Part shown: positions 1 through 55,310 of the stretch, piece by piece | Numbering within the stretch: position 1 is the first letter of the stretch | Layout: every line of letters starts with the position of its first letter | Virus record (IMG/VR): IMGVR_UViG_3300039109_000093 | Span: 1-55,310 of that record | Length of the DNA stretch: 55,310 bases | From: a virus | Lineage: Duplodnaviria; Caudoviricetes | Reading direction: 5' to 3' (one strand) | The notes under the pieces: model-generated | The model's database searches: none | Told to the model about the DNA's origin: nothing | Seen by the model: only the letters and a program-made list of their open reading frames with translations | Translations under genes and position numbers: made by a program

Positions 1-24
1 GTACCGGCTCAATCAGAGCAACAG

Positions 25-273
25 TCATTCTTCTTCCTCCGTAACGGGGTCCTCGATGATGGGCTGACTACCTTCTTCACAGCGTTCATAGCCACCGCAG
101 TCCTCGGCCTCGTACGCCTCCGAGTCGATGGTCTGCTCGAACATGTCGCACCAGGACACCGCTCCGTTCTCGGTGCCCCGCCAGTGCTCGCAGTTGAAGC
201 ACGAGATGTCCCGGACGGGGAACTGGATGACGACAGCGAGCGTTGGCTTCCGCTCCAGGAGCGGGGATGTCAT
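25..273 (-). CDS. small Cys-rich hypothetical protein
   Basis: 82-aa ORF with CxxCxxW...C...C pattern and acidic tail; start overlaps the upstream stop (ATGA). Confidence 0.65.
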   Translation of the reverse strand: MTSPLLERKPTLAVVIQFPVRDISCFNCEHWRGTENGAVSWCDMFEQTIDSEAYEAEDCGGYERCEEGSQPIIEDPVTEEEE

Positions 274-470
274 GGCTTCTCGCCCAATGAGCCAAGGACC
301 TTGTCCACAAGATCGGTGGCGTAGTGACCGCGCCAGTCCTGCCCGACAAGGAGCATGACCCGACCGATCTGTTCCTCCAGTTCGGAGATCCTCAGACCGC
401 GCTTGCGAATCTCATCCTCCAGCCTCGCCTTGTCCACGATCACCGCCTTGTTGCCCCAGCCCGCACTCAT
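270..470 (-). CDS. small hypothetical coiled-coil protein
   Basis: ORF from MSAGWGNK, coupled to neighbours by 4-bp overlaps. Confidence 0.6.
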   Translation of the reverse strand: MSAGWGNKAVIVDKARLEDEIRKRGLRISELEEQIGRVMLLVGQDWRGHYATDLVDKVLGSLGEKP

Positions 471-937
471 GGCTTCCTCGCCGCGTCCCACTCCCGCAGG
501 GCTTCCTCACGGTAGTGACCACGCGCTCGGGTCAACTTGCCGATCCACTCCTCGGTCTGGTCGTCGTTGATGGTGCGCTCATAGGCCAGGGCCTGCTCGA
601 CACTTCTACCCAGCTCCGTCTCGGCGTGCTGGGACTTCAGGACCTTCTGCTCACCCTTGGCCTCACCGATGAACTTGAACACCCAGATGGCGTTCTCGAT
701 GCGCTTGTGGTGCCGCTGGCAGTAGTCCACGCACAGCAGGAACTCCGAGTTGGTGATCTTGCGCTTGCGCATGACGAGGAAGAGCTTGTGCGACTCCAGT
801 CCCGACCACTTCCGGTAGGGCACCGGGTTCTCGGGATCCCAGTCTCCGTAGCCCAGCTTGCGACGGCCGAGTTCCCAGAGTTCGAGCTTGCCGAGCTCGT
901 CGGGCAACTTGCCGACAACGGACGTTGGCAGGGTCAT
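467..937 (-). CDS. hypothetical protein downstream of primase-helicase (possible replication accessory)
   Basis: Protein-like from MTLPTSVVGK (ATG at 937, GAGGGG upstream); overlaps the stop of 934..1149. Confidence 0.7.
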   Translation of the reverse strand: MTLPTSVVGKLPDELGKLELWELGRRKLGYGDWDPENPVPYRKWSGLESHKLFLVMRKRKITNSEFLLCVDYCQRHHKRIENAIWVFKFIGEAKGEQKVLKSQHAETELGRSVEQALAYERTINDDQTEEWIGKLTRARGHYREEALREWDAARKP

Positions 938-1149
938 CTCGACCCCTCCGGCAGCAACGTGGACCTGACCTTGGCCATGACATCGTCCACCGACGCGCAG
1001 ACCACGACCGTCCGGCCGCCCCGGAGATGGACCCGGGCCCGGGAGTCCGAACTGGCCCGCTCGACAGCGTCGATGGCGCTGACCCGCAGCCACGCCCCAC
1101 CGACCTGGACGAGGGCGTCCACGACAGTCTCCGTGCTGCTCCAGGTCAT
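934..1149 (-). CDS. small hypothetical protein
   Basis: 71-aa ORF coupled to the helicase stop; beta-rich composition. Confidence 0.55.
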   Translation of the reverse strand: MTWSSTETVVDALVQVGGAWLRVSAIDAVERASSDSRARVHLRGGRTVVVCASVDDVMAKVRSTLLPEGSR

Positions 1150-3041
1150 GCCAGCCTCAGCGCGGTCTGGGCGCCCTTGTAGGCAAGCTCCTGGCGGTAC
1201 CGTCTGACAGCCTCGTAGTCGTCGCCACGCCAGATGAGACGGTTCTCGTCCTGGACCACCTTGGCCGCAGGAGTACCGGCATCCACCATGACCAGGCTGG
1301 CCGCGCTGAACATGAGGTTGGTGGCCATCCCCTTGCCGCCCTTGCGGTTCTTCAAGACCTGGCAGCGCACGAGCCCCGAAGGTGCCTGCTCGTTGCCAAC
1401 GATGGCTTCGTCCGGTCGGAACAGACTGATCAGCAGATCGGCCGTCTCCTCGACGGCACCCGAGTCCCGAGCAGCATCAGCCTCAATGGGCTTGCCGTCC
1501 TGAGCCATCCGGTTCACCTGGTGCGGGGCGATCAGGGCGACTTCACCATCCTTGGCCTCCGCCTTCAGGGCCATCACCGCGTTGGTGGTCTTCTCGTAGG
1601 CACCCGAGCCCTTGCAGCCCTTGGCGTAGTACCCGAGGTAGTCCACCATCGCCAACTGCGGACGGAACCCCATCTCGTCCTCGTACTCGTCGCACAGAGT
1701 GGCAACGGCACCTTCGTGGAGGCGATTCTCGTCCACGATACGAAGCTTCGAGTACGCCTGGTCCACCTCGTGGTCCTCTGCCAACGGGTGTTGGAACCGG
1801 TACATCCGAGCGAGCCGCTCGTAGACCTGACCCGTGGTCATCTCCAAGGACACCATGAGAGTGGGCACCGTCGTGGTGTTGGCCGCGATGTTGAGCAGGA
1901 AGTTCGTCTTCCCAACCGAGGTTTTGGCCAGCGGAATCATGAGATCTCCCGGCTCCAATCCCGGTCGGAACCAGGAGTCCAGCTCCGCGAACCCCGTCTT
2001 GATCCCGGTGGACTCGGTCCTGCGCTTACGGAACTTGGCGCCCGCCTCGTCCATCGACCACAGCCGCTTGCCGGATGCAGTACCCAGCAACTCCATGACG
2101 TCGGACAGGACCTTGCCCCTGGTCGTCAGGTACTCGGTCCAGTCGCACTTGGGCAGGTCTGCTGGCAGCTCCACGATGCGGGCCTTGCTGCCCAGCAGTC
2201 CCTTGATCTTGATCGCGGCCTTCTTGCCGACGTCGTCTGGGTCCAGCCCGATGTAGACGCGCTTGGCCTCGGTGAACATGTTCTCGAACCCGGACGGGAG
2301 ACCGTTGGCGCCAGGGATGCCAACGACCGCTGTCGCCCGCACGCGCGGGTCCTTGCTGAGACTCAGGACCTGTTGCAGCACCAGGCAGTCCAGTTCTCCT
2401 TCGGTGATGATGACGTCGCTGGCACCGGCCATGGTGTCGGCGTTGAACAGCCGCACGCAGTCGCCGGACGGGGTGAAGTACTTCCCCTCAGGGTCCTTGC
2501 CGCGAAGCTGGATCACCGAGCCTCGCTGGAGGTACGGGATCGTGATCTTGTCGTGGAAGAAATCCCGTCCTGCCTCGGTGCGAACGCCCGCTGCGATCTG
2601 GTCGGCCACCGCGAGCTCACCCAGTGAGCTGCACAGACTCCAGTTCTTCGGGACGTAGCCGAGCTTGTAGTCCAGGATCGTCTGGAGGGTCAGCCCGCGT
2701 CCGACGAGGTAGTCCAGGATGCGCTGGTTGTTGAGGAGCATGTCGGCCGCCGTCTCGGTGGCCAGCTCCAGTACCCGGCGCCGCACGGTGGGGTCCTGCC
2801 CCGGCAGGTAGGCCGGGGAGTCGTCCTCGTCACCGAAGTGCCTGAGCAGTGTCCTGCGGTTACCAGAGGTGCCGCATTTCTTGCAGTCCCAGAGCCAGGA
2901 CTCGGTGTTCAGGTAAAGCTTCCCTTTCCCTTTGGAGTCATCGGAGCACCCCACGAAGCAGTGGGCAGTGACCTCAGCACCATTGGCCCGGAAGACCGCC
3001 ACACCCTTGCTGGTGAGGTAGGCGGATGCGTCTGTTTCCAT
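1146..3041 (-). CDS. DNA primase-helicase (Zn finger + TOPRIM + DnaB/SF4 helicase; T7 gp4/Twinkle-like)
   Basis: Zn-binding CxxxC...CKKCG; TOPRIM ITEGELD and DPDDVG; Walker A AKTSVGKT; SLEM; VDYL; QVNR; DSGAVEETAD; KNRKG. Confidence 0.93.
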   Translation of the reverse strand: METDASAYLTSKGVAVFRANGAEVTAHCFVGCSDDSKGKGKLYLNTESWLWDCKKCGTSGNRRTLLRHFGDEDDSPAYLPGQDPTVRRRVLELATETAADMLLNNQRILDYLVGRGLTLQTILDYKLGYVPKNWSLCSSLGELAVADQIAAGVRTEAGRDFFHDKITIPYLQRGSVIQLRGKDPEGKYFTPSGDCVRLFNADTMAGASDVIITEGELDCLVLQQVLSLSKDPRVRATAVVGIPGANGLPSGFENMFTEAKRVYIGLDPDDVGKKAAIKIKGLLGSKARIVELPADLPKCDWTEYLTTRGKVLSDVMELLGTASGKRLWSMDEAGAKFRKRRTESTGIKTGFAELDSWFRPGLEPGDLMIPLAKTSVGKTNFLLNIAANTTTVPTLMVSLEMTTGQVYERLARMYRFQHPLAEDHEVDQAYSKLRIVDENRLHEGAVATLCDEYEDEMGFRPQLAMVDYLGYYAKGCKGSGAYEKTTNAVMALKAEAKDGEVALIAPHQVNRMAQDGKPIEADAARDSGAVEETADLLISLFRPDEAIVGNEQAPSGLVRCQVLKNRKGGKGMATNLMFSAASLVMVDAGTPAAKVVQDENRLIWRGDDYEAVRRYRQELAYKGAQTALRLA

Positions 3042-3076
3042 GTCGCTCCCTAGCTGCTAATGAGTGTTGGCAAATG

Positions 3077-3120
3077 GATCAGCCGGGCCCCGGCTTCCCC
3101 TTCACGGGGCCCGGCTGATC
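3077..3120 (-). terminator. intrinsic terminator-like hairpin after SSB
   Basis: Perfect 16-bp inverted repeat GATCAGCCGGGCCCCG / CGGGGCCCGGCTGATC. Confidence 0.7.
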
Positions 3121-3122
3121 GG

Positions 3123-3587
3123 CTAAAACGGAACAGCCTCCGCGCGGGCCGACGACGGGAAGACATCGTCAACGGGGCAGCCGTAGTAGAAGCCGCCGTC
3201 CTTCTTCTGGCGTGGCTCCTCGTGGGTCACCGTGAACTTGCACGGCAGACCCAGCACCTGATCGGTGTCGAAGTCCTCACCGATCTCGATGGTGCGGCCC
3301 AGCAGCGTCTCGGCCCACGGACGGACGAGCGCGGCCCGCCCCTTGGGCTCCTCCAGGTTGTTGAGCTCCCCCTCGGTCTCACCCCAGGCCTTCATGCCCG
3401 CGTGCTCGCCCTCGGTGATGGAGAACTCCCAGACCCACAGGTCGAACGAGTAGGGGCGATCCGGCTTGCCGGGCTTCTTGCTGATGCCCTCAATGGTTCG
3501 CACGGTGACCGCGTCGAGCTTGCCGACGAACAGCTCGTCCTCGGGGAGCGGGTAGGGCGTCTCTTCTTTCATGGTTGCGCGGGGCAT
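3123..3587 (-). CDS. putative single-stranded DNA-binding protein (DUF669/OB-fold-like)
   Basis: Follows the Sak4-like ATPase; ends ...EAVPF like SSB tails; start MPRATM at 3587. Confidence 0.7.
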   Translation of the reverse strand: MPRATMKEETPYPLPEDELFVGKLDAVTVRTIEGISKKPGKPDRPYSFDLWVWEFSITEGEHAGMKAWGETEGELNNLEEPKGRAALVRPWAETLLGRTIEIGEDFDTDQVLGLPCKFTVTHEEPRQKKDGGFYYGCPVDDVFPSSARAEAVPF

Positions 3588-3588
3588 A

Positions 3589-5043
3589 TCAAGCACCTTT
3601 CTTATTGGCTGCCCGATAGGCAGCCCAGCAGGAACTACAGAGGGACGTGCGGGTCTTGAGCTGGGCGATCTCCACATGCATCTTGATCTCGTCACCACCC
3701 TGCTCGGTGGTCACGATTTCTTTGCCACAACCTGTGGCTAGTGGCTCGGCACCCTCGAACCCGGTGCCGCAGTAGACGACACCATCCGGGATACCGTCCA
3801 CGCCCGCCTCCGCTGCCTGCTCCACGGGCCCTGGAGCACCCATAGCCGGGTCATCGGCAGCAGGGGGGTCGGGTATCACCTCGCCACCGAGGGCGGCAGC
3901 GACCGCCTCCGGAGCCATCGGGGCCTCCGCAGGTAGATCGACAGGCTCAGGGACAGCCGCCCCAGGATCCGGGGCAGGGATCGTCGGCCTGGTAGCAGCC
4001 GGGACGTCGGTCCGGACGGGCTGAACAGCGGCCGCCGGAGCAGCCGGGCTCTGCGAGATGTCGTTGCTAACGGGCGTTGGCGTCTGGGAACTGGCGTCCA
4101 GCACCGACTCAGTGATCCGCGCCGAGTTGGCAGGCTCAGCCACGGGCGGCACAGCAGCCGCCTCGGGAGCCTTGGCTGCCTTCCTGGGCGCCGGGGCGGG
4201 CTGAACCACAGGTCCGCCCGCTCGTGGCGCCTGCGGGGGCGCAGCAGCCAGCACGGGGTCCGTCTCGTGCGTCTCCAGCACCTCGCTGGACGACATGCTG
4301 TCCAGGTGGCTGGTGAGAGTCAGGAACAAGTTGTCGAAGTCGTCAGTGGAGAAGGTGACCGGCGTCCACTTGTCGAGCTGACCCGAGCGATCCTTCAGGA
4401 TCGGCTTGAGCGGGCTGGTCTCCCACTCGATAGCCCGCTTGAGGGTACGCACACCGTCCACAGCCTCGTAGTAGGTGCCCATGTACCCAACCAGGTCGAA
4501 CTCGGCTGCGATCTGGTCCTTGAAATCACCCTTGAGCTTCACCCCGACCGTGGTGACCTTGTTGTCGTCGTCACCAGTCGTGATCTCCTTGGTGTGGACG
4601 TTGACCACGATGTTCATGGGCAACGCGTGAAGCTTCGAGACGAACTGCGTCATCTTCGCGTCCAGGTAGCCCCAGTCTGCCCAGCCCGAGAAGGACTCCT
4701 TCCTCTCAGAGTCCAGCCGCTCCTGGATGACAAGACGCTGGTAAGCGTCCAGGGTGTCCACCACGAAGGTCTGGTACCTGCGCTCCAGGATCGGCTTCTT
4801 GCACTCCAGTGCCAGGATCTCCAGCAGTTTGTCCATGTCCTTGGTGGACATGATCTCGCCGTAGGGCACCCCTCTGTCCGCAATGGACATCCGACCCTTC
4901 TCGCAGTCCGCGAAGATGGGCTTTGGCCAGTAAGAGGCTGAGCGTGTCTTTCCGGCACTCGGCTGACCGAGAATCAACGCCTTGACGTAAGCCTCCCCTC
5001 CGGCTAGGTAGTCCTCTATTCCGGTAGTCCGAACCACAAGCAT
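3589..5043 (-). CDS. sak4: Sak4-like AAA recombinase/annealase with Pro/Ala linker and C-terminal Cys motif
   Basis: Walker A GQPSAGKT, DCEKG, VVDTL, NVH, FDLVGY, KDRSG (AAA_24-like); lies between exonuclease and SSB. Confidence 0.8.
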   Translation of the reverse strand: MLVVRTTGIEDYLAGGEAYVKALILGQPSAGKTRSASYWPKPIFADCEKGRMSIADRGVPYGEIMSTKDMDKLLEILALECKKPILERRYQTFVVDTLDAYQRLVIQERLDSERKESFSGWADWGYLDAKMTQFVSKLHALPMNIVVNVHTKEITTGDDDNKVTTVGVKLKGDFKDQIAAEFDLVGYMGTYYEAVDGVRTLKRAIEWETSPLKPILKDRSGQLDKWTPVTFSTDDFDNLFLTLTSHLDSMSSSEVLETHETDPVLAAAPPQAPRAGGPVVQPAPAPRKAAKAPEAAAVPPVAEPANSARITESVLDASSQTPTPVSNDISQSPAAPAAAVQPVRTDVPAATRPTIPAPDPGAAVPEPVDLPAEAPMAPEAVAAALGGEVIPDPPAADDPAMGAPGPVEQAAEAGVDGIPDGVVYCGTGFEGAEPLATGCGKEIVTTEQGGDEIKMHVEIAQLKTRTSLCSSCWAAYRAANKKGA

Positions 5044-5453
5044 TACTGCACCTCTCTATCGGGTAGTTCCATGGCTGCTCTCTCCTTCTCTAGCTGGTCC
5101 TGGACCCGCCGGGTGCAGGCACGCTCCACAGTCAGGGCTCGCTGGAGCGAGCTGACCTGCTGCTCCAGGTCGCAACGGGCGTTGGCGACGATGTGCGCCC
5201 GCTCGCTAGCCAGCCTCACCTTGAGCTTCTCTGCCACGGCCTTGTTGACGACCGCCCTGGTGGCACTCGTCGTGACATGACTCAGTAGGTGCTTGGTGGC
5301 GAGGTCCGACAACGGAACCAGCGCATCCTCCACCTCGGGATCCTTGCGGCTCAGGCTGATGCTCATGCTCACGTCGGAGCCGTACTCGTTGACCCCAACC
5401 ACTACCTCGCAGGTCACCTGAGTCCCGCTCGCGCGGAGATTCTTGATGGTCAT
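5043..5453 (-). CDS. hypothetical coiled-coil protein
   Basis: 136-aa ORF coupled to both neighbours. Confidence 0.6.
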   Translation of the reverse strand: MTIKNLRASGTQVTCEVVVGVNEYGSDVSMSISLSRKDPEVEDALVPLSDLATKHLLSHVTTSATRAVVNKAVAEKLKVRLASERAHIVANARCDLEQQVSSLQRALTVERACTRRVQDQLEKERAAMELPDREVQ

Positions 5454-6325
5454 GGCCGTCCTGACTCCTCATCGGGGACCGGTACACCACCGCAGGTGTT
5501 GCGGTACTGGCACCAGGTACATGTCTCGCCAGTCAGGGTGAGTGGATAGATGTCAGCCTCGACGGCACGCACGTACTCCCGCAGAGCCACATGGAGCCGG
5601 TCGTAGTCCTGCTGCGAACGCCAGCCAGCATCCACGACCTTGTTCAAGCGGAGGTCGATCCACCTACCCCTGCGAGCCCAGTCCTTGGTGCGCTGGTACC
5701 ACTCGTCAGCCTCGTCACCCCAAGGGGTCCAGAACTCCGGCTGCAACGAGGCATAGGAGTAGACGGTCCACTGGGCGGCATACCTCAGGTAGGGCGGCTG
5801 CTTGCCCGTCTTAAAGTCCGACAGCGACAGGTACGGCTTCAGCTTGTACTTGCGGATCTCCAGCCGGTCAATGGTGCCGGTGAGGGTGTGCTGGCCCTGC
5901 TCACCGAGGTCGATGGGCACGTGGAACTGGAGCTCCAGTGCCAGCAGCTTGCCGTCGTCGGTGGACAGCAGGGCGAAGTAGTCATCCAGTGCTTGCAAGC
6001 CCTTGGAGCGCATCCCGCCGTAAGTATCCCGAGGCAGCCATTCGTCTATCCCGTAGGCCAACTCAGGGTGATGCGCCGCCATCTCTGGCATGTTGTCGGG
6101 GTTCCAGTAGTACGCGAAGGTGCTCTTGGCGATAGCCAGTGCCTGCGGGTTCCCGGCGTGGTGCTCGGTCTCCATGACCTGCACTGCGTGGTGCATTATC
6201 GTGCCAAAAACAGTCCGCGACAGATTGGACGGTCGAGGTCCAATCCCCTGCTTCGACAGGTCTTTCAAGTGTTTCTCCTGGGCGCAGCGCCCATAGGACG
6301 ACAGGTCCGACTGTCTGATGAGCAT
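5450..6325 (-). CDS. PD-(D/E)XK RecB/Cas4-like exonuclease
   Basis: FGTIMH, GTIDRL, DFKTG, QWTVY, C-terminal CxWCxYxxxC plus an N-terminal Cys (Fe-S type). Confidence 0.88.
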   Translation of the reverse strand: MLIRQSDLSSYGRCAQEKHLKDLSKQGIGPRPSNLSRTVFGTIMHHAVQVMETEHHAGNPQALAIAKSTFAYYWNPDNMPEMAAHHPELAYGIDEWLPRDTYGGMRSKGLQALDDYFALLSTDDGKLLALELQFHVPIDLGEQGQHTLTGTIDRLEIRKYKLKPYLSLSDFKTGKQPPYLRYAAQWTVYSYASLQPEFWTPWGDEADEWYQRTKDWARRGRWIDLRLNKVVDAGWRSQQDYDRLHVALREYVRAVEADIYPLTLTGETCTWCQYRNTCGGVPVPDEESGRP

Positions 6326-6540
6326 CAGTCGCGCCGGTCGCGCTCAAGGTCATACCGGGCCTTGAAAGCCTTGGTGATGCAGGAGTCCTTGCAGATCCAG
6401 AAGTCACCACCGTCACCACCGGCGTTGATCGTGACCCAGTTGACGGTAGTGCCCGTCGCAGGGTCGTCAGTCGCTACTAGCTGATAGGACCCGCACCCGT
6501 CGCAGATGTACTCACGGGCTTTGACTTCCTGACTTCCCAC
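6325..6540 (-). CDS. small Zn-ribbon protein
   Basis: CDGCG ... CKDSC motifs; AGAGGGG upstream. Confidence 0.65.
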   Translation of the reverse strand: MGSQEVKAREYICDGCGSYQLVATDDPATGTTVNWVTINAGGDGGDFWICKDSCITKAFKARYDLERDRRD

Positions 6541-6559
6541 GACCGCGCCCCTCTACCAA

Positions 6560-6800
6560 GGCGACGACCAACACGGAGCATCAGGCTCCTGTTGATCGCC
6601 GCCTTGCCCAGGGTGTCCCTGGGGCGGGCACGAGGTGGTTGCACCACTCCGCGTTGGTCGTCACCGACCAGTTCCGTTTGTCGCTCGCTGTTTCATGAGA
6701 CCAACAACCCACAGTCCGTACCGAGATCTCCCCGGTCACCATGGCGAGCGACGAAGATGAACCTAACGCGGGGGTCCGACAAAACAAGACCCTGGAGGAA
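6560..6800 (+). ncRNA. candidate structured non-coding RNA
   Basis: Several nested stems in a region with no credible ORF; G-U pairs favour the plus strand (see findings). Confidence 0.4.
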
Positions 6801-6841
6801 CATTCCGCTGACAACGCGCGTCCGCACCCTAAACGTGCAGG

Positions 6842-7072
6842 TCAGAGCGGCAATGAAAGTTGCTGGGCGCCACCGGCCCACTTGACGACCGGGTGCTCCC
6901 CGACGCGCCTCGGAAGCTGCACGATAAGAGTGCCCCCGATCCCGGGGACCTCGCTGGCCCGCAGTGCTGAGTCGAGGTGGTACCGACTCTCGTCCGACAG
7001 GTGGGAGAGCACTTCAGCCAACCGCAGCGCCATCGCAGCCACGTCGGGCTGGAGCGTCAACTCGGACAACAC
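6842..7072 (-). CDS. small protein ending in a beta-clamp-binding-like motif
   Basis: AAGGGAG RBS; C-terminus QQLSLPL. Confidence 0.6.
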   Translation of the reverse strand: MLSELTLQPDVAAMALRLAEVLSHLSDESRYHLDSALRASEVPGIGGTLIVQLPRRVGEHPVVKWAGGAQQLSLPL

Positions 7073-7169
7073 ACTCCCTTAGACGGCGGCGAGCCCTCCC
7101 AGGGGCGCAACGGAAAGGACCATATGCCCCAAGTGCTCGCCGCTCAAGAGAGACACGCCGCAAGATCGC

Positions 7170-7235
7170 TTATCCACAAGCAGATTGCCCGATCCACGCG
7201 AAGGACCGGGCAACCTGTGGAGAACCTGTGGAGAA
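7170..7235. promoter_or_regulatory. cluster of DnaA-box-like 9-mers
   Basis: TTATCCACA at 7170-7178; TGTGGAGAA (1 mismatch, reverse orientation) at 7216-7224 and 7227-7235. Confidence 0.55.
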
Positions 7236-7236
7236 C

Positions 7237-7590
7237 CTACGGAGCGGCATCGCCTTCGGGGGTCGTGACCGTGACGTTCCCGGTCGTGCCGTCCGGAAGC
7301 GTCGGCAAGGCGAGCTGCTCGGGGACGATGGTCACGCCCGGTGCCGAGTCGGCAGCCTGCGCCGTGAGTGCCGGGACGACCTGGCGGTAGGCCACCTCAG
7401 CGAACGGCGCGATGAAGGCCAGTAGGGTGCGCCAGTCGAACTTTCCACCGACCACCAGACTGAACACCGAGGGGACCGCCGACAACGCCGTGAGACGCAC
7501 GAAGCGCCACACCTGCGCGCTCAGGTGCTCGGCGCTGGTGCGCCAGGTCTTGGTCAGCGCACCGACAAGGTTGGGCTTGCTTCCGGTCAT
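7237..7590 (-). CDS. putative holin
   Basis: Directly after the endolysin; two hydrophobic segments separated by a GGKFDW loop. Confidence 0.6.
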   Translation of the reverse strand: MTGSKPNLVGALTKTWRTSAEHLSAQVWRFVRLTALSAVPSVFSLVVGGKFDWRTLLAFIAPFAEVAYRQVVPALTAQAADSAPGVTIVPEQLALPTLPDGTTGNVTVTTPEGDAAP

Positions 7591-7604
7591 GCCGCTCTCC
7601 CGCT

Positions 7605-8360
7605 TCAGTGGGTCACGGAGCGCAGGGCCCCGATGGTCTGAGGACCCACGATGCCGTCCACCGTGAGCTTGTGGTAGTGCTGGAACTGCTCGACGGCGTA
7701 CTTGGTGACTGGCCCGAACTGGCCATCCACGGGCACGCCGACAGCCCACTGGACGAACCGGACCTGGTTGCCGACCGCGCCCTGCTTGCAGTACGCGGCG
7801 TACTGGGCGTACGGGTTGGCCTTGACCGGGTTGCGAGGAGCTGTACCGGTGCTGGCAACGTGCGCTAGCAGCTTGGAGTAGTCCAGGATGCCCAGCACGG
7901 TGCCGTTGATGTTGCGGGTGCGCTGGTAGACGCCGCCGCCGTTCCGCTGACTGTCCGCGCTACCTGGCTGCTCTGAGGTGTTGCCCTCGATGGTCGAGTA
8001 GAACCCCGACCCCTTGGAGACGATCATGCCGATGTGGTCGGCCACGCCGTTCTCGTTCCACTGGAACAAGATCAAGTCGCCAGGGGAACCTAGCGACTTG
8101 TCGAGCCAGAGCCCGTGCTGCCTGGCGTAGGTGGTGATGGTCGGGCAGTAGTACGGGTTGGAGACCGGAAGGTCCGGCCCACCGGAGTGGATCTCCACCC
8201 AGCGCTGGAAGGCGGCACACCAGGGCTGGCCCTGAAGACTCGGGGCCAGCTCCGTCCAGTACTTCGTGATATTGCCGCTGTGCCCGTCCGAGCCGCCGCC
8301 CTCGACGTAGCCAAGCTGAGAGTGTGCAGTGTTGAGCCGCGTCTGAAGTGTTGCTGTCAT
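7605..8360 (-). CDS. endolysin: CHAP amidase + peptidoglycan-binding domain
   Basis: QPWCAAF, PGDLILF, DHIGM, TIEGNT (CHAP); two VDGxxGP repeats (PG_binding_1). Confidence 0.92.
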   Translation of the reverse strand: MTATLQTRLNTAHSQLGYVEGGGSDGHSGNITKYWTELAPSLQGQPWCAAFQRWVEIHSGGPDLPVSNPYYCPTITTYARQHGLWLDKSLGSPGDLILFQWNENGVADHIGMIVSKGSGFYSTIEGNTSEQPGSADSQRNGGGVYQRTRNINGTVLGILDYSKLLAHVASTGTAPRNPVKANPYAQYAAYCKQGAVGNQVRFVQWAVGVPVDGQFGPVTKYAVEQFQHYHKLTVDGIVGPQTIGALRSVTH

Positions 8361-8409
8361 GCCAGTCCCTCCGGTTCCGGTTCCCGTGACTGAAGGATCG
8401 ACCTGGCCG

Positions 8410-8631
8410 TCAGCCAATCCGAACTACGACCCTGCTAACGGGCGTTGGCAGGGTCGCGTCGTCCTTGCTCTTGAGCGCTCGGTCCAGTGCCTTCTTGGGC
8501 ACGATCCCAATCTCGAACATCAGCAGGACCAGGAAGACCCCGACCAACCCGGTGGACAGGATCGGCCCCAACAGACTCGTCAGGTCGGTGCCACCACCCG
8601 AAGCCAGGATCATGCCGGTCATAGCAGTCAT
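8410..8631 (-). CDS. small membrane protein of the lysis cassette (possibly truncated)
   Basis: One TM segment then a charged stretch; the 3' part runs through a 30-bp palindrome. Confidence 0.6.
   Translation of the reverse strand: MTAMTGMILASGGGTDLTSLLGPILSTGLVGVFLVLLMFEIGIVPKKALDRALKSKDDATLPTPVSRVVVRIG
8427..8456. repeat. most complete copy of the dispersed palindrome
   Basis: CGACCCTGCTAACG-GG-CGTTGGCAGGGTCG; 14-bp arms with one mismatch. Confidence 0.85.
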
Positions 8632-8689
8632 GTCGGCTTCCAGCCCCCAAGTTCCAAGCGGACGGCAACGAGCGTTGGCCTCCGAGAAG

Positions 8690-9646
8690 CTACTTGAACC
8701 GCACCCGCACGGGGCCAGGTGTCACCGCAGGAGCCAGCGCCGTCCCCGTCACCATGAGGTCGCCCGCGCACCAGGTCTGACCGTTGCCTGCGGTGACGTG
8801 CATGATCAAGACCCACGGCGCGAGCTGGTCGGGGATGCCTCCGTGGTTGACGCCACGGTTGCCGGTGGACCGCACGCCCAGATTCACCCCAGCGGCATAG
8901 AGGTCGAACATGTAGTTGTTCTCGTCGTAGGTCACCACGATCCCGGTTCCCGGACCGACGAGTCGTCGCATCGTGAACTCGGTCGCCGTCCCGGTGATGG
9001 TGTCCACCGGAGCAGACGTGCCAGCAACGCTCGACGCGCCATCGGTGAACGGGACGCCATAGCCAGTCACCCCAGGCGTGGCGATCACCGCCTTCCCTGT
9101 CAGCCATGCAGAGTCGTCAAAGGTGGGGCTGATCCACGCCGGGTCCCACGCACCCACGTGGTACTTCCAGCCGTCCGACCCGAAGGGGATGTTGATCGGC
9201 AGGAACCGCGACGGCAGGGACGGCCGCACTGGTACTGGAGGAGCCACGGCCACCGCCGCGCCAGCGGGCGCTGTCGTCGTGGTGTGAGCTGCCGGGCCGA
9301 ACAGGATGCCGTCCGAGATGATCGACCCGGGCAGCGCTGTCGGCGTGATGGTGGACGCCGGACCGAGGACGTTGTTGGCGACCCCAGCAGTCCCCACGGG
9401 TGCCGTGACGGTGATGGTGGCCAGAACACCGGGCACCGTGACCGTGACACTGCCAGGAGGTGCCGTGATGGTGATCGCACCAGTGGGGCCAACGATGGTG
9501 TCGACACCGGTGGGCGTCCCCAACGGTGCAGCCAGTGTGATGCTGGCGAGAACGCCCGCTACCGTCGCGTCAGTACCCCCAGCCGACGGCGGCGACCCGC
9601 CGACCAGATCGCCGCCGACGAACTCACCGCCGACCAGGTCAACCAT
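8690..9646 (-). CDS. minor tail/fibre protein with a carbohydrate-binding-like domain
   Basis: Thr/Ala/Val/Gly repeats, then GWKY...WISPTFDDSAW jelly-roll-like motif. Confidence 0.7.
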   Translation of the reverse strand: MVDLVGGEFVGGDLVGGSPPSAGGTDATVAGVLASITLAAPLGTPTGVDTIVGPTGAITITAPPGSVTVTVPGVLATITVTAPVGTAGVANNVLGPASTITPTALPGSIISDGILFGPAAHTTTTAPAGAAVAVAPPVPVRPSLPSRFLPINIPFGSDGWKYHVGAWDPAWISPTFDDSAWLTGKAVIATPGVTGYGVPFTDGASSVAGTSAPVDTITGTATEFTMRRLVGPGTGIVVTYDENNYMFDLYAAGVNLGVRSTGNRGVNHGGIPDQLAPWVLIMHVTAGNGQTWCAGDLMVTGTALAPAVTPGPVRVRFK

Positions 9647-10581
9647 TAGGTCACCCGGAACCAGTCGAAGTACGACTCCTGTCCGCCACCGGAGTTCTCC
9701 TCGTTACACGCCAGACCCATCACGCCCGGCGTGAAGCCAGGGTTGAACGCAGTCTCGATGGGCAGCCAGGCCCATCCATCGACACTGGCGAAGGTGTCCA
9801 CCGACGTTGACGAGTTCACGACGACCTTCAGGTAAGTCGGCCCCCAGTGGTTCGGAAGAAGCGCCGAGGTCTGCGATCCGAACGTGCCGCCAAACTGCGC
9901 AACGATCCGCTGAACGCCGATGCTTGCATTGAAGGCCGCTCCGCAGTAGAGCAGGTTGGATGACCCCGTCGGGCTGGCCGGACCAAGGATGATCCCGCCG
10001 CCTCGGTGGTAGTTCGCTCTTGCGGTGAAGCCCTTGAGGACAGCGGTGATGGTGAATGGAGTGCTACCGGGGACAGCCTGCACCTTGCCCACGTATGCAG
10101 CACCAGACCCAGACGCCTTCAGGTACAAGTGCCCGGGGCGCGTCGTGTTGATGTTCGAGGCATTGGCTGCCGTCGGCGTAGCCGACCACGTCACCGTCGA
10201 GGAACCGTCGAACTCGTCGTCATGACTGTTGGCCGTGACGGGGTGTGCGTCGGCGTTGCCGTTCAGAAACGGGATGGCCGCGATGGACCCCGACGCAAGA
10301 CTGTGCTTGACGATGTCGCCGCTGCTGTGACTCGCCGCAGTCGACCCATCTGCCGCCCGCACCACCGTGAGGTTGCCCGCTCCAGACGTAGCGGACTTCG
10401 CCGTCACCTGGACGATCTCGAATCCACCCACCGCGTAGCTGGACTCCACCGTCATGTAGAAGGTGTCTGCGCCGAGCTGCGTGTTGCTCGGCAGCCGTCC
10501 GCACTCGTCCACCGGGAAGGTGGTGACCGAGGTGTTGACCGACGAGGTCAGGGCGCAGTAGGCGAAGTTCTTGAACAGCAT
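9646..10581 (-). CDS. minor tail / receptor-binding protein
   Basis: N-terminal FKNFA...EIVQVTA...LTVVRAADGS virion-attachment motif; C-terminal ConA-like DDEF...FDWFRV. Confidence 0.72.
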   Translation of the reverse strand: MLFKNFAYCALTSSVNTSVTTFPVDECGRLPSNTQLGADTFYMTVESSYAVGGFEIVQVTAKSATSGAGNLTVVRAADGSTAASHSSGDIVKHSLASGSIAAIPFLNGNADAHPVTANSHDDEFDGSSTVTWSATPTAANASNINTTRPGHLYLKASGSGAAYVGKVQAVPGSTPFTITAVLKGFTARANYHRGGGIILGPASPTGSSNLLYCGAAFNASIGVQRIVAQFGGTFGSQTSALLPNHWGPTYLKVVVNSSTSVDTFASVDGWAWLPIETAFNPGFTPGVMGLACNEENSGGGQESYFDWFRVT

Positions 10582-10592
10582 GTCATCACCCG

Positions 10593-10721
10593 TCAGGTGC
10601 CATTGAGGACGGCGACGACCGTGCCGACGTAGTTGGTCGGGGACGCCGTGCCTGCTGGAAGGGTGAGCGTCCGGGCGTTCGACGTGAAAGCACCGGCCGT
10701 CGATCCTCGTAGCGTCGTCAT
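10593..10721 (-). pseudogene. truncated tail-protein stub
   Basis: MTTLRGSTAG...TLTLPAGT resembles the start of a virion protein but stops after 42 aa. Confidence 0.4.
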
Positions 10722-10734
10722 TTGATCACCGCAA

Positions 10735-11604
10735 TCATGGCAACACGACCGATCCGACGGTCTTGGCGCGCCAGTGGTCGCTGAAGCGCACCCGACCGGG
10801 ACCGGGCGTGACCACCGGGGCCGGGTCACCAGCCCAGTGCACCGCCACCCGCTCAGGACTCAGGGCGTAGTTGTAGAAGGACAGCTCGTCCACCTTGCCC
10901 ATGATGTCGTTGCCGTCGTTGTTACCGAAGAAGGGGTTGTTGCCACTCCCACTGAGCAGCGGCTGCGACGAGGGGAAGGGCTCGGGAGCTCCACCGATCG
11001 AGCCGTTCGAGAACAAGAAGTACCCGTAGTCCAGGCCGCAGTTGTAGTAGCGGTAGGTCGAGCCGTCGAAGGTGACCGTGAGCATCGACGGATACCCGTG
11101 CTCGTCGGGGAAGTCATCCCCAGTGAAGGGCGTGGTCTTGATCCAGCTCGAGGTGGCATGGCTCCAGTGGTAGATCCGAAGCTGCCCACCAGCGATGATG
11201 ACCCGAATCCGACCAGCGTGCTGGAAGAAGCACCGCGTGCCTGAGCCGCGAACATCTCCCATCCACCACTCCATGCTCCACTTCGGAGAGCCGAAGGCAC
11301 CGTCGGAGTTGTTGAGGTAGTAGCCCTGCGGGTTGGACCCGGATACCCCGAAGTAGGTACTCGGGTCGTTGGCGCTCAGGACATCGACGGGCGGGTTCAC
11401 CGTGCCGAAGGAGCGGTGCGCTGTCCGCAGCACCGATGGCTGGAGACGCACAGGCGAGCCGACGTGCGACACCGCGTCGTGGCCTCGCCCGGTGGCGTCG
11501 AGCAGCGTTCCCACCGCGCTGTCGTTCATCTTGTAGTAGGCGAACGGGTTGTCCTCACGGACGACCCGCTCGTACCGACTCATGGTGACAGTGGGCGTTG
11601 TCAC
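10735..11604 (-). CDS. LamG/concanavalin-A-like tail protein
   Basis: DNPFAYYKMND, WSMEWW, TFDG, GKVDELSFYNYALSPERVAVHW; GTG start overlaps the upstream stop. Confidence 0.85.
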   Translation of the reverse strand: MTTPTVTMSRYERVVREDNPFAYYKMNDSAVGTLLDATGRGHDAVSHVGSPVRLQPSVLRTAHRSFGTVNPPVDVLSANDPSTYFGVSGSNPQGYYLNNSDGAFGSPKWSMEWWMGDVRGSGTRCFFQHAGRIRVIIAGGQLRIYHWSHATSSWIKTTPFTGDDFPDEHGYPSMLTVTFDGSTYRYYNCGLDYGYFLFSNGSIGGAPEPFPSSQPLLSGSGNNPFFGNNDGNDIMGKVDELSFYNYALSPERVAVHWAGDPAPVVTPGPGRVRFSDHWRAKTVGSVVLP

Positions 11605-12011
11605 GTCGTCTCCATGAGGTACTCGGGCAGGTCCTTGATGGCGATCCCCGCGAAGGTGAAGTAGTGCTCGAGGTCGTAGCTCGGGTCGCCGGTGATGACG
11701 AAGAAGACGTACGCCCCCACGTAGAAGCCCCGACTGTCGATCTGCCACTTCCACACCGCACCACTGGAGGTCGGGAAGTAGCCGTCGATCAGCGTGTCCC
11801 CGTCCAGGCTGAAGCAGTAGGCCACGGAGGGCTTCTCCACGAAGGTGCAGTCGAAGGTCACCACCGTGGTGTGCTGGACCTCCCCGACGCCATGCGAGGT
11901 GATGGTGGCGAACGACTCGGCCTGCCGGGCGGTGTTCTCCCGGGTCTGCTCCAGCCGACCACGGTGCGCCTCAGCAGCCTGCACCAGCGGGTTCACGGAG
12001 AAGGTGCTCAT
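11601..12011 (-). CDS. minor tail protein
   Basis: 136-aa ORF in the tail-tip cluster. Confidence 0.6.
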   Translation of the reverse strand: MSTFSVNPLVQAAEAHRGRLEQTRENTARQAESFATITSHGVGEVQHTTVVTFDCTFVEKPSVAYCFSLDGDTLIDGYFPTSSGAVWKWQIDSRGFYVGAYVFFVITGDPSYDLEHYFTFAGIAIKDLPEYLMETT

Positions 12012-12012
12012 G

Positions 12013-14106
12013 TCAATGTCCCAACGCTGCGAGGTACGCCTGCGTCTCGGACGCCAGCCCGCTGGTGGCGAAGGCCCACTCGCCGTTGGGGTCGGTGCCC
12101 AGCCAGGAGGTGGTCACGTCGTAGGTCCACACCCCGGTCGCCGCCTCCCAGTTGGAGGAGATGGCGCTGACGTAGTGGAAGTAGTTCTCCCCGGTGACCC
12201 GCTCCAGCAGCTTCACCTGGTCGTCGCACTGGATCGACGGGTCAGCCGGGATGCGGAAGCTGTCCTGGCGGTAGGTGAACAACTGCCGCAGCGTGATGAG
12301 GTCAGCCATCACCTGCGCCTCAGCAGCCGAGGCGAAGTTCTGGTCGGTCCAGCCGCCGACCCTGCGGAAGTTCACCGGGATCGGGAACCTGCCGTTGGAC
12401 ACCGCGCCGATCTTGCCGGGCACGTTGCCGACGAAGACCTTCTCCCGCAGGTTGCGCGAGCTCAGCTTGGACTTCAGGTCCAGGATCACCTGGTCGTCGC
12501 GGATCGTCCGGTAGGTGCTCACCCGGGCCTTGCCCAGGCCGTTCACATCGGTCTGCCAGTTGCCCAGCGTGTAGAGGTTGGGGCTGCGGACCTGCGCCGA
12601 GCCCTGCTCATCGATGTAGATGATGTAGCCCAGGATGTTGGTGACGTACTGGATGCAGTCCAGCAGCGACTTCTTGTCCCAGATGTCCACGGTGAGGTCG
12701 GCAACCCCTGCGGTGCCGGAACTCTGCACGTCTCCCCAGATCCGGCCCTGCTTGAGGTACGTGTCGTCCGAGGTGAAGGTGTAGCTGACAACGTCCGTTG
12801 TCGTGCCGTCCCCGGTCAGCGTCTGCTGAGCACTCCGTGGCCAGTAGAACCCGCCGTAGGCCAGGAACAGCTTGATGAGGTCGGCGTAGTCCCCGTAGTT
12901 GCCGGTCACGTAGGAGGGCGCGGTGGTCGTCGTGGTCGCGTTGGTGGCGTACTCCATCCGGCGCACCCCGGCCCGGTAGGGGTAGACCCCCAGACCGCTG
13001 TTGTAGAGGTCGGTGAAGGTGAACCGGATCGCCGTCACCCCGGCGATGGCGGTGAACTTGAACTCCACCAGCCCTTCACTGCTGACGTTCCCAGTGGCGA
13101 TGTAGGGGATGTTGGCCCCGTTGGGTGCGCTAACCGGGTTGTTGGGGTCGTACGGCACGATGGCCCGGCCCTGCCACACACTTCCCACCTTGACCGACAG
13201 GTAGACCCGGTACGGCCCACCCCACACCTTGCAGCGCGCCGCGTTGATGGTGGTCGGATTCATCTTGCCCTGGACGTACTCGAACGAGTAGGTGTGGTTG
13301 GGCTGGGCGTTGCCGATGGACATCCAGAACGTCGAGTCGCTGGCGTCGAAGGCGTCGGTCCCGTGGTGGCCGTAGACCGCGCCGTTCACCCCGACGTAGG
13401 GCACGTTGGAGTCCGTCTCGTAGGTGGGTCGCCGCCACGTCGCGGTGAGCGCCGTCGTGGTGGAGCCCGCGTGCGTGACGTACTTGCTGAACTTCAGCGG
13501 GTACTGGGAGAAGGGCACCACGGGCGGGAAGGCGATCTCGTCGGTGAGCATCGCGCCGAGGTCGCGGGTCGTCACCGCGATGGTCCCAGCGGCGGTGTAC
13601 TCCACCTCGTCGATGAGGTAGCACCCCATCAGCAGCATGTGCGGGTCGTTCTCGGGGAAGACCGTGTAGTCCGCGCCGTAGCCCTGGTAGACCCGCACCA
13701 TCCGGTCGGGCACCACGTAGTTGCGCCACTTGCCCGGCACGTGCTGCCACACGTCCCGGGAGTACGCCGTCTCGCCCCGGTTGTAGGTCAGGAAGCCGAG
13801 CACGTCGAACGAGCCGTCCTGGGCCGGGAGCGACCCTGGTGCGAGCGGCTCCGCGTTCCACAGGTCGAAGGTGCAGGCGCCCACCGCGTTGTCGGTGCTG
13901 CGGTCCCACTTGAGGCTCTTGAGGTTGGGGAGCTCGAAGGCTGCCGACACCGACGGCGTGAACAGCATCGAGGCGTAGACCTGGTTGGAATACGGGAACA
14001 GCCCGAGCTGGAAGGGCTGGATCGTGACCCGGGTGACCGCTCGCTGGTCGCCCTGGAAGTCACCGGAGGCGATGATCGCCGCCATGTCTGTGGGGATGGT
14101 CCTCAT
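12013..14106 (-). CDS. baseplate hub / Tal-like tail tip protein
   Basis: About 697 aa from MRTIPTDM; follows the Dit-like genes; discoidin-like insert AFDASDSTFW; C-terminal ADPSIQCDDQV. Confidence 0.75.
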   Translation of the reverse strand: MRTIPTDMAAIIASGDFQGDQRAVTRVTIQPFQLGLFPYSNQVYASMLFTPSVSAAFELPNLKSLKWDRSTDNAVGACTFDLWNAEPLAPGSLPAQDGSFDVLGFLTYNRGETAYSRDVWQHVPGKWRNYVVPDRMVRVYQGYGADYTVFPENDPHMLLMGCYLIDEVEYTAAGTIAVTTRDLGAMLTDEIAFPPVVPFSQYPLKFSKYVTHAGSTTTALTATWRRPTYETDSNVPYVGVNGAVYGHHGTDAFDASDSTFWMSIGNAQPNHTYSFEYVQGKMNPTTINAARCKVWGGPYRVYLSVKVGSVWQGRAIVPYDPNNPVSAPNGANIPYIATGNVSSEGLVEFKFTAIAGVTAIRFTFTDLYNSGLGVYPYRAGVRRMEYATNATTTTTAPSYVTGNYGDYADLIKLFLAYGGFYWPRSAQQTLTGDGTTTDVVSYTFTSDDTYLKQGRIWGDVQSSGTAGVADLTVDIWDKKSLLDCIQYVTNILGYIIYIDEQGSAQVRSPNLYTLGNWQTDVNGLGKARVSTYRTIRDDQVILDLKSKLSSRNLREKVFVGNVPGKIGAVSNGRFPIPVNFRRVGGWTDQNFASAAEAQVMADLITLRQLFTYRQDSFRIPADPSIQCDDQVKLLERVTGENYFHYVSAISSNWEAATGVWTYDVTTSWLGTDPNGEWAFATSGLASETQAYLAALGH

Positions 14107-14630
14107 GGCGTGCTCACGTTCCCGTTGAGGGCGCTGACGGTAACGAGCGTTGTCGGCCCGGCGACCGTGGCCGCTCCGGTTGACCCCGCGAACGCCCTCA
14201 ATGTGGTGCTGCCCAGCGGACCGGACACCGTGCGGGACACTCCTGGCTCGTAGGAGAACACCAGCGCCTTCATCGTGTAGGTGTGCCGCCACGGCACGTT
14301 GGTCCGCTGCGGTCCGGTGCGGTCAGGGGAGAAGCCGTTGAGCCGGACGATCAGCGTCTCGGGCAGGTCGGTGATCAGCCGGACCCTGGTGCGGTGCGCC
14401 GTCACCCAGTCCACCAGCTCGTTGTACTGGATCTGGTCACGCAGCACACCCGAGAAGCTCCAGTCCACCGGCTTGGCCAGCGTGCGCAGCCCCACGAAGG
14501 TCCCATCCGTCTGACAGAACCACTCCAGCGAGTCCTTGGCGTGCGGCGACGTGGCGGCGTTGGGGTTGAAGGAGAACGTGTACGTGGACACACCGTCCAA
14601 CGTCTCGAAGGTCCAGCGGCGCAGGGTCAT
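14103..14630 (-). CDS. distal-tail (Dit)-like protein, copy 2
   Basis: From MTLRRWTF; RWTF...YxFxxNP...WSFSG...W.H.YTM.A.V pattern shared with 14630..15547. Confidence 0.65.
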   Translation of the reverse strand: MTLRRWTFETLDGVSTYTFSFNPNAATSPHAKDSLEWFCQTDGTFVGLRTLAKPVDWSFSGVLRDQIQYNELVDWVTAHRTRVRLITDLPETLIVRLNGFSPDRTGPQRTNVPWRHTYTMKALVFSYEPGVSRTVSGPLGSTTLRAFAGSTGAATVAGPTTLVTVSALNGNVSTP

Positions 14631-15547
14631 CAGTACCCACTCCCGTACGACGACTCGTAGCCGCTGACGTACGAGGCCAGCACCGAAGCCACCATCGTGT
14701 ACTCGTGGTCCCATGCCTGGTCGATGTTGCGCTTGCGCTTCATGTCCAGCGACTCGATCTTGATGAGGAAGGACCGCCCATACTCGTCGGTCAGCCACAC
14801 CCGCCCGTTGTAGGCGTTCCACCAGACCAGCGCGTCGTGGTCGTACTTGGTGAACACCCGCCCGCTCCAGCTCCACTGGGAGGGACGGACGACGCCCTCC
14901 CAGAGCACCGTGATCCCGTTGGCTGCCGTGGTGCGCTCGCTGGTCAGCGACACGTCCCCGTAGCTCTCGGTGATCTTGCTCGGGTTCATGGCGAACTGGT
15001 AGGTCGGGATGGCCAGCGGGTCCACCCAGTTGTACGCCTGGAAGGTCCACCGGCCCGTGGTGACGGCAGGCGGGTAGGCCGGGGTCGGCGTGCTGTCGGT
15101 GGCCGGTGCCTCGAGCACGGCGAAGTTCTGCGCACTGGTCGACTCCGGGCTCGAGCTCCCCGACCCCACCCTGACAACGTGCGCTGCCATCGTCAGCCCG
15201 TTGATCGGCAGCCCGACCCCCACTGCCGAGCCGGTGCCGTCCAGGCCCACCGAGTAGAACGACGACGTGGACCCGTCGAGGAAGAAGTACGCCGTCCCTC
15301 CAGCGGGGCCGTTGCCCACCGTGACCCGCAGCGTGCCGGGCTGGTTCGGCACGCTGGTGTCCAGCAGGGTCAGGCCGATCACGTTGCCGCTGCGGTCGAC
15401 CGAGTAAGCGTCGACCCCGCCCGCGAAGCAGGCCACACCGATGCTGGACAGCACGCCGTGCAGGTACACGGTCTGCCCAGCATCGACAGGCGCTGGTGCC
15501 GCCACGGTGACGGCACCGAGCGCCCCAGCAACGGTGGCGTCGGTCAT
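14630..15547 (-). CDS. distal-tail (Dit)-like protein with N-terminal Ig-like region, copy 1
   Basis: Downstream of tape measure; C-terminal half paralogous to 14103..14630. Confidence 0.65.
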   Translation of the reverse strand: MTDATVAGALGAVTVAAPAPVDAGQTVYLHGVLSSIGVACFAGGVDAYSVDRSGNVIGLTLLDTSVPNQPGTLRVTVGNGPAGGTAYFFLDGSTSSFYSVGLDGTGSAVGVGLPINGLTMAAHVVRVGSGSSSPESTSAQNFAVLEAPATDSTPTPAYPPAVTTGRWTFQAYNWVDPLAIPTYQFAMNPSKITESYGDVSLTSERTTAANGITVLWEGVVRPSQWSWSGRVFTKYDHDALVWWNAYNGRVWLTDEYGRSFLIKIESLDMKRKRNIDQAWDHEYTMVASVLASYVSGYESSYGSGY

Positions 15548-15555
15548 GGCTCAGG

Positions 15556-15993
15556 TCACGCAGTGGCGAGGGTCAGCAGGCCCGAGGCGTTGATGGTCAG
15601 CGTGAAGGTGCCCGAGCTGCTGGACACGTCGGCACCGAAGTCCCAGTAGAGGATCAGCGGGCGGGTCGCGTCGGTCGCCGGGGAGGCGTCGTAGAACACC
15701 GCGTACCGCGCCGTGATGGTGGACGCCGCCCAGGACGGGTTGGCCGTGCTCAGCGTGAGGGTGTTCGACGGTGCGTCGTAGGTGACCGTCTTACTGGTCA
15801 GAGCCTGACCCGTGGCGGTGTACCCGGTGCCGGTCACCTCGTTGGTGATGTCGCTCTTGTAGCGGTGGGTGTCCTGGTTCGGGGTGTAGGTGCTGGTGCA
15901 CAGCATCACCATGATGGTGTCGGTGTCGAAGTCGATCTCCTTGTTGGCCAGCGACTGCTGAGCCAGCCCGTACACCTTGGCGGTAATACTCAT
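15556..15993 (-). CDS. conserved virion/tail protein
   Basis: IDFDTDTI...EVTGTGYT...ITARYAVFY...DFGAD, typical of phage structural genes. Confidence 0.75.
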   Translation of the reverse strand: MSITAKVYGLAQQSLANKEIDFDTDTIMVMLCTSTYTPNQDTHRYKSDITNEVTGTGYTATGQALTSKTVTYDAPSNTLTLSTANPSWAASTITARYAVFYDASPATDATRPLILYWDFGADVSSSSGTFTLTINASGLLTLATA

Positions 15994-16469
15994 GACAGGA
16001 CCTCCTGAAGAACGGTGCGGTAAGAGAGCAGGTACGCAGCCGCAGCCATGAGCCGCTCTACGTCATCTTCGGCGTAGCCAAGAAGGCAGTTGCATCGCGT
16101 ACAGAGAAGGGCGCGCACCTCTCCGGTCGCATGATCGTGGTCCAAGCAGAAGCGAGCGATCTCTCGCTCTCCTCCGCTGTGCGAGGTTGTGTGCTGCTGA
16201 TCGCCACGGCAGATCGCACATACGCCGTCTTGGGCTCGAAGCATCTCCTCGTACTGCTCCCGCGTGACGCCGTACTTGTGCTTCATGTTCGCCCAGATCG
16301 ACCGTTCGCGGTACTGCTCAGGTGAGGCTTCGTATGCCACCTTCCGAGCGCTAGAACGACATGACCGGCACTTCGTGTGGAGCCCATCAGGTGCCGCAGC
16401 GTTGCGGTTGAAGGACTCAGGAGCTTTCACCTCCAGGCACCCGGAGCACCTCTTGGCAGTGATGGTCAT
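15990..16469 (-). CDS. Endonuclease VII-type (HNH) free-standing nuclease
   Basis: KRCSGC...CRSC; YGVT...QDGVCAIC...DHDHATGEVRALLCTRCN. Confidence 0.9.
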   Translation of the reverse strand: MTITAKRCSGCLEVKAPESFNRNAAAPDGLHTKCRSCRSSARKVAYEASPEQYRERSIWANMKHKYGVTREQYEEMLRAQDGVCAICRGDQQHTTSHSGGEREIARFCLDHDHATGEVRALLCTRCNCLLGYAEDDVERLMAAAAYLLSYRTVLQEVLS

Positions 16470-16481
16470 GTTCGGTTCTCC

Positions 16482-19400
16482 TTAGACCTTCGCGGTAGTG
16501 GTTGTGGCACGAGCGAAGGCACCCGGGCCGAGGTAGGTGGCCATGATGGCAGTCACCTTGGCGGTGTCCGCGCCATTGACGCTGATGGACACGTACTGCA
16601 CGTTGCCGTTGGCCGCACTCGCACCTCCGGCGATCGACCGACGCACCTCGAACGGCGTCGGCAGCTTGATGCTCCCCAGGTTGAACTGGCCCTGGAGTTG
16701 CTTGGCAGCCTCCTGGAGAAGCTTGTCGATCTGGTTGAGCTCGTCCTGCTGCTGCTGGGTCCGGTTGTGGATGGCAAACAGGTGGGCGTGCTGGGCGTCC
16801 AGGTACTTCAAGTACTGGGCCTGGGTGATCCGCTCCAGGTCGTAGTTCGTCTGGACCTGCGACAGGTTCTGCTGGAACTTGGTGTTGGCGGCGGCGTTGG
16901 CAGCCTGCTGCACTGCCAGCCGGTCGACGTTGAGCACGTCACCGGGAGCACCGTTCGCCCGGTCGGAGTTCAGCTTGGCCTGCGCCGTGCGGAGCGCCTC
17001 GTTCGCCACCGCCAGCGGGTTGGTGAGGTCGATGACCAGCTCGCCGCTGACGTGGTGAGCGGCCAGCACCGCGTCCCGGTAGGTCTGCATCCCTTGGTGC
17101 AGGCTGGCCAGCGCGTTGTAGTACGCGACCGTGCCTGGCGTCTGCTTAGCCAGGTCGGCCTGCAACCGCTGGATCTCGGCGGCATCCCGCTCGATGGAGG
17201 CGCCGGGGTAGATGCTCGCCAACCGGGCCGCTGCCGCGATCTGCGCAGCGGTGTCACCAGACTTTGCTGACGCAGTGCCCTGAGCCTTGAGCAGGTCAAT
17301 GCCCGCGACCGCAGAGGGATCGTTGACCAGGTGCAGGTTGGGAGCGGCTACTGACGCCTTGATATTGGCAGCGTCGGCCTGGGCACCAGCCAGCTTGAGG
17401 ACGGAGTGGCTCAGCTTCAGCTCAGCCTCGACGCTGTTCGGACCCGTGTCGGACAGTGCGGCACTAGCCGCGTCCACATTGGCCTGCGCCCTGGCGAGGA
17501 TCATTTTCGCCTCGGCCTGAGCAGCATTGAAGGCGTCGGTGGCGATCTTCAGGTTCCTGGCGTTCTGGAGCATCGCGGCGGACAGCAGGATCTGGCCGTT
17601 GGCCAGGTTGGTAATGGACGTTGGCAGCAGGGACGGGTCGATCCCCTCAGCAGCCCTCAGCAACGTCACCGTCTGGGCGTCGATCTGGCTCTTCAGGTTC
17701 TGGTTGCTGCCCGCCTCCGTCTTGGCGATGTTCGCCAGTTCCAGGATCCGCTTCTGGAAGGCGTCGTAGGCGTCCTTCCCGGCGACCAGGATCTTCTGCT
17801 TGAGGTCTGCCGGGATGGCCGCACCCATGTCCTTGTAGGACGCCCTGGCAGCTTCGAGCTGAGTGGCCACGTCCTGCTGGATCTTCAGGAGCTCACCGGT
17901 GTCGGCACCACGCGCATTGGCGTCAGTGAGCTTCCCCTGCTGGGCCTTGAGGATCTGGGCCACAGCCTCGTCCAGGATGCTGGTGTCCTGCGACTTACCA
18001 ACAGTGCCCGGCTGGGTGGCCAGCTTGGTGAGCGCCGCCAGGTACTTGTCCCGAGCCTCCTTCAACTGCCCGGACGACAGGCCGAAGTAGTTCTCGGCCT
18101 GGGTGGCATAGAGATCCGCGATCTTCCCCAGATCAGCGGAGTCCAACACCGCGTTCTTGGTGTCCTTGCCCTGGCTTTGCAGGTAACTCTCGATCTTGGT
18201 CTGGAGGTCCTGCTTCTGCGCAGAACCCAGGTCGATGGGCGTGATGTCCGGAGCCCCGGTGAAGGTGCCGATCCCGCCCAGCCTGTCCCCGAAGCTCGCC
18301 TTGACACCGCCAGGCAGGATGGTCGTCGCCTGGGTGGCGAAACCCGCGCCCCCTTCAGCACCCGTCGTGAGGCCACCGACGTTGACCTGGGCGACCTTGG
18401 CCTGGTTGCCCAGCTCATGGATGGACCTCGACAGGTAGTCCACGATCTGTGCCGAGGTGTGACCCGACGCCGTCAGCTCCTGGACCTTGGCATCGAGCTG
18501 TTGCACCGACTGCGGACCCGCGTTGCCGGTCGCGCTCATGGCCGCCAGGGCAGCAGCCTGGCTGGAAAGGAAGGTGCTCAGCTCCTTGAGTGAGCTGGCC
18601 TGGTCCGCTCCGGCCCCACCGTTGAGGAAGTCGCTGATACTTCCCAGGAAGCCCGAGCTCTCGGAGTGCAGCTTGGCCGCCTGACCAGCCGCCGTGTTCG
18701 CCGCTGTCTGGATCGTGTCAGCGGTAGGGGTTCGCGTGATGGTGTCGCTGATCTGATTCATCACGTCGTTGACCTTGCCCAGATCTTGGGCCAGGTTGCT
18801 CGCCTTGTTCGCCACGATGACTGCCGTCAACGCCCCCAGGGCGATAGCAGCAGGAGCCGCCACCGCCCCGAGGGTCATGATCGACGCCTGGAGGGCACCG
18901 GCCTCGGTCGCCCCCGTTACGGCACCCACGGCAGCGCCACCCACCCCACGGGCGGCACCAAAGATGCCGAGGCCAGCCGCTGCTCCGCCGCCGCCCGCGA
19001 TCTGGGCCGAACGGAGGGTGGCTGCCGCCTCCCCCTCCACCGCCACCGCAGCACCAGCGCCGATCCCCGGGATTCTGCTCAGCATCGCCCCGACGCTGGC
19101 TGCCTCCAGTAGCTTGATGGCCCCGGCCATCTCCAGCAACGCGAAGCTGATGTTGCGGATCGGCGCCGGGATGGAGCCGAAGACCTTGACCGCCTCGTCC
19201 AGTGCCCGCAGCAGCGGGATGAGCGCCTCCAGGACGATGCCGAAGCCCGCCCCGATACCCGACTGGCCCAGGTCGACCAGCAGCTCCTTGGAGATGCCCC
19301 CGAGCTGGCGCAGGATGCCTGCCAGGGTGTCCTGGCGCTTGGCGTACTGGTCGGCTGCCGCTCCGGCATTGCTCAGCGAGAAGGCGTTGGCCTCCGCGAA

Positions 19401-21248
19401 CCTGCCCGAGGACTCCAGCAGCGGGATCAGACTCTCGGCCGACCGCCTGCCACCGAGCGTTGTCAGCACGTTCTCCTGCTGGGCCTGGGTCAGATCCTTG
19501 TACTTGGCCGCCAGGGAAGTGAGCTGCTGCTCCACGGACTGGTTGGTGGTGTCGACCCCGACCTGCTCCAGCGCCTTCTGGAAGGCCGGGGCACCGGCAC
19601 CGCCGAGGATGCGCTTGAGGTCACCAGCCGCCGAGGAACCCGACAGTCCGGTGGTGGAGGTGATGAGCCCGATGGTGTTGGCCAACTGCTCGACGGTGAA
19701 GCCGGACTCCTTACCGATCCCGGCGACCTGGGCCAGTCCCTCCATCACGTCCTTGATGCTGGCGCCGAAGTTGATGTTGGCGTTGGTGGCCGCGTCCAGT
19801 ACCCGGGTCTGCCCGGCCACACCGAGCTCGTACGCCCGGGTGGTGGCGATGACCTGGTTCTGGACCTCGGCCACCTTCTGACCGGACAGCACGACGCCCT
19901 GCTGGGCCGCGTCCACCGTCTGGAGCGCCACCGCCTGGGCCGCTGCCGGGGACGCCGAGGACTCGTCGTGGAAGGCCTGGATGCCCCGGGAGGCCACCGT
20001 GAGGCTCTCCCCGGGGGTGAACCCGGCAGAGGCTCCCACCGAGGCGAGCTGCTCTCCGCTGACCGCACCCTGCTGGCCCACCGAGGTCAGGGCGACCTGG
20101 AGGGACACCAGGCCGTTCTCGTACTCCTTGGTGAGATGGATGGACTCCTTGATGGCTTCGGTGATCTTGTAGAACGCCTCGTACACGTAGATGTAGCGGG
20201 CGATGTCACCGAGCTGCCGCCCCATGTTGAACGGGTCGGAGGCGTCTCCGTTGCCGCCGACCAGACCGTGACCCAGGCCACCGAGGAACCCGCCACCACC
20301 GGCGCTGGCAGTGGCTGCTGTCATCTCCTTCTGGATGGCGGCCACCTGTCGCATCTGCGCCGCTTCACGCCCAAGTGCAGCATTGACCTTGTCGATACCA
20401 GCCTCTTGCGCACCCAGCACATCGGTCTGATTCGCCCGCATCTGGAGGTTGCTCTCGGCAAGAGCCAGATTGGGGTTCGCGGCGCCACGGATGTTGGCGA
20501 TGTGCTCAGCGTTGAGTGCTGCCTGGTCCACCGCACCAGATGCGCCGAGACCCGCCGACGCCACCGTGGCTTCCCGGTAGCTGGCGGTCAGGAGCTGTAC
20601 TTCGTTCCGAAGGAGCTTGGTCGCGTTGGCGTTGGCTTCCAGGGCCGACCCGTCAGAACCCTCGATACCCGTCCTGGCTGTCGACAGCTCAGCGATCTGC
20701 GTCCTGCGATCCGCGATGGCCGTATTGAAAGCCTGCTCATCACCGGGTGCGACACCGAACTGGGCAAGGTTGGCAAAAGCGCCCCTGGCGTTGGTAGCCG
20801 CAATGGCTTGCTCGTCGGAAGCCCGGGCCCGCTGCGCGTGGATCTCGGCCAGTAGCGCCTCCTGCTGCGGGATTCCACCACCACCACCGAGGACCACCGT
20901 GTCGAAGGCCCCGCCCCCCATCTCCCGGAGGGCGGTCTTGGCCCGGAGAGCGGCGAGCTGGAGCTGGTCCAACTGCTCGGTCAGTCGACCTGTACCGGGA
21001 ATATCGAAGGTCAGCCCGCTGGCCGTGCCCAACGCAGCGATGGCTCGCAGCAACTGGTCAGCACTCAGGGTTCCGGCAGCCAGGTCCTCCCGGAACTTCA
21101 GGAGGCCTCCGGCGCCCATCCCTCCCGAGAGGACGCCGTCGATCTCCTGCACGACCGCCCGAACTTCAGCAGGAAGCGCCTGGAGTGGCCCGGTGGCCTG
21201 GTCGTCCAGGAACACACCGATGATCGCGGAGAGATCCTCACCAGCCAT
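16482..21248 (-). CDS. tape measure protein
   Basis: 1588 aa, Ala/Gly/Leu-rich and helical; TP901-like core GLSGSSAAGDLKRI; follows the chaperone genes. Confidence 0.9.
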   Translation of the reverse strand: MAGEDLSAIIGVFLDDQATGPLQALPAEVRAVVQEIDGVLSGGMGAGGLLKFREDLAAGTLSADQLLRAIAALGTASGLTFDIPGTGRLTEQLDQLQLAALRAKTALREMGGGAFDTVVLGGGGGIPQQEALLAEIHAQRARASDEQAIAATNARGAFANLAQFGVAPGDEQAFNTAIADRRTQIAELSTARTGIEGSDGSALEANANATKLLRNEVQLLTASYREATVASAGLGASGAVDQAALNAEHIANIRGAANPNLALAESNLQMRANQTDVLGAQEAGIDKVNAALGREAAQMRQVAAIQKEMTAATASAGGGGFLGGLGHGLVGGNGDASDPFNMGRQLGDIARYIYVYEAFYKITEAIKESIHLTKEYENGLVSLQVALTSVGQQGAVSGEQLASVGASAGFTPGESLTVASRGIQAFHDESSASPAAAQAVALQTVDAAQQGVVLSGQKVAEVQNQVIATTRAYELGVAGQTRVLDAATNANINFGASIKDVMEGLAQVAGIGKESGFTVEQLANTIGLITSTTGLSGSSAAGDLKRILGGAGAPAFQKALEQVGVDTTNQSVEQQLTSLAAKYKDLTQAQQENVLTTLGGRRSAESLIPLLESSGRFAEANAFSLSNAGAAADQYAKRQDTLAGILRQLGGISKELLVDLGQSGIGAGFGIVLEALIPLLRALDEAVKVFGSIPAPIRNISFALLEMAGAIKLLEAASVGAMLSRIPGIGAGAAVAVEGEAAATLRSAQIAGGGGAAAGLGIFGAARGVGGAAVGAVTGATEAGALQASIMTLGAVAAPAAIALGALTAVIVANKASNLAQDLGKVNDVMNQISDTITRTPTADTIQTAANTAAGQAAKLHSESSGFLGSISDFLNGGAGADQASSLKELSTFLSSQAAALAAMSATGNAGPQSVQQLDAKVQELTASGHTSAQIVDYLSRSIHELGNQAKVAQVNVGGLTTGAEGGAGFATQATTILPGGVKASFGDRLGGIGTFTGAPDITPIDLGSAQKQDLQTKIESYLQSQGKDTKNAVLDSADLGKIADLYATQAENYFGLSSGQLKEARDKYLAALTKLATQPGTVGKSQDTSILDEAVAQILKAQQGKLTDANARGADTGELLKIQQDVATQLEAARASYKDMGAAIPADLKQKILVAGKDAYDAFQKRILELANIAKTEAGSNQNLKSQIDAQTVTLLRAAEGIDPSLLPTSITNLANGQILLSAAMLQNARNLKIATDAFNAAQAEAKMILARAQANVDAASAALSDTGPNSVEAELKLSHSVLKLAGAQADAANIKASVAAPNLHLVNDPSAVAGIDLLKAQGTASAKSGDTAAQIAAAARLASIYPGASIERDAAEIQRLQADLAKQTPGTVAYYNALASLHQGMQTYRDAVLAAHHVSGELVIDLTNPLAVANEALRTAQAKLNSDRANGAPGDVLNVDRLAVQQAANAAANTKFQQNLSQVQTNYDLERITQAQYLKYLDAQHAHLFAIHNRTQQQQDELNQIDKLLQEAAKQLQGQFNLGSIKLPTPFEVRRSIAGGASAANGNVQYVSISVNGADTAKVTAIMATYLGPGAFARATTTTAKV

Positions 21249-21277
21249 GTGCCGCTCCCGTCTACTTGTCTACTTGC

Positions 21278-21622
21278 CTACTGGGCCGTGCCGTTCATGA
21301 GTGCCTTGGCGTACTCGTTCTCGGTCTGGTCCACTTCCTCCAACGGCTCCCCCGATGACGTGTTGCCGTACTTGGCTGCCCTGCGGGTGTTCACCTCCTC
21401 CCACCAGATCCCTAGTTCGTCATCCATGCCCCAGATCTCGGGGGGCGGCTGGTCCTCCTCGGGGGCTTCCCACCAGCTCAGGACGGTGAGTGCCTCGGTG
21501 ACGGCTAGGACGAGGTCGTGGCTGGCTCTGCCGAAGTCACCTCCGGGCCAGAGGGCACCGACGCCTCCTCCGAGCTTGGCCGTGGAGACGGTGCGGAGGA
21601 ACTCGCCGCTCCGGCCGAGAAA
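21278..21622 (-). CDS. tail assembly chaperone, -1 frameshift extension (gpGT-like)
   Basis: -1 frame gives FLGRSGEFLRTV...PPPEIWGMDDELGIWWEEV with no start of its own; candidate shift site G CGT TTC at 21619-21625. Confidence 0.7.
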   Translation of the reverse strand, partial: FLGRSGEFLRTVSTAKLGGGVGALWPGGDFGRASHDLVLAVTEALTVLSWWEAPEEDQPPPEIWGMDDELGIWWEEVNTRRAAKYGNTSSGEPLEEVDQTENEYAKALMNGTAQ

Positions 21623-22365
21623 CGCGCATCGTCGGAGTTGGTTTCCAGGTCCTGGAGCAGTCCCAACACCTTGCCGGTCAGCTCGTCGGGGATGTTGGCC
21701 ACGTCGTCGCGGGTGTCGCACAGGTGCTTGGTGTGATCGCACGGACCGTGGTCCCATCGGCCGTCCGTGCAGACGGCAGCCGAGCAGACCCGCATCGCGT
21801 AGAACACCTGGGCCCTGCGGTACTCCCGGCTGAACGAGGTCAGGCCCTGGTTGGCCGCCCACACCTCCCGGTGCGCGTCCTTGAGCTTGTCCAGGTCCAG
21901 ACCGGCGATCTCCATCTGGTAGTCCGCCTGGTAGCCGTCCACCCGCTTCTGGAGCTCCTCCAGGTACTCGGAGCGGACCTTGACCATCAGCTCCTTCTCC
22001 GGGCCCTCCAGGCTGTCCGGGGCCCGCTCCACCATCTGGTACCGCTCGGCCCACTCCGAGTCCACCCGGACGGCATTGGTGGCGTTCACCCACCACTTCC
22101 CCTGCTGGCCGTTGACCAGGGCCTCGCGCAGGTTCTCCACCGTGGCGTCCGCCAGGCTGGCCTCGAACAGGTCCTTCTCCGGGGAGCCGATCTCCTTCAG
22201 CGCCAGGATGAACCGGGCCCGCGCCACCGCGCCGTCCTTGCGCGCATCGTCCATCTCGAACGAGTTGAGCTTGTTGACCCACACCAGCACCGGGTCGGGC
22301 TCGCTACGGACCACCAGTTCTCGACCCTCCACGAACAGGTCGGTCACTCTTGCCAGAGCACTCAT
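21505..22365 (-). CDS. tail assembly chaperone (gpG-like)
   Basis: Between major tail and tape measure; start MSALARV; Ser/Pro-rich tail after ...DARFS. Confidence 0.75.
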   Translation of the reverse strand: MSALARVTDLFVEGRELVVRSEPDPVLVWVNKLNSFEMDDARKDGAVARARFILALKEIGSPEKDLFEASLADATVENLREALVNGQQGKWWVNATNAVRVDSEWAERYQMVERAPDSLEGPEKELMVKVRSEYLEELQKRVDGYQADYQMEIAGLDLDKLKDAHREVWAANQGLTSFSREYRRAQVFYAMRVCSAAVCTDGRWDHGPCDHTKHLCDTRDDVANIPDELTGKVLGLLQDLETNSDDARFSAGAASSSAPSPRPSSEEASVPSGPEVTSAEPATTSS

Positions 22366-22420
22366 GTTCTGCCACTCCCTCCATGTCCATGTCCTGCCCA
22401 CCGCCGATTGGCGGTACGGC

Positions 22421-22470
22421 GACGGCTACCCGCTCCCCTCGGGGGGACCTTGAGAGAGCGGGTAGCCGTC
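22421..22470 (-). terminator. terminator-like hairpin after major tail gene
   Basis: GACGGCTACCCGCTC / GAGCGGGTAGCCGTC inverted repeat. Confidence 0.65.
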
Positions 22471-22523
22471 CGTCCTGTTCCTGGTTGATCTGGTCTAGCT
22501 GGTACCTATGTAGAGCCGTGAAG

Positions 22524-22553
22524 TGATGCTGTCAACGCCCGTTAGCAGGGTCA
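22524..22553. repeat. dispersed palindrome, intergenic copy
   Basis: TGATGCTGTCAACG-CC-CGTTAGCAGGGTCA, followed by a duplicated half site TAGCAGGGTCA. Confidence 0.8.
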
Positions 22554-22565
22554 GTGCTAGCAGGG

Positions 22566-24008
22566 TCAGTACGGGCTGACCAGAAGGGTGCCGGAGTCGC
22601 TGGCGAACGGGATGGTGATGTCCAGCTTCTGCTGCACCCGGGCGTTGAAGCCCGGCAGCGTCAGGCGAGCGTCCGTGACGCTGATGTGCTTGAGCACCGA
22701 CCCGTCGTCAGGGCTGTGCAGCACGATGTCCAGGATCAGCGGCGGAGCACTGGTGGCCGTGGCCGTCTTGGTGGCGTCCGCTGCGCCCGTGATCTGCTGC
22801 ATCAGCGCCAGCAGGGCCGGGGCGTCCGCAGGCTTGATCTGGAGGGTGCCCTTGACCTCCGGGACGTCGAAGTCCGAGGAGACCAGGTGGTAGTTGCCGA
22901 ACTCCTCATCCTTATCGAGCTTCACCGCCCAGTCCACGGTGGCCGCCTGAACGCCCAACACCCGGTTCACGTACGGCGTGGCCGCCGTGTAGCCGCCGAG
23001 GTAGACCGCGATGTCCCGGCCCCGGATGGCAGCCGGGTGCGCGGCATCGACCGCCAGGTGGACCGCCTGGAGATAGGACGCCGCACTGGGCGAGGAGTAC
23101 ATGATCTGGACGCTGTCGGTGGTGGCCACCGCCGCAACCAAGGTGACCGTGGTGACCGCCGCACCCGAGGTGATGGCGCCGTAGGTCTCGGTGTAGTCGA
23201 TGCCGTACACCAGGCGCTTGAGACCCGCCATGACGTTGAGCGCACGTCGGGTGACACCAGCCTCGTCGATGGAGTAGGCCGGGTGTGCAGTCACCACCGT
23301 CTGACCGGCCACGCCCGTCCCTGCGGCCTTCTCCACGTAGGTCGTACCGGGGTTGTAGTAGATCGTGTCCCCGCGCAGCGTGGCGGTGAGCGCAGCGTCC
23401 GCCTGGAGGCCGAACTTGTAGCTCAGCTTCTCCAGCGTCAGGAACGGGACGCCCACCGAGTCCACGATGGCGAACGGGCTGGCCGCCGCCTGGCCCGCCT
23501 TGAACAGCGAGCTGACGTCGATGGGTCGGGCGTTCACCGGGTCGTAGGAGGTCTGCACGACGCTCAAGGCAGCTGCCGCGACGGTGGCCGTGGCGGCCAG
23601 TGCCACCACGACATCCGTGCCGCTGGTGATCGTGACGATGGTCGTCACGAGGGCGCCACCCCCCGCGCCCGCGCCCGCGACCGAGATGGTGCGACCCACG
23701 TCTGCGGAGGTGAAGGCGCCCGTGGCCGAGCTCACCGTGGTGGAGGCCGCCGTGGTGACGCCGTCCGCCGTGGAACGTCCCGCGTAGCCGCCGGTCAACA
23801 GGTTCTCGATGGCCGTGGTCACGTCGTAGGAGTCCATCGAGAAGCTCAGGTCGGGGATGTCCCGGATCTGGGCGATGGACTTGTAGTTGCCCAGCTCGTG
23901 AATCGTCTCGACCGGGATGTTGACCTGGCCTGGACCCGCCGTCTGGATGCGGTTGACCAGGACGGTGTCGTTGGCCACGTGCAAAAGTTGGCCCGCCTTC
24001 ACAGCCAT
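22566..24008 (-). CDS. major tail (tube) protein with inserted decoration domains
   Basis: Position before the chaperones; strong high-expression codon bias; Thr/Ala-rich insert FTSADVGRTI. Confidence 0.82.
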   Translation of the reverse strand: MAVKAGQLLHVANDTVLVNRIQTAGPGQVNIPVETIHELGNYKSIAQIRDIPDLSFSMDSYDVTTAIENLLTGGYAGRSTADGVTTAASTTVSSATGAFTSADVGRTISVAGAGAGGGALVTTIVTITSGTDVVVALAATATVAAAALSVVQTSYDPVNARPIDVSSLFKAGQAAASPFAIVDSVGVPFLTLEKLSYKFGLQADAALTATLRGDTIYYNPGTTYVEKAAGTGVAGQTVVTAHPAYSIDEAGVTRRALNVMAGLKRLVYGIDYTETYGAITSGAAVTTVTLVAAVATTDSVQIMYSSPSAASYLQAVHLAVDAAHPAAIRGRDIAVYLGGYTAATPYVNRVLGVQAATVDWAVKLDKDEEFGNYHLVSSDFDVPEVKGTLQIKPADAPALLALMQQITGAADATKTATATSAPPLILDIVLHSPDDGSVLKHISVTDARLTLPGFNARVQQKLDITIPFASDSGTLLVSPY

Positions 24009-24071
24009 GCGTGTTCTCCTCTTGCTAAGCGCGCCATGGGCACGGGATCAACTACTGAGTGCTTCGGCACG

Positions 24072-24920
24072 TCAGGATGGGAATCTGTTCCGAGGGTCCA
24101 GCGTGGCGGCGATGAGCTTGCCGCTCGTGGTGGACTTACGCTTGATCGCATCCTCCTGGAACTGGGCCACCAGCTCCGCGAGTCGACCAGCCAGCTCACG
24201 GTTGATGTTGGTGAGGTCCCGCTGGAAGACCCGGTCGAACCCGGCCAGCGACCCGGTGTAGCCCGAGATGGCACCACCCGAGATGAAGCCGGTACGCGCC
24301 AGGACGCCCGCACTGGAGATGGCCTGCGGCCTGCGCCGCCGGACGTCCGCGAACCGGGTGAAGCTCTGGCCGCCGACTACCTTGCCATGCGACCGGCCCT
24401 GGAAGCCTCCGGAGGTGAAGCCGGTGTTGCGGAAGATCTGGAGGACAGCCTCCTTCTCTTGCTGCGCTGGCATGAAGGACTCCCAGGCCTTCTTGTACGC
24501 CCCCTGCGCGATGATGGGGTTCTTGACCACCGCCTTGATGCTGGTGCCCCTGGTGTTGGCCATCCGCATGCCGCCGACGGTTGTTGCCTCACCCGCCTTG
24601 CGTAGATAACGCAACGCCTTGGCGGTCGGCGTTCCCTCTCCGGGCAGGATCGTGGACAAAAAGCCCAGCGGGAAGAACTGCTGCCCGCCACTATGGCCCG
24701 CACCGAAGAAGCCACCACTGCCCGGAGCCAGACGGGTGCCCTCGCCCCACAGTCCGAAGATCTCCCGGCCCACGAACAGCTCGGAGCCGTATTCCAGACC
24801 GCGCCAGTAGGCCAGGATCTTGCTGGCAGCGCTGTCGAGGAACTCCGGGTTCCCCACGCTGAAGCCCAGTCGCCCGAGGTAGGCGACGTTGCCGGGAGAG
24901 CCGACCTTGAAGTTCGCCAT
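24072..24920 (-). CDS. neck/tail-completion protein (HK97 gp10-like motifs, apparently permuted)
   Basis: VGN...YWRGLEYGS and TTSGKLIAAT motifs; located in the head-tail joining cluster. Confidence 0.55.
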   Translation of the reverse strand: MANFKVGSPGNVAYLGRLGFSVGNPEFLDSAASKILAYWRGLEYGSELFVGREIFGLWGEGTRLAPGSGGFFGAGHSGGQQFFPLGFLSTILPGEGTPTAKALRYLRKAGEATTVGGMRMANTRGTSIKAVVKNPIIAQGAYKKAWESFMPAQQEKEAVLQIFRNTGFTSGGFQGRSHGKVVGGQSFTRFADVRRRRPQAISSAGVLARTGFISGGAISGYTGSLAGFDRVFQRDLTNINRELAGRLAELVAQFQEDAIKRKSTTSGKLIAATLDPRNRFPS

Positions 24921-25225
24921 CAGGCTGGCTCGTCTTCCACCAGCATCTCAATGAGCCTGCGCTGCGACAGGTGCATGTCCCTGAGCAACAGCAGAGCTTC
25001 CTCGTTGACCACCGAGCCGTCACTCACGCTGGCCTTCAGCACATCCAGCACCATGTCGTGGTACTGGCCCACCGAGCTCATGACCTTGTCGCGGAACTCC
25101 TTGGCCACCTGGTTGCGCACGCCGATGGGCAGCGCCGGAGCGACCTTCTTCTCGAAGTGCTCCATGATGGAAGCGACCAGGCGACGACGCTGCTCGTTGG
25201 CCAGGTTCCTGACGAAGTCGGTCAC
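24920..25225 (-). CDS. hypothetical helical protein
   Basis: GTG start overlaps the upstream TGA; helical composition. Confidence 0.65.
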   Translation of the reverse strand: MTDFVRNLANEQRRRLVASIMEHFEKKVAPALPIGVRNQVAKEFRDKVMSSVGQYHDMVLDVLKASVSDGSVVNEEALLLLRDMHLSQRRLIEMLVEDEPA

Positions 25226-25767
25226 GGTCCGCCACCCGTCTCCACCGCGTTGTACTCGTGACAAGCGGTCATCTTGACTACCCGCCAGGCCCGCTTGTAG
25301 GTCTCGGTCGGCAGGGTTTCGGTCTCGACGTCCTCGAAGTGAATGACGTGCCCTACCGCGACAACGGGCGTTGGCAGCGAGTAGTCCGTCAATGGCTGGT
25401 ATCTACTGGTCCCGCTGAGCCTGCCCGTCAGGATGGCCCGCACGTCGGCAGCCAGCGCATCAGCTACACCCACGGACTCCCCGAAGATGTCGCAGAAGTA
25501 GACGTGCTCGGTCACCCACAGCCCGCCACCGGCCGCGCCCAGCTCCAGCTCGGTGTCCTTCTGGACGGGTCCGGAGGTGAACGCCATGGTGTTGGGCACC
25601 AGCTCGGTGTGGCGCGCTGGCACCTGGTCCACCAGGGTGATCGGGCCCGTGGCCCCGAAGGGGGCATCGACGTTGAACCACCCCAGCGCCGTGAGCTGGG
25701 TCAGCAGGTATATGCCCACGTTGCGATCTACCAGGCGCTCCTGGCCCCTGATGTAAAAGGTAGTCAC
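25222..25767 (-). CDS. putative tail terminator
   Basis: Position; ELGAAGG...YFCDIFGES pattern. Confidence 0.65.
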   Translation of the reverse strand: MTTFYIRGQERLVDRNVGIYLLTQLTALGWFNVDAPFGATGPITLVDQVPARHTELVPNTMAFTSGPVQKDTELELGAAGGGLWVTEHVYFCDIFGESVGVADALAADVRAILTGRLSGTSRYQPLTDYSLPTPVVAVGHVIHFEDVETETLPTETYKRAWRVVKMTACHEYNAVETGGGP

Positions 25768-26210
25768 GCTTCGTCGACCGCCTGGCAGTGCACCCGGAAC
25801 AGTCCCACGGTCACCAGTCCCTTCGGGGTCTCCATGTGGTGGTAGGAGTAGGAGACGCCTCGGACGACCACGTACTCGAAGCCGTCCACCTGGGCGAAGT
25901 CCTGGTCCAGCAGGGTGAGCACGATCCTGCTGGGAGCGACCTCACCGAAGCCGGTCATCTTGCCTTCGGCGTCGTGGTACTCGATGGCACACGGGACCTT
26001 GACGGCCGCAAGTCGGGCATAGGTGGGCCGGTAGGCCGGGTCGAAGGGCACTCCCTCGGCGTCCACCGTCTCGGTCGCCGTCCAGGTCCGGGGCATGTAG
26101 AAGGTCGGCTGGTCACCAGTGACGGTGGGCAGCCCGACCTGCATGGCAAGCCGGAGGCCAGCACGGACCGCGTCCGCGTTGAACCCCTGGATGCGCACAT
26201 CACCGGCCAT
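25764..26210 (-). CDS. putative head-closure (stopper) protein
   Basis: Position after the adaptor; beta-rich VPCAIEY...YVVVRG. Confidence 0.65.
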   Translation of the reverse strand: MAGDVRIQGFNADAVRAGLRLAMQVGLPTVTGDQPTFYMPRTWTATETVDAEGVPFDPAYRPTYARLAAVKVPCAIEYHDAEGKMTGFGEVAPSRIVLTLLDQDFAQVDGFEYVVVRGVSYSYHHMETPKGLVTVGLFRVHCQAVDEA

Positions 26211-26223
26211 GACAGCTCCCGGC

Positions 26224-26781
26224 TCAGAACTCGATCAAGGTTGAGAAGCCGGTGATTTCATAGCCGTAGAAGCTGCCGAACTCCCCGAAGTAGCCGGTCG
26301 GGAAGTAGCCACGCGAACGGGTCAGGTAGCCGTCCGTGACATGGACGGCGTTGTTGCCGCGCGCCTGCCGCAGCACCAGCGCCAGCAGGCCGTCCTTGCG
26401 CTGCCGGAACTCCTTGAGCTCCTCGGTGAGAACGGACGCTGACGTCTCGACCTCGTAGATGACTCCGGCCGCCTCATATTTCTGCCTGTTCTTCATGTTC
26501 CGGAGCTGGGCCCGGATGGTCCGAACACCCCCGTAGATGACGCACAGCGCGCCACCCCCGCTGGACAGCCCAGGCGTCACGGTGAGCAGGTTCGGGTCCA
26601 GCACCATGGCACCGAAGAAGCCATCGAGCTGAGCCTCCCCGAAGGCATCCCCCAAGGCCGCCGCCAGGTCGTCATCGGAGGTGTTCGGGAAGACCGTGGC
26701 GAACTCTCCGGGAACCGCCAGCTCGCGCTTGAGGGCTTCCACGTAGTCGGCTAGAGCCGTGGGAGGTGCTGGCGTCGTCAT
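26224..26781 (-). CDS. putative head-to-tail adaptor
   Basis: Helical N-terminus, KYEAAGVIYEVE hairpin; first gene of the joining cluster. Confidence 0.68.
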   Translation of the reverse strand: MTTPAPPTALADYVEALKRELAVPGEFATVFPNTSDDDLAAALGDAFGEAQLDGFFGAMVLDPNLLTVTPGLSSGGGALCVIYGGVRTIRAQLRNMKNRQKYEAAGVIYEVETSASVLTEELKEFRQRKDGLLALVLRQARGNNAVHVTDGYLTRSRGYFPTGYFGEFGSFYGYEITGFSTLIEF

Positions 26782-26824
26782 GCTCTTTGAGTCGGCCAGA
26801 AACGCGGGCCTACTGATGGTGCGC

Positions 26825-27148
26825 TCAGTAGAGCCGCTCCTCCACCAGCAGGCCGATGACCGGCTGGTGGAGCTCTACGGTCAGCCTGATGGGCCTGAGG
26901 TGGAAGCGGGTGTAGGCGCCAACGGCGCTGAGCGTGAGTGAGCCGGTTGCCATGGAGAGCACTGTCGTCACGAGAGTCACCGCCAGCGAACCGGAGGCCG
27001 TAACCGGAGTTGCTGCCGTACCGCTCCCCGACAGCGAGAGCGAGCCGGAGGCCGACGCAGAGATGCCGCTACTGAAGACCGACGACGAGAGCCGAACATC
27101 CCTCGGGCCTGCTATCCCGGTGTTCGGGTAAATCAGAACGGTGGTCAT
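26825..27148 (-). CDS. small Ser/Thr-rich virion accessory protein
   Basis: MTTVLIYP...ASGSLSLSG repeats; ATG overlaps the TAA of a lost upstream gene. Confidence 0.55.
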   Translation of the reverse strand: MTTVLIYPNTGIAGPRDVRLSSSVFSSGISASASGSLSLSGSGTAATPVTASGSLAVTLVTTVLSMATGSLTLSAVGAYTRFHLRPIRLTVELHQPVIGLLVEERLY

Positions 27149-27178
27149 TAGACGGCCGCTTCCGCCGATACTGGGTGC

Positions 27179-28729
27179 ATGGGACTCACGGGCACGCACG
27201 CTGCTGGCGATCCGAACCACGTACCGGATCACAACCTCATCGATGAAGCCATCGCCGCCCTCCAGGCCGCTGTTGCTGCCTGCCTAGCAGGCACCGACAC
27301 GGCGGCGCTGACCTCCGCCGGGTTGGAAGCGGCAGCAGGACTAGCGGTCGAGCCGGTTGACCACAACGCGCCAGCGGCTGGCACTGGGGACGTAGCACTG
27401 GGCTACAAGGCACTTCGTTCGCTCACCACGGGAGCGGGCAACACAGCTGTCGGTGACCGTGCACTTCACGTGCTCACGACGGGGAGCAACAACACAGCGG
27501 TCGGCTTCCAGGCGTTGGAGTCAGTCTCTACGGGCGACAGCAACACCGCCGTGGGCTATCACGCTCAATACGGAACGACGACCGGGATCCAAAACGTCTC
27601 GGTCGGGCTCGGAGTGAATCCGGTCAACCCGACAGGCAACAACAACACCGCTGTCGGCTACGAGGCGTTGCACGCCAGCACGACCAGCGCCAACGTCGCC
27701 ATCGGCTACGCCGCCCTGTTCAACGCCACCTCGGGCAGCGAGCAAACTGCCGTGGGCAACTCAGCGCTGAACGCTTGCACGACCGGGTCTTTCAACACCG
27801 CGATGGGCAGCAACGTCCTTGCGAACCTGACCACAGGAGCGAGCAACGTCGCTATTGGAATCCGTGCCGGTTACACGGCGACGGGTGCTAACGCGACTAC
27901 TACAGCATCGAAACAGACGCTCGTCGGGACCGAGGCGGGGCAAGGAAGCGCCACCCAGGTCGACGATGTTGTCGCGGTCGGTTACCGCGCCCTCGGTGTC
28001 GGTGCGGGTTCGGTTGCGGTCGGGTCGGGGGCGACCGCCCCCGCGACGAGCGTTGCCGTCGGTTATCAGGCTATGACCGTTGCTACGGGAGCGCAGTCCG
28101 TTGCCGTCGGCTATGGGGCGCTTAGTGCTGCCAATACCGGAGCGGCCAACACGGCCATCGGCTATCAGGCGCTCAACGGCGCAGGAGCAGGGGCGAACAA
28201 CGTCGCAGTCGGGAACATCGCCCTTACCGCGAACACCAGCGGCGGGGTCAACACCGCCGTCGGTAACGCTGCCCTCAACCACGCCACAACAGGCTCAGCC
28301 AATACTGGCATCGGGGCCAACGCCTTCGACTCCTTGACCACCGGGTTCGATAACACCGCCGTCGGCTACCTCGCCGGTTATACCGCCGTGGGTGCCAATG
28401 CCACCACTACCGGAGCCCGCCAAGCCCTGCTCGGCAGGGAATCGGGTCAGGCTAGTTCGGCGGTCGCCAACGACGTTGTCGCAGTCGGCTACCGGGCCGT
28501 CGCCATCACCGACGGCGTGGCTCTCGGCTCCGGCGCTCAGGTCACTCACACGAACAGCGTGGCAATCGGAAAGGCAACCGTGAGCAGCCAGAACAACCAG
28601 GTAGCCGTCGGCTCCCGGGACGTGGAGCACGCAGCCACCGGCTTCGGTCCCGTCATCAAGAGCCCGGACGGCACCCGCTACCGGGTAGTGGCAGCCAACG
28701 GTGGGGCACTCTCGACGGTGGCAGCATGA
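27179..28729 (+). CDS. beta-roll (YadA/Hep-Hag-like) fibre/adhesin protein
   Basis: Many NTAVGxxAL 14-aa repeats; C-terminal IKSPDGTRYRV fibre motif; the only large plus-strand gene. Confidence 0.85.
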   Translation: MGLTGTHAAGDPNHVPDHNLIDEAIAALQAAVAACLAGTDTAALTSAGLEAAAGLAVEPVDHNAPAAGTGDVALGYKALRSLTTGAGNTAVGDRALHVLTTGSNNTAVGFQALESVSTGDSNTAVGYHAQYGTTTGIQNVSVGLGVNPVNPTGNNNTAVGYEALHASTTSANVAIGYAALFNATSGSEQTAVGNSALNACTTGSFNTAMGSNVLANLTTGASNVAIGIRAGYTATGANATTTASKQTLVGTEAGQGSATQVDDVVAVGYRALGVGAGSVAVGSGATAPATSVAVGYQAMTVATGAQSVAVGYGALSAANTGAANTAIGYQALNGAGAGANNVAVGNIALTANTSGGVNTAVGNAALNHATTGSANTGIGANAFDSLTTGFDNTAVGYLAGYTAVGANATTTGARQALLGRESGQASSAVANDVVAVGYRAVAITDGVALGSGAQVTHTNSVAIGKATVSSQNNQVAVGSRDVEHAATGFGPVIKSPDGTRYRVVAANGGALSTVAA

Positions 28730-28908
28730 TCGGGACCGAGTACGTCATCGAGCAACTAGGCGCGGCCCTCAAAGCCAGCCATGAAGCCCTCGCGCAGCGG
28801 CAGCAGCAGATCGCAGCACTTGAGGCCAAGGTCGATGACCTTGTTCACCTCGCCGCAGAACCCCTCCTAGCCCTGCACCCCCCGGAACGCCCCACAGGGG
28901 CTCCGTAG
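28726..28908 (+). CDS. small coiled-coil protein (possible fibre chaperone)
   Basis: ATGA overlap with the fibre gene; heptad pattern QQQIAALEAKV. Confidence 0.65.
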   Translation: MIGTEYVIEQLGAALKASHEALAQRQQQIAALEAKVDDLVHLAAEPLLALHPPERPTGAP

Positions 28909-28956
28909 CCCTGCCCAGAGCCCCAAGCCGGGGCATGCCCTGGTCCATCCATCCGA

Positions 28957-29006
28957 TAGCGCCCCACCTCGCACCGCCCGTCCCCGGGGTGTGGGGTGGG
29001 GCGCTG
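28957..29006 (+). terminator. hairpin ending the inverted cassette
   Basis: ATAGCGCCCCACC / GGTGGGGCGCTGT inverted repeat. Confidence 0.6.
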
Positions 29007-29104
29007 TTCGTGGTTCTGCGGTCAGGTGTGGTTCTTGCAGAGCGGTGCGGCCTCGTCGAGCGCGGACGTGACCGAGTCCAGTTCCGCGCTCGCGTCCCCG
29101 CCAC

Positions 29105-29871
29105 TTTCCAGCGCGTCACTGCGTCGGTGGCCAAGGCGGCGTCAGCGGGGGCGCGGCTCTGGGTGAGGACACGAGTCACAGCATCAGAGCCTGGAGCACT
29201 GTCGGGGGTGGCTCGGGCGTACTGGATCGTATAGGTCGGCTGGACGGTGAAGTAGGTAGCCGTCGCACCAGCAGCGGCGTCACACAGCAACTCGAAGTTC
29301 ACTGCCGCCGTGGGGGGAGTCGCCACCGTCGCGACGATGTGCGTGAAGTAGACCTCAACTTGCAACTTGTCCCCGCAGCCAGGACGGTCGGCGAGCCGGT
29401 GGTGAAGGTGGCGGTAGCCAGAGCGTTGGTGCCGTTGCCAGACGCCCCCGCCACTGTTGCAGAGGTGGATCGTCCGATCTCAGTGCTGGCCCCACCAATG
29501 GCCGCGATCTGGTAGAGGACGAAGGTGATCTGGAAACTGTGCGCGGTGGCGAGGGTTTCGCCGTCCTTCTGGACAGCGAACTGCGCCGTCCAGGTACCCG
29601 CAGCATAGGTGACCTGATCCCCGGCATTCTCGGCCACCGGGTCACGCCATCCCGTGTTGGTAGCAGCAGAACCCACTACCCCAGGACCGGATCCCAAAGT
29701 AGACGCACCTGCTGGGGTAAACCGCTTCGTAGCGAGTATCCCGCCCGTAGTAAACGCGACCTGCGTAGTGGCAGTGACCGCTGAACCGAGCGTGTTGAGG
29801 TCGGCCAGCGGGGAGACGTTCGGTGACGTAAACACAGTCCGCAAGGCGCGAACCCGTGCGGTACGGGCCAT
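29105..29871 (-). pseudogene. frameshifted and 3'-truncated virion accessory gene
   Basis: ORFs 29299..29871 and 28769..29365 join as ...VLAAG-DKLQVEVYF if one G is added to the GGGG run near 29371-29374; coding signal is lost after ...TDAVTR. Confidence 0.65.
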
Positions 29872-29872
29872 T

Positions 29873-30091
29873 TTAGCCTCCCGAGATAGTCAGCGTCCAC
29901 CAACCAGTACTAGCCTCGACAGCCGCGCCGAGACCGGGGTTGGCTCCATGATCGGTGAGATAGGTGTACGCCTCATCGGTGATAGTCTGGATATCCAGCG
30001 CCGAAGAGAACGTCGTGACGTAGGTGGCGGCAGCGGCGAGGGCGGTAAGCGCCTCGTCGTACTTGGCAGCCCGTTCTGGCGGGACAGCCAT
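29873..30091 (-). CDS. small hypothetical protein
   Basis: 72-aa ORF tightly packed between neighbours. Confidence 0.6.
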   Translation of the reverse strand: MAVPPERAAKYDEALTALAAAATYVTTFSSALDIQTITDEAYTYLTDHGANPGLGAAVEASTGWWTLTISGG

Positions 30092-30092
30092 A

Positions 30093-30455
30093 TCAGATCG
30101 CCCGCTTGCGGTGCTCGCCGAGGGTCATGCGCTTCTTGTGGTTGTGGTTCCAGCAGAGCACCTGGAAGTCACTCGGGCTGTCGAGCATGGCCTTGTAGTA
30201 GGTGTACGGGTTCTTGTCCTTGCGGTCGACCCCCCCGCCACCACGAACGTGGTCGATGGTCAGCATGTCCGTGTCGTCCACGGAGCATCCCTCCCAGACA
30301 CACTTGCCGCCGAGAGAGGCCACCACTTTGAGGCGCATGTTGCGGGTGATCTCGTTACTGGCGTCGGTAGAGCAGCGTTTGCAGTGGGAGAGTCGTCCGT
30401 CGCGCATCCCACCGCCCCGGTGGAAGTGCTCAAGCGACTTGATCTCACCACACGC
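30093..30455 (-). pseudogene. HNH endonuclease with a disrupted 5' end
   Basis: CGEIKSLEHFH...CKRC...LGGKC...LTIDHV...QVLCWNHN; the open frame begins after a TAA; an internal ATG exists at 30407. Confidence 0.65.
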
Positions 30456-30576
30456 TTACACCCCATGTTGCCTTTACCCACCACCACAACTCAATGTCAT
30501 TTTCTTCATCTGTGTTGCTAGGGTCTGTACCAGGCCACCTACTTAGCACAAATTTCTGCCCAACTACCGACGTCAT
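30445..30576 (-). pseudogene. 43-aa stub resembling a terminase large-subunit N-terminus
   Basis: GAGG RBS; MTSVVGQKFVLSRWPGTDPSNTDEENDIELWWWVKATWGVSVW*; resemblance is from recall, not a search. Confidence 0.4.
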
Positions 30577-30600
30577 CTCAGATACCTCTAGTCAAGTTCA

Positions 30601-32214
30601 TCAGCGCGACGGGAATCCAACGAACCCAGGACCATCAAAAGCATACTTGTCGTGGTTGTTCACACCCGACACGACGACCTCCTTCATGAACGACGCCACT
30701 GGGACACCACCGATGGTGCACTTGCCAACGACGAACAGGTCGGACACCGACCACGTGTCGGTGCTGGCGAAGAAGGCCGTCCAGGCGTTCGGATCTCCGG
30801 GGCTGACTGTCAGTGGGAAGTAATAGATCGTTGCACCCGTAGCAGCGGCCCATGTCACGCCGTCGGCGGTGAGGTACTCCGCTCGCCCGTAGGTGAGGTT
30901 GAAACGACCGATGGCGATGGACGGCACCGGGTTGGCGTCGAGGACGAGTGTCACATTTGAGTTGGTGTCGAAAACGACCATACCCACCAGAAGCGGGAGT
31001 CCGGGGGTGAAGTGACGAGCGTCCGTGGCTGCGGTGGCAGGGCCAGCGCCAACGAGCATCCGGTAGTTGGGATTCGAGGCTGTCAGGACGTAGGCGAAGA
31101 TGTTCCCCGACTCAAGGCCAACTGCCCCCGCAGGGGCAGTGATGGTATCCGTCTTGTTCCAGATGCCGGTCGGGAGTTGGTCGGACCAGGAGAAGAACGC
31201 CGATCCCCACCCGGCCTCGCCACCCTCGGTGGCGGAGATGAACGTGTGAGTGTTGGCGACGACGAGAGCGCCCGCGTCCTGCAACACCGCGTTCCAGGTG
31301 AGGCCATTGATGCCAGTACCAGCGGCGTTCGTGACACGTGCGTTGAGGAACGCCAGATTGGAAGTGAGTCGCTGCGCCCCAACATCCTTGGACAGCGGCG
31401 GGGTGCCGAACGAGGCGTCATTGTCCTGGTGCATGAATGTGAACGTCAGGCGCGGATCGACAGTCGCTGATGCTTCGGTCATCGTCAGAACTGTCCACGG
31501 GATAGCGACGAGAGCCGCGTTCGGGACGGTCGTCACCGTCGCGTCGGTATTGCTACTCGCAGGGAAACGGTTGTCTGTGACGCCCTGCGCTGTGGTGAAC
31601 ACCGTCGTCGTTGAGGCTGCGGAGGCGACCGCTGCCAGCGCACCTAGTTTCGTGCTCACCGTATAGGACTTGTACGGTGCGGCCCCGAGAGTCGTGGTTG
31701 CCGTGATCGTGTCGGGGTAGGCGTAGGACGCGGCATTCAAGGTGGTGACGGCGGTCGTCGTGCCACGCACCCAGCCCTGATCGTGCTGACTGACAGTAAA
31801 GCCCGTCTCGGGGGTGTTGTTCGTCAGGTCGGTGTCCATGTTGTACGTACCCCCGACCCCGCCAGTGGTGTTGACGGCGTGGATTCTCATACGCAATGTC
31901 CCAGCCCGCAACGCACCACCAGTCAGGCCGGTATCGGTGAAGAACAACGTGGCGGTCTGCGGTGCGTGCGGAGTAGACCCTGGCGCTGTAGCGAGAGCGA
32001 ACGAATGAACGAGAGTCGCACCATTGTCGATGTAGACGTCGAGGGTGAGAGCGTCAGGGTTGTTCCCGAACACCGTTCCTGTCACTGATTCCGCAACGGT
32101 GATGACCACCGACGACCCAGCAGCGGTGTCCTGAACAGCAGCCGTCGCCGTCCAGATCCGTGAGCCCAAAGCCTGGGACATGACAAGGGTGGAGATGCGA
32201 CTGACGACGGCCAT
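30601..32214 (-). CDS. large Thr/Ala/Gly-rich virion accessory protein
   Basis: 537 aa beta-rich composition; coupled to the upstream gene. Confidence 0.65.
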   Translation of the reverse strand: MAVVSRISTLVMSQALGSRIWTATAAVQDTAAGSSVVITVAESVTGTVFGNNPDALTLDVYIDNGATLVHSFALATAPGSTPHAPQTATLFFTDTGLTGGALRAGTLRMRIHAVNTTGGVGGTYNMDTDLTNNTPETGFTVSQHDQGWVRGTTTAVTTLNAASYAYPDTITATTTLGAAPYKSYTVSTKLGALAAVASAASTTTVFTTAQGVTDNRFPASSNTDATVTTVPNAALVAIPWTVLTMTEASATVDPRLTFTFMHQDNDASFGTPPLSKDVGAQRLTSNLAFLNARVTNAAGTGINGLTWNAVLQDAGALVVANTHTFISATEGGEAGWGSAFFSWSDQLPTGIWNKTDTITAPAGAVGLESGNIFAYVLTASNPNYRMLVGAGPATAATDARHFTPGLPLLVGMVVFDTNSNVTLVLDANPVPSIAIGRFNLTYGRAEYLTADGVTWAAATGATIYYFPLTVSPGDPNAWTAFFASTDTWSVSDLFVVGKCTIGGVPVASFMKEVVVSGVNNHDKYAFDGPGFVGFPSR

Positions 32215-32744
32215 CAGGACGCCCAGGTCGCAGCGGCACGATCAGCCCAGGCGAAACCACTAGCAGTCTCCACGGCACCCAGGGGCTTACCACTGGCATC
32301 AAGAGTTACTCGGCTACCACGAAACGCAACGGTTGCAGCAGCGGTGCCGTCAGGTGCCTCTGCGACATAAATTCTGGTTGGGTCACTTGAAGTTACGTCA
32401 AGCCACAAGTGATACCCGGTTGCCGGTGACCTGGCTAGCATCCGTTCAACCAACCCCCGCTGGTCCGACACCTTGACGTTCCCACTGGTGAGGGTCGCAT
32501 CCTTCGCCAACCCGGTTTCTGGATTTGTTGTGGGATTAGAGATTGCAACAGTTCCATCAACTGTGATCGGACCAGAACCATCGCTAACCGTGACTGCCCC
32601 ATGCACCAACTGATCGTCAGTGGCTTTCGTCAGGGCTAGGGTTGCGTCCCGAATTGCTGTTGCCAACGCCTCCAACCCGTCTACGGCTGCCAAAACACTA
32701 GCCAGGGTTGCGTCCTTGGCTAAACCAGATGGGATAACTGGCAT
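32214..32744 (-). CDS. virion accessory protein with an internal GLAKDATL repeat
   Basis: GLAKDATL twice; ITVDGTVAISN fibre-like motif; A/T-richer codons. Confidence 0.65.
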   Translation of the reverse strand: MPVIPSGLAKDATLASVLAAVDGLEALATAIRDATLALTKATDDQLVHGAVTVSDGSGPITVDGTVAISNPTTNPETGLAKDATLTSGNVKVSDQRGLVERMLARSPATGYHLWLDVTSSDPTRIYVAEAPDGTAAATVAFRGSRVTLDASGKPLGAVETASGFAWADRAAATWAS

Positions 32745-33079
32745 CAGGTCACCGTCCAGAAATCAACTAAATTTCCAAGCGCGTCTGTCTCTACCCACAA
32801 TGCCGGTGTCACAGGGTCTACCGGAGAAGTTTCTTGGATGTATACGTTCTGAATTCCGAACCCACGGATTCCCTGAATGCCTTGAGTCCCCGGAACCTCT
32901 AATGTTGTGACAATAGGATTTGGGAGAACAATAACTTCTGTAACAGAAGGAGTAAAAGTAACAGCAATTTCTGAATCTTGAGTCAGGGCTACTGTTGCAT
33001 CTTCGTTAACGACAGAAACAATCGTTGTGTTGTCTACAACGATTGTGTTGCCTTCTACAGTGAGAAGAATATCCGTCAC
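32744..33079 (-). CDS. virion accessory protein with a short collagen-like stretch
   Basis: VPGTQGIQGIRG; A/T-rich codons. Confidence 0.62.
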   Translation of the reverse strand: MTDILLTVEGNTIVVDNTTIVSVVNEDATVALTQDSEIAVTFTPSVTEVIVLPNPIVTTLEVPGTQGIQGIRGFGIQNVYIQETSPVDPVTPALWVETDALGNLVDFWTVT

Positions 33080-33435
33080 GGAGATACGCCTACTCCCCTA
33101 GTGACGTTAGGGTTGATCTTTACCTTTCCTTGCAGGAGTCTTGTAACATCACCACTAGGGGCAACAATTTCTAGGTCATAAACACCTACAGAAATTGTAA
33201 GTGCCGTAGTCAACGTGTCGCTGACTTTGACAGTACAGTGACCAATATTATCAAAAGTAAACTGCACCCCAGAGATATCTAACGCTGGGGTCGCATCAGC
33301 CATTGTACCTCTTACCTGCATCCTCCCAGAATATCCGGTGAGATCGACATAGGTGAGGTCATTATTCTGTAGCCGTAATGGGAGAATAAAAGTTGCTCCC
33401 TTTTCGATGGTCAAGTTCAATGTTGCTGCTGCCAT
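33076..33435 (-). CDS. LtfC/BppU-N-like beta-sandwich virion protein
   Basis: LNLTIEKGATF...VDLTGYSGRMQVR...GVYDLEI...RLLQGKV. Confidence 0.75.
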   Translation of the reverse strand: MAAATLNLTIEKGATFILPLRLQNNDLTYVDLTGYSGRMQVRGTMADATPALDISGVQFTFDNIGHCTVKVSDTLTTALTISVGVYDLEIVAPSGDVTRLLQGKVKINPNVTRGVGVSP

Positions 33436-33557
33436 TTTTCTCTACCTCTTTGTAAATAAGTGTAGGAAGCCGTCTGGGTTCAGCCCCAAGAAGGTCTTCT
33501 TCACTGCGCTCCCTTTCGTCGGACCCAGACCTCGGGCTCCTGAATAAGAAATCGTCA

Positions 33558-33610
33558 CGGTGGTCGGCTAACTGACTCGGGCTGGCATGACTTAGGCGAG
33601 CCGACCACCG
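33558..33610 (-). terminator. hairpin after the capsid operon
   Basis: CGGTGGTCGGCT / AGCCGACCACCG inverted repeat; a palindrome copy is adjacent at 33622-33639. Confidence 0.6.
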
Positions 33611-33678
33611 CGACATGATGTTGCCAACGGGCGTTGTCAGCTAGACAGGTGCCCCGAATCCTGGGGGCGGCACCATGC

Positions 33679-34344
33679 TCATCGCTCGCCCTCCCGACCT
33701 TCGCGCTCCGGCCTACGGACCCCACCGAGGTCGAAGACCGCGTCGGGCTGACTGGCCGCCTTGCGGTACCGCTCCGCGATGACCTCGTCCAGGATGGCGA
33801 TCTGGGACACCGCAGCGTCCACCGCCTCAGCCATCTCTCGCAGCTTGCGGATCGGCACCTGGCCCAGCTTGGAGACCTCGATGCGGAAGGCGTCACCCTT
33901 GAGCTCGTAGATGGCCAGCAGATCCTTGGTGGAGACCGCGTCGGTGCTCGCCGTCTTCTTGTCCAGGTTCTGGTCCTTGTCCACCCGGACCAGCAAGCCG
34001 TTGACGAACGGGTCGAACTTGGGGTCCGACACGTTCTCCTGGTTCATCTCCCGGTCGGCCCTGGAGATCCGCAGCTTCTGCCCCGACTTCTTGGGCCCCA
34101 CCGACAGGTCCTTGTTGATCGGCTGGCCGTTGCGGGTGTAGCTGGTGACCTGGACCCAGACCCGGCCCTCGGTCGTGATCTCCCAGGTCTCCATGTCCTT
34201 GGTGGCATCGTCCTCGATGCTGCGATTGGTGCCCTGCGAGGCGCCGTACTCGTGAGGCGCAGTGTGCACTGTGCCTGCGTGCTTCTGGGGCGTCTTGCCC
34301 TGTGTCACCAGGCGCTTTGCCGCGCCCGCCGCTGTCCCTGCCAT
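33679..34344 (-). CDS. hypothetical protein downstream of capsid
   Basis: 221 aa with strong genome-typical codon bias. Confidence 0.7.
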   Translation of the reverse strand: MAGTAAGAAKRLVTQGKTPQKHAGTVHTAPHEYGASQGTNRSIEDDATKDMETWEITTEGRVWVQVTSYTRNGQPINKDLSVGPKKSGQKLRISRADREMNQENVSDPKFDPFVNGLLVRVDKDQNLDKKTASTDAVSTKDLLAIYELKGDAFRIEVSKLGQVPIRKLREMAEAVDAAVSQIAILDEVIAERYRKAASQPDAVFDLGGVRRPEREGREGER

Positions 34345-34525
34345 TACTGCCGCCCAGTCTGCTGGTTGCCCAGCCAGTCGTTGGTGCTGACGCGGGCGGT
34401 GTCCGCCCTACAGGGGAGTTGTCGGCTCAGGAGGGTCATCATCTTCGTGCTGGTCAGCGCAAGACCATCCCTCGGGAGGGAGGAAGGGAGCGTCTCCTTC
34501 GCCCAGACCCAGAAGCTCGCTGGGG

Positions 34526-34777
34526 CTAGCAAGTTCCGGGCTCCCCTCCCCGATGTGCCCGGTAGTAGGCAATGCACGTACAGCACAGCACGCAGTCGAA
34601 GTTGTAGCGAACAGCGTCCGCCACGAACACCACATGTAGATCGAGAAGACCGGGCTGCACTGAACGCGAGCAGTCCCAGCAGGACGTGAAGCCATCGAGG
34701 TCATCATCCTTGACGCCCATCTCCTGAATCACATCCGCCGTCACCAGTAGGTCGGTGTTGACCTCTCCGATCTTCAT
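34526..34777 (-). CDS. small Cys-rich protein
   Basis: MKIGEVN...CWDC...CCTC; ATGA overlap with the EndoVII stop. Confidence 0.55.
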   Translation of the reverse strand: MKIGEVNTDLLVTADVIQEMGVKDDDLDGFTSCWDCSRSVQPGLLDLHVVFVADAVRYNFDCVLCCTCIAYYRAHRGGEPGTC

Positions 34778-35502
34778 GCTGACCTCTGGAGGTAGGAAAC
34801 TGCGTCGATGTACCACTGGAGCTTGGCGCTCTGGTGAAGACGAACATTGCAGCCTCGACACAACATCCCACGGAAGATCCCAGTTTCATGATCGTGGTCC
34901 ACGTCAGTGGCTGCGTTCGCGCAAGAGGCAATACGACAGATCGGGTCTCTGGCTAGTTCCGCCTGCATATCCTCCGGCGTCATGGGACGCGGTCCAACTA
35001 CCGGCGACACATAGGTGATCTTGGCGTACCGACGCTTCTGACCCTCGATCCTCTTGGCCTCGGTGCGGTCAGGACGACCCCGCTCGTACTCCCTCATCTT
35101 GCCAAGGTGGCACTCCTTGCAGATGGAATAGAGGTAGCCCTTCGACCTGTAAAACTCCTCGATGGGTCGCAAGCGAGCGCACTTGGTACAGACCTTCTCC
35201 TGGAGACCAGCTCGCTCGACCTGGACCGATTCACGACGAGCAGCAGCACGTTCCTTGAGGTCGAGCTCGTAGCAGTTGGTCGAACAGAACCGCTTGGAGC
35301 TCAACGTCCAGGAGGACCACTCAAAGAGGTTCTCGCAGAGCACCCGGCCGCAAGGACGGCGCTCTCGCACCTCCGGCTCCCGTCCCGCAAAGCGGTACTG
35401 ACGAGCCCTCTCGTTCTTGTGCTCTCGGCAATAGGCATCCGTTCCCTTCCGTCCAGTGATCCGTTCTTGATCGCAACCTTGAGGCCATGCACATTGAGTC
35501 AT
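34774..35502 (-). CDS. Endonuclease VII-type homing nuclease with multiple Zn fingers
   Basis: Several CxxC motifs; DVDHDHETGIFRGMLCRGCN. Confidence 0.88.
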   Translation of the reverse strand: MTQCAWPQGCDQERITGRKGTDAYCREHKNERARQYRFAGREPEVRERRPCGRVLCENLFEWSSWTLSSKRFCSTNCYELDLKERAAARRESVQVERAGLQEKVCTKCARLRPIEEFYRSKGYLYSICKECHLGKMREYERGRPDRTEAKRIEGQKRRYAKITYVSPVVGPRPMTPEDMQAELARDPICRIASCANAATDVDHDHETGIFRGMLCRGCNVRLHQSAKLQWYIDAVSYLQRSA

Positions 35503-35604
35503 GCGAGAGAACGTATGACTAAAGTTCCATCATGTCAAATGTAGATTATCGTCACTACTGTTCCAGGAAAGATTGTTGACTACTTCGTACATGCAGACAT
35601 ACGA

Positions 35605-35635
35605 GAGGGGCACCTCCCGAAGAAGATGCCCCTCT
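35605..35635 (-). terminator. terminator-like hairpin after major capsid gene
   Basis: AGAGGGGCA / TGCCCCTCT inverted repeat. Confidence 0.6.
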
Positions 35636-35653
35636 GTAATGTACGGGAAGCTG

Positions 35654-36628
35654 TTACACTTCCGTAACGCTGGAGTCGACCAGGCGGCGGGACTGTTCGG
35701 GGTGATGTACGAGTCCCCCGATATCCTTCCTAGCCCTATAGTGCCTGTAGTCTACCGTGTTTTCCTCCCACGACTTCGTGACGAGATCGCCGTACATGGC
35801 GAACTTGCCGACCGTGCCGCCGAAGACCCACAGCTCGTTCGCCGGGATGTAGGGCAGCGCGTTCTCATCCGTGTAGTTGATGACCTGGATGACGTTCGCG
35901 CCACGGTAGACACCGAGCCGACCCTTGGCCCGGATCTCCTCCGTCGCCTCGGGGTCGAACCCGAGGTTGAAGTCGGAGAGCTGGTCGACCATGGAGGCCC
36001 GCCCGATGATGGTCACCGGGACCGGGCCGACGCCGTTGGGCTTGATGGCGTCACGGACCTCCCGGATCGCCGTGTCGACCTGGGTCTTGGTGATACCCGA
36101 CGACGCCACGTAGTACGGGCTGGAGCTCGGCACCGCCTCCTGGAGGAGGTTGAACATGCGCCGGTTGACCTCGGCCTCCAGCCGGGCCTGGCCGAGGGTG
36201 ACCATGTCCTCGATGGACTCCGCGAAGTTGGCTCGCAGCTTGTCCTCGTGCTCGGAGACGTGGAAACCGATGGTGTCCCTGGGAAGCTCCCAGTCCTCGA
36301 CCTTGAGCTGGCTCTCCTCGATGTACCCACCCCGAGAGGTGTAGAACACCTTGAGGCCACGCCGCTCGCGAACGATCACCCGGTCGAACTCCCCGACACG
36401 CTCCACCTGGAAGTACGTGCCAAACAGGTTCTCGAAGGTGAACTGGTAGTCCAGGATGGACGCGACGTCGGACGCCACCTCGCGGTGGAATGCCGGGTCG
36501 TCCCACTCGGACTTGGCCCGCTCGTTGAGATCGGCCGCCTGCCGCTCGTACTCCGCGAAGGCCTCCGGGTTGTGACCCCAGGGGTTCGCGCCGCCCAGGG
36601 TCCGGTTGAAGTCCATGACACCGCTCAT
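35654..36628 (-). CDS. major capsid protein
   Basis: 324 aa from MSGVMDFN; follows scaffold and decoration genes; GRLGVYRGANVI motif; high codon bias. Confidence 0.88.
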   Translation of the reverse strand: MSGVMDFNRTLGGANPWGHNPEAFAEYERQAADLNERAKSEWDDPAFHREVASDVASILDYQFTFENLFGTYFQVERVGEFDRVIVRERRGLKVFYTSRGGYIEESQLKVEDWELPRDTIGFHVSEHEDKLRANFAESIEDMVTLGQARLEAEVNRRMFNLLQEAVPSSSPYYVASSGITKTQVDTAIREVRDAIKPNGVGPVPVTIIGRASMVDQLSDFNLGFDPEATEEIRAKGRLGVYRGANVIQVINYTDENALPYIPANELWVFGGTVGKFAMYGDLVTKSWEENTVDYRHYRARKDIGGLVHHPEQSRRLVDSSVTEV

Positions 36629-37155
36629 CGCGTGAGCACCGCCTCGCAGTAGTCGGTACCGTTCGTGAGCGTGATGCGGAGCATGGAGTCCGAGACCCCG
36701 GTGCCCTTGACGAACCGGGTGCCATCCCAGGCCAGGTAGTCCAGGACGCCTGGGGCGCCCGTGGTCAGGTCGACCATGGTGACGGCCGCGAGGGTGCGAC
36801 CGTCTGCTCGCGTCTGGGCGGCGGTGTTCTTGAACCACACCTTCGCCCCGGCGCCGGAGCAGATGACTGCCAGCCGGTTGTTGCGGGCGACCCCGTAGTA
36901 GAAGGAGTCGATGCGGGACGGGGCGTAGATGCTCCGGTCCCAGATCTCCTCCTGCACCAGCAGGCCGACCGTGCCGCCCTCACCGACCGCGTTGGCGGTG
37001 GCCGCCTTGACGTACCCGGCACTTGCCGTGTCGAACATCACCAGGGTGCCGAGACGGAAGGTGCCCGTCACCGGAACCTTCTGGCGACCCTCGCGGTTGA
37101 GGACCGACTCATCGCTGCGTCGGAACCCGAAGTTCAGCCCGTAGTCACTTGACAT
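36625..37155 (-). CDS. capsid decoration/cement protein
   Basis: From MSSDYGLNFG; between scaffold and capsid; beta-rich. Confidence 0.7.
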   Translation of the reverse strand: MSSDYGLNFGFRRSDESVLNREGRQKVPVTGTFRLGTLVMFDTASAGYVKAATANAVGEGGTVGLLVQEEIWDRSIYAPSRIDSFYYGVARNNRLAVICSGAGAKVWFKNTAAQTRADGRTLAAVTMVDLTTGAPGVLDYLAWDGTRFVKGTGVSDSMLRITLTNGTDYCEAVLTR

Positions 37156-37186
37156 AGTTATGCACCCCACTCATTCGCCATGGTGA

Positions 37187-37795
37187 TCAGCTCTTTCCGG
37201 CCATCGCGGCGCGGCGCGCAGCGAACAGCCCGGTGATGGGGGACTTCTCGGTCTTCTTGTTGCCCAGGTCGCCACCTCGGAAGGCAGCGGACTCGCGCGG
37301 CGGTGCAGCAGCGGCCTTCTGGGTGGCGGCCGTGTGCATGGCGTCGCCCTTGCCCTTGCCGCATACCGAGCACTCAGACGGCTCGTCACCTTCGGGCTTG
37401 AAGGCGTGCGGCCCGACTGCGGCCACCTCGCGCAGCGACTCCAGGTACTCGCCGAAGGTCTCGTCGGCCATCGCCACGATCCGGGTCTCGCGCTCGCCCT
37501 CGACCTTCAGGGCCGGAGCAACCTCAGCCAGCTTGGCGACCCGCTCGGTGCGCTTCGCCTCCTGGGCCTTCTGCGTCTCGACGGACTCCTTGAAGTCCGC
37601 GAGCTCCTTGTCGGCAGTCGCCTTGGCCTCCTCGGCAGCAGTGGCCCGAAGCTCCAGCGCGTCCTTCTCGTTCGAGATGGACGTCACCTGCTCCTGAGCC
37701 TTCGCCGTCTCAGCCTTGGCGGCAGCCGTCTCGCGCTCGACGGCGTCCGCAACAAGTGCGTACGCCTCGCCCTCGGTGAAGGTGCGATCGGCCAT
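37187..37795 (-). CDS. scaffolding protein
   Basis: Ala/Glu/Lys coiled coil; AGGAGGAGGT RBS; position before the capsid genes. Confidence 0.78.
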   Translation of the reverse strand: MADRTFTEGEAYALVADAVERETAAAKAETAKAQEQVTSISNEKDALELRATAAEEAKATADKELADFKESVETQKAQEAKRTERVAKLAEVAPALKVEGERETRIVAMADETFGEYLESLREVAAVGPHAFKPEGDEPSECSVCGKGKGDAMHTAATQKAAAAPPRESAAFRGGDLGNKKTEKSPITGLFAARRAAMAGKS

Positions 37796-37872
37796 GCCTG
37801 ACCTCCTCCTGCTATCGGAGGCCGAGCACGCCTCGGCCCTCGCTGCCTATTTCGACAGGAGGGCCGAGGAAC

Positions 37873-37902
37873 TGACGCTGCTAACGCGCGTTGGCAGAGT
37901 CA
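37873..37902. repeat. dispersed palindrome, intergenic copy upstream of scaffold
   Basis: TGACGCTGCTAACG-CG-CGTTGGCAGAGTCA. Confidence 0.85.
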
Positions 37903-37953
37903 CCTGATGTGGCTGGGGCCAGGAACTCAGAGACCCTGATTAGCCGGGGCTTA

Positions 37954-38202
37954 TCAGAACCCAGGCGTGGAGCTGGTCTCGATGTCCCGGACACCCTGCT
38001 CCGCAAAGGGAAACTGGGCCGCCTTGCTCACCAGCGCCGGGTTGGGATTGCCGTCCCCGGGCAGGTTGTGCGGCGCCCGCTCGTTCGCCAGCGTGTTGGA
38101 GAACGTGGTGTCCACGTCCGGCGCAGTGCTCAGGCCTCGGGCCGGAGAGTGCGCCAGATAGGCCAGCGGATCGGCACCGGACAGCTCGTCGCTGCTGGGC
38201 AT
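37954..38202 (-). CDS. small hypothetical protein
   Basis: GAGGAG RBS; packed in the head operon. Confidence 0.55.
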   Translation of the reverse strand: MPSSDELSGADPLAYLAHSPARGLSTAPDVDTTFSNTLANERAPHNLPGDGNPNPALVSKAAQFPFAEQGVRDIETSSTPGF

Positions 38203-38203
38203 C

Positions 38204-38392
38204 TCAGGTCTCCTCAGGTGTGATCTTGGTATGCGCCGTCACGGTCAGCGTACTGACATGCGGGTGCACCGCAGGGCCGGGCGCCCCGATGGTGATGTCC
38301 GGATGGGTCATCTCCGGATGCGAGACGTCCGGGTCGTAGTCGATCACGTTGTCCGGAGACTGGTCAATCACGTTGTCTGGCTGCTCGGTCAT
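38204..38392 (-). CDS. small hypothetical protein with a PDNVID repeat
   Basis: PDNVID twice; ATGA coupling. Confidence 0.55.
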   Translation of the reverse strand: MTEQPDNVIDQSPDNVIDYDPDVSHPEMTHPDITIGAPGPAVHPHVSTLTVTAHTKITPEET

Positions 38393-38979
38393 CCGATGAT
38401 CCCCTTGTCGGTGTCAGTGGGCGGCGTCTGACCCTGCGGCTGGATCGCCTTGTCCTGCGTAGGACTTACATCGGCAGAATCGAGCTGGGACTGGTTGGTC
38501 GCACCCGCGCGCTCGGCCGGGTTCTCCAGACCAGCCACCGGGACGACAGCGGGCGTTGTCACCACGGAGCCGTAGGTGAACCCGGTCGTGTAGGTCCCCA
38601 GGTTGAACGCGGCGGTCAGCGGCACCACCGTGTGAGTGTGACCGACCTCGGCCTGCCGGACCACCACGATGCCCGACCCGGCGCCGACCATGGTCAGCAC
38701 GTTGTTCTCGTTCTCCCCGGACCCGACAGACAGTGAGGCGACCTTGACCACGGCTCCAGCACTGCCGTCCAAGGGGCCCCAGAGGTCCGAGCCGGTCTCC
38801 AGGGTGGTCTTGCCGGGGATGACGTCAGCCTCAACCTCCGCGAAGGTGGTGCCACCGCCCGTCAGCGCGGTGAAGTCGATGACCGCACCGTCCGTCCAGG
38901 TGACGGCGACGGTCTGGCTCAGCCAGCTACCGCCCTCAAGATCGGTCCAGCGGTAGGTAACTGCGGGCCACACCATCAC
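38389..38979 (-). CDS. hypothetical (possible head accessory) protein
   Basis: 196 aa; AGGAGG upstream; overlaps the protease stop. Confidence 0.6.
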   Translation of the reverse strand: MMVWPAVTYRWTDLEGGSWLSQTVAVTWTDGAVIDFTALTGGGTTFAEVEADVIPGKTTLETGSDLWGPLDGSAGAVVKVASLSVGSGENENNVLTMVGAGSGIVVVRQAEVGHTHTVVPLTAAFNLGTYTTGFTYGSVVTTPAVVPVAGLENPAERAGATNQSQLDSADVSPTQDKAIQPQGQTPPTDTDKGIIG

Positions 38980-40442
38980 GTGCCTCCTGTTGCGTTGGCG
39001 TACTGGACGATCTGGGCCACCATGGTGACGGCCTCTTCCTCACTGAGTCCAGTGAGGGATGCTTCCTGCCCCTCGATATGCATGGCGGCCTGGCGCATCA
39101 CGCTGGCGTTGGCACCGCTCCAGCCCGGCCGGAGACCGCCCAGTATGACAGCTCCACCGAGGAAGCTGGGGTCCTTGAACTGCCGGTTACCGCCCTGCTT
39201 GACGTGCGCGCACCGGGTCTGCGGCTGGAGCATGTACTCGCCGTAGGCCTGGGTGTGCGAACACCCGGGCTGGAGGCAGGCCACCTCGCGGGACACGCAC
39301 TCCATGGACTGCCAGAGCTTGCGCTCGTCGCTGGCGTGCGCGATCTGGCGCGCCTCGGTCGGGTACAGGTAGCGCCAGACCGGCGCCAGCGTCCGGATGT
39401 GGGTGTTCGGCGGCTCCACGCCCATCGCCGCAGCGGCCTGCCGGTCCCCGTCGCCCACCAGTACCAACTTGGCTGCCGCGATGGTCCCGATGATGTGCCG
39501 CTCCTCGTGCAGCCAGTTCAGCGGCCCGTGCGGCACGGTGGGCTCGCCCATCTCCAGGTCCTGGGTGGACCAGGCCGCCTTGTTCCGGTTGGGCCGGTCA
39601 GCCTCCACGTAGCGGCCTTCGATCCACAGGAAGTGCGGATTCTGCGCGGACGCCTTCTCCCAAGCCGCCGCAAGCTCGCGCGGCATGTCGTCGCCGGGCT
39701 GGCTGAACACGCTGGCCGGAGCGGTGAGGATGGTCTTGTCGCCGAGCTGCGTCACGAACGCCACGGTGCGAACGGGCGTTGGCAGAGTCACTTCGGGCTC
39801 TCGCTCCCGAGCCTCCAGCCGCTTCACGGTGACGAAGTTGGTGTCCGCGTCACCGTCCCCGGTGTTCTGGTGCACCTCGTCGTCGGCCGCATAGCCGCAC
39901 AGCGCGCAGAGCTTGTAGGCCGCGTCCACGCTGTTCAGGCCCTCCAGCGCCTGGAACGGGTGCCGCTGGAGCACGATCTCGCCGTAGCCCTCCTTCGGGC
40001 CCGCACCTGTGCCGGGACTGACGATCACCTCGTTGCCATCACCCTCGGCTGCCACCTGGACGCCACGTGCCTCGGTGCCGTAGCCCATCCCCGAGGGCAT
40101 CCCGGGCGTGTGGCAACTGGCGCCCATGGACTGACCGCAGGCCACGCAGGGGATCTGGTTGAACGCAGTGCTGCCGGAGGAGTAGGCGTGCGACCGACGC
40201 GGCTGGGTCATCCGACGTCCGGTAGCCAGACCTCCCATGTCAGCCGACAGGAGCCGGATGCCGTCCCCGCTGGCGCTGCCGCCCATCAGGTGGTTCACCC
40301 CGCCCTTGGCCGGGTTGACGTGCGACGGGTCGTTGGCCGGAAGACCGCACTGAGCACAGGCCGGAAGGCTCTGCGGGAACATGAATCCGTGCGGCCGGGC
40401 GCTCATGTCCACGGCTGCCTTCTGGGTGATCGGCTCACTCAT
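38976..40442 (-). CDS. capsid maturation protease with three N-terminal H-CxxC-H repeats
   Basis: After portal; NRNKAAW...LNWLH...IIG...SMEC...FLGGAVI pattern of prohead proteases. Confidence 0.75.
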   Translation of the reverse strand: MSEPITQKAAVDMSARPHGFMFPQSLPACAQCGLPANDPSHVNPAKGGVNHLMGGSASGDGIRLLSADMGGLATGRRMTQPRRSHAYSSGSTAFNQIPCVACGQSMGASCHTPGMPSGMGYGTEARGVQVAAEGDGNEVIVSPGTGAGPKEGYGEIVLQRHPFQALEGLNSVDAAYKLCALCGYAADDEVHQNTGDGDADTNFVTVKRLEAREREPEVTLPTPVRTVAFVTQLGDKTILTAPASVFSQPGDDMPRELAAAWEKASAQNPHFLWIEGRYVEADRPNRNKAAWSTQDLEMGEPTVPHGPLNWLHEERHIIGTIAAAKLVLVGDGDRQAAAAMGVEPPNTHIRTLAPVWRYLYPTEARQIAHASDERKLWQSMECVSREVACLQPGCSHTQAYGEYMLQPQTRCAHVKQGGNRQFKDPSFLGGAVILGGLRPGWSGANASVMRQAAMHIEGQEASLTGLSEEEAVTMVAQIVQYANATGGT

Positions 40443-42094
40443 GACGTTTTGCCCTTCGTGGACTGCTGGCCGGATGCCGAGGCGGCAGGCGCCTTGGTGA
40501 CGTTCTTGGTGGGAGTGCCTCCGCCTGCTGGACGGCCACCACGAGCTCCAGCAGCTCCTTGCGCAACGGGTGGGGCGCCAGAAGCCGCTCCAGTACCGCC
40601 ACCCCCGCCATTGGCACTGAAAGGCACCATCGTCTGGAAGATGTCATCCAGTCCACTGTCAGCCTCCAGGTCGCGGCGCATGGCCTCCACCGCCTGGTCG
40701 AAGCCGAAGTACTCCAGCACCGACTCGCGGGACAGCTCGTTCATCGTGCGCAGGCTGATGATCGACTGGGCCCAGCCGGTGTCGTCGTCCAGCGCCACAT
40801 GGGACGGCACGAAAGCCAGGTTGGGCTGGTCCTTGAAGACGCCCGCATTCCTGGGGTGCTCCACGATGGCCTTGGCGATCTCGCGCTCCAGGAACCTGCG
40901 CAGCATGTGCCGCTTGTTCTCCAGCCCGCGCGCCACCAGGCGACCTTGCTGGAGGGAGTTGTCGCCACGGTTGCCTGACCGGGAGCCGGATGCCGCAAAC
41001 AGCCCCAGCACCGCTTGGGTGATGCGGTTGTCCAGCACGTCGTACTTCTCCGGCGACAGGGTGAAGTCCTGCTTGGGAGTGATGATCTCGATCTCCAGCC
41101 GGTGATCGGAGATGATCACCGGCAGCTTGGCGACGTAGTCGAAGTTCTCCTGGAGATTGGCGATCTCCTCGGGGTAGGCCGGGTCCTCCTTGGAGCCCTT
41201 CTTCACCAGCAGGATGTAGTTGGCCGCGCCGATGAGGTTGACCCGGTCGGCCTCCATGAGCTGCTGCTTGAGGTCGAGCAGCTTGAACACCCGCTTGAGT
41301 CGGATGTCGGGAAACCGCAGGTGGTCCGGCTTGGTCTGGCTATGCCGCTTCACCAGGTCCGGATTGAGCAGCACCAGCCGAGAGACGTCCACCCCGAGGG
41401 CGGTGAGCTCCTGGAGCTCGTACGGGTCGGCCACCATGTACTGGCCGCTGTAGAAACGCTCCATCAGCTCGTCCATCAAGGTGCCGTCCATCACCGAGTA
41501 GTACTGGCTGATCTCCTGTGGAGTTGCCTGCCAGGCAAGGGATTCCTGCCCGAAGGCCATCATTCCCACCGGCACGATCTTCAGCGAGTCCAGCGTCGTG
41601 ATGGCCTTGGGGTACCAGACGTCGTAGGACAGCTTGCGCTGGTTGCCCTTCTTGGTCTTGCCGCGCACCTTGAAGGTCCCCTGCCCCCACCAGAAGCCCA
41701 CACAGACTTGAGAGTATGTAAAAGTCTCGCGGTACATCTTGCGCACCAGCGCATCCATGTCGATCTCGGCGCTGATCTGGTTGAAGACGTCGGCCTCGTC
41801 CGGCTCCGAGGACTCCCACTTGATCCCCTGGAACGCCAGCGACTCGGTCAGCTCCGCGATGCCACCGACGATGTCGTCGTTCTGCACGGCGGTACGGGCG
41901 ATGGACATCTGGCGGTACTGGTTGTCCGGTGCCACGTAGGCGCCACGGTCGAACATCGAAGAGCGGTTGGTCGCGGCCCTGGCATTGTCGACCCACCGGG
42001 AGAGCTGGGCAGCCATCTGACGCATCTTGGGGTCGAGCTCGTCCTGCGTCGCAGGCAGAACATCCCCGCTGTAGACCACGTCAACCTGCGCCAT
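40439..42094 (-). CDS. portal protein
   Basis: 551 aa from MAQVDVV with GGGAGA RBS; between TerL and protease; C-terminal GGRPAG low-complexity tail. Confidence 0.85.
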   Translation of the reverse strand: MAQVDVVYSGDVLPATQDELDPKMRQMAAQLSRWVDNARAATNRSSMFDRGAYVAPDNQYRQMSIARTAVQNDDIVGGIAELTESLAFQGIKWESSEPDEADVFNQISAEIDMDALVRKMYRETFTYSQVCVGFWWGQGTFKVRGKTKKGNQRKLSYDVWYPKAITTLDSLKIVPVGMMAFGQESLAWQATPQEISQYYSVMDGTLMDELMERFYSGQYMVADPYELQELTALGVDVSRLVLLNPDLVKRHSQTKPDHLRFPDIRLKRVFKLLDLKQQLMEADRVNLIGAANYILLVKKGSKEDPAYPEEIANLQENFDYVAKLPVIISDHRLEIEIITPKQDFTLSPEKYDVLDNRITQAVLGLFAASGSRSGNRGDNSLQQGRLVARGLENKRHMLRRFLEREIAKAIVEHPRNAGVFKDQPNLAFVPSHVALDDDTGWAQSIISLRTMNELSRESVLEYFGFDQAVEAMRRDLEADSGLDDIFQTMVPFSANGGGGGTGAASGAPPVAQGAAGARGGRPAGGGTPTKNVTKAPAASASGQQSTKGKTS

Positions 42095-42102
42095 CGTTCT
42101 CC

Positions 42103-42576
42103 CTATCGGACCATGTCGAGGTCTTGCCGCATCAGGGCGATGCGACTCGTATTGAGGCGGTACTGCCTGTCTAACTCCTCCAGGATCGGGGTTACTTGTT
42201 GAGTTCTCAGTCTTGTGTATTGCCGGTCGTGGGACTCCACGAGCTGGAGGTCGGTCCACAGTTCCGTGAGCCGGGCCGAGAAGGCGGAGGACTCCACCAG
42301 TACCTGGTCGGGCTGCTTGGAGTGCCAGGTCCGGATGGCGGCCTTGACGCCCGCGAGCTCCATGAGGATCTCGACCCTGGTGCCAATGGCCGCCGCCAGC
42401 CGCACCGGGTCCTCGAAGGCCGACATCAGGCTGGTGGGACCGCTCGTGACCGTGCTAACGCCCGTTCGCAGGGGGGGCATCCCGTCGCTCAGGGCCGCCA
42501 GCAGTACGGGATCGACCGGAGCCTGGCTGACGAAGCCGGACTCCTGGTCACCCTTCATCGTTGCCACGGGACACAT
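42103..42576 (-). CDS. hypothetical helical protein between TerL and portal
   Basis: AAGGAG RBS before MCPVATMKG; helical C-terminal half. Confidence 0.65.
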   Translation of the reverse strand: MCPVATMKGDQESGFVSQAPVDPVLLAALSDGMPPLRTGVSTVTSGPTSLMSAFEDPVRLAAAIGTRVEILMELAGVKAAIRTWHSKQPDQVLVESSAFSARLTELWTDLQLVESHDRQYTRLRTQQVTPILEELDRQYRLNTSRIALMRQDLDMVR

Positions 42577-42682
42577 GCTCACTCCTTCGGTTGGGAGCAG
42601 CTCGAAACCGACGAGAACTGCTCGATTCTGCTCGATTCTGGTCCATCCATGCAGGTCAGAGGCTATGCGGCTGGTCCGACAG

Positions 42683-45370
42683 TTAGTTGCCCATAAAGGC
42701 GTCCAGCACCGGCCCGTTGCGCCGGGTGCGACCCATGACCTGCTCGATACCGTCCAGGCTCTTGCCCAGCACGGCCAGCTTGGCAGCATCCATGGTGTGG
42801 AAGCTGCTTCCACCCCCGTAGCGGGCCACCTTGCGGCCCTTGTCACTGGCATCCCGGGCATACACGATCACCTGGCCCTGGAACTCGCCCAGCAGCTCGG
42901 TGTCGTAGGGCAGCTCCATCATGCCGCCGTCCACCAGGCTCCGAAGCTCGTCCGTGGCGTGCTCGATGATGTTCTTCTCGATGACGGCGTCTTCGGGCTT
43001 CTCCCGACGCTCCAGCGGCCGGTCATCGAACGCCACAGCTCGCTTCTCCGAGAATCCGTAGCCCTTGATGCGCACCGCGTGCTTATGCAACCGCCCGCCC
43101 CTAGTGGTCTCCTGCCAGATCGGCAGCCCCAGCCCAGTGTTGTGCGTCAGCAGGTGATGCCGCGTCACGTATAGATGGTCCTCTGCCGCCACCCTGATGC
43201 AGACCGAGTCCTCCTCGCCGTCAGGTTCGATGCTGGCGATGTACCGCTTCAATGGTCGTACCCGCGCCACGACGGCGTCTCTCTTGCGAGAGAGACGAAA
43301 CGGAATCAGCCCTTCCGGCATGGCGATGCTTGCTCGATATGCCGTCCGTCCGGCCTTGCCGTTGCAACTGGTCGCGTGGGCTGCGTAACGGGCCGATCCG
43401 CCGAGGGACTCCACCAACGTAACGACATCCTTGATCAACTGCTCCGAAGATGACCTGATGCCGCAGGACGACCGTCCATGCTGGACGCTCACCCAGCCGT
43501 CGGTGTCCATGATCCCCTGGAGCAGGAGTAGGCGGTCCGCCCAGGGTGCCGTCAGGTACTCGGACGGCACGGCCTTCTCGTGCGAACGCTTGCCCGCCAG
43601 GTCCAACTCGCGCAGGCTTGCAAGAAGGCCGCACGACGGCGGGAACTGACCCTTGGCGTTCCGTGCCCTAACGGGTTCGACCACCTGGTAGTTGCACCGG
43701 TCGGTGTGTCTCAAGACGTGGCCATCCGGAAGGCGACCCTCTACCTCTGCGAGGATCTCCGGGTCGACGCTGGAGAAGCGGACACCAGTCTTGCGGAGGT
43801 TGCCATCTCCGAGCAGGGCGCCCAGCAGGTATGGATCAACGGGCCTCTCGCCACTCCCCGCTAGATCGGCGGGAGCTGACAGCATCGGCACCGTCCAGTA
43901 GTTCTGTGACGCACCCGGCAGGGTTGCGGCGATCTGTTCAGTAGTCATCACAGCGGGATCACGATGCTGCGTGTGGTGCACAGTCCAAAGGTGCTCGGGA
44001 CCACACCGCGTCCACGAGCCATCAGAGCAGGTAACTCGCATGACCCGTCGGTCTTCCTGGGGATACACGCCAGTCACCAAGGTGGGCTTGCCGTCCGACC
44101 CGATCACCTCATCACCAACTCGGAGAGAGCCAATGGCCCTCCATCCACCCGGAGTGAGTACCGGCTCGCTGACCGGCTGCATCTTGTCCAAGGCGAGGCT
44201 CTTGAGTCGGTCGCCGTAGAAGTCGGCCACCGCCATAATGACAGCCGCCTGGTCCACCGCCGAGATGCGCATCATGTGAATGCGCGTCAGTAGCCGCAGC
44301 ACATCCTTCTCACCAACCTTGATCAGCCCGAACACCAACAGCTCGCTAGGGTCGTTCGTCATGCCGATGTCCATCCCGGCCCAGTAGCTCTTGTACCCAG
44401 GCAGCAGGTGACTGGCAGGGAGCTTCAGGTGACCCTCAATAGGCATCCCCGAGTGCTCAACGAACTCATATTCCAGCTTACGCTTGGCGTAGACGTTCTC
44501 GTTGTATTCCGTAGCCCAGGTGGACTCGCTCATCCGAACGCAAGCCATGAGCCGCGCTAGGACCAGTACTGGGGAACTGATGTCACCATGTTCCCCCAGG
44601 ATGTTCCTTTTATAGTCAGGATTGTCCCGTGAACCACCGTACAGGGCGATCTTCTTGCGACGCTCCTCGGCGTTCCAGCCCGGACGGTGCATGGCCATGT
44701 AGCGATGCACATAGAACGGCAGATCAGGGTTGTCGTGCTGAGTAATGCGGTAGAACATATCCCGGACACCACGAGAAACGCCATGGACCCGCCACTGGCT
44801 ACCAGGCGTGTCCTTCATCGTTTCGATCAGCTCTAGCCAGCCCTGCTCAGGGAAGTCTTGACCCTCATCGAGCTCCACCCTATGGGCGTGCTGTCCTTTG
44901 ACGCCCGATCCAGTAGGCCCCGGTAAACGCCCCATGATGACAGCCCCGTTGATGAAAGTAGCCTGGAACTGCGGCTGATGTTTGATGCCACCGCCCTTCT
45001 GTCGAGGCAGCATCTCCCGACCTAAACGCACACGCATGAACAATCCCTCAATTTTGTCCACGATAGGCCCGAGGTGGTTGAGCTGCGGCGCCGTGATGAG
45101 CATCTCCTGGCCGGGGAAGTTGAACGGGAAGGCGAACGCCCGTAGCTGCACGCCAAGTGACTTGCCTAAATCGCGCCCCGCATGCTCGACCTGATACCGC
45201 TCCTCGCTGGTGTAGAGGCTCCACTGGTAATCCCTGACCCGAAAGCAAGGGTCGGGTTTGCCCGGCGTCTCGTCCAACATGCAGAACTCGGCCAGTTCGA
45301 TCCCAGACGGGTCATCCAAGATCGCCGCCAAATACTTCTCGTCTTCGTCCAAGTCGGGAATAGCTGTCAT
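42683..45370 (-). CDS. terL: terminase large subunit containing an intein
   Basis: RDYQW; Walker A AGRDLGKS; Walker B VELDE; nuclease GMDIG...DP, DK|TGLG, HTMDA. Confidence 0.92.
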   Translation of the reverse strand: MTAIPDLDEDEKYLAAILDDPSGIELAEFCMLDETPGKPDPCFRVRDYQWSLYTSEERYQVEHAGRDLGKSLGVQLRAFAFPFNFPGQEMLITAPQLNHLGPIVDKIEGLFMRVRLGREMLPRQKGGGIKHQPQFQATFINGAVIMGRLPGPTGSGVKGQHAHRVELDEGQDFPEQGWLELIETMKDTPGSQWRVHGVSRGVRDMFYRITQHDNPDLPFYVHRYMAMHRPGWNAEERRKKIALYGGSRDNPDYKRNILGEHGDISSPVLVLARLMACVRMSESTWATEYNENVYAKRKLEYEFVEHSGMPIEGHLKLPASHLLPGYKSYWAGMDIGMTNDPSELLVFGLIKVGEKDVLRLLTRIHMMRISAVDQAAVIMAVADFYGDRLKSLALDKMQPVSEPVLTPGGWRAIGSLRVGDEVIGSDGKPTLVTGVYPQEDRRVMRVTCSDGSWTRCGPEHLWTVHHTQHRDPAVMTTEQIAATLPGASQNYWTVPMLSAPADLAGSGERPVDPYLLGALLGDGNLRKTGVRFSSVDPEILAEVEGRLPDGHVLRHTDRCNYQVVEPVRARNAKGQFPPSCGLLASLRELDLAGKRSHEKAVPSEYLTAPWADRLLLLQGIMDTDGWVSVQHGRSSCGIRSSSEQLIKDVVTLVESLGGSARYAAHATSCNGKAGRTAYRASIAMPEGLIPFRLSRKRDAVVARVRPLKRYIASIEPDGEEDSVCIRVAAEDHLYVTRHHLLTHNTGLGLPIWQETTRGGRLHKHAVRIKGYGFSEKRAVAFDDRPLERREKPEDAVIEKNIIEHATDELRSLVDGGMMELPYDTELLGEFQGQVIVYARDASDKGRKVARYGGGSSFHTMDAAKLAVLGKSLDGIEQVMGRTRRNGPVLDAFMGN
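43139..44182 (-). mobile_element. class-3 intein with LAGLIDADG homing endonuclease (348 aa)
   Basis: Starts MQPVSEPVLTP and ends LLTHN|T; WCT triplet (EHLW, SVCI, THN); LLGALLGDG and LQGIMDTDG. Confidence 0.9.
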
Positions 45371-45389
45371 GCCGGAACCAGATCTTCTC

Positions 45390-45941
45390 TCATGATGGCT
45401 TCTTTCCGGACAGGCGCTTCATGACACCGATGGACAGGTTCGGTCGTTCCGTCATGATCTCCCCGAGAACCTGCTGGACGTACAGGACCCGCCACTCCAG
45501 GAAGAAGGCCGGGTTGATCCGGCACCCGACAGCGATCTTGTCGAGCACGTAGAGATCGAGCTGCATGTGGGAGTAGTCGCCACGCAGCAGCTCGGACAGA
45601 CGCCGGTCGCTGATCCCGGTCTTGATGCCCATGGCCCGTATGCTGCGGTCGCCCTGCAACTCCTTGAAGGCCACCGGAAATGGGTCCACGCTGAACTGTG
45701 GGGTGATCATCTTCCACAGGTCTGCCAGGTTGGCGTTCCTTGGCATCGTACGGCGGCCGTCGAGACGCTGCCCGGTCTCTCGCTTGCGGTCGTCGTACTT
45801 CGTCACCACGTAGATGTCACCCAAGATCTGGTGCATCACGTCCGGACGCCGATCAAAGAAATCGACCCATTCCTCGACGCCATGCTTGACGCTGGGATAC
45901 GTCTCGCGGGCGTTCTGCCAGTCCGACACCTTCTGGACCAT
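45390..45941 (-). CDS. XRE-like HTH DNA-binding protein
   Basis: SIRAMGIKTGISDRRLSELLRG...LDKIAVGCRINPAFF. Confidence 0.75.
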   Translation of the reverse strand: MVQKVSDWQNARETYPSVKHGVEEWVDFFDRRPDVMHQILGDIYVVTKYDDRKRETGQRLDGRRTMPRNANLADLWKMITPQFSVDPFPVAFKELQGDRSIRAMGIKTGISDRRLSELLRGDYSHMQLDLYVLDKIAVGCRINPAFFLEWRVLYVQQVLGEIMTERPNLSIGVMKRLSGKKPS

Positions 45942-45943
45942 GG

Positions 45944-46597
45944 CTACAGCTCCCGCAGCCAGGCGCGTTGATTCTGGCGCCAGGCGGTGTCGATGGCATC
46001 GAACTCGGGGCGCATGACCTCACGGACCCAGTCCAGGATGTCGTCCGGCTTCTCCAAGCCCAGCTTGAACCGTTCCACCTCATCGGACCTGTCGTAGGCA
46101 CCCACCATGGAGAAGAGCTGGTTGATCAGCGACAGCGCCTTGTGGACCTGCTTCTCGCGGTGGATGCCGTGCTCCCGTGCCCGGGCCTTGAGATTGACGA
46201 TGTAGGACCCCACGGAGGTGAAGGCGTCCTTCTCGCGCTGCGCCTTGGTCAAGCCCAGGTCGTTCTTGATGGTCGAGATCAGCGGCGAGTTCTCCTTGAT
46301 GACCTTCCGGCAGTCCGCTTCCTCGCCGGGCCCCAGGATCTCCTTGTAGTAGTTCTTCCCCGAGGCCAGCCAGCAGGTGGCCCGGTAGACCAGCAGCTCC
46401 ATGAACAGCATCCGGTCCAGGTCCTGGAGATCAGAGACGGCCGAGAAGGTGTTCTCCGTCGTGTACTTCTTCTGCTGCTCGTTGTAGAAGTCCCGCTCGG
46501 CCGTGCCCTGGACGATGATCTCCTGTCCGGAGAGCATCTTGACGGTGAACCCACGCGGGCCTGCCGAGCTGGACTGGAGCGAGCTGGTGATGGTCAC
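45944..46597 (-). CDS. putative terminase small subunit
   Basis: Helical; DLGLTKAQR motif; upstream of TerL. Confidence 0.62.
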   Translation of the reverse strand: MTITSSLQSSSAGPRGFTVKMLSGQEIIVQGTAERDFYNEQQKKYTTENTFSAVSDLQDLDRMLFMELLVYRATCWLASGKNYYKEILGPGEEADCRKVIKENSPLISTIKNDLGLTKAQREKDAFTSVGSYIVNLKARAREHGIHREKQVHKALSLINQLFSMVGAYDRSDEVERFKLGLEKPDDILDWVREVMRPEFDAIDTAWRQNQRAWLREL

Positions 46598-46664
46598 GGC
46601 CCGACTGTAGACGACAACGCCCGTTGCCGCCCCAGCATCCGGGGCAGATGTTGCTGGCGTGTCG

Positions 46665-46738
46665 TGCCTTCCGAGAGACTCGAACTCTCAACCTGCCCGC
46701 TTTAGAGGCGGGCCGCTCTGCCATTGAGCTAGAAAGGC
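46665..46738 (-). tRNA. tRNA with CUA anticodon (amber suppressor-like)
   Basis: GCCTTTC/GGAAGGC acceptor; GCTC/GAGC D arm; GCCCGC-CTCTAAA-GCGGGC anticodon arm; GAGAG-TTCGAGT-CTCTC T arm; no encoded CCA. Confidence 0.85.
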
Positions 46739-46739
46739 T

Positions 46740-46790
46740 TGGTGCCCCCGCCAGGAGTCGAACCTGGCCACCCGAAGGTAACCAGGACTC
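46740..46790 (-). pseudogene. 3' half of a tRNA
   Basis: TTCG-capped hairpin, then CCAGG-TTCGACT-CCTGG-CGGGGGC-A-CCA; no matching 5' half upstream. Confidence 0.65.
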
Positions 46791-46949
46791 CGCGCCCTCC
46801 CAGACGACGTCGATGAAGAACTCATTGGTGTCGCACGTGACGCTCCTCACCTGACCATGAACCTGGTGAGTGAAGGGCGAGTTCTTGAGGCGGACCCGTT
46901 GGCCGATCTCGAAGTGCCAGCTCCAACCGGCAGTTGATCCCGTGCTCAC
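46780..46949 (-). pseudogene. small SH3-like gene running into the half-tRNA
   Basis: GTG overlaps the RusA stop; FEIGQRVRL...GQV...IDVVWEG, then reads through tRNA sequence without a stop. Confidence 0.45.
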
Positions 46950-47404
46950 AGCGCCACCACCCTCAAGACGAACCGGGCACTCCCCCTGGTAGGCAAGGTC
47001 TTCTGGGCTGGGTGAATGAACGGCCAAGTGCGCTCGACGTATGTCTCGTCGTCATCTGGAATGACTTTGGCATCCATCAAACCGTCGCAACAATATTTTA
47101 TTGCATATGCAAGGTTATCTTGATCGCGGGTACGAACAGTCGCTGGAATGTAGTGCAGCTCCACCCTGATGCGTCGACAAGGCGGAATCCGTTGAGCCCT
47201 AGCAAGTACATGCACCGCATCCCGCCAAGCCTTGGCCTTCCTGGCTTTTACGGCCCAGTGCTCCCTGTCGTTGAGGTTGGGAATCTCAGCCACGGTCTGA
47301 AACGGCAGATGCAGGCTCCACTCGCCCTGTAGCTGTCGGACTACCGGCACGGCCGCATCAGGCCGGACCGCAGCCGGGACGTCGACACGGAGGCCCTTCA
47401 CCAC
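46946..47404 (-). CDS. RusA-like Holliday junction resolvase
   Basis: PNLN...RDQDNL...KYCCDGL...VIPDD catalytic pattern. Confidence 0.82.
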   Translation of the reverse strand: MVKGLRVDVPAAVRPDAAVPVVRQLQGEWSLHLPFQTVAEIPNLNDREHWAVKARKAKAWRDAVHVLARAQRIPPCRRIRVELHYIPATVRTRDQDNLAYAIKYCCDGLMDAKVIPDDDETYVERTWPFIHPAQKTLPTRGSARFVLRVVAL

Positions 47405-48006
47405 TTGGAAATCGTCATAGGTGCCTGGATTCTCGCGATGGTGCCCTGAAGTATCTTCATGTCGAACTTCGCGCCCGTCACCACAATGTTGGGCCGCTTT
47501 GCGATTTGCTCGTCCATCCGAGCGGCATCGAGAACCTTCTGGACAGCCTGTTGGTCTAACCAGTATTCGGCCTCCTCTACGCTGGTGAACCGAGGCTGCG
47601 GCTCAGGGATCGGATTGTGCTCCTCCAGCCAGGCATCGGCTTCCTCCTGGGTCCGGAAGGTGGGCACCACCAGTGGCACGGCCTCGATGTACCGCCAGGG
47701 CACGTTGACCGGGAGGTTGTATGGCGACCCGTCCATCTCCTCCAGGTCCACCGTGCAGAAGCCGTTCTCGACGTAGGAGACCTTGCCGGTGCGACCGGCA
47801 AGGGTCGGGTGCGGATCCGAGATGACAACGCGCATTCTCACCTGCACTGCGGACCTGATGACGTCGAGATGAAGCGACCGGGACTTGTCCGCGTGGAAGG
47901 CATCGGCAGTCTTGATCCGGTCACCGCCGAAGTGTTCCTCGTGGTACAGGGACTTACCGCAGAGGCAGTTGCCACCATGGGATTCCTGGAAATAGTGCGG
48001 GTTCAT
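47398..48006 (-). CDS. hypothetical protein
   Basis: KOW-like GRTGKV; two F.(T/S).EEA..WL repeats. Confidence 0.65.
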   Translation of the reverse strand: MNPHYFQESHGGNCLCGKSLYHEEHFGGDRIKTADAFHADKSRSLHLDVIRSAVQVRMRVVISDPHPTLAGRTGKVSYVENGFCTVDLEEMDGSPYNLPVNVPWRYIEAVPLVVPTFRTQEEADAWLEEHNPIPEPQPRFTSVEEAEYWLDQQAVQKVLDAARMDEQIAKRPNIVVTGAKFDMKILQGTIARIQAPMTISKW

Positions 48007-48554
48007 AACGAGTCTTGACCGGCCCTAACGGACGTTCCGAACGGCACGAGCGGCTGGTCGCCCTTGACGTACAGCGGGTGACGCGGGTGGCCGTCCTTCG
48101 TCGTGCCGAGGCACCGCCAGTTCACATCGGGCACCAGGGCCATGACCTGAGCCACGCGCTCAGGCTTCGCGTTCGCGCCCCACGCTGCGACGACCGGGCG
48201 CTCGACGCAGGAGACCCCAGTGAGCATCCGCAGCAACTTGGTGTCGTTCTGCGGCCCCACGGCATCAACGCAGGTCAGGAGGGCTTTCGGGTCGGTCGCC
48301 CGGTAGGCGTAGAGGTTCACGACGTGGATGCCCGCGTAGCCCTCCCTCCGAGCGAAGCCCATGCACCGCCTGATCGTCGGGTCGTCGATGTCGGCGTCGG
48401 CCGTGGACGGGTTGAGCATCACGAAGGGCAGCAGCGCGCCGCCGGCCCAGCGGCGTGCCAGCGAGTAGCGGTAGGTCTCGCAGTTGCTGATGACCGCGTA
48501 CTTCTCGATCGCCCGCAGAGGACCGCTGTCGGTTAGTTTCTGCTTATCCGACAT
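48003..48554 (-). CDS. DUF1643 family protein
   Basis: YRYSLARRW...MLNPSTAD...DDPTIRRC...VNLYAYRATDP...AWG...PRHPLY. Confidence 0.9.
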   Translation of the reverse strand: MSDKQKLTDSGPLRAIEKYAVISNCETYRYSLARRWAGGALLPFVMLNPSTADADIDDPTIRRCMGFARREGYAGIHVVNLYAYRATDPKALLTCVDAVGPQNDTKLLRMLTGVSCVERPVVAAWGANAKPERVAQVMALVPDVNWRCLGTTKDGHPRHPLYVKGDQPLVPFGTSVRAGQDSL

Positions 48555-48685
48555 CAGGACTCCCGGCCTTAGCGGTCGGTGGGCTCGCCTTCCTGCGACG
48601 GACCTTCCACTTGCTGTCGAACCAGTGGTCGGTCTTGTGTCGATCTACGCCGACGATCCGCTCGATGTCCTCAGCAGGAACGATC

Positions 48686-48979
48686 TCAGCCACGAGGACC
48701 ACCGGCCTTATACGTCGGCACGTCGGCAACCGGAATGCCCTGATTGGTGCCAACGGTCACCAGCCCAGGCTCGTCGCAGCCTTCGATCCGGCATGACTGC
48801 ACCCGCCCCGACGATCCGGGTGCGGCGAGGTCACGAGGCCAGCACATGTGCGGACGGACGAGCACCCCGGCGCACGGCCCCGCGGTCAGGTCGCAGGCGC
48901 ACCGGCCGTCAGGACTCACGCGGTCCTTGCAGGCGTAGCAGTCCGTCTCCGGTGAGAGAGTCCGCCCCGGCATCACCAT
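48686..48979 (-). CDS. small Cys-rich hypothetical protein
   Basis: CYAC...C.C...C motifs; starts with the GRTLS repeat. Confidence 0.45.
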   Translation of the reverse strand: MVMPGRTLSPETDCYACKDRVSPDGRCACDLTAGPCAGVLVRPHMCWPRDLAAPGSSGRVQSCRIEGCDEPGLVTVGTNQGIPVADVPTYKAGGPRG

Positions 48980-49176
48980 TGGCTCGGGTCGTTCAGGTAG
49001 GCGACGTAGGCGGCGGCACATCGCTCGCCGCAGACGGTCTCGCTCGATGAGGCTTCGAGCGGGTAGAGCGTTCCGCAGTTCGCGCAGGTGCGGAACTCGC
49101 CGCCTTCCTCCACGATCTTCTCGGCCAGCGCAGCCTTCATGGCAGCCAGTGAGTACACCCGCCCCTTGCTGGTCAT
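48973..49176 (-). CDS. small Zn-finger protein
   Basis: MTSKGRVY...CANCG...CGERC; ATGA coupling to the MTase. Confidence 0.6.
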   Translation of the reverse strand: MTSKGRVYSLAAMKAALAEKIVEEGGEFRTCANCGTLYPLEASSSETVCGERCAAAYVAYLNDPSQW

Positions 49177-49949
49177 GCGAGACTCCCCAGGCGGCGCGCG
49201 GCCATGTCCGCGTAGGTGGGGTTCACGTCCCCTACGACGTACTGCCGACCGCACTCTGCGGCGGCAGCCGCCACGGTGCCAGAACCAACGAACGGGTCCA
49301 CGACAAGCCCTCCGGGAGGACAGGTCAACTCAATAAGCCACCGGCAGAACTCCTGGCCCTTTATGGTCGGGTGCCGAAGGTCGTTCGCCTTCTGAAACGC
49401 CGAGTTCTCTGATGAATAGGGGAAGTCCGTTCCGAACCAGCACGACGGGAACCGCTGCTTCCACTCCGGTACGGGCTGACGGCCCTTGTTCGGGATCGTC
49501 CCCGCTCGCTTGTTACGGAGCAGCGTCACCGGCTGGAAACGGAACCGCCCCTTCGTGGCGAAGATCAGCCAGTCGGAGTTCGGCTGGAATGTGCAGTCCA
49601 GGTTGGTCGCACCTGCGGGACGCTTCTGGCCGATGACGGGCTCGCGCATGGTGAACCCTGCCGCCTCTACGTCGCGGTAGTGATCGGGATAGACGGACCA
49701 GCCGGTGAACATCAGGACGGCGCTGCCGGGTCGCAGGACGCGGTACGCCTCCCGCGCCAGGAGCGCATAGGAGAAGGGCGCGGCGTCACCGTCGAGCATG
49801 TCGTGGGCGTCGTGCGTGTAGGGGTTCTGGTAGCCGATGCCATAGGGGGGATCGGTCAGGATCAAGTCCACCGACTCGTCGGGCAGATCGGCAAGCAACG
49901 CGGCGTAGTCCGCTGATAGCACCCGCCCCGACGTTGGGTCCGTGATCAT
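49173..49949 (-). CDS. N6/N4 DNA methyltransferase (beta class)
   Basis: LILTDPPYG (motif IV) before HPTIK and VVDPFVGSGT (motif I). Confidence 0.9.
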   Translation of the reverse strand: MITDPTSGRVLSADYAALLADLPDESVDLILTDPPYGIGYQNPYTHDAHDMLDGDAAPFSYALLAREAYRVLRPGSAVLMFTGWSVYPDHYRDVEAAGFTMREPVIGQKRPAGATNLDCTFQPNSDWLIFATKGRFRFQPVTLLRNKRAGTIPNKGRQPVPEWKQRFPSCWFGTDFPYSSENSAFQKANDLRHPTIKGQEFCRWLIELTCPPGGLVVDPFVGSGTVAAAAAECGRQYVVGDVNPTYADMAARRLGSLA

Positions 49950-50410
49950 GCCGGGTGCTCCTTGCAGTCGTTGTCGTGGAACGGGCAGGGACAGGTGTGG
50001 TCGCCGTCTGCGTCGGGCGTCTTGCCGCAGTGGTGACAGGCCAGAAGCGCATAGGCGCGGTAGGCGCGGGCGTCCGCGTGGAGACGCTCGGCCTTCCTCC
50101 GCAAGTCGCCTGCCAAGACCTCGGCGGCGTCTCCCCTTCGATCTTGCGCCTCGGCCCAGGTGAGGCACCAGTCGGCTGTCCACGTCTGCGGGCCAGTCGT
50201 CATCCGCCACAGCATGGGGTGCCGAGCCATCACGACCGCGCCAAGGTGAGGGTGGAACTCGCTGATCTCGGTTCGACAGGTGGGGCAGGTGAACATCTCG
50301 ACGTGCCAACGCCAGCAGCGAGTGCGGTGTCCGCAGAGGTCACAGGGACGCAGCGTAAGCAACCGAACGATGCCCTTGGCGATGACTCGGTAAGGACCGC
50401 TAGCGGTCAC
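49946..50410 (-). CDS. Cys-rich hypothetical protein
   Basis: Three CxxC-type motifs; coupled overlaps. Confidence 0.55.
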   Translation of the reverse strand: MTASGPYRVIAKGIVRLLTLRPCDLCGHRTRCWRWHVEMFTCPTCRTEISEFHPHLGAVVMARHPMLWRMTTGPQTWTADWCLTWAEAQDRRGDAAEVLAGDLRRKAERLHADARAYRAYALLACHHCGKTPDADGDHTCPCPFHDNDCKEHPA

Positions 50411-50895
50411 TCCGTCCCTCCCAATAGCTGGCCCAGCAGATGCAACGTCTCCCCGAGTCCCATCCCCGCGATCTTGTCCTCACCGATCAGCTCGTAGAAG
50501 ACATCGTGGTAGTAGTCCGCGAGCTTCTGGCGCATCCAGTCCGGGTTGTAGCCGGTCAGAATCCACTCCTCCAGCCACTCAGTAGCTCGCAGTCCCGACC
50601 CGTCGTAGTAGCAGATCCCACTACCGATCACGTCACAGTCGAGGTTCTCGTGTTGGTACTCGCCCGTCCGCACGCGACGGTGGTAACCCACGTCCACGCC
50701 CATCGGCCACATGGCGCCCACCCTGGACTCCAGGGCCACGATGCCGGTGTCGTCCACCGGCCGAGGGACGTAGATGAAGCTCACCGCACCGCTGATGCCC
50801 CGCACCGCATGAACTGTCTTCACGAAGTCGGTCGGCTGGTGACCCTCAGTGAAGGGAAACTCCAGCACCTTGTAGACCAGTTCAGCCTCCATCAT
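50407..50895 (-). CDS. hypothetical protein
   Basis: DVGYH...C.V.G...CYYDGSGL motif. Confidence 0.7.
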   Translation of the reverse strand: MMEAELVYKVLEFPFTEGHQPTDFVKTVHAVRGISGAVSFIYVPRPVDDTGIVALESRVGAMWPMGVDVGYHRRVRTGEYQHENLDCDVIGSGICYYDGSGLRATEWLEEWILTGYNPDWMRQKLADYYHDVFYELIGEDKIAGMGLGETLHLLGQLLGGTE

Positions 50896-51503
50896 TCGTC
50901 TTCTCCCATCAGGGCGATCACAAACTGCTGGGCGATCTCGCAGTGGCCGTCAGCGGCCAGCATCGCCTCGCGCAGCGCCTTCATTTCGCTCATCAGCTCG
51001 ACGTACCGCTTGGCCACGCCCGCGACGGACCCGTCCGACCGCAGGTGCTTGGGCTGGGCCAGCAGGGTGCTCATCTGACTCACGAGGTCGGAGATTCCGC
51101 GACAGACGTAGTCCACCCGGTCGTCGCTGTAGCGCGTGACAGTACGGCGGTCGACCGTCTTCTTGGGCCCCTTGCTCAGGTCCACCATCCTGGTCTGCAT
51201 GGTGGTAGTCGCCTCCCAGACATTTGCTTCCAGTACATCCAGAAAGGGAGTCTTCCCTCCCTTCTGGTTCTCTGCCACCAGGGCACTCCAGGTACCGGTG
51301 GACATCACCAGACTCCCTGAGTCGAGCGGACATCCCCCGCCGTCGAGGTTCGCCGATGGCCCAGGGTTAATCGTCACCAGCCCCAACCGGAACGTGTCGT
51401 TGAGTGCCACCAGACAGCCACAGAACGTGCCAGCCTCCACGTTCAGCCGGGCCAACCGCAAGGTGCCACGCCCCTGGTTGGTCGACGTGGACTGGAAGTT
51501 CAT
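50892..51503 (-). CDS. hypothetical protein
   Basis: About 203 aa; start MNFQ directly after the LexA-like stop. Confidence 0.6.
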   Translation of the reverse strand: MNFQSTSTNQGRGTLRLARLNVEAGTFCGCLVALNDTFRLGLVTINPGPSANLDGGGCPLDSGSLVMSTGTWSALVAENQKGGKTPFLDVLEANVWEATTTMQTRMVDLSKGPKKTVDRRTVTRYSDDRVDYVCRGISDLVSQMSTLLAQPKHLRSDGSVAGVAKRYVELMSEMKALREAMLAADGHCEIAQQFVIALMGEDE

Positions 51504-51504
51504 G

Positions 51505-51753
51505 TCAGGACGGGACGCGACGGCCATCAGGCACCCTCAGGGATCGGTACTTGCCGGGCTCGGTGGTGACCAGCCCTTGCTTCGCCAGGGCCACCAGGTG
51601 GTACCGGACCGTGGATCGGCTCAACGGCCCGACGTGATCCGCAATCTCGGTGAGCGAGGGTCCGTAACCGTACTGCCTGATGTAGTCCTTGATGTACGTG
51701 AAGATCTCCCGACGCCTGTCGAGGCCCTGCTGGACGAGCTCCGTGCTGGCCAT
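51505..51753 (-). CDS. stand-alone LexA-type winged-HTH DNA-binding domain (no protease domain)
   Basis: EIFTYIKDYIRQYGYGPSLTEIADHVG..SRSTVRYHL..L.KQGL...PGKYRSL. Confidence 0.85.
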   Translation of the reverse strand: MASTELVQQGLDRRREIFTYIKDYIRQYGYGPSLTEIADHVGPLSRSTVRYHLVALAKQGLVTTEPGKYRSLRVPDGRRVPS

Positions 51754-51814
51754 TTCCTGCTCCTGACTACTTTGTACTATGACACTACGGGTTGGCGGCC
51801 CTCGCCGCAAGTGA

Positions 51815-52237
51815 TTACGTCAGTGGCGCAATCTTTTCCAGGCAGGACGCAACCTGCTCGCGTTCCATCTCGGTGACCCCGGCCAACCGGCACTTGACGC
51901 AGACCGGTAGTTCGCTGGTGTTGGAGCCTCGGGCCGTCCAGGAGGAGCCGCCGCACAGGTAGCGGACCATCATCAGGACCGGCTGGCCACGGTCCCAGGC
52001 AATCCAGCCGAACCTGGGCATGTGAGCGTACTTGGCGCTCTTGGTGGGAATGTAGAACCGGGACTTCAGGGCGGCTGGCGTCACCCGGTACCCGCGCATC
52101 ATGACGCTCACCAGTGGACGCGGCATCCGGCCCCACCGCATGTGCTGCATCTGGGCGTAGTGGACCGCGTTGATGGCCCGGTAGGCCTCGACGGGCGCCG
52201 CACACCGGTTGCCGTAGCTCTGGCCGTGGTAGCTCAC
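51815..52237 (-). CDS. hypothetical protein with a C-terminal Cys motif
   Basis: H...YLCGG...CVKC. Confidence 0.6.
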   Translation of the reverse strand: MSYHGQSYGNRCAAPVEAYRAINAVHYAQMQHMRWGRMPRPLVSVMMRGYRVTPAALKSRFYIPTKSAKYAHMPRFGWIAWDRGQPVLMMVRYLCGGSSWTARGSNTSELPVCVKCRLAGVTEMEREQVASCLEKIAPLT

Positions 52238-52461
52238 CAGCCGCGTCCCATCGCCAGGGCGTCTGTCCGTAGCTGCTCAGCCAGGCCCTGGTAGTCCTGC
52301 TCACCTGGACCCACCTCACCGAACAGGCGCTGGTCGTTGAGCACGCCCTCACACCAGTCACGCAGCAACCCTCCGACCAGCGCGGCCCGGTTGATCGTGG
52401 CGATCTGGCGACCCTGGAGCCAGCGGGTGGGAGTCGCCGTGATCACCTCGTAGGCCGTCAT
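52234..52461 (-). CDS. small hypothetical protein
   Basis: From MTAYEVI; ATGA coupling. Confidence 0.55.
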   Translation of the reverse strand: MTAYEVITATPTRWLQGRQIATINRAALVGGLLRDWCEGVLNDQRLFGEVGPGEQDYQGLAEQLRTDALAMGRGW

Positions 52462-52988
52462 GGCAGCACCTCCACCAGCAGCCGCCTGCGGCCCCAGCGG
52501 GCGCACTGGGCCCCGGAGCTCATGAACAGGTCCAAGCTGGAGCAGCAGCCGATTCTGTCGGTCACGGTGACCACACCCACGCCCGGCACCCTCAGCCTGG
52601 TCCCCAGCGGCCACCTGTTGCCCGCTGCGGCCCCCACGTAGGGCCACTGGCCGTTCGCCATCCGGTTCCCGGTACTGGTGTAGGCCGTCACTGACAGCCA
52701 CATCATGTTGGTTAGTTGGTTACCAACTGCTTCGGTGGAGATCGGCCGGATGGCTGGCTGGGTGGATCGGGACCGGCTGGCCCGGAGGTCTCGGGCATGT
52801 AACAGCAACCTGACAATAACCTGTAAGTGATCTTCGTCGACCTGTGAGCGTGTTTGAGCGCGGATTTGACCCTGCGAACGGGCGTTAGCAACGACAAGTG
52901 ACCTCGGTTTCCCGATCTCTACGGGCTGGCTGGAGGGAGCGATGAGGCAGAGGGCGGCCAGGAAGCTGCTGAACAGCGTGCGCCTCAA
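52458..52988 (-). CDS. exported 3D-domain (RlpA/MltA-like) cell-wall-active protein
   Basis: Signal-like RRTLFSSFLAALCLIA; VTAY...ANG...PLGT.L.VPG.G..TVTDR...LDLFM...WGRR. Confidence 0.75.
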   Translation of the reverse strand: MRRTLFSSFLAALCLIAPSSQPVEIGKPRSLVVANARSQGQIRAQTRSQVDEDHLQVIVRLLLHARDLRASRSRSTQPAIRPISTEAVGNQLTNMMWLSVTAYTSTGNRMANGQWPYVGAAAGNRWPLGTRLRVPGVGVVTVTDRIGCCSSLDLFMSSGAQCARWGRRRLLVEVLP

Positions 52989-53224
52989 ACGAGCTCCCGT
53001 GACTGCGCGCGGAGCTTCACCTGGGCACGGATGAAGCCGTTGACCGTCTCCAGACACCCGATGTTCCAGATGGTGTTCCACTCGGGCACGAAGACGTAGC
53101 AGCGCCACGGACCGTGCCACTTGATCGTGCCGAGCCGGTCGCCGCTGGAGTTGGACATCACGGCCCAGATCTTCGTCTTTCCGGTGTTGCCGACTTCATC
53201 GAAGTGGATGTACTCGATCGCCAT
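52985..53224 (-). CDS. small hypothetical protein
   Basis: GKTKIW.V...LG.IKW.GPWRCY.F.P...CL; AGAGGAG RBS. Confidence 0.72.
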   Translation of the reverse strand: MAIEYIHFDEVGNTGKTKIWAVMSNSSGDRLGTIKWHGPWRCYVFVPEWNTIWNIGCLETVNGFIRAQVKLRAQSRELV

Positions 53225-53501
53225 TACGTTCTCCTCTTGCTAGACGGCGTGTCGTTCTGTACTCTCCTGTGCAGACGGTCCGGCGTAGCGCCTTGTCGTC
53301 AGCTCAGCCCCGCATCCAGCTTCTGGGCCGGACACGCGGGGCTGAGCCTTGTGCGGGTACTTGCGTAGGTGGTCCGGTCCGTGTACGGTCCTCGGCACGG
53401 CCCAGAAGCCATGGCACTCCATGAGTGTGGCGGATACCGCGAGGTCCACCGGCGCTAAGGACTCTGACACGACGGGCGACCGACGGGCAGAACCTGCTCC
53501 T

Positions 53502-53828
53502 TCATCCACCTGAAGCTCTTGAAGAGCCCGGGGGGGTAGGGGGGGCGTTCTCTCCCTCTTCTCTGGATTCAACCTCAGGGCAGGATTCAAGATCGTTCTT
53601 CTTGATTTCGCCGAGGGACGGCCGCTGATCCTCCAGCCATCTTGTGTACCCGGGATCCCCAGCAATCCGTTCCATGTCGGTGACCTCGCTGAACTCCATC
53701 TGCGTGACAGTCACCGGCCCAGAACGGTCTGCCCAGGACTGCTCTTCCTCCGCGCGCGAGGGACCGGGCTTGCGTCCGATGACGCGACGGGTCTGCTGAT
53801 CGGTGGCTGCCGGACGGCGCTTGCTCAT
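53502..53828 (-). CDS. hypothetical protein
   Basis: From MSKRRP; ATGA coupling. Confidence 0.5.
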   Translation of the reverse strand: MSKRRPAATDQQTRRVIGRKPGPSRAEEEQSWADRSGPVTVTQMEFSEVTDMERIAGDPGYTRWLEDQRPSLGEIKKNDLESCPEVESREEGENAPPTPPGSSRASGG

Positions 53829-54064
53829 CGTGGGTGCGCCTGGCCGTCGTCCTTGCCGGGCCAGTCGTGGCCGTTGAGCTCGCCGCACCAGCACTCGGGG
53901 CTCTTGCCACCGAGCACGGGTAGGTAGGGCACGTTCTTGGTCCGCACCACCCCACGACCCTTGTTCCAGGTCCCGGACTGCATCGTCTCGTAGTCGTCCC
54001 GGTTGGCCATGTCGTACTGGTCCAGCGTCGGCTTGCGTCGGCTTGCAGGCCACCTCCTGCTCAT
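53825..54064 (-). CDS. small hypothetical protein
   Basis: From MSRRWP; CWCG...HDWPGK...HPR. Confidence 0.6.
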   Translation of the reverse strand: MSRRWPASRRKPTLDQYDMANRDDYETMQSGTWNKGRGVVRTKNVPYLPVLGGKSPECWCGELNGHDWPGKDDGQAHPR

Positions 54065-54185
54065 GATGGAGTCCTGGCGGGTGCGGTCATCCAGTTGCGT
54101 CGGGCGCGGAGCGGGTGCATGAGCACCCAGAGCAGGTCTCGCGTGCGGGTCCATCGCCGCTGTCCGCACAGTGGGCAGAGGTCTC

Positions 54186-54410
54186 TCACGATGGTCTCCC
54201 TGCGCGAGGGATGCCGTGGCATTCGATGTCGCCCGTTTCGCCATGGACCCAGATGTCACTGTCGCGTGTCTCCAGCACGGCAACGCACAGGGGGCATGGC
54301 CGGTAGGGGAAGTTGTCGGGCTCCGCTCCGAGGCCCGCGCTGGGAGGCAGCCAGCCTGCCGGTATCCCTTGGGACTCGACGATGTAGGTCGGAGTCCGCC
54401 CCTCGGTCAT
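54186..54410 (-). CDS. small Zn-binding protein
   Basis: MTEGRTP...CPLC...WVH...C. Confidence 0.55.
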   Translation of the reverse strand: MTEGRTPTYIVESQGIPAGWLPPSAGLGAEPDNFPYRPCPLCVAVLETRDSDIWVHGETGDIECHGIPRAGRPS

Positions 54411-54748
54411 GCGGACCACGCGGGGTCTACGCCGCCGTCACCGAGGAGGACGCGGGCCTCCTGTAGCGCGGCGAGCAGGGCGTTCTGCGCCTCGTTCTTG
54501 GCCTGCTCGTAGCCCTCGTTCCACGGGCTGTTGGTCGCGCCTCCGCCGTACCCGAGGGGGCGGACGGCGCGGTCCACGATCTGCCACGCCTCGTTGAGCG
54601 CCTTCGCGTATGCCCAGCGAGCCGCCTCGGTGTCGCACAGGGGGTGATGTCCGTTCCCCGGCGCGTATCCGCAGATGTGAGGCTCCGTCATGCCGCCCTC
54701 CTCGGTAGTTGATGTTGAGAGAGTCCGCCCCGTGATCGGCTCAGACAT
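54407..54748 (-). CDS. hypothetical protein
   Basis: 113 aa; AGGAGA RBS. Confidence 0.55.
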   Translation of the reverse strand: MSEPITGRTLSTSTTEEGGMTEPHICGYAPGNGHHPLCDTEAARWAYAKALNEAWQIVDRAVRPLGYGGGATNSPWNEGYEQAKNEAQNALLAALQEARVLLGDGGVDPAWSA

Positions 54749-55082
54749 CGGGCTTCTCCTTGCACTTGGCAGGCGTTGACCCGATGTAGCAGCCCTTGCA
54801 CTTGCATCCGTCTACGCGGCACCGACGCGGCCCTGTCCCGCCGTACAGGCTTCCGGCGTGCTGCTCGCTCTCGTGGCCGCAGGACCGGCACGGAATGGCG
54901 CAGGAGCAGTCTTGGGGGTGCGGGATCTTGTACCCGTGCAGTCCAACCGGACTTGACGCGCAGTGCTTGTTCGTCTTGCGCCCGAACACGCCCCGGTCAT
55001 CCCGGCGAACCTCCTCGTCGCACCAGGGGCAGCGGCTCTCGATCACCTTCCGGCCAGGTGATGGAGTCCGCCCCTCGGTCAT
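54741..55082 (-). CDS. Cys/His-rich hypothetical protein
   Basis: MTEGRTP...CPWC...CRSCGH...C...C.C; AAGGAG RBS. Confidence 0.6.
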   Translation of the reverse strand: MTEGRTPSPGRKVIESRCPWCDEEVRRDDRGVFGRKTNKHCASSPVGLHGYKIPHPQDCSCAIPCRSCGHESEQHAGSLYGGTGPRRCRVDGCKCKGCYIGSTPAKCKEKPDV

Positions 55083-55310
55083 GGGGTCTCCTTACGCGCT
55101 GACAGGCAATCGAGGCAGGTAACGCCGTCATCCCAGCCCTGGACGGAGGGCAGGAAATCACTGGTCACGGTGCACTCGGCGCGACGGCCAGCCCAGGTGT
55201 AGGCGTTGACCTTGTGGATGATCTCGGGTGAGAGAGTCCGCCCCGTGATCGCCTCAACTGCCGCAGGCAGGGTGACCTCGGCCCACTCCGTCGCGTCGTC
55301 GGCGTGCTGG

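Follow-up and report, generated by a model that had tools for sequence, protein, structure and literature searches.

The genome of this soil phage carries a conserved palindrome with the core AACG-NN-CGTT, scattered within and between genes of the window (the whole stretch of DNA that was analysed, 55,310 nucleotides). As judged from the sequences, the element behaves like a protein-recognition site maintained at the DNA level: the bases rather than their pairing are conserved, synonymous shuffling destroys the site, and it is conserved across a phage lineage. We propose, at a probability of roughly 0.45, that it is the recognition site of a phage-encoded sequence-specific dimer, most likely an XRE protein, and that its copies comprise operators together with genic sites selected for their density.

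Searching the window for the full-length form, TGCYAACGNNCGTTRGCA, returned two exact copies (8433 and 37879; 0.00 expected) and 22 copies with up to three mismatches; 100 dinucleotide shuffles yielded 0.59 copies on average and never more than 3. The core AACG-N2-CGTT occurs 16 times (0.6 expected) and came first when all gapped palindromes of the 4+4 and 5+5 types were counted without bias. The two largest families from a generic repeat finder, D1 and D2, likewise consist of the palindrome and a GRGTCA flank. These counts confirm the dispersed palindrome of the preliminary description. All eight copies it had called strong (4065, 8433, 22530, 33622, 37879, 39767, 42453 and 52873) have at most one mismatch; ten of its 13 looser copies lie within three mismatches, whereas 11586, 38544 and 46612 emerged only from an iterated weight matrix. 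This matrix listed 31 sites in the window, the weakest of which are uncertain because such a matrix can drift. The half-site reads approximately G-n-Y-G-n-S-A-A-C-G, and two half-sites oppose each other across two unread bases. The central dinucleotide is GG on the plus strand in 7 of the 16 window cores; since this preference is absent in relatives, it is probably an effect of the coding frame.

The window contains ten intragenic cores; synonymous-codon shuffling left 0.30 on average and codon permutation 0.33 (maximum 2 in both; 200 shuffles each, built on our own gene calls). Thus, hit counts do exceed codon-shuffled controls, the comparison on which the dispersed-site proposal had been made to depend. 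Relatives gave the same picture, with 30 intragenic cores versus a synonymous-shuffle mean of 1.26 in G002, 34 versus 1.6 in G011 and 36 versus 0.84 in G006 (200 shuffles each). The sites inside genes are the following (sites are given without strand):

8433–8450: exact site in the small gene 8410–8631, 23 nt from its stop; encodes LPTPVSR; extends to a 30-bp palindrome, GACCC-site-GGGTC
4065–4082: one mismatch, in the Sak4-like gene; encodes TPTPVSN
39767–39784: one mismatch, in the 488-aa head-module gene; encodes LPTPVRT; homologous exact core in G009 and G013 only
42453–42470: one mismatch, in the 5' part of a small gene between TerL and the 606-aa gene
25359–25376: two mismatches, exact core, in tail-module gene 25222–25767; encodes LPTPVVA; homologous exact core in G004
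913–930: two mismatches, exact core, GGGTCA flank, in gene 467–1093; encodes LPTSVVG
17609–17626: two mismatches, in the tape-measure gene; encodes LPTSITN
19448–19465: two mismatches, in the tape-measure gene
1779–1796: weak site, two mismatches, off-frame, in the primase-helicase gene
7853–7870: two mismatches, in the endolysin gene
5170–5187: exact core, three mismatches overall, in gene 5043–5453; minority reading frame
15172–15189: three mismatches, in gene 14630–15547
12786–12803: exact core in the 759-aa tail gene; homologous exact core in G002
14138–14155: exact core, poor flanks, close to the 5' end of the 759-aa tail gene
48023–48040: exact core, unrelated flanks, in the DUF1643 gene
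11586–11603: looser copy in gene 10735–11754; weight matrix only
38544–38561: looser copy in gene 38389–38979; weight matrix only
47823–47840: copy with CATT for CGTT in the core, in gene 47398–48006; weight matrix only

Such copies were previously said to impose the same peptide on unrelated proteins. This holds for LPTPV at 8433, 25359 and 39767, TPTPVS at 4065 and LPTSV at 913; among the names given to these proteins, Sak4 is backed by a family match and the others have none. The frame xxA-ACG-NNC-GTT (x-Thr-x-Val) accounts for 160 of 219 intragenic cores. Fifteen intragenic sites of the window could be aligned to relatives: ten have no homologous core in any relative, and the other five have one in only one or two genomes.

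Intergenic cores make up 36% (87/244) of the total, in approximately 12% intergenic DNA according to our own gene calls. In the window, these sites, followed by a stretch that has none, are:

37879–37896: exact site, about 90 nt upstream of the scaffold candidate 37187–37795; position kept in five relatives
22530–22547: one mismatch, 18 nt past the 480-aa tail gene's stop, ahead of the chaperone candidate; position common to G003 and G008
33622–33639: one mismatch, top matrix score; borders the site-free low-GC block
52873–52890: one mismatch, within the 283 nt of intergenic DNA that precede the three-gene run 52701 to 51505, whose last gene is the LexA-like gene
46612–46629: exact core, 14 nt before the GTG with which p217 (45944–46597) starts; position conserved in five relatives
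3055–3072: two mismatches, between a hairpin and the primase-helicase ATG (13 nt off)
6809–6826: three mismatches
8663–8680: exact core, poor flanks, three mismatches, between genes 8690–9646 and 8410–8631
26445–33621: site-free stretch of 7.2 kb, GC down to 55–61%

As reported earlier, intergenic copies precede the primase-helicase, scaffold, tail-chaperone and TerS candidates. No Shine-Dalgarno sequence was found between site 46612 and the p217 start. Across relatives, cores recur upstream of both p217 and the scaffold gene, and behind the major tail gene. On these alignments, intragenic copies turn over, whereas intergenic copies keep conserved positions. Because most sites are genic, occupy the cheapest frame and are rapidly replaced, selection apparently acts on their genome-wide number or density and not on individual positions. 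The site-free stretch holds the sole long plus-strand gene, and hardly any homologues of its genes occur in relatives.

Conservation in related phages, which the preliminary description had left as a check, was found in many metagenomic contigs. The core is the top-ranked gapped palindrome in G001–G004, L003, L005, L014 and L017, and in 21 of 35 loci found via the XRE alignment. It also ranks first in G010–G013 (13, 49, 20 and 14 copies, respectively) and second in G014 (nine copies, GC 49%); the 49 copies in the 79.5 kb of G011 are the highest count among relatives. The core is absent from the two most distant complete relatives. Flanks vary between lineages, but AACG..CGTT is fixed. In G011, the sites are spaced slightly more evenly than expected by chance (P < 0.001); the same holds nominally for G004 and G009 (0.04), and the other 10 of 13 contigs show no significant effect.

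Two HTH proteins had been put forward as binders, and both assignments stand, one by a direct family match (LexA_DNA_bind, E 1.4e-14) and the other, XRE, by the Pfam matches of homologues and by fold matches. The genes concerned and their neighbours are:

45390–45941, minus strand: candidate binder 1, XRE-type HTH protein of 183 aa, HTH at approximately residues 96–145
45944–46597, minus strand: p217, a conserved gene before the XRE gene; the palindrome abuts its start
42683–45370, minus strand: TerL candidate, 895 aa, with an inserted LAGLIDADG-type domain
51505–51810, minus strand: candidate binder 2, consisting solely of a LexA N-terminal DNA-binding domain, 82 aa counted from the ATG at 51753

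The window XRE protein gave no Pfam hit at E ≤ 0.01 and no Foldseek match at E ≤ 0.001; PF01381 or PF13560 was detected in 5 of 21 homologues, and the top-ranked Foldseek matches of the model (pLDDT 80.8) are mostly XRE-type HTH proteins. Following the HTH, C-terminal helices are predicted to form a symmetric dimer. The homodimer model scored 0.65 compared to 0.34 for the best of three controls. Of proteins solved as pairs, 20 of 30 attained this mark, as did 1 of 23 solved as single chains. At least 39% of contacts are common to the runs (partner pLDDT at least 63), and the predicted interface, residues 145–178, lies immediately C-terminal of the HTH. The modelling thus supports the predicted dimerisation of the XRE protein.

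The XRE gene lies between p217 and TerL in 31 of the 33 loci, those reaching p217, and directly before TerL in the remaining two. We regard p217 as TerS by position only, as it has no family match. Transcription factors are not usually encoded between terminase genes. By tblastn, the XRE gene was the sole window gene that was both found in every motif-bearing contig spanning its position and not seen in the motif-less G005 and GX15bay, although p217 and TerL were both found there. HMM searches did detect a divergent XRE family in G005 (E 4.9e-28) and GX15bay (6.3e-14), and the copies in the motif-less clade are all very divergent and differ in their helix 2/3 residues. Hence, possession of the family is not by itself predictive of the motif, and since the motif-less genomes form one outgroup clade, the association amounts to essentially a single evolutionary event. 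The presumed recognition helix begins with different residues in different motif-bearing genomes (SD, DF, DH, AH, HH, DQ and others), which, given the invariant core, is contrary to a simple readout model; flank variants do not track helix-3 variants.

It is possible, but rather doubtful, that the LexA-type early protein is the binder instead, acting as a non-cleavable LexA-like repressor that would autoregulate via the sites upstream of its own operon. Its domain is clear (LexA_DNA_bind, 54 bits, cut-off 23.7; alignment to residues 5–77 of solved LexA repressors, E 4e-8 to 9e-7). A homologue of 75–93 aa occurs in all nine near-clade contigs covering the early region and is absent from the motif-less G005 and GX15bay, and in the window, G001, G002 and G003 one or two intergenic sites lie upstream of the operon. 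The Gram-positive/actinobacterial LexA box is GAAC-N4-GTTC. The AAC-N4-GTT of the palindrome shares its register about the dyad, and the subclade with the LexA recognition helix RTA(V/I)VWHL has TAC flanks rather than TGC. The palindrome differs from such boxes in that 28 of the 32 half-sites in the window have C or T in place of the G before AAC, and in its tens of copies within 55 kb, as opposed to the few promoters of the SOS response. The phage protein, however, is too short to hold the protease/dimerisation domain, so it lacks the cleavable dimerisation domain of LexA. Its recognition helix is as variable as that of XRE. Moreover, no PF01726 match was found in five motif-bearing contigs, G010–G014, including the 49-core G011 (81% estimated completeness); as these contigs are incomplete, the gene could lie off-contig. 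As to which HTH gene co-occurs with the motif, XRE is thus present in every motif-bearing contig spanning the locus, and the LexA family is missing in five.

A reader supplied by the host, either a PaaR-type TetR-family regulator or LexA, which replicating phage DNA would recruit or titrate, appears unlikely. An invariant core despite variable phage HTH helices would suit a conserved host protein, and similar sites are known: CNAACGNNCGTTNG, the operator of the TetR-family PaaR of Thermus, resembles the site, shares the identical 10-bp core AACGNNCGTT and is read by an HTH homodimer (PMC6651687), and AAACgNNcGTTT is a motif reported for Shewanella lipid catabolism genes (PMC2532739). However, PaaR is described as targeting two promoters (PMC6651687) and not a genome-wide array, and the window search revealed no protein with a TetR_N domain. 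The half-site GAACG of G001, G012 and L014 contains the LexA-box core, but only 4 of the window's 32 half-sites have G at position -6, making the window sites poor canonical LexA boxes. The motif is also kept across contigs of 49% to 69% GC, probably from different hosts, and is lost in an outgroup clade (G005, L195–L201) of otherwise similar phages with similar GC.

We consider it very improbable that the palindromes act as RNA hairpins in transcripts, i.e., as U-less terminators, processing sites or stabilisers. Some intergenic copies directly follow highly expressed genes, e.g., 18 nt past the major tail gene, where a stem-loop was also noted in Cluster O (PMC4351075), and a few copies reach 30 bp. 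Yet approximately 64% of copies are intragenic, and in the mRNA sense, flank pairs compatible with G.U number 269, no more than the 309 A.C pairs. Flank complementarity peaks at conserved bases only, and the two unpaired central bases could form a loop only if the inner pair opened. The hairpin reading is disfavoured, as sequence rather than pairing is conserved. Least credible of all are dispersed promoters with the half-site TTGRCA as -35 element. CGTTGACA, CGTTGGCA and CGTTGTCA do contain TTGNCA, and D29 stoperators are reported to resemble -35 elements and to be associated with promoters (PMC12266134). But the element is symmetric, and TANNNT follows the hexamer by 16–19 bp at none of the 121 intergenic cores, whichever the direction, and at 1 and 2 of 218 intragenic cores (background 189/60000), which disfavours a canonical sigma-A promoter.

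Of the known systems, the one that comes nearest is a 17-bp palindrome, itself unexplained, in Cluster O mycobacteriophages, TGTTCGG-NNN-CCGAACA (Cresawn et al. 2015, PMC4351075). As that report describes it, the repeat of these siphophages of an actinobacterial host is also a short inverted repeat with an unread centre, present in tens of intergenic and intragenic copies throughout the genome with no meaningful orientation, in phages that lack an integrase and are not obviously temperate. The two differ in sequence and spacing (8+2+8 here, 7+3+7 in Cluster O). In the same account, about two thirds of Cluster O copies lie between genes or close to gene starts, and the arms do not vary, whereas here about two thirds are intragenic, frame-biased, degenerate and subject to fast turnover. 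In addition, the core spans a much deeper and more diverse lineage (head proteins down to approximately 40–60% identity), and two candidate binder genes can be named.

Repeated operators read by one phage repressor are found in other phages as well. In phiC31, conserved inverted repeats are bound by the c repressor. The SPBRE sites of SPbeta are bound by MrpR (PMC10516654). The sites of these two temperate phages occur at many loci, are mostly intergenic and serve lysogeny control. Cluster A stoperators, too, are many dispersed regulator sites, some of them intragenic, bound by a phage HTH protein, as is putatively the case here (PMC4351075, PMC12266134). They are reported as 13-bp, asymmetric, transcription-oriented immunity-repressor sites of temperate phages, whereas the present site is an unoriented palindrome. 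The strict stoperator analogy drawn in the preliminary description is therefore not upheld: window searches found no integrase and two scans of genome contigs (one genome per species) no prophage relative, which makes stoperator-type prophage silencing unlikely.

According to the preferred reading, an XRE dimer, its helices after the HTH pairing two copies symmetrically, would read two facing half-sites. The minority of sites at fixed intergenic places would be operators that time or limit transcription, including autoregulation. Such putative operators abut the start codon of the packaging operon that includes the XRE gene, lie approximately 85–120 nt upstream of the scaffold gene (often paired), directly follow the major tail gene, and occur as pairs in the early control region. 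The genome-wide density of sites would build roadblocks or hold the regulator concentrated on phage DNA. As the gene of the favoured binder lies in the packaging module, the array may also have a role in packaging or in self-marking of the phage DNA.

The pattern given in the preliminary description, TGCYAACG-NN-CGTTRGCA, occurs twice in the window without mismatch and 22 times when up to three mismatches are allowed, against 0.59 expected. This list contains all eight copies that had been called strong and 10 of the 13 looser ones; the other three were recovered by an iterated weight matrix alone, which gives 31 sites. The core, AACG-N2-CGTT, is present 16 times (0.6 expected) and ranks first among 4+4 and 5+5 gapped palindromes, and the two biggest families returned by a generic repeat finder are the same palindrome. 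As controls, we used 200 shuffles in which synonymous codons were shuffled within genes or codons were permuted. Intragenic cores then averaged 0.30 or 0.33, respectively (maximum 2), compared with 10 in the real sequence, and therefore neither amino-acid sequence nor codon usage explains the motif. The half-sites follow the profile G-n-Y-G-n-S-AACG, and the centre of the core, with its two variable nucleotides, is not read. Weight-matrix matches were found in both orientations (18 versus 13), although nearly all window genes are on the minus strand.

An outer arm (TGACYC … GRGTCA), often present on one side only, was observed at 913, 8433, 22530, 37879, 39767 and 52873. It extends the palindrome to 30 bp, as at 8427-8456, is weak or absent among relatives, and may serve either a tetramer or another protein as an additional half-site.

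The window covers an entire virus record (55,310 bp, GC 64%). Among the matches listed, its sequence is present in four soil-metagenome DNA runs from one study and in no RNA run. Megablast with window positions 1-20000 (20 kb) found no matching phage record, and the mangrove-soil phage GX15bay was the only record with a match over most of either query protein (identity 38-40%). The following features were assigned by family matches:

1146-3041: primase-helicase of the DnaG/DnaB type
3589-5043: Sak4-like protein
16482-21248: tape-measure protein
42683-45370, minus strand: large terminase candidate (TerL) with a LAGLIDADG insert
49173-50309: N6/N4 DNA methylase
51505-51810, minus strand: LexA_DNA_bind protein
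in the window: PD-(D/E)XK exonuclease
in the window: endolysin with a PG_binding_1 domain
in the window: two endonuclease VII genes
in the window: RusA-like resolvase

PHROGs gave no function at E ≤ 1 for the tail genes, for the 606-, 488- and 202-aa head-module proteins or for p217, a conserved gene at 45944-46597 on the minus strand. Therefore 'portal' and the earlier names 'TerS', 'scaffold' and 'tail terminator' are labels by position only, whereas the earlier Sak4 label has a family match. The 606-aa 'portal' protein matches a GX15bay CDS annotated 'PhoH' and not the one annotated 'portal'. The terminase candidate (895 aa) contains a LAGLIDADG/homing-endonuclease-like domain at about residues 614-682, suggesting an intein or an inserted endonuclease. 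The homologous TerL segments of relatives are about 400 aa long, and the match in GX15bay is spread across CDSs annotated terminase, hypothetical and 'PhoH'.

A tRNA with the anticodon CUA (amber suppressor; 46664-46738, minus strand), labelled tRNA-Pyl by ARAGORN, lies directly upstream of the run formed by p217, the XRE gene and TerL. An uncalled tRNA-like 3' end (…GGTTCGACTCC…CACCA) was seen about 100 nt further upstream. TAG is the stop codon of 9 of the 71 listed window genes, p217 and the candidate for the tail chaperone among them; reading through it in the chaperone gene via this tRNA would gain 8 residues only and was rejected. The slot directly upstream of p217 holds non-homologous junction resolvases that differ between related metagenomic phage contigs (G-numbers) and loci (L-numbers), being RusA-like in the window, G001, G002 and L003, RuvC-like in G007, and VRR-NUC in L005, L006 and G011.

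The comparison with relatives established that the core characterises a lineage. Used as query, the 606-aa head protein retrieved 16 IMG/VR loci (identity 44-66%), and the core is the top palindrome in the whole contigs G001 (17 copies), G002 (43 in 86 kb), G003 (19) and G004 (23). G006, with 46 cores in 53 kb, surfaced when viral contigs were scanned with TGNCAACGNNCGTTGNCA, a scan that gave mostly single chance matches among the matches listed. The XRE protein alignment, used in the same way, gave 35 loci; all carry the same head module, and in 21 the core is the top-ranked palindrome. More distant whole contigs contain 13 (G010), 49 (G011), 20 (G012), 14 (G013) and 9 (G014) cores, of which 9, 15, 6 and 5 are intergenic in the first four. 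Motif-bearing relatives have 9-49 copies per contig and span GC contents from 49% (G014) to 69%. The flanks are lineage-specific, reading TGCY in the window, TAC in G007, GTCtc in G010 and cGtg in G012. Loci L195, L196 and L198-L202 lack the core (0-1 copies), as do GX15bay and G005, the latter a complete genome of 83 kb with terminal repeats.

No dispersed palindrome array of another sequence was found in G005 (L036-L040); a 19-bp palindrome (7+5+7) of different sequence has only three perfect copies there, at 8924, 19118 and 29483. One copy is near the junction of the divergent XRE gene and TerL, and a related but imperfect version occurs at the corresponding junction in L199; this palindrome may be a low-copy counterpart of the array. 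G011 (79.5 kb; L203:269-991, L205:207-1020) carries genes for a sigma-70-family factor of its own, two WhiB-like proteins, an ATP-dependent DNA ligase, a MoxR/VWA pair and a C5 cytosine methylase, as well as for several actinobacterial DUFs. The two WhiB-like proteins and the DUFs point to actinobacterial hosts.

As judged from approximate gene calls of our own, 36% of the cores (87 of 244) fall within the approximately 12% of DNA that is intergenic, and 64% are intragenic. In the window, G001, G002 and G004, a site lies 9-18 nt ahead of the p217 start codon, p217 being the first gene of the p217-XRE-TerL run; in G007 and L005 the site is further upstream. The scaffold candidate is preceded at 83-121 nt by a site, often by a pair 38 nt apart, in the window, G002, G003, G007, G008 and L005. 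Further sites directly follow the 480-aa tail gene (window, G003, G008), and pairs lie in the early region upstream of the operon of the LexA-like protein (G001, G002, G003). Fifteen intragenic sites of the window could be aligned to relatives; the homologous core was absent everywhere for 10 and present in one or two genomes for 5. Fixed operon-proximal sites together with apparently density-selected intragenic sites that turn over rapidly form a clear evolutionary signature. Within genes, 160 of 219 cores are in the frame xxA-ACG-NNC-GTT (x-Thr-x-Val), and this frame effect accounts for the same peptide previously noted in unrelated proteins. Site spacing is approximately random, with a slight evenness that is significant in G011 only, and evidence for regular spacing is weak.

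The block 26445-33621 (7.2 kb) contains no site; its GC content is 55-61%, GC3 is low, and scarcely any homologues exist in relatives. It also carries an HNH gene and the only long plus-strand gene (27179-28729, tail-spike/YadA-like repeats). Because it has no sites and almost no homologues in relatives, the block looks recently acquired, which fits sites that accrue slowly in resident DNA.

The palindrome array is thus strongly non-random and conserved, and it is most probably an array of sites for a DNA-binding protein. As the binder, we infer the XRE protein first and the LexA-like protein second; both had been named as candidates in the preliminary description. The XRE protein (45390-45941, minus strand; 183 aa) has no Pfam match of its own. 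Its proposed XRE-type HTH is supported by 5 of 21 homologues with PF01381 or PF13560, and by a structural model (pLDDT 80.8) that in Foldseek matches mainly XRE-type HTH proteins (C.AhdI, ClgR, DdrO, lambda cI), with E-values of just 0.03-0.2 because the HTH makes up one third of the protein. The gene lies between p217 and TerL in 31 of 33 loci, those that reach p217, and directly before TerL in the other two. With respect to co-occurrence, it is the sole window gene with a tblastn match in every motif-bearing contig spanning its position and none in the motif-less G005 and GX15bay, both of which contain p217 and TerL. Very divergent XRE copies, with different helix 2/3 residues, were detected in these two genomes by profile search. 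Since the motif-less genomes form a single outgroup, the association between the XRE protein and the motif amounts to about one evolutionary event, a weakness of this assignment.

The XRE homodimer prediction scored 0.65, compared to 0.34 for the best of three controls; of 30 proteins solved as pairs, 20 attain this mark, as does 1 of 23 solved as single chains. Contact agreement between runs was at least 39% and partner pLDDT at least 63, with interface residues 145-178, and the prediction supports dimerisation of the protein. In six genomes, a site adjoins the start of the first gene of the XRE operon. Operators of XRE-family repressors are palindromes of about 14-18 bp; the cognate HTH dimer is encoded close by, with one operator at the operon of the repressor itself. 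The 18-bp palindrome may be such an operator, given the predicted XRE dimer and the site at the first gene of the operon. A further weakness of the assignment is that the first residues of the XRE recognition helix vary among motif-bearing genomes. When flank variants were compared with the recognition helices of the XRE or LexA-like protein, no clear pattern was found among too few independent lineages.

The LexA-like protein (82 aa from its likely ATG) is, as previously described, protease-less: it consists of a bare LexA N-terminal domain (Pfam, 54 bits) and aligns with residues 5-77 of solved LexA repressors. Homologues of 75-93 aa, sought with Pfam and a local HMM, were found in all nine near-clade contigs covering the early region, and none was found in G005 or GX15bay. 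However, no such domain was found anywhere in G010-G014, which bear the motif but are incomplete contigs (the record puts the completeness of G011 at 81%).

A host factor could also read the sites. Gram-positive LexA boxes, GAAC-N4-GTTC, have the same register as AAC-N4-GTT. AAC-N4-GTT is present in every core, and the outer G of the box in 4 of 32 half-sites of the window and 21 of 34 in G001. The core AACGNNCGTT is found in the operator of the TetR-family protein PaaR of Thermus (PMC6651687), and a similar core in a Shewanella lipid-catabolism motif (PMC2532739). A full-text literature search for the core string returned only the PaaR and Shewanella papers and a review, and the window encodes no TetR protein. 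The resemblance of the core to the PaaR operator, the Shewanella motif and the LexA-box register keeps the host-factor reading alive.

Actinobacteriophage genomes with dispersed short repeats are already known. To our knowledge, a mechanism exists only for the stoperators of temperate Cluster A phages, and the Cluster O palindromes have been without one since 2015. The latter are the closest precedent: PMC4351075 describes a 17-bp palindrome with 34 copies, about one third of them intragenic, in phages that are not obviously temperate. Both elements are short inverted repeats with a variable centre and tens of copies (16 cores and 22-31 sites in the window, up to 49 in relatives); both have intergenic and intragenic copies (36% and 64% here), and no integrase was found in our case. 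Unlike Cluster O, however, the sequence and spacing are not TGTTCGG-NNN-CCGAACA, megablast of 20 kb of the window matched no phage record, and the copies are mostly intragenic, frame-biased and degenerate. Moreover, the core has been retained across a far deeper lineage, and we can name candidate binders. The literature searched, including that on dispersed palindromes in phage genomes, yielded no description of this motif or lineage.

A stoperator-like silencing of the whole genome had been proposed for these dispersed sites. Cluster A-type stoperators are asymmetric, 13 bp long, oriented with transcription and read by the immunity repressor of a temperate phage; the site described here is an unoriented 18-bp palindrome, which contradicts a strict stoperator reading. 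Silencing in a temperate phage is likewise not supported. Neither an integrase nor a partition gene was found in the 71 window proteins or the 132 G011 proteins (incomplete data), lysogeny genes were likewise not found, and two scans of a collection with a single genome per species (185,579 species) revealed no prophage relative for either the XRE protein or the 606-aa head protein. Classical stoperator silencing is therefore unlikely.

Three other readings were rejected: a canonical sigma-70/SigA promoter with a TTGNCA-like hexamer as -35 element (none of 121 intergenic cores has TANNNT 16-19 bp downstream of this hexamer, whichever direction is considered); a selected RNA hairpin (269 G.U-compatible versus 309 A.C pairs on the sense strand, arm complementarity confined to the conserved bases, and no U-tract after the intergenic copies displayed); and a target of the window's N6/N4 methylase (49173-50309), which has no homologue in any relative and therefore cannot account for a lineage-wide motif.

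Regarding the role of the array, we infer that a small number of fixed sites serve as operators, combined with a density-dependent, genome-wide function. A more novel reading is self-marking of lytic phage DNA, in which the XRE dimer from the packaging module would read the site and density, not position, would be selected; we consider this rather improbable as it stands (probability roughly 0.15). The XRE dimer would distinguish phage from host DNA, and the protein might, for example, steer the terminase or protective factors to phage DNA. Alternatively, host nucleases or RNA polymerase might be kept off phage DNA late in infection.

The value of this case lies in its deep comparative series, comprising dozens of uncultured relatives and a sister clade lacking the motif, and in an evolutionary signature accompanied by two nameable candidate binders. 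If the XRE protein of the packaging module is the binder, this would point to a sequence-specific protein acting genome-wide in lytic development other than by classical repression. If self-marking proves true, the array would be a viral counterpart of the chromosome-marking systems SlmA-SBS, Noc-NBS and MatP-matS, and it could account for the long-unexplained Cluster O repeats.
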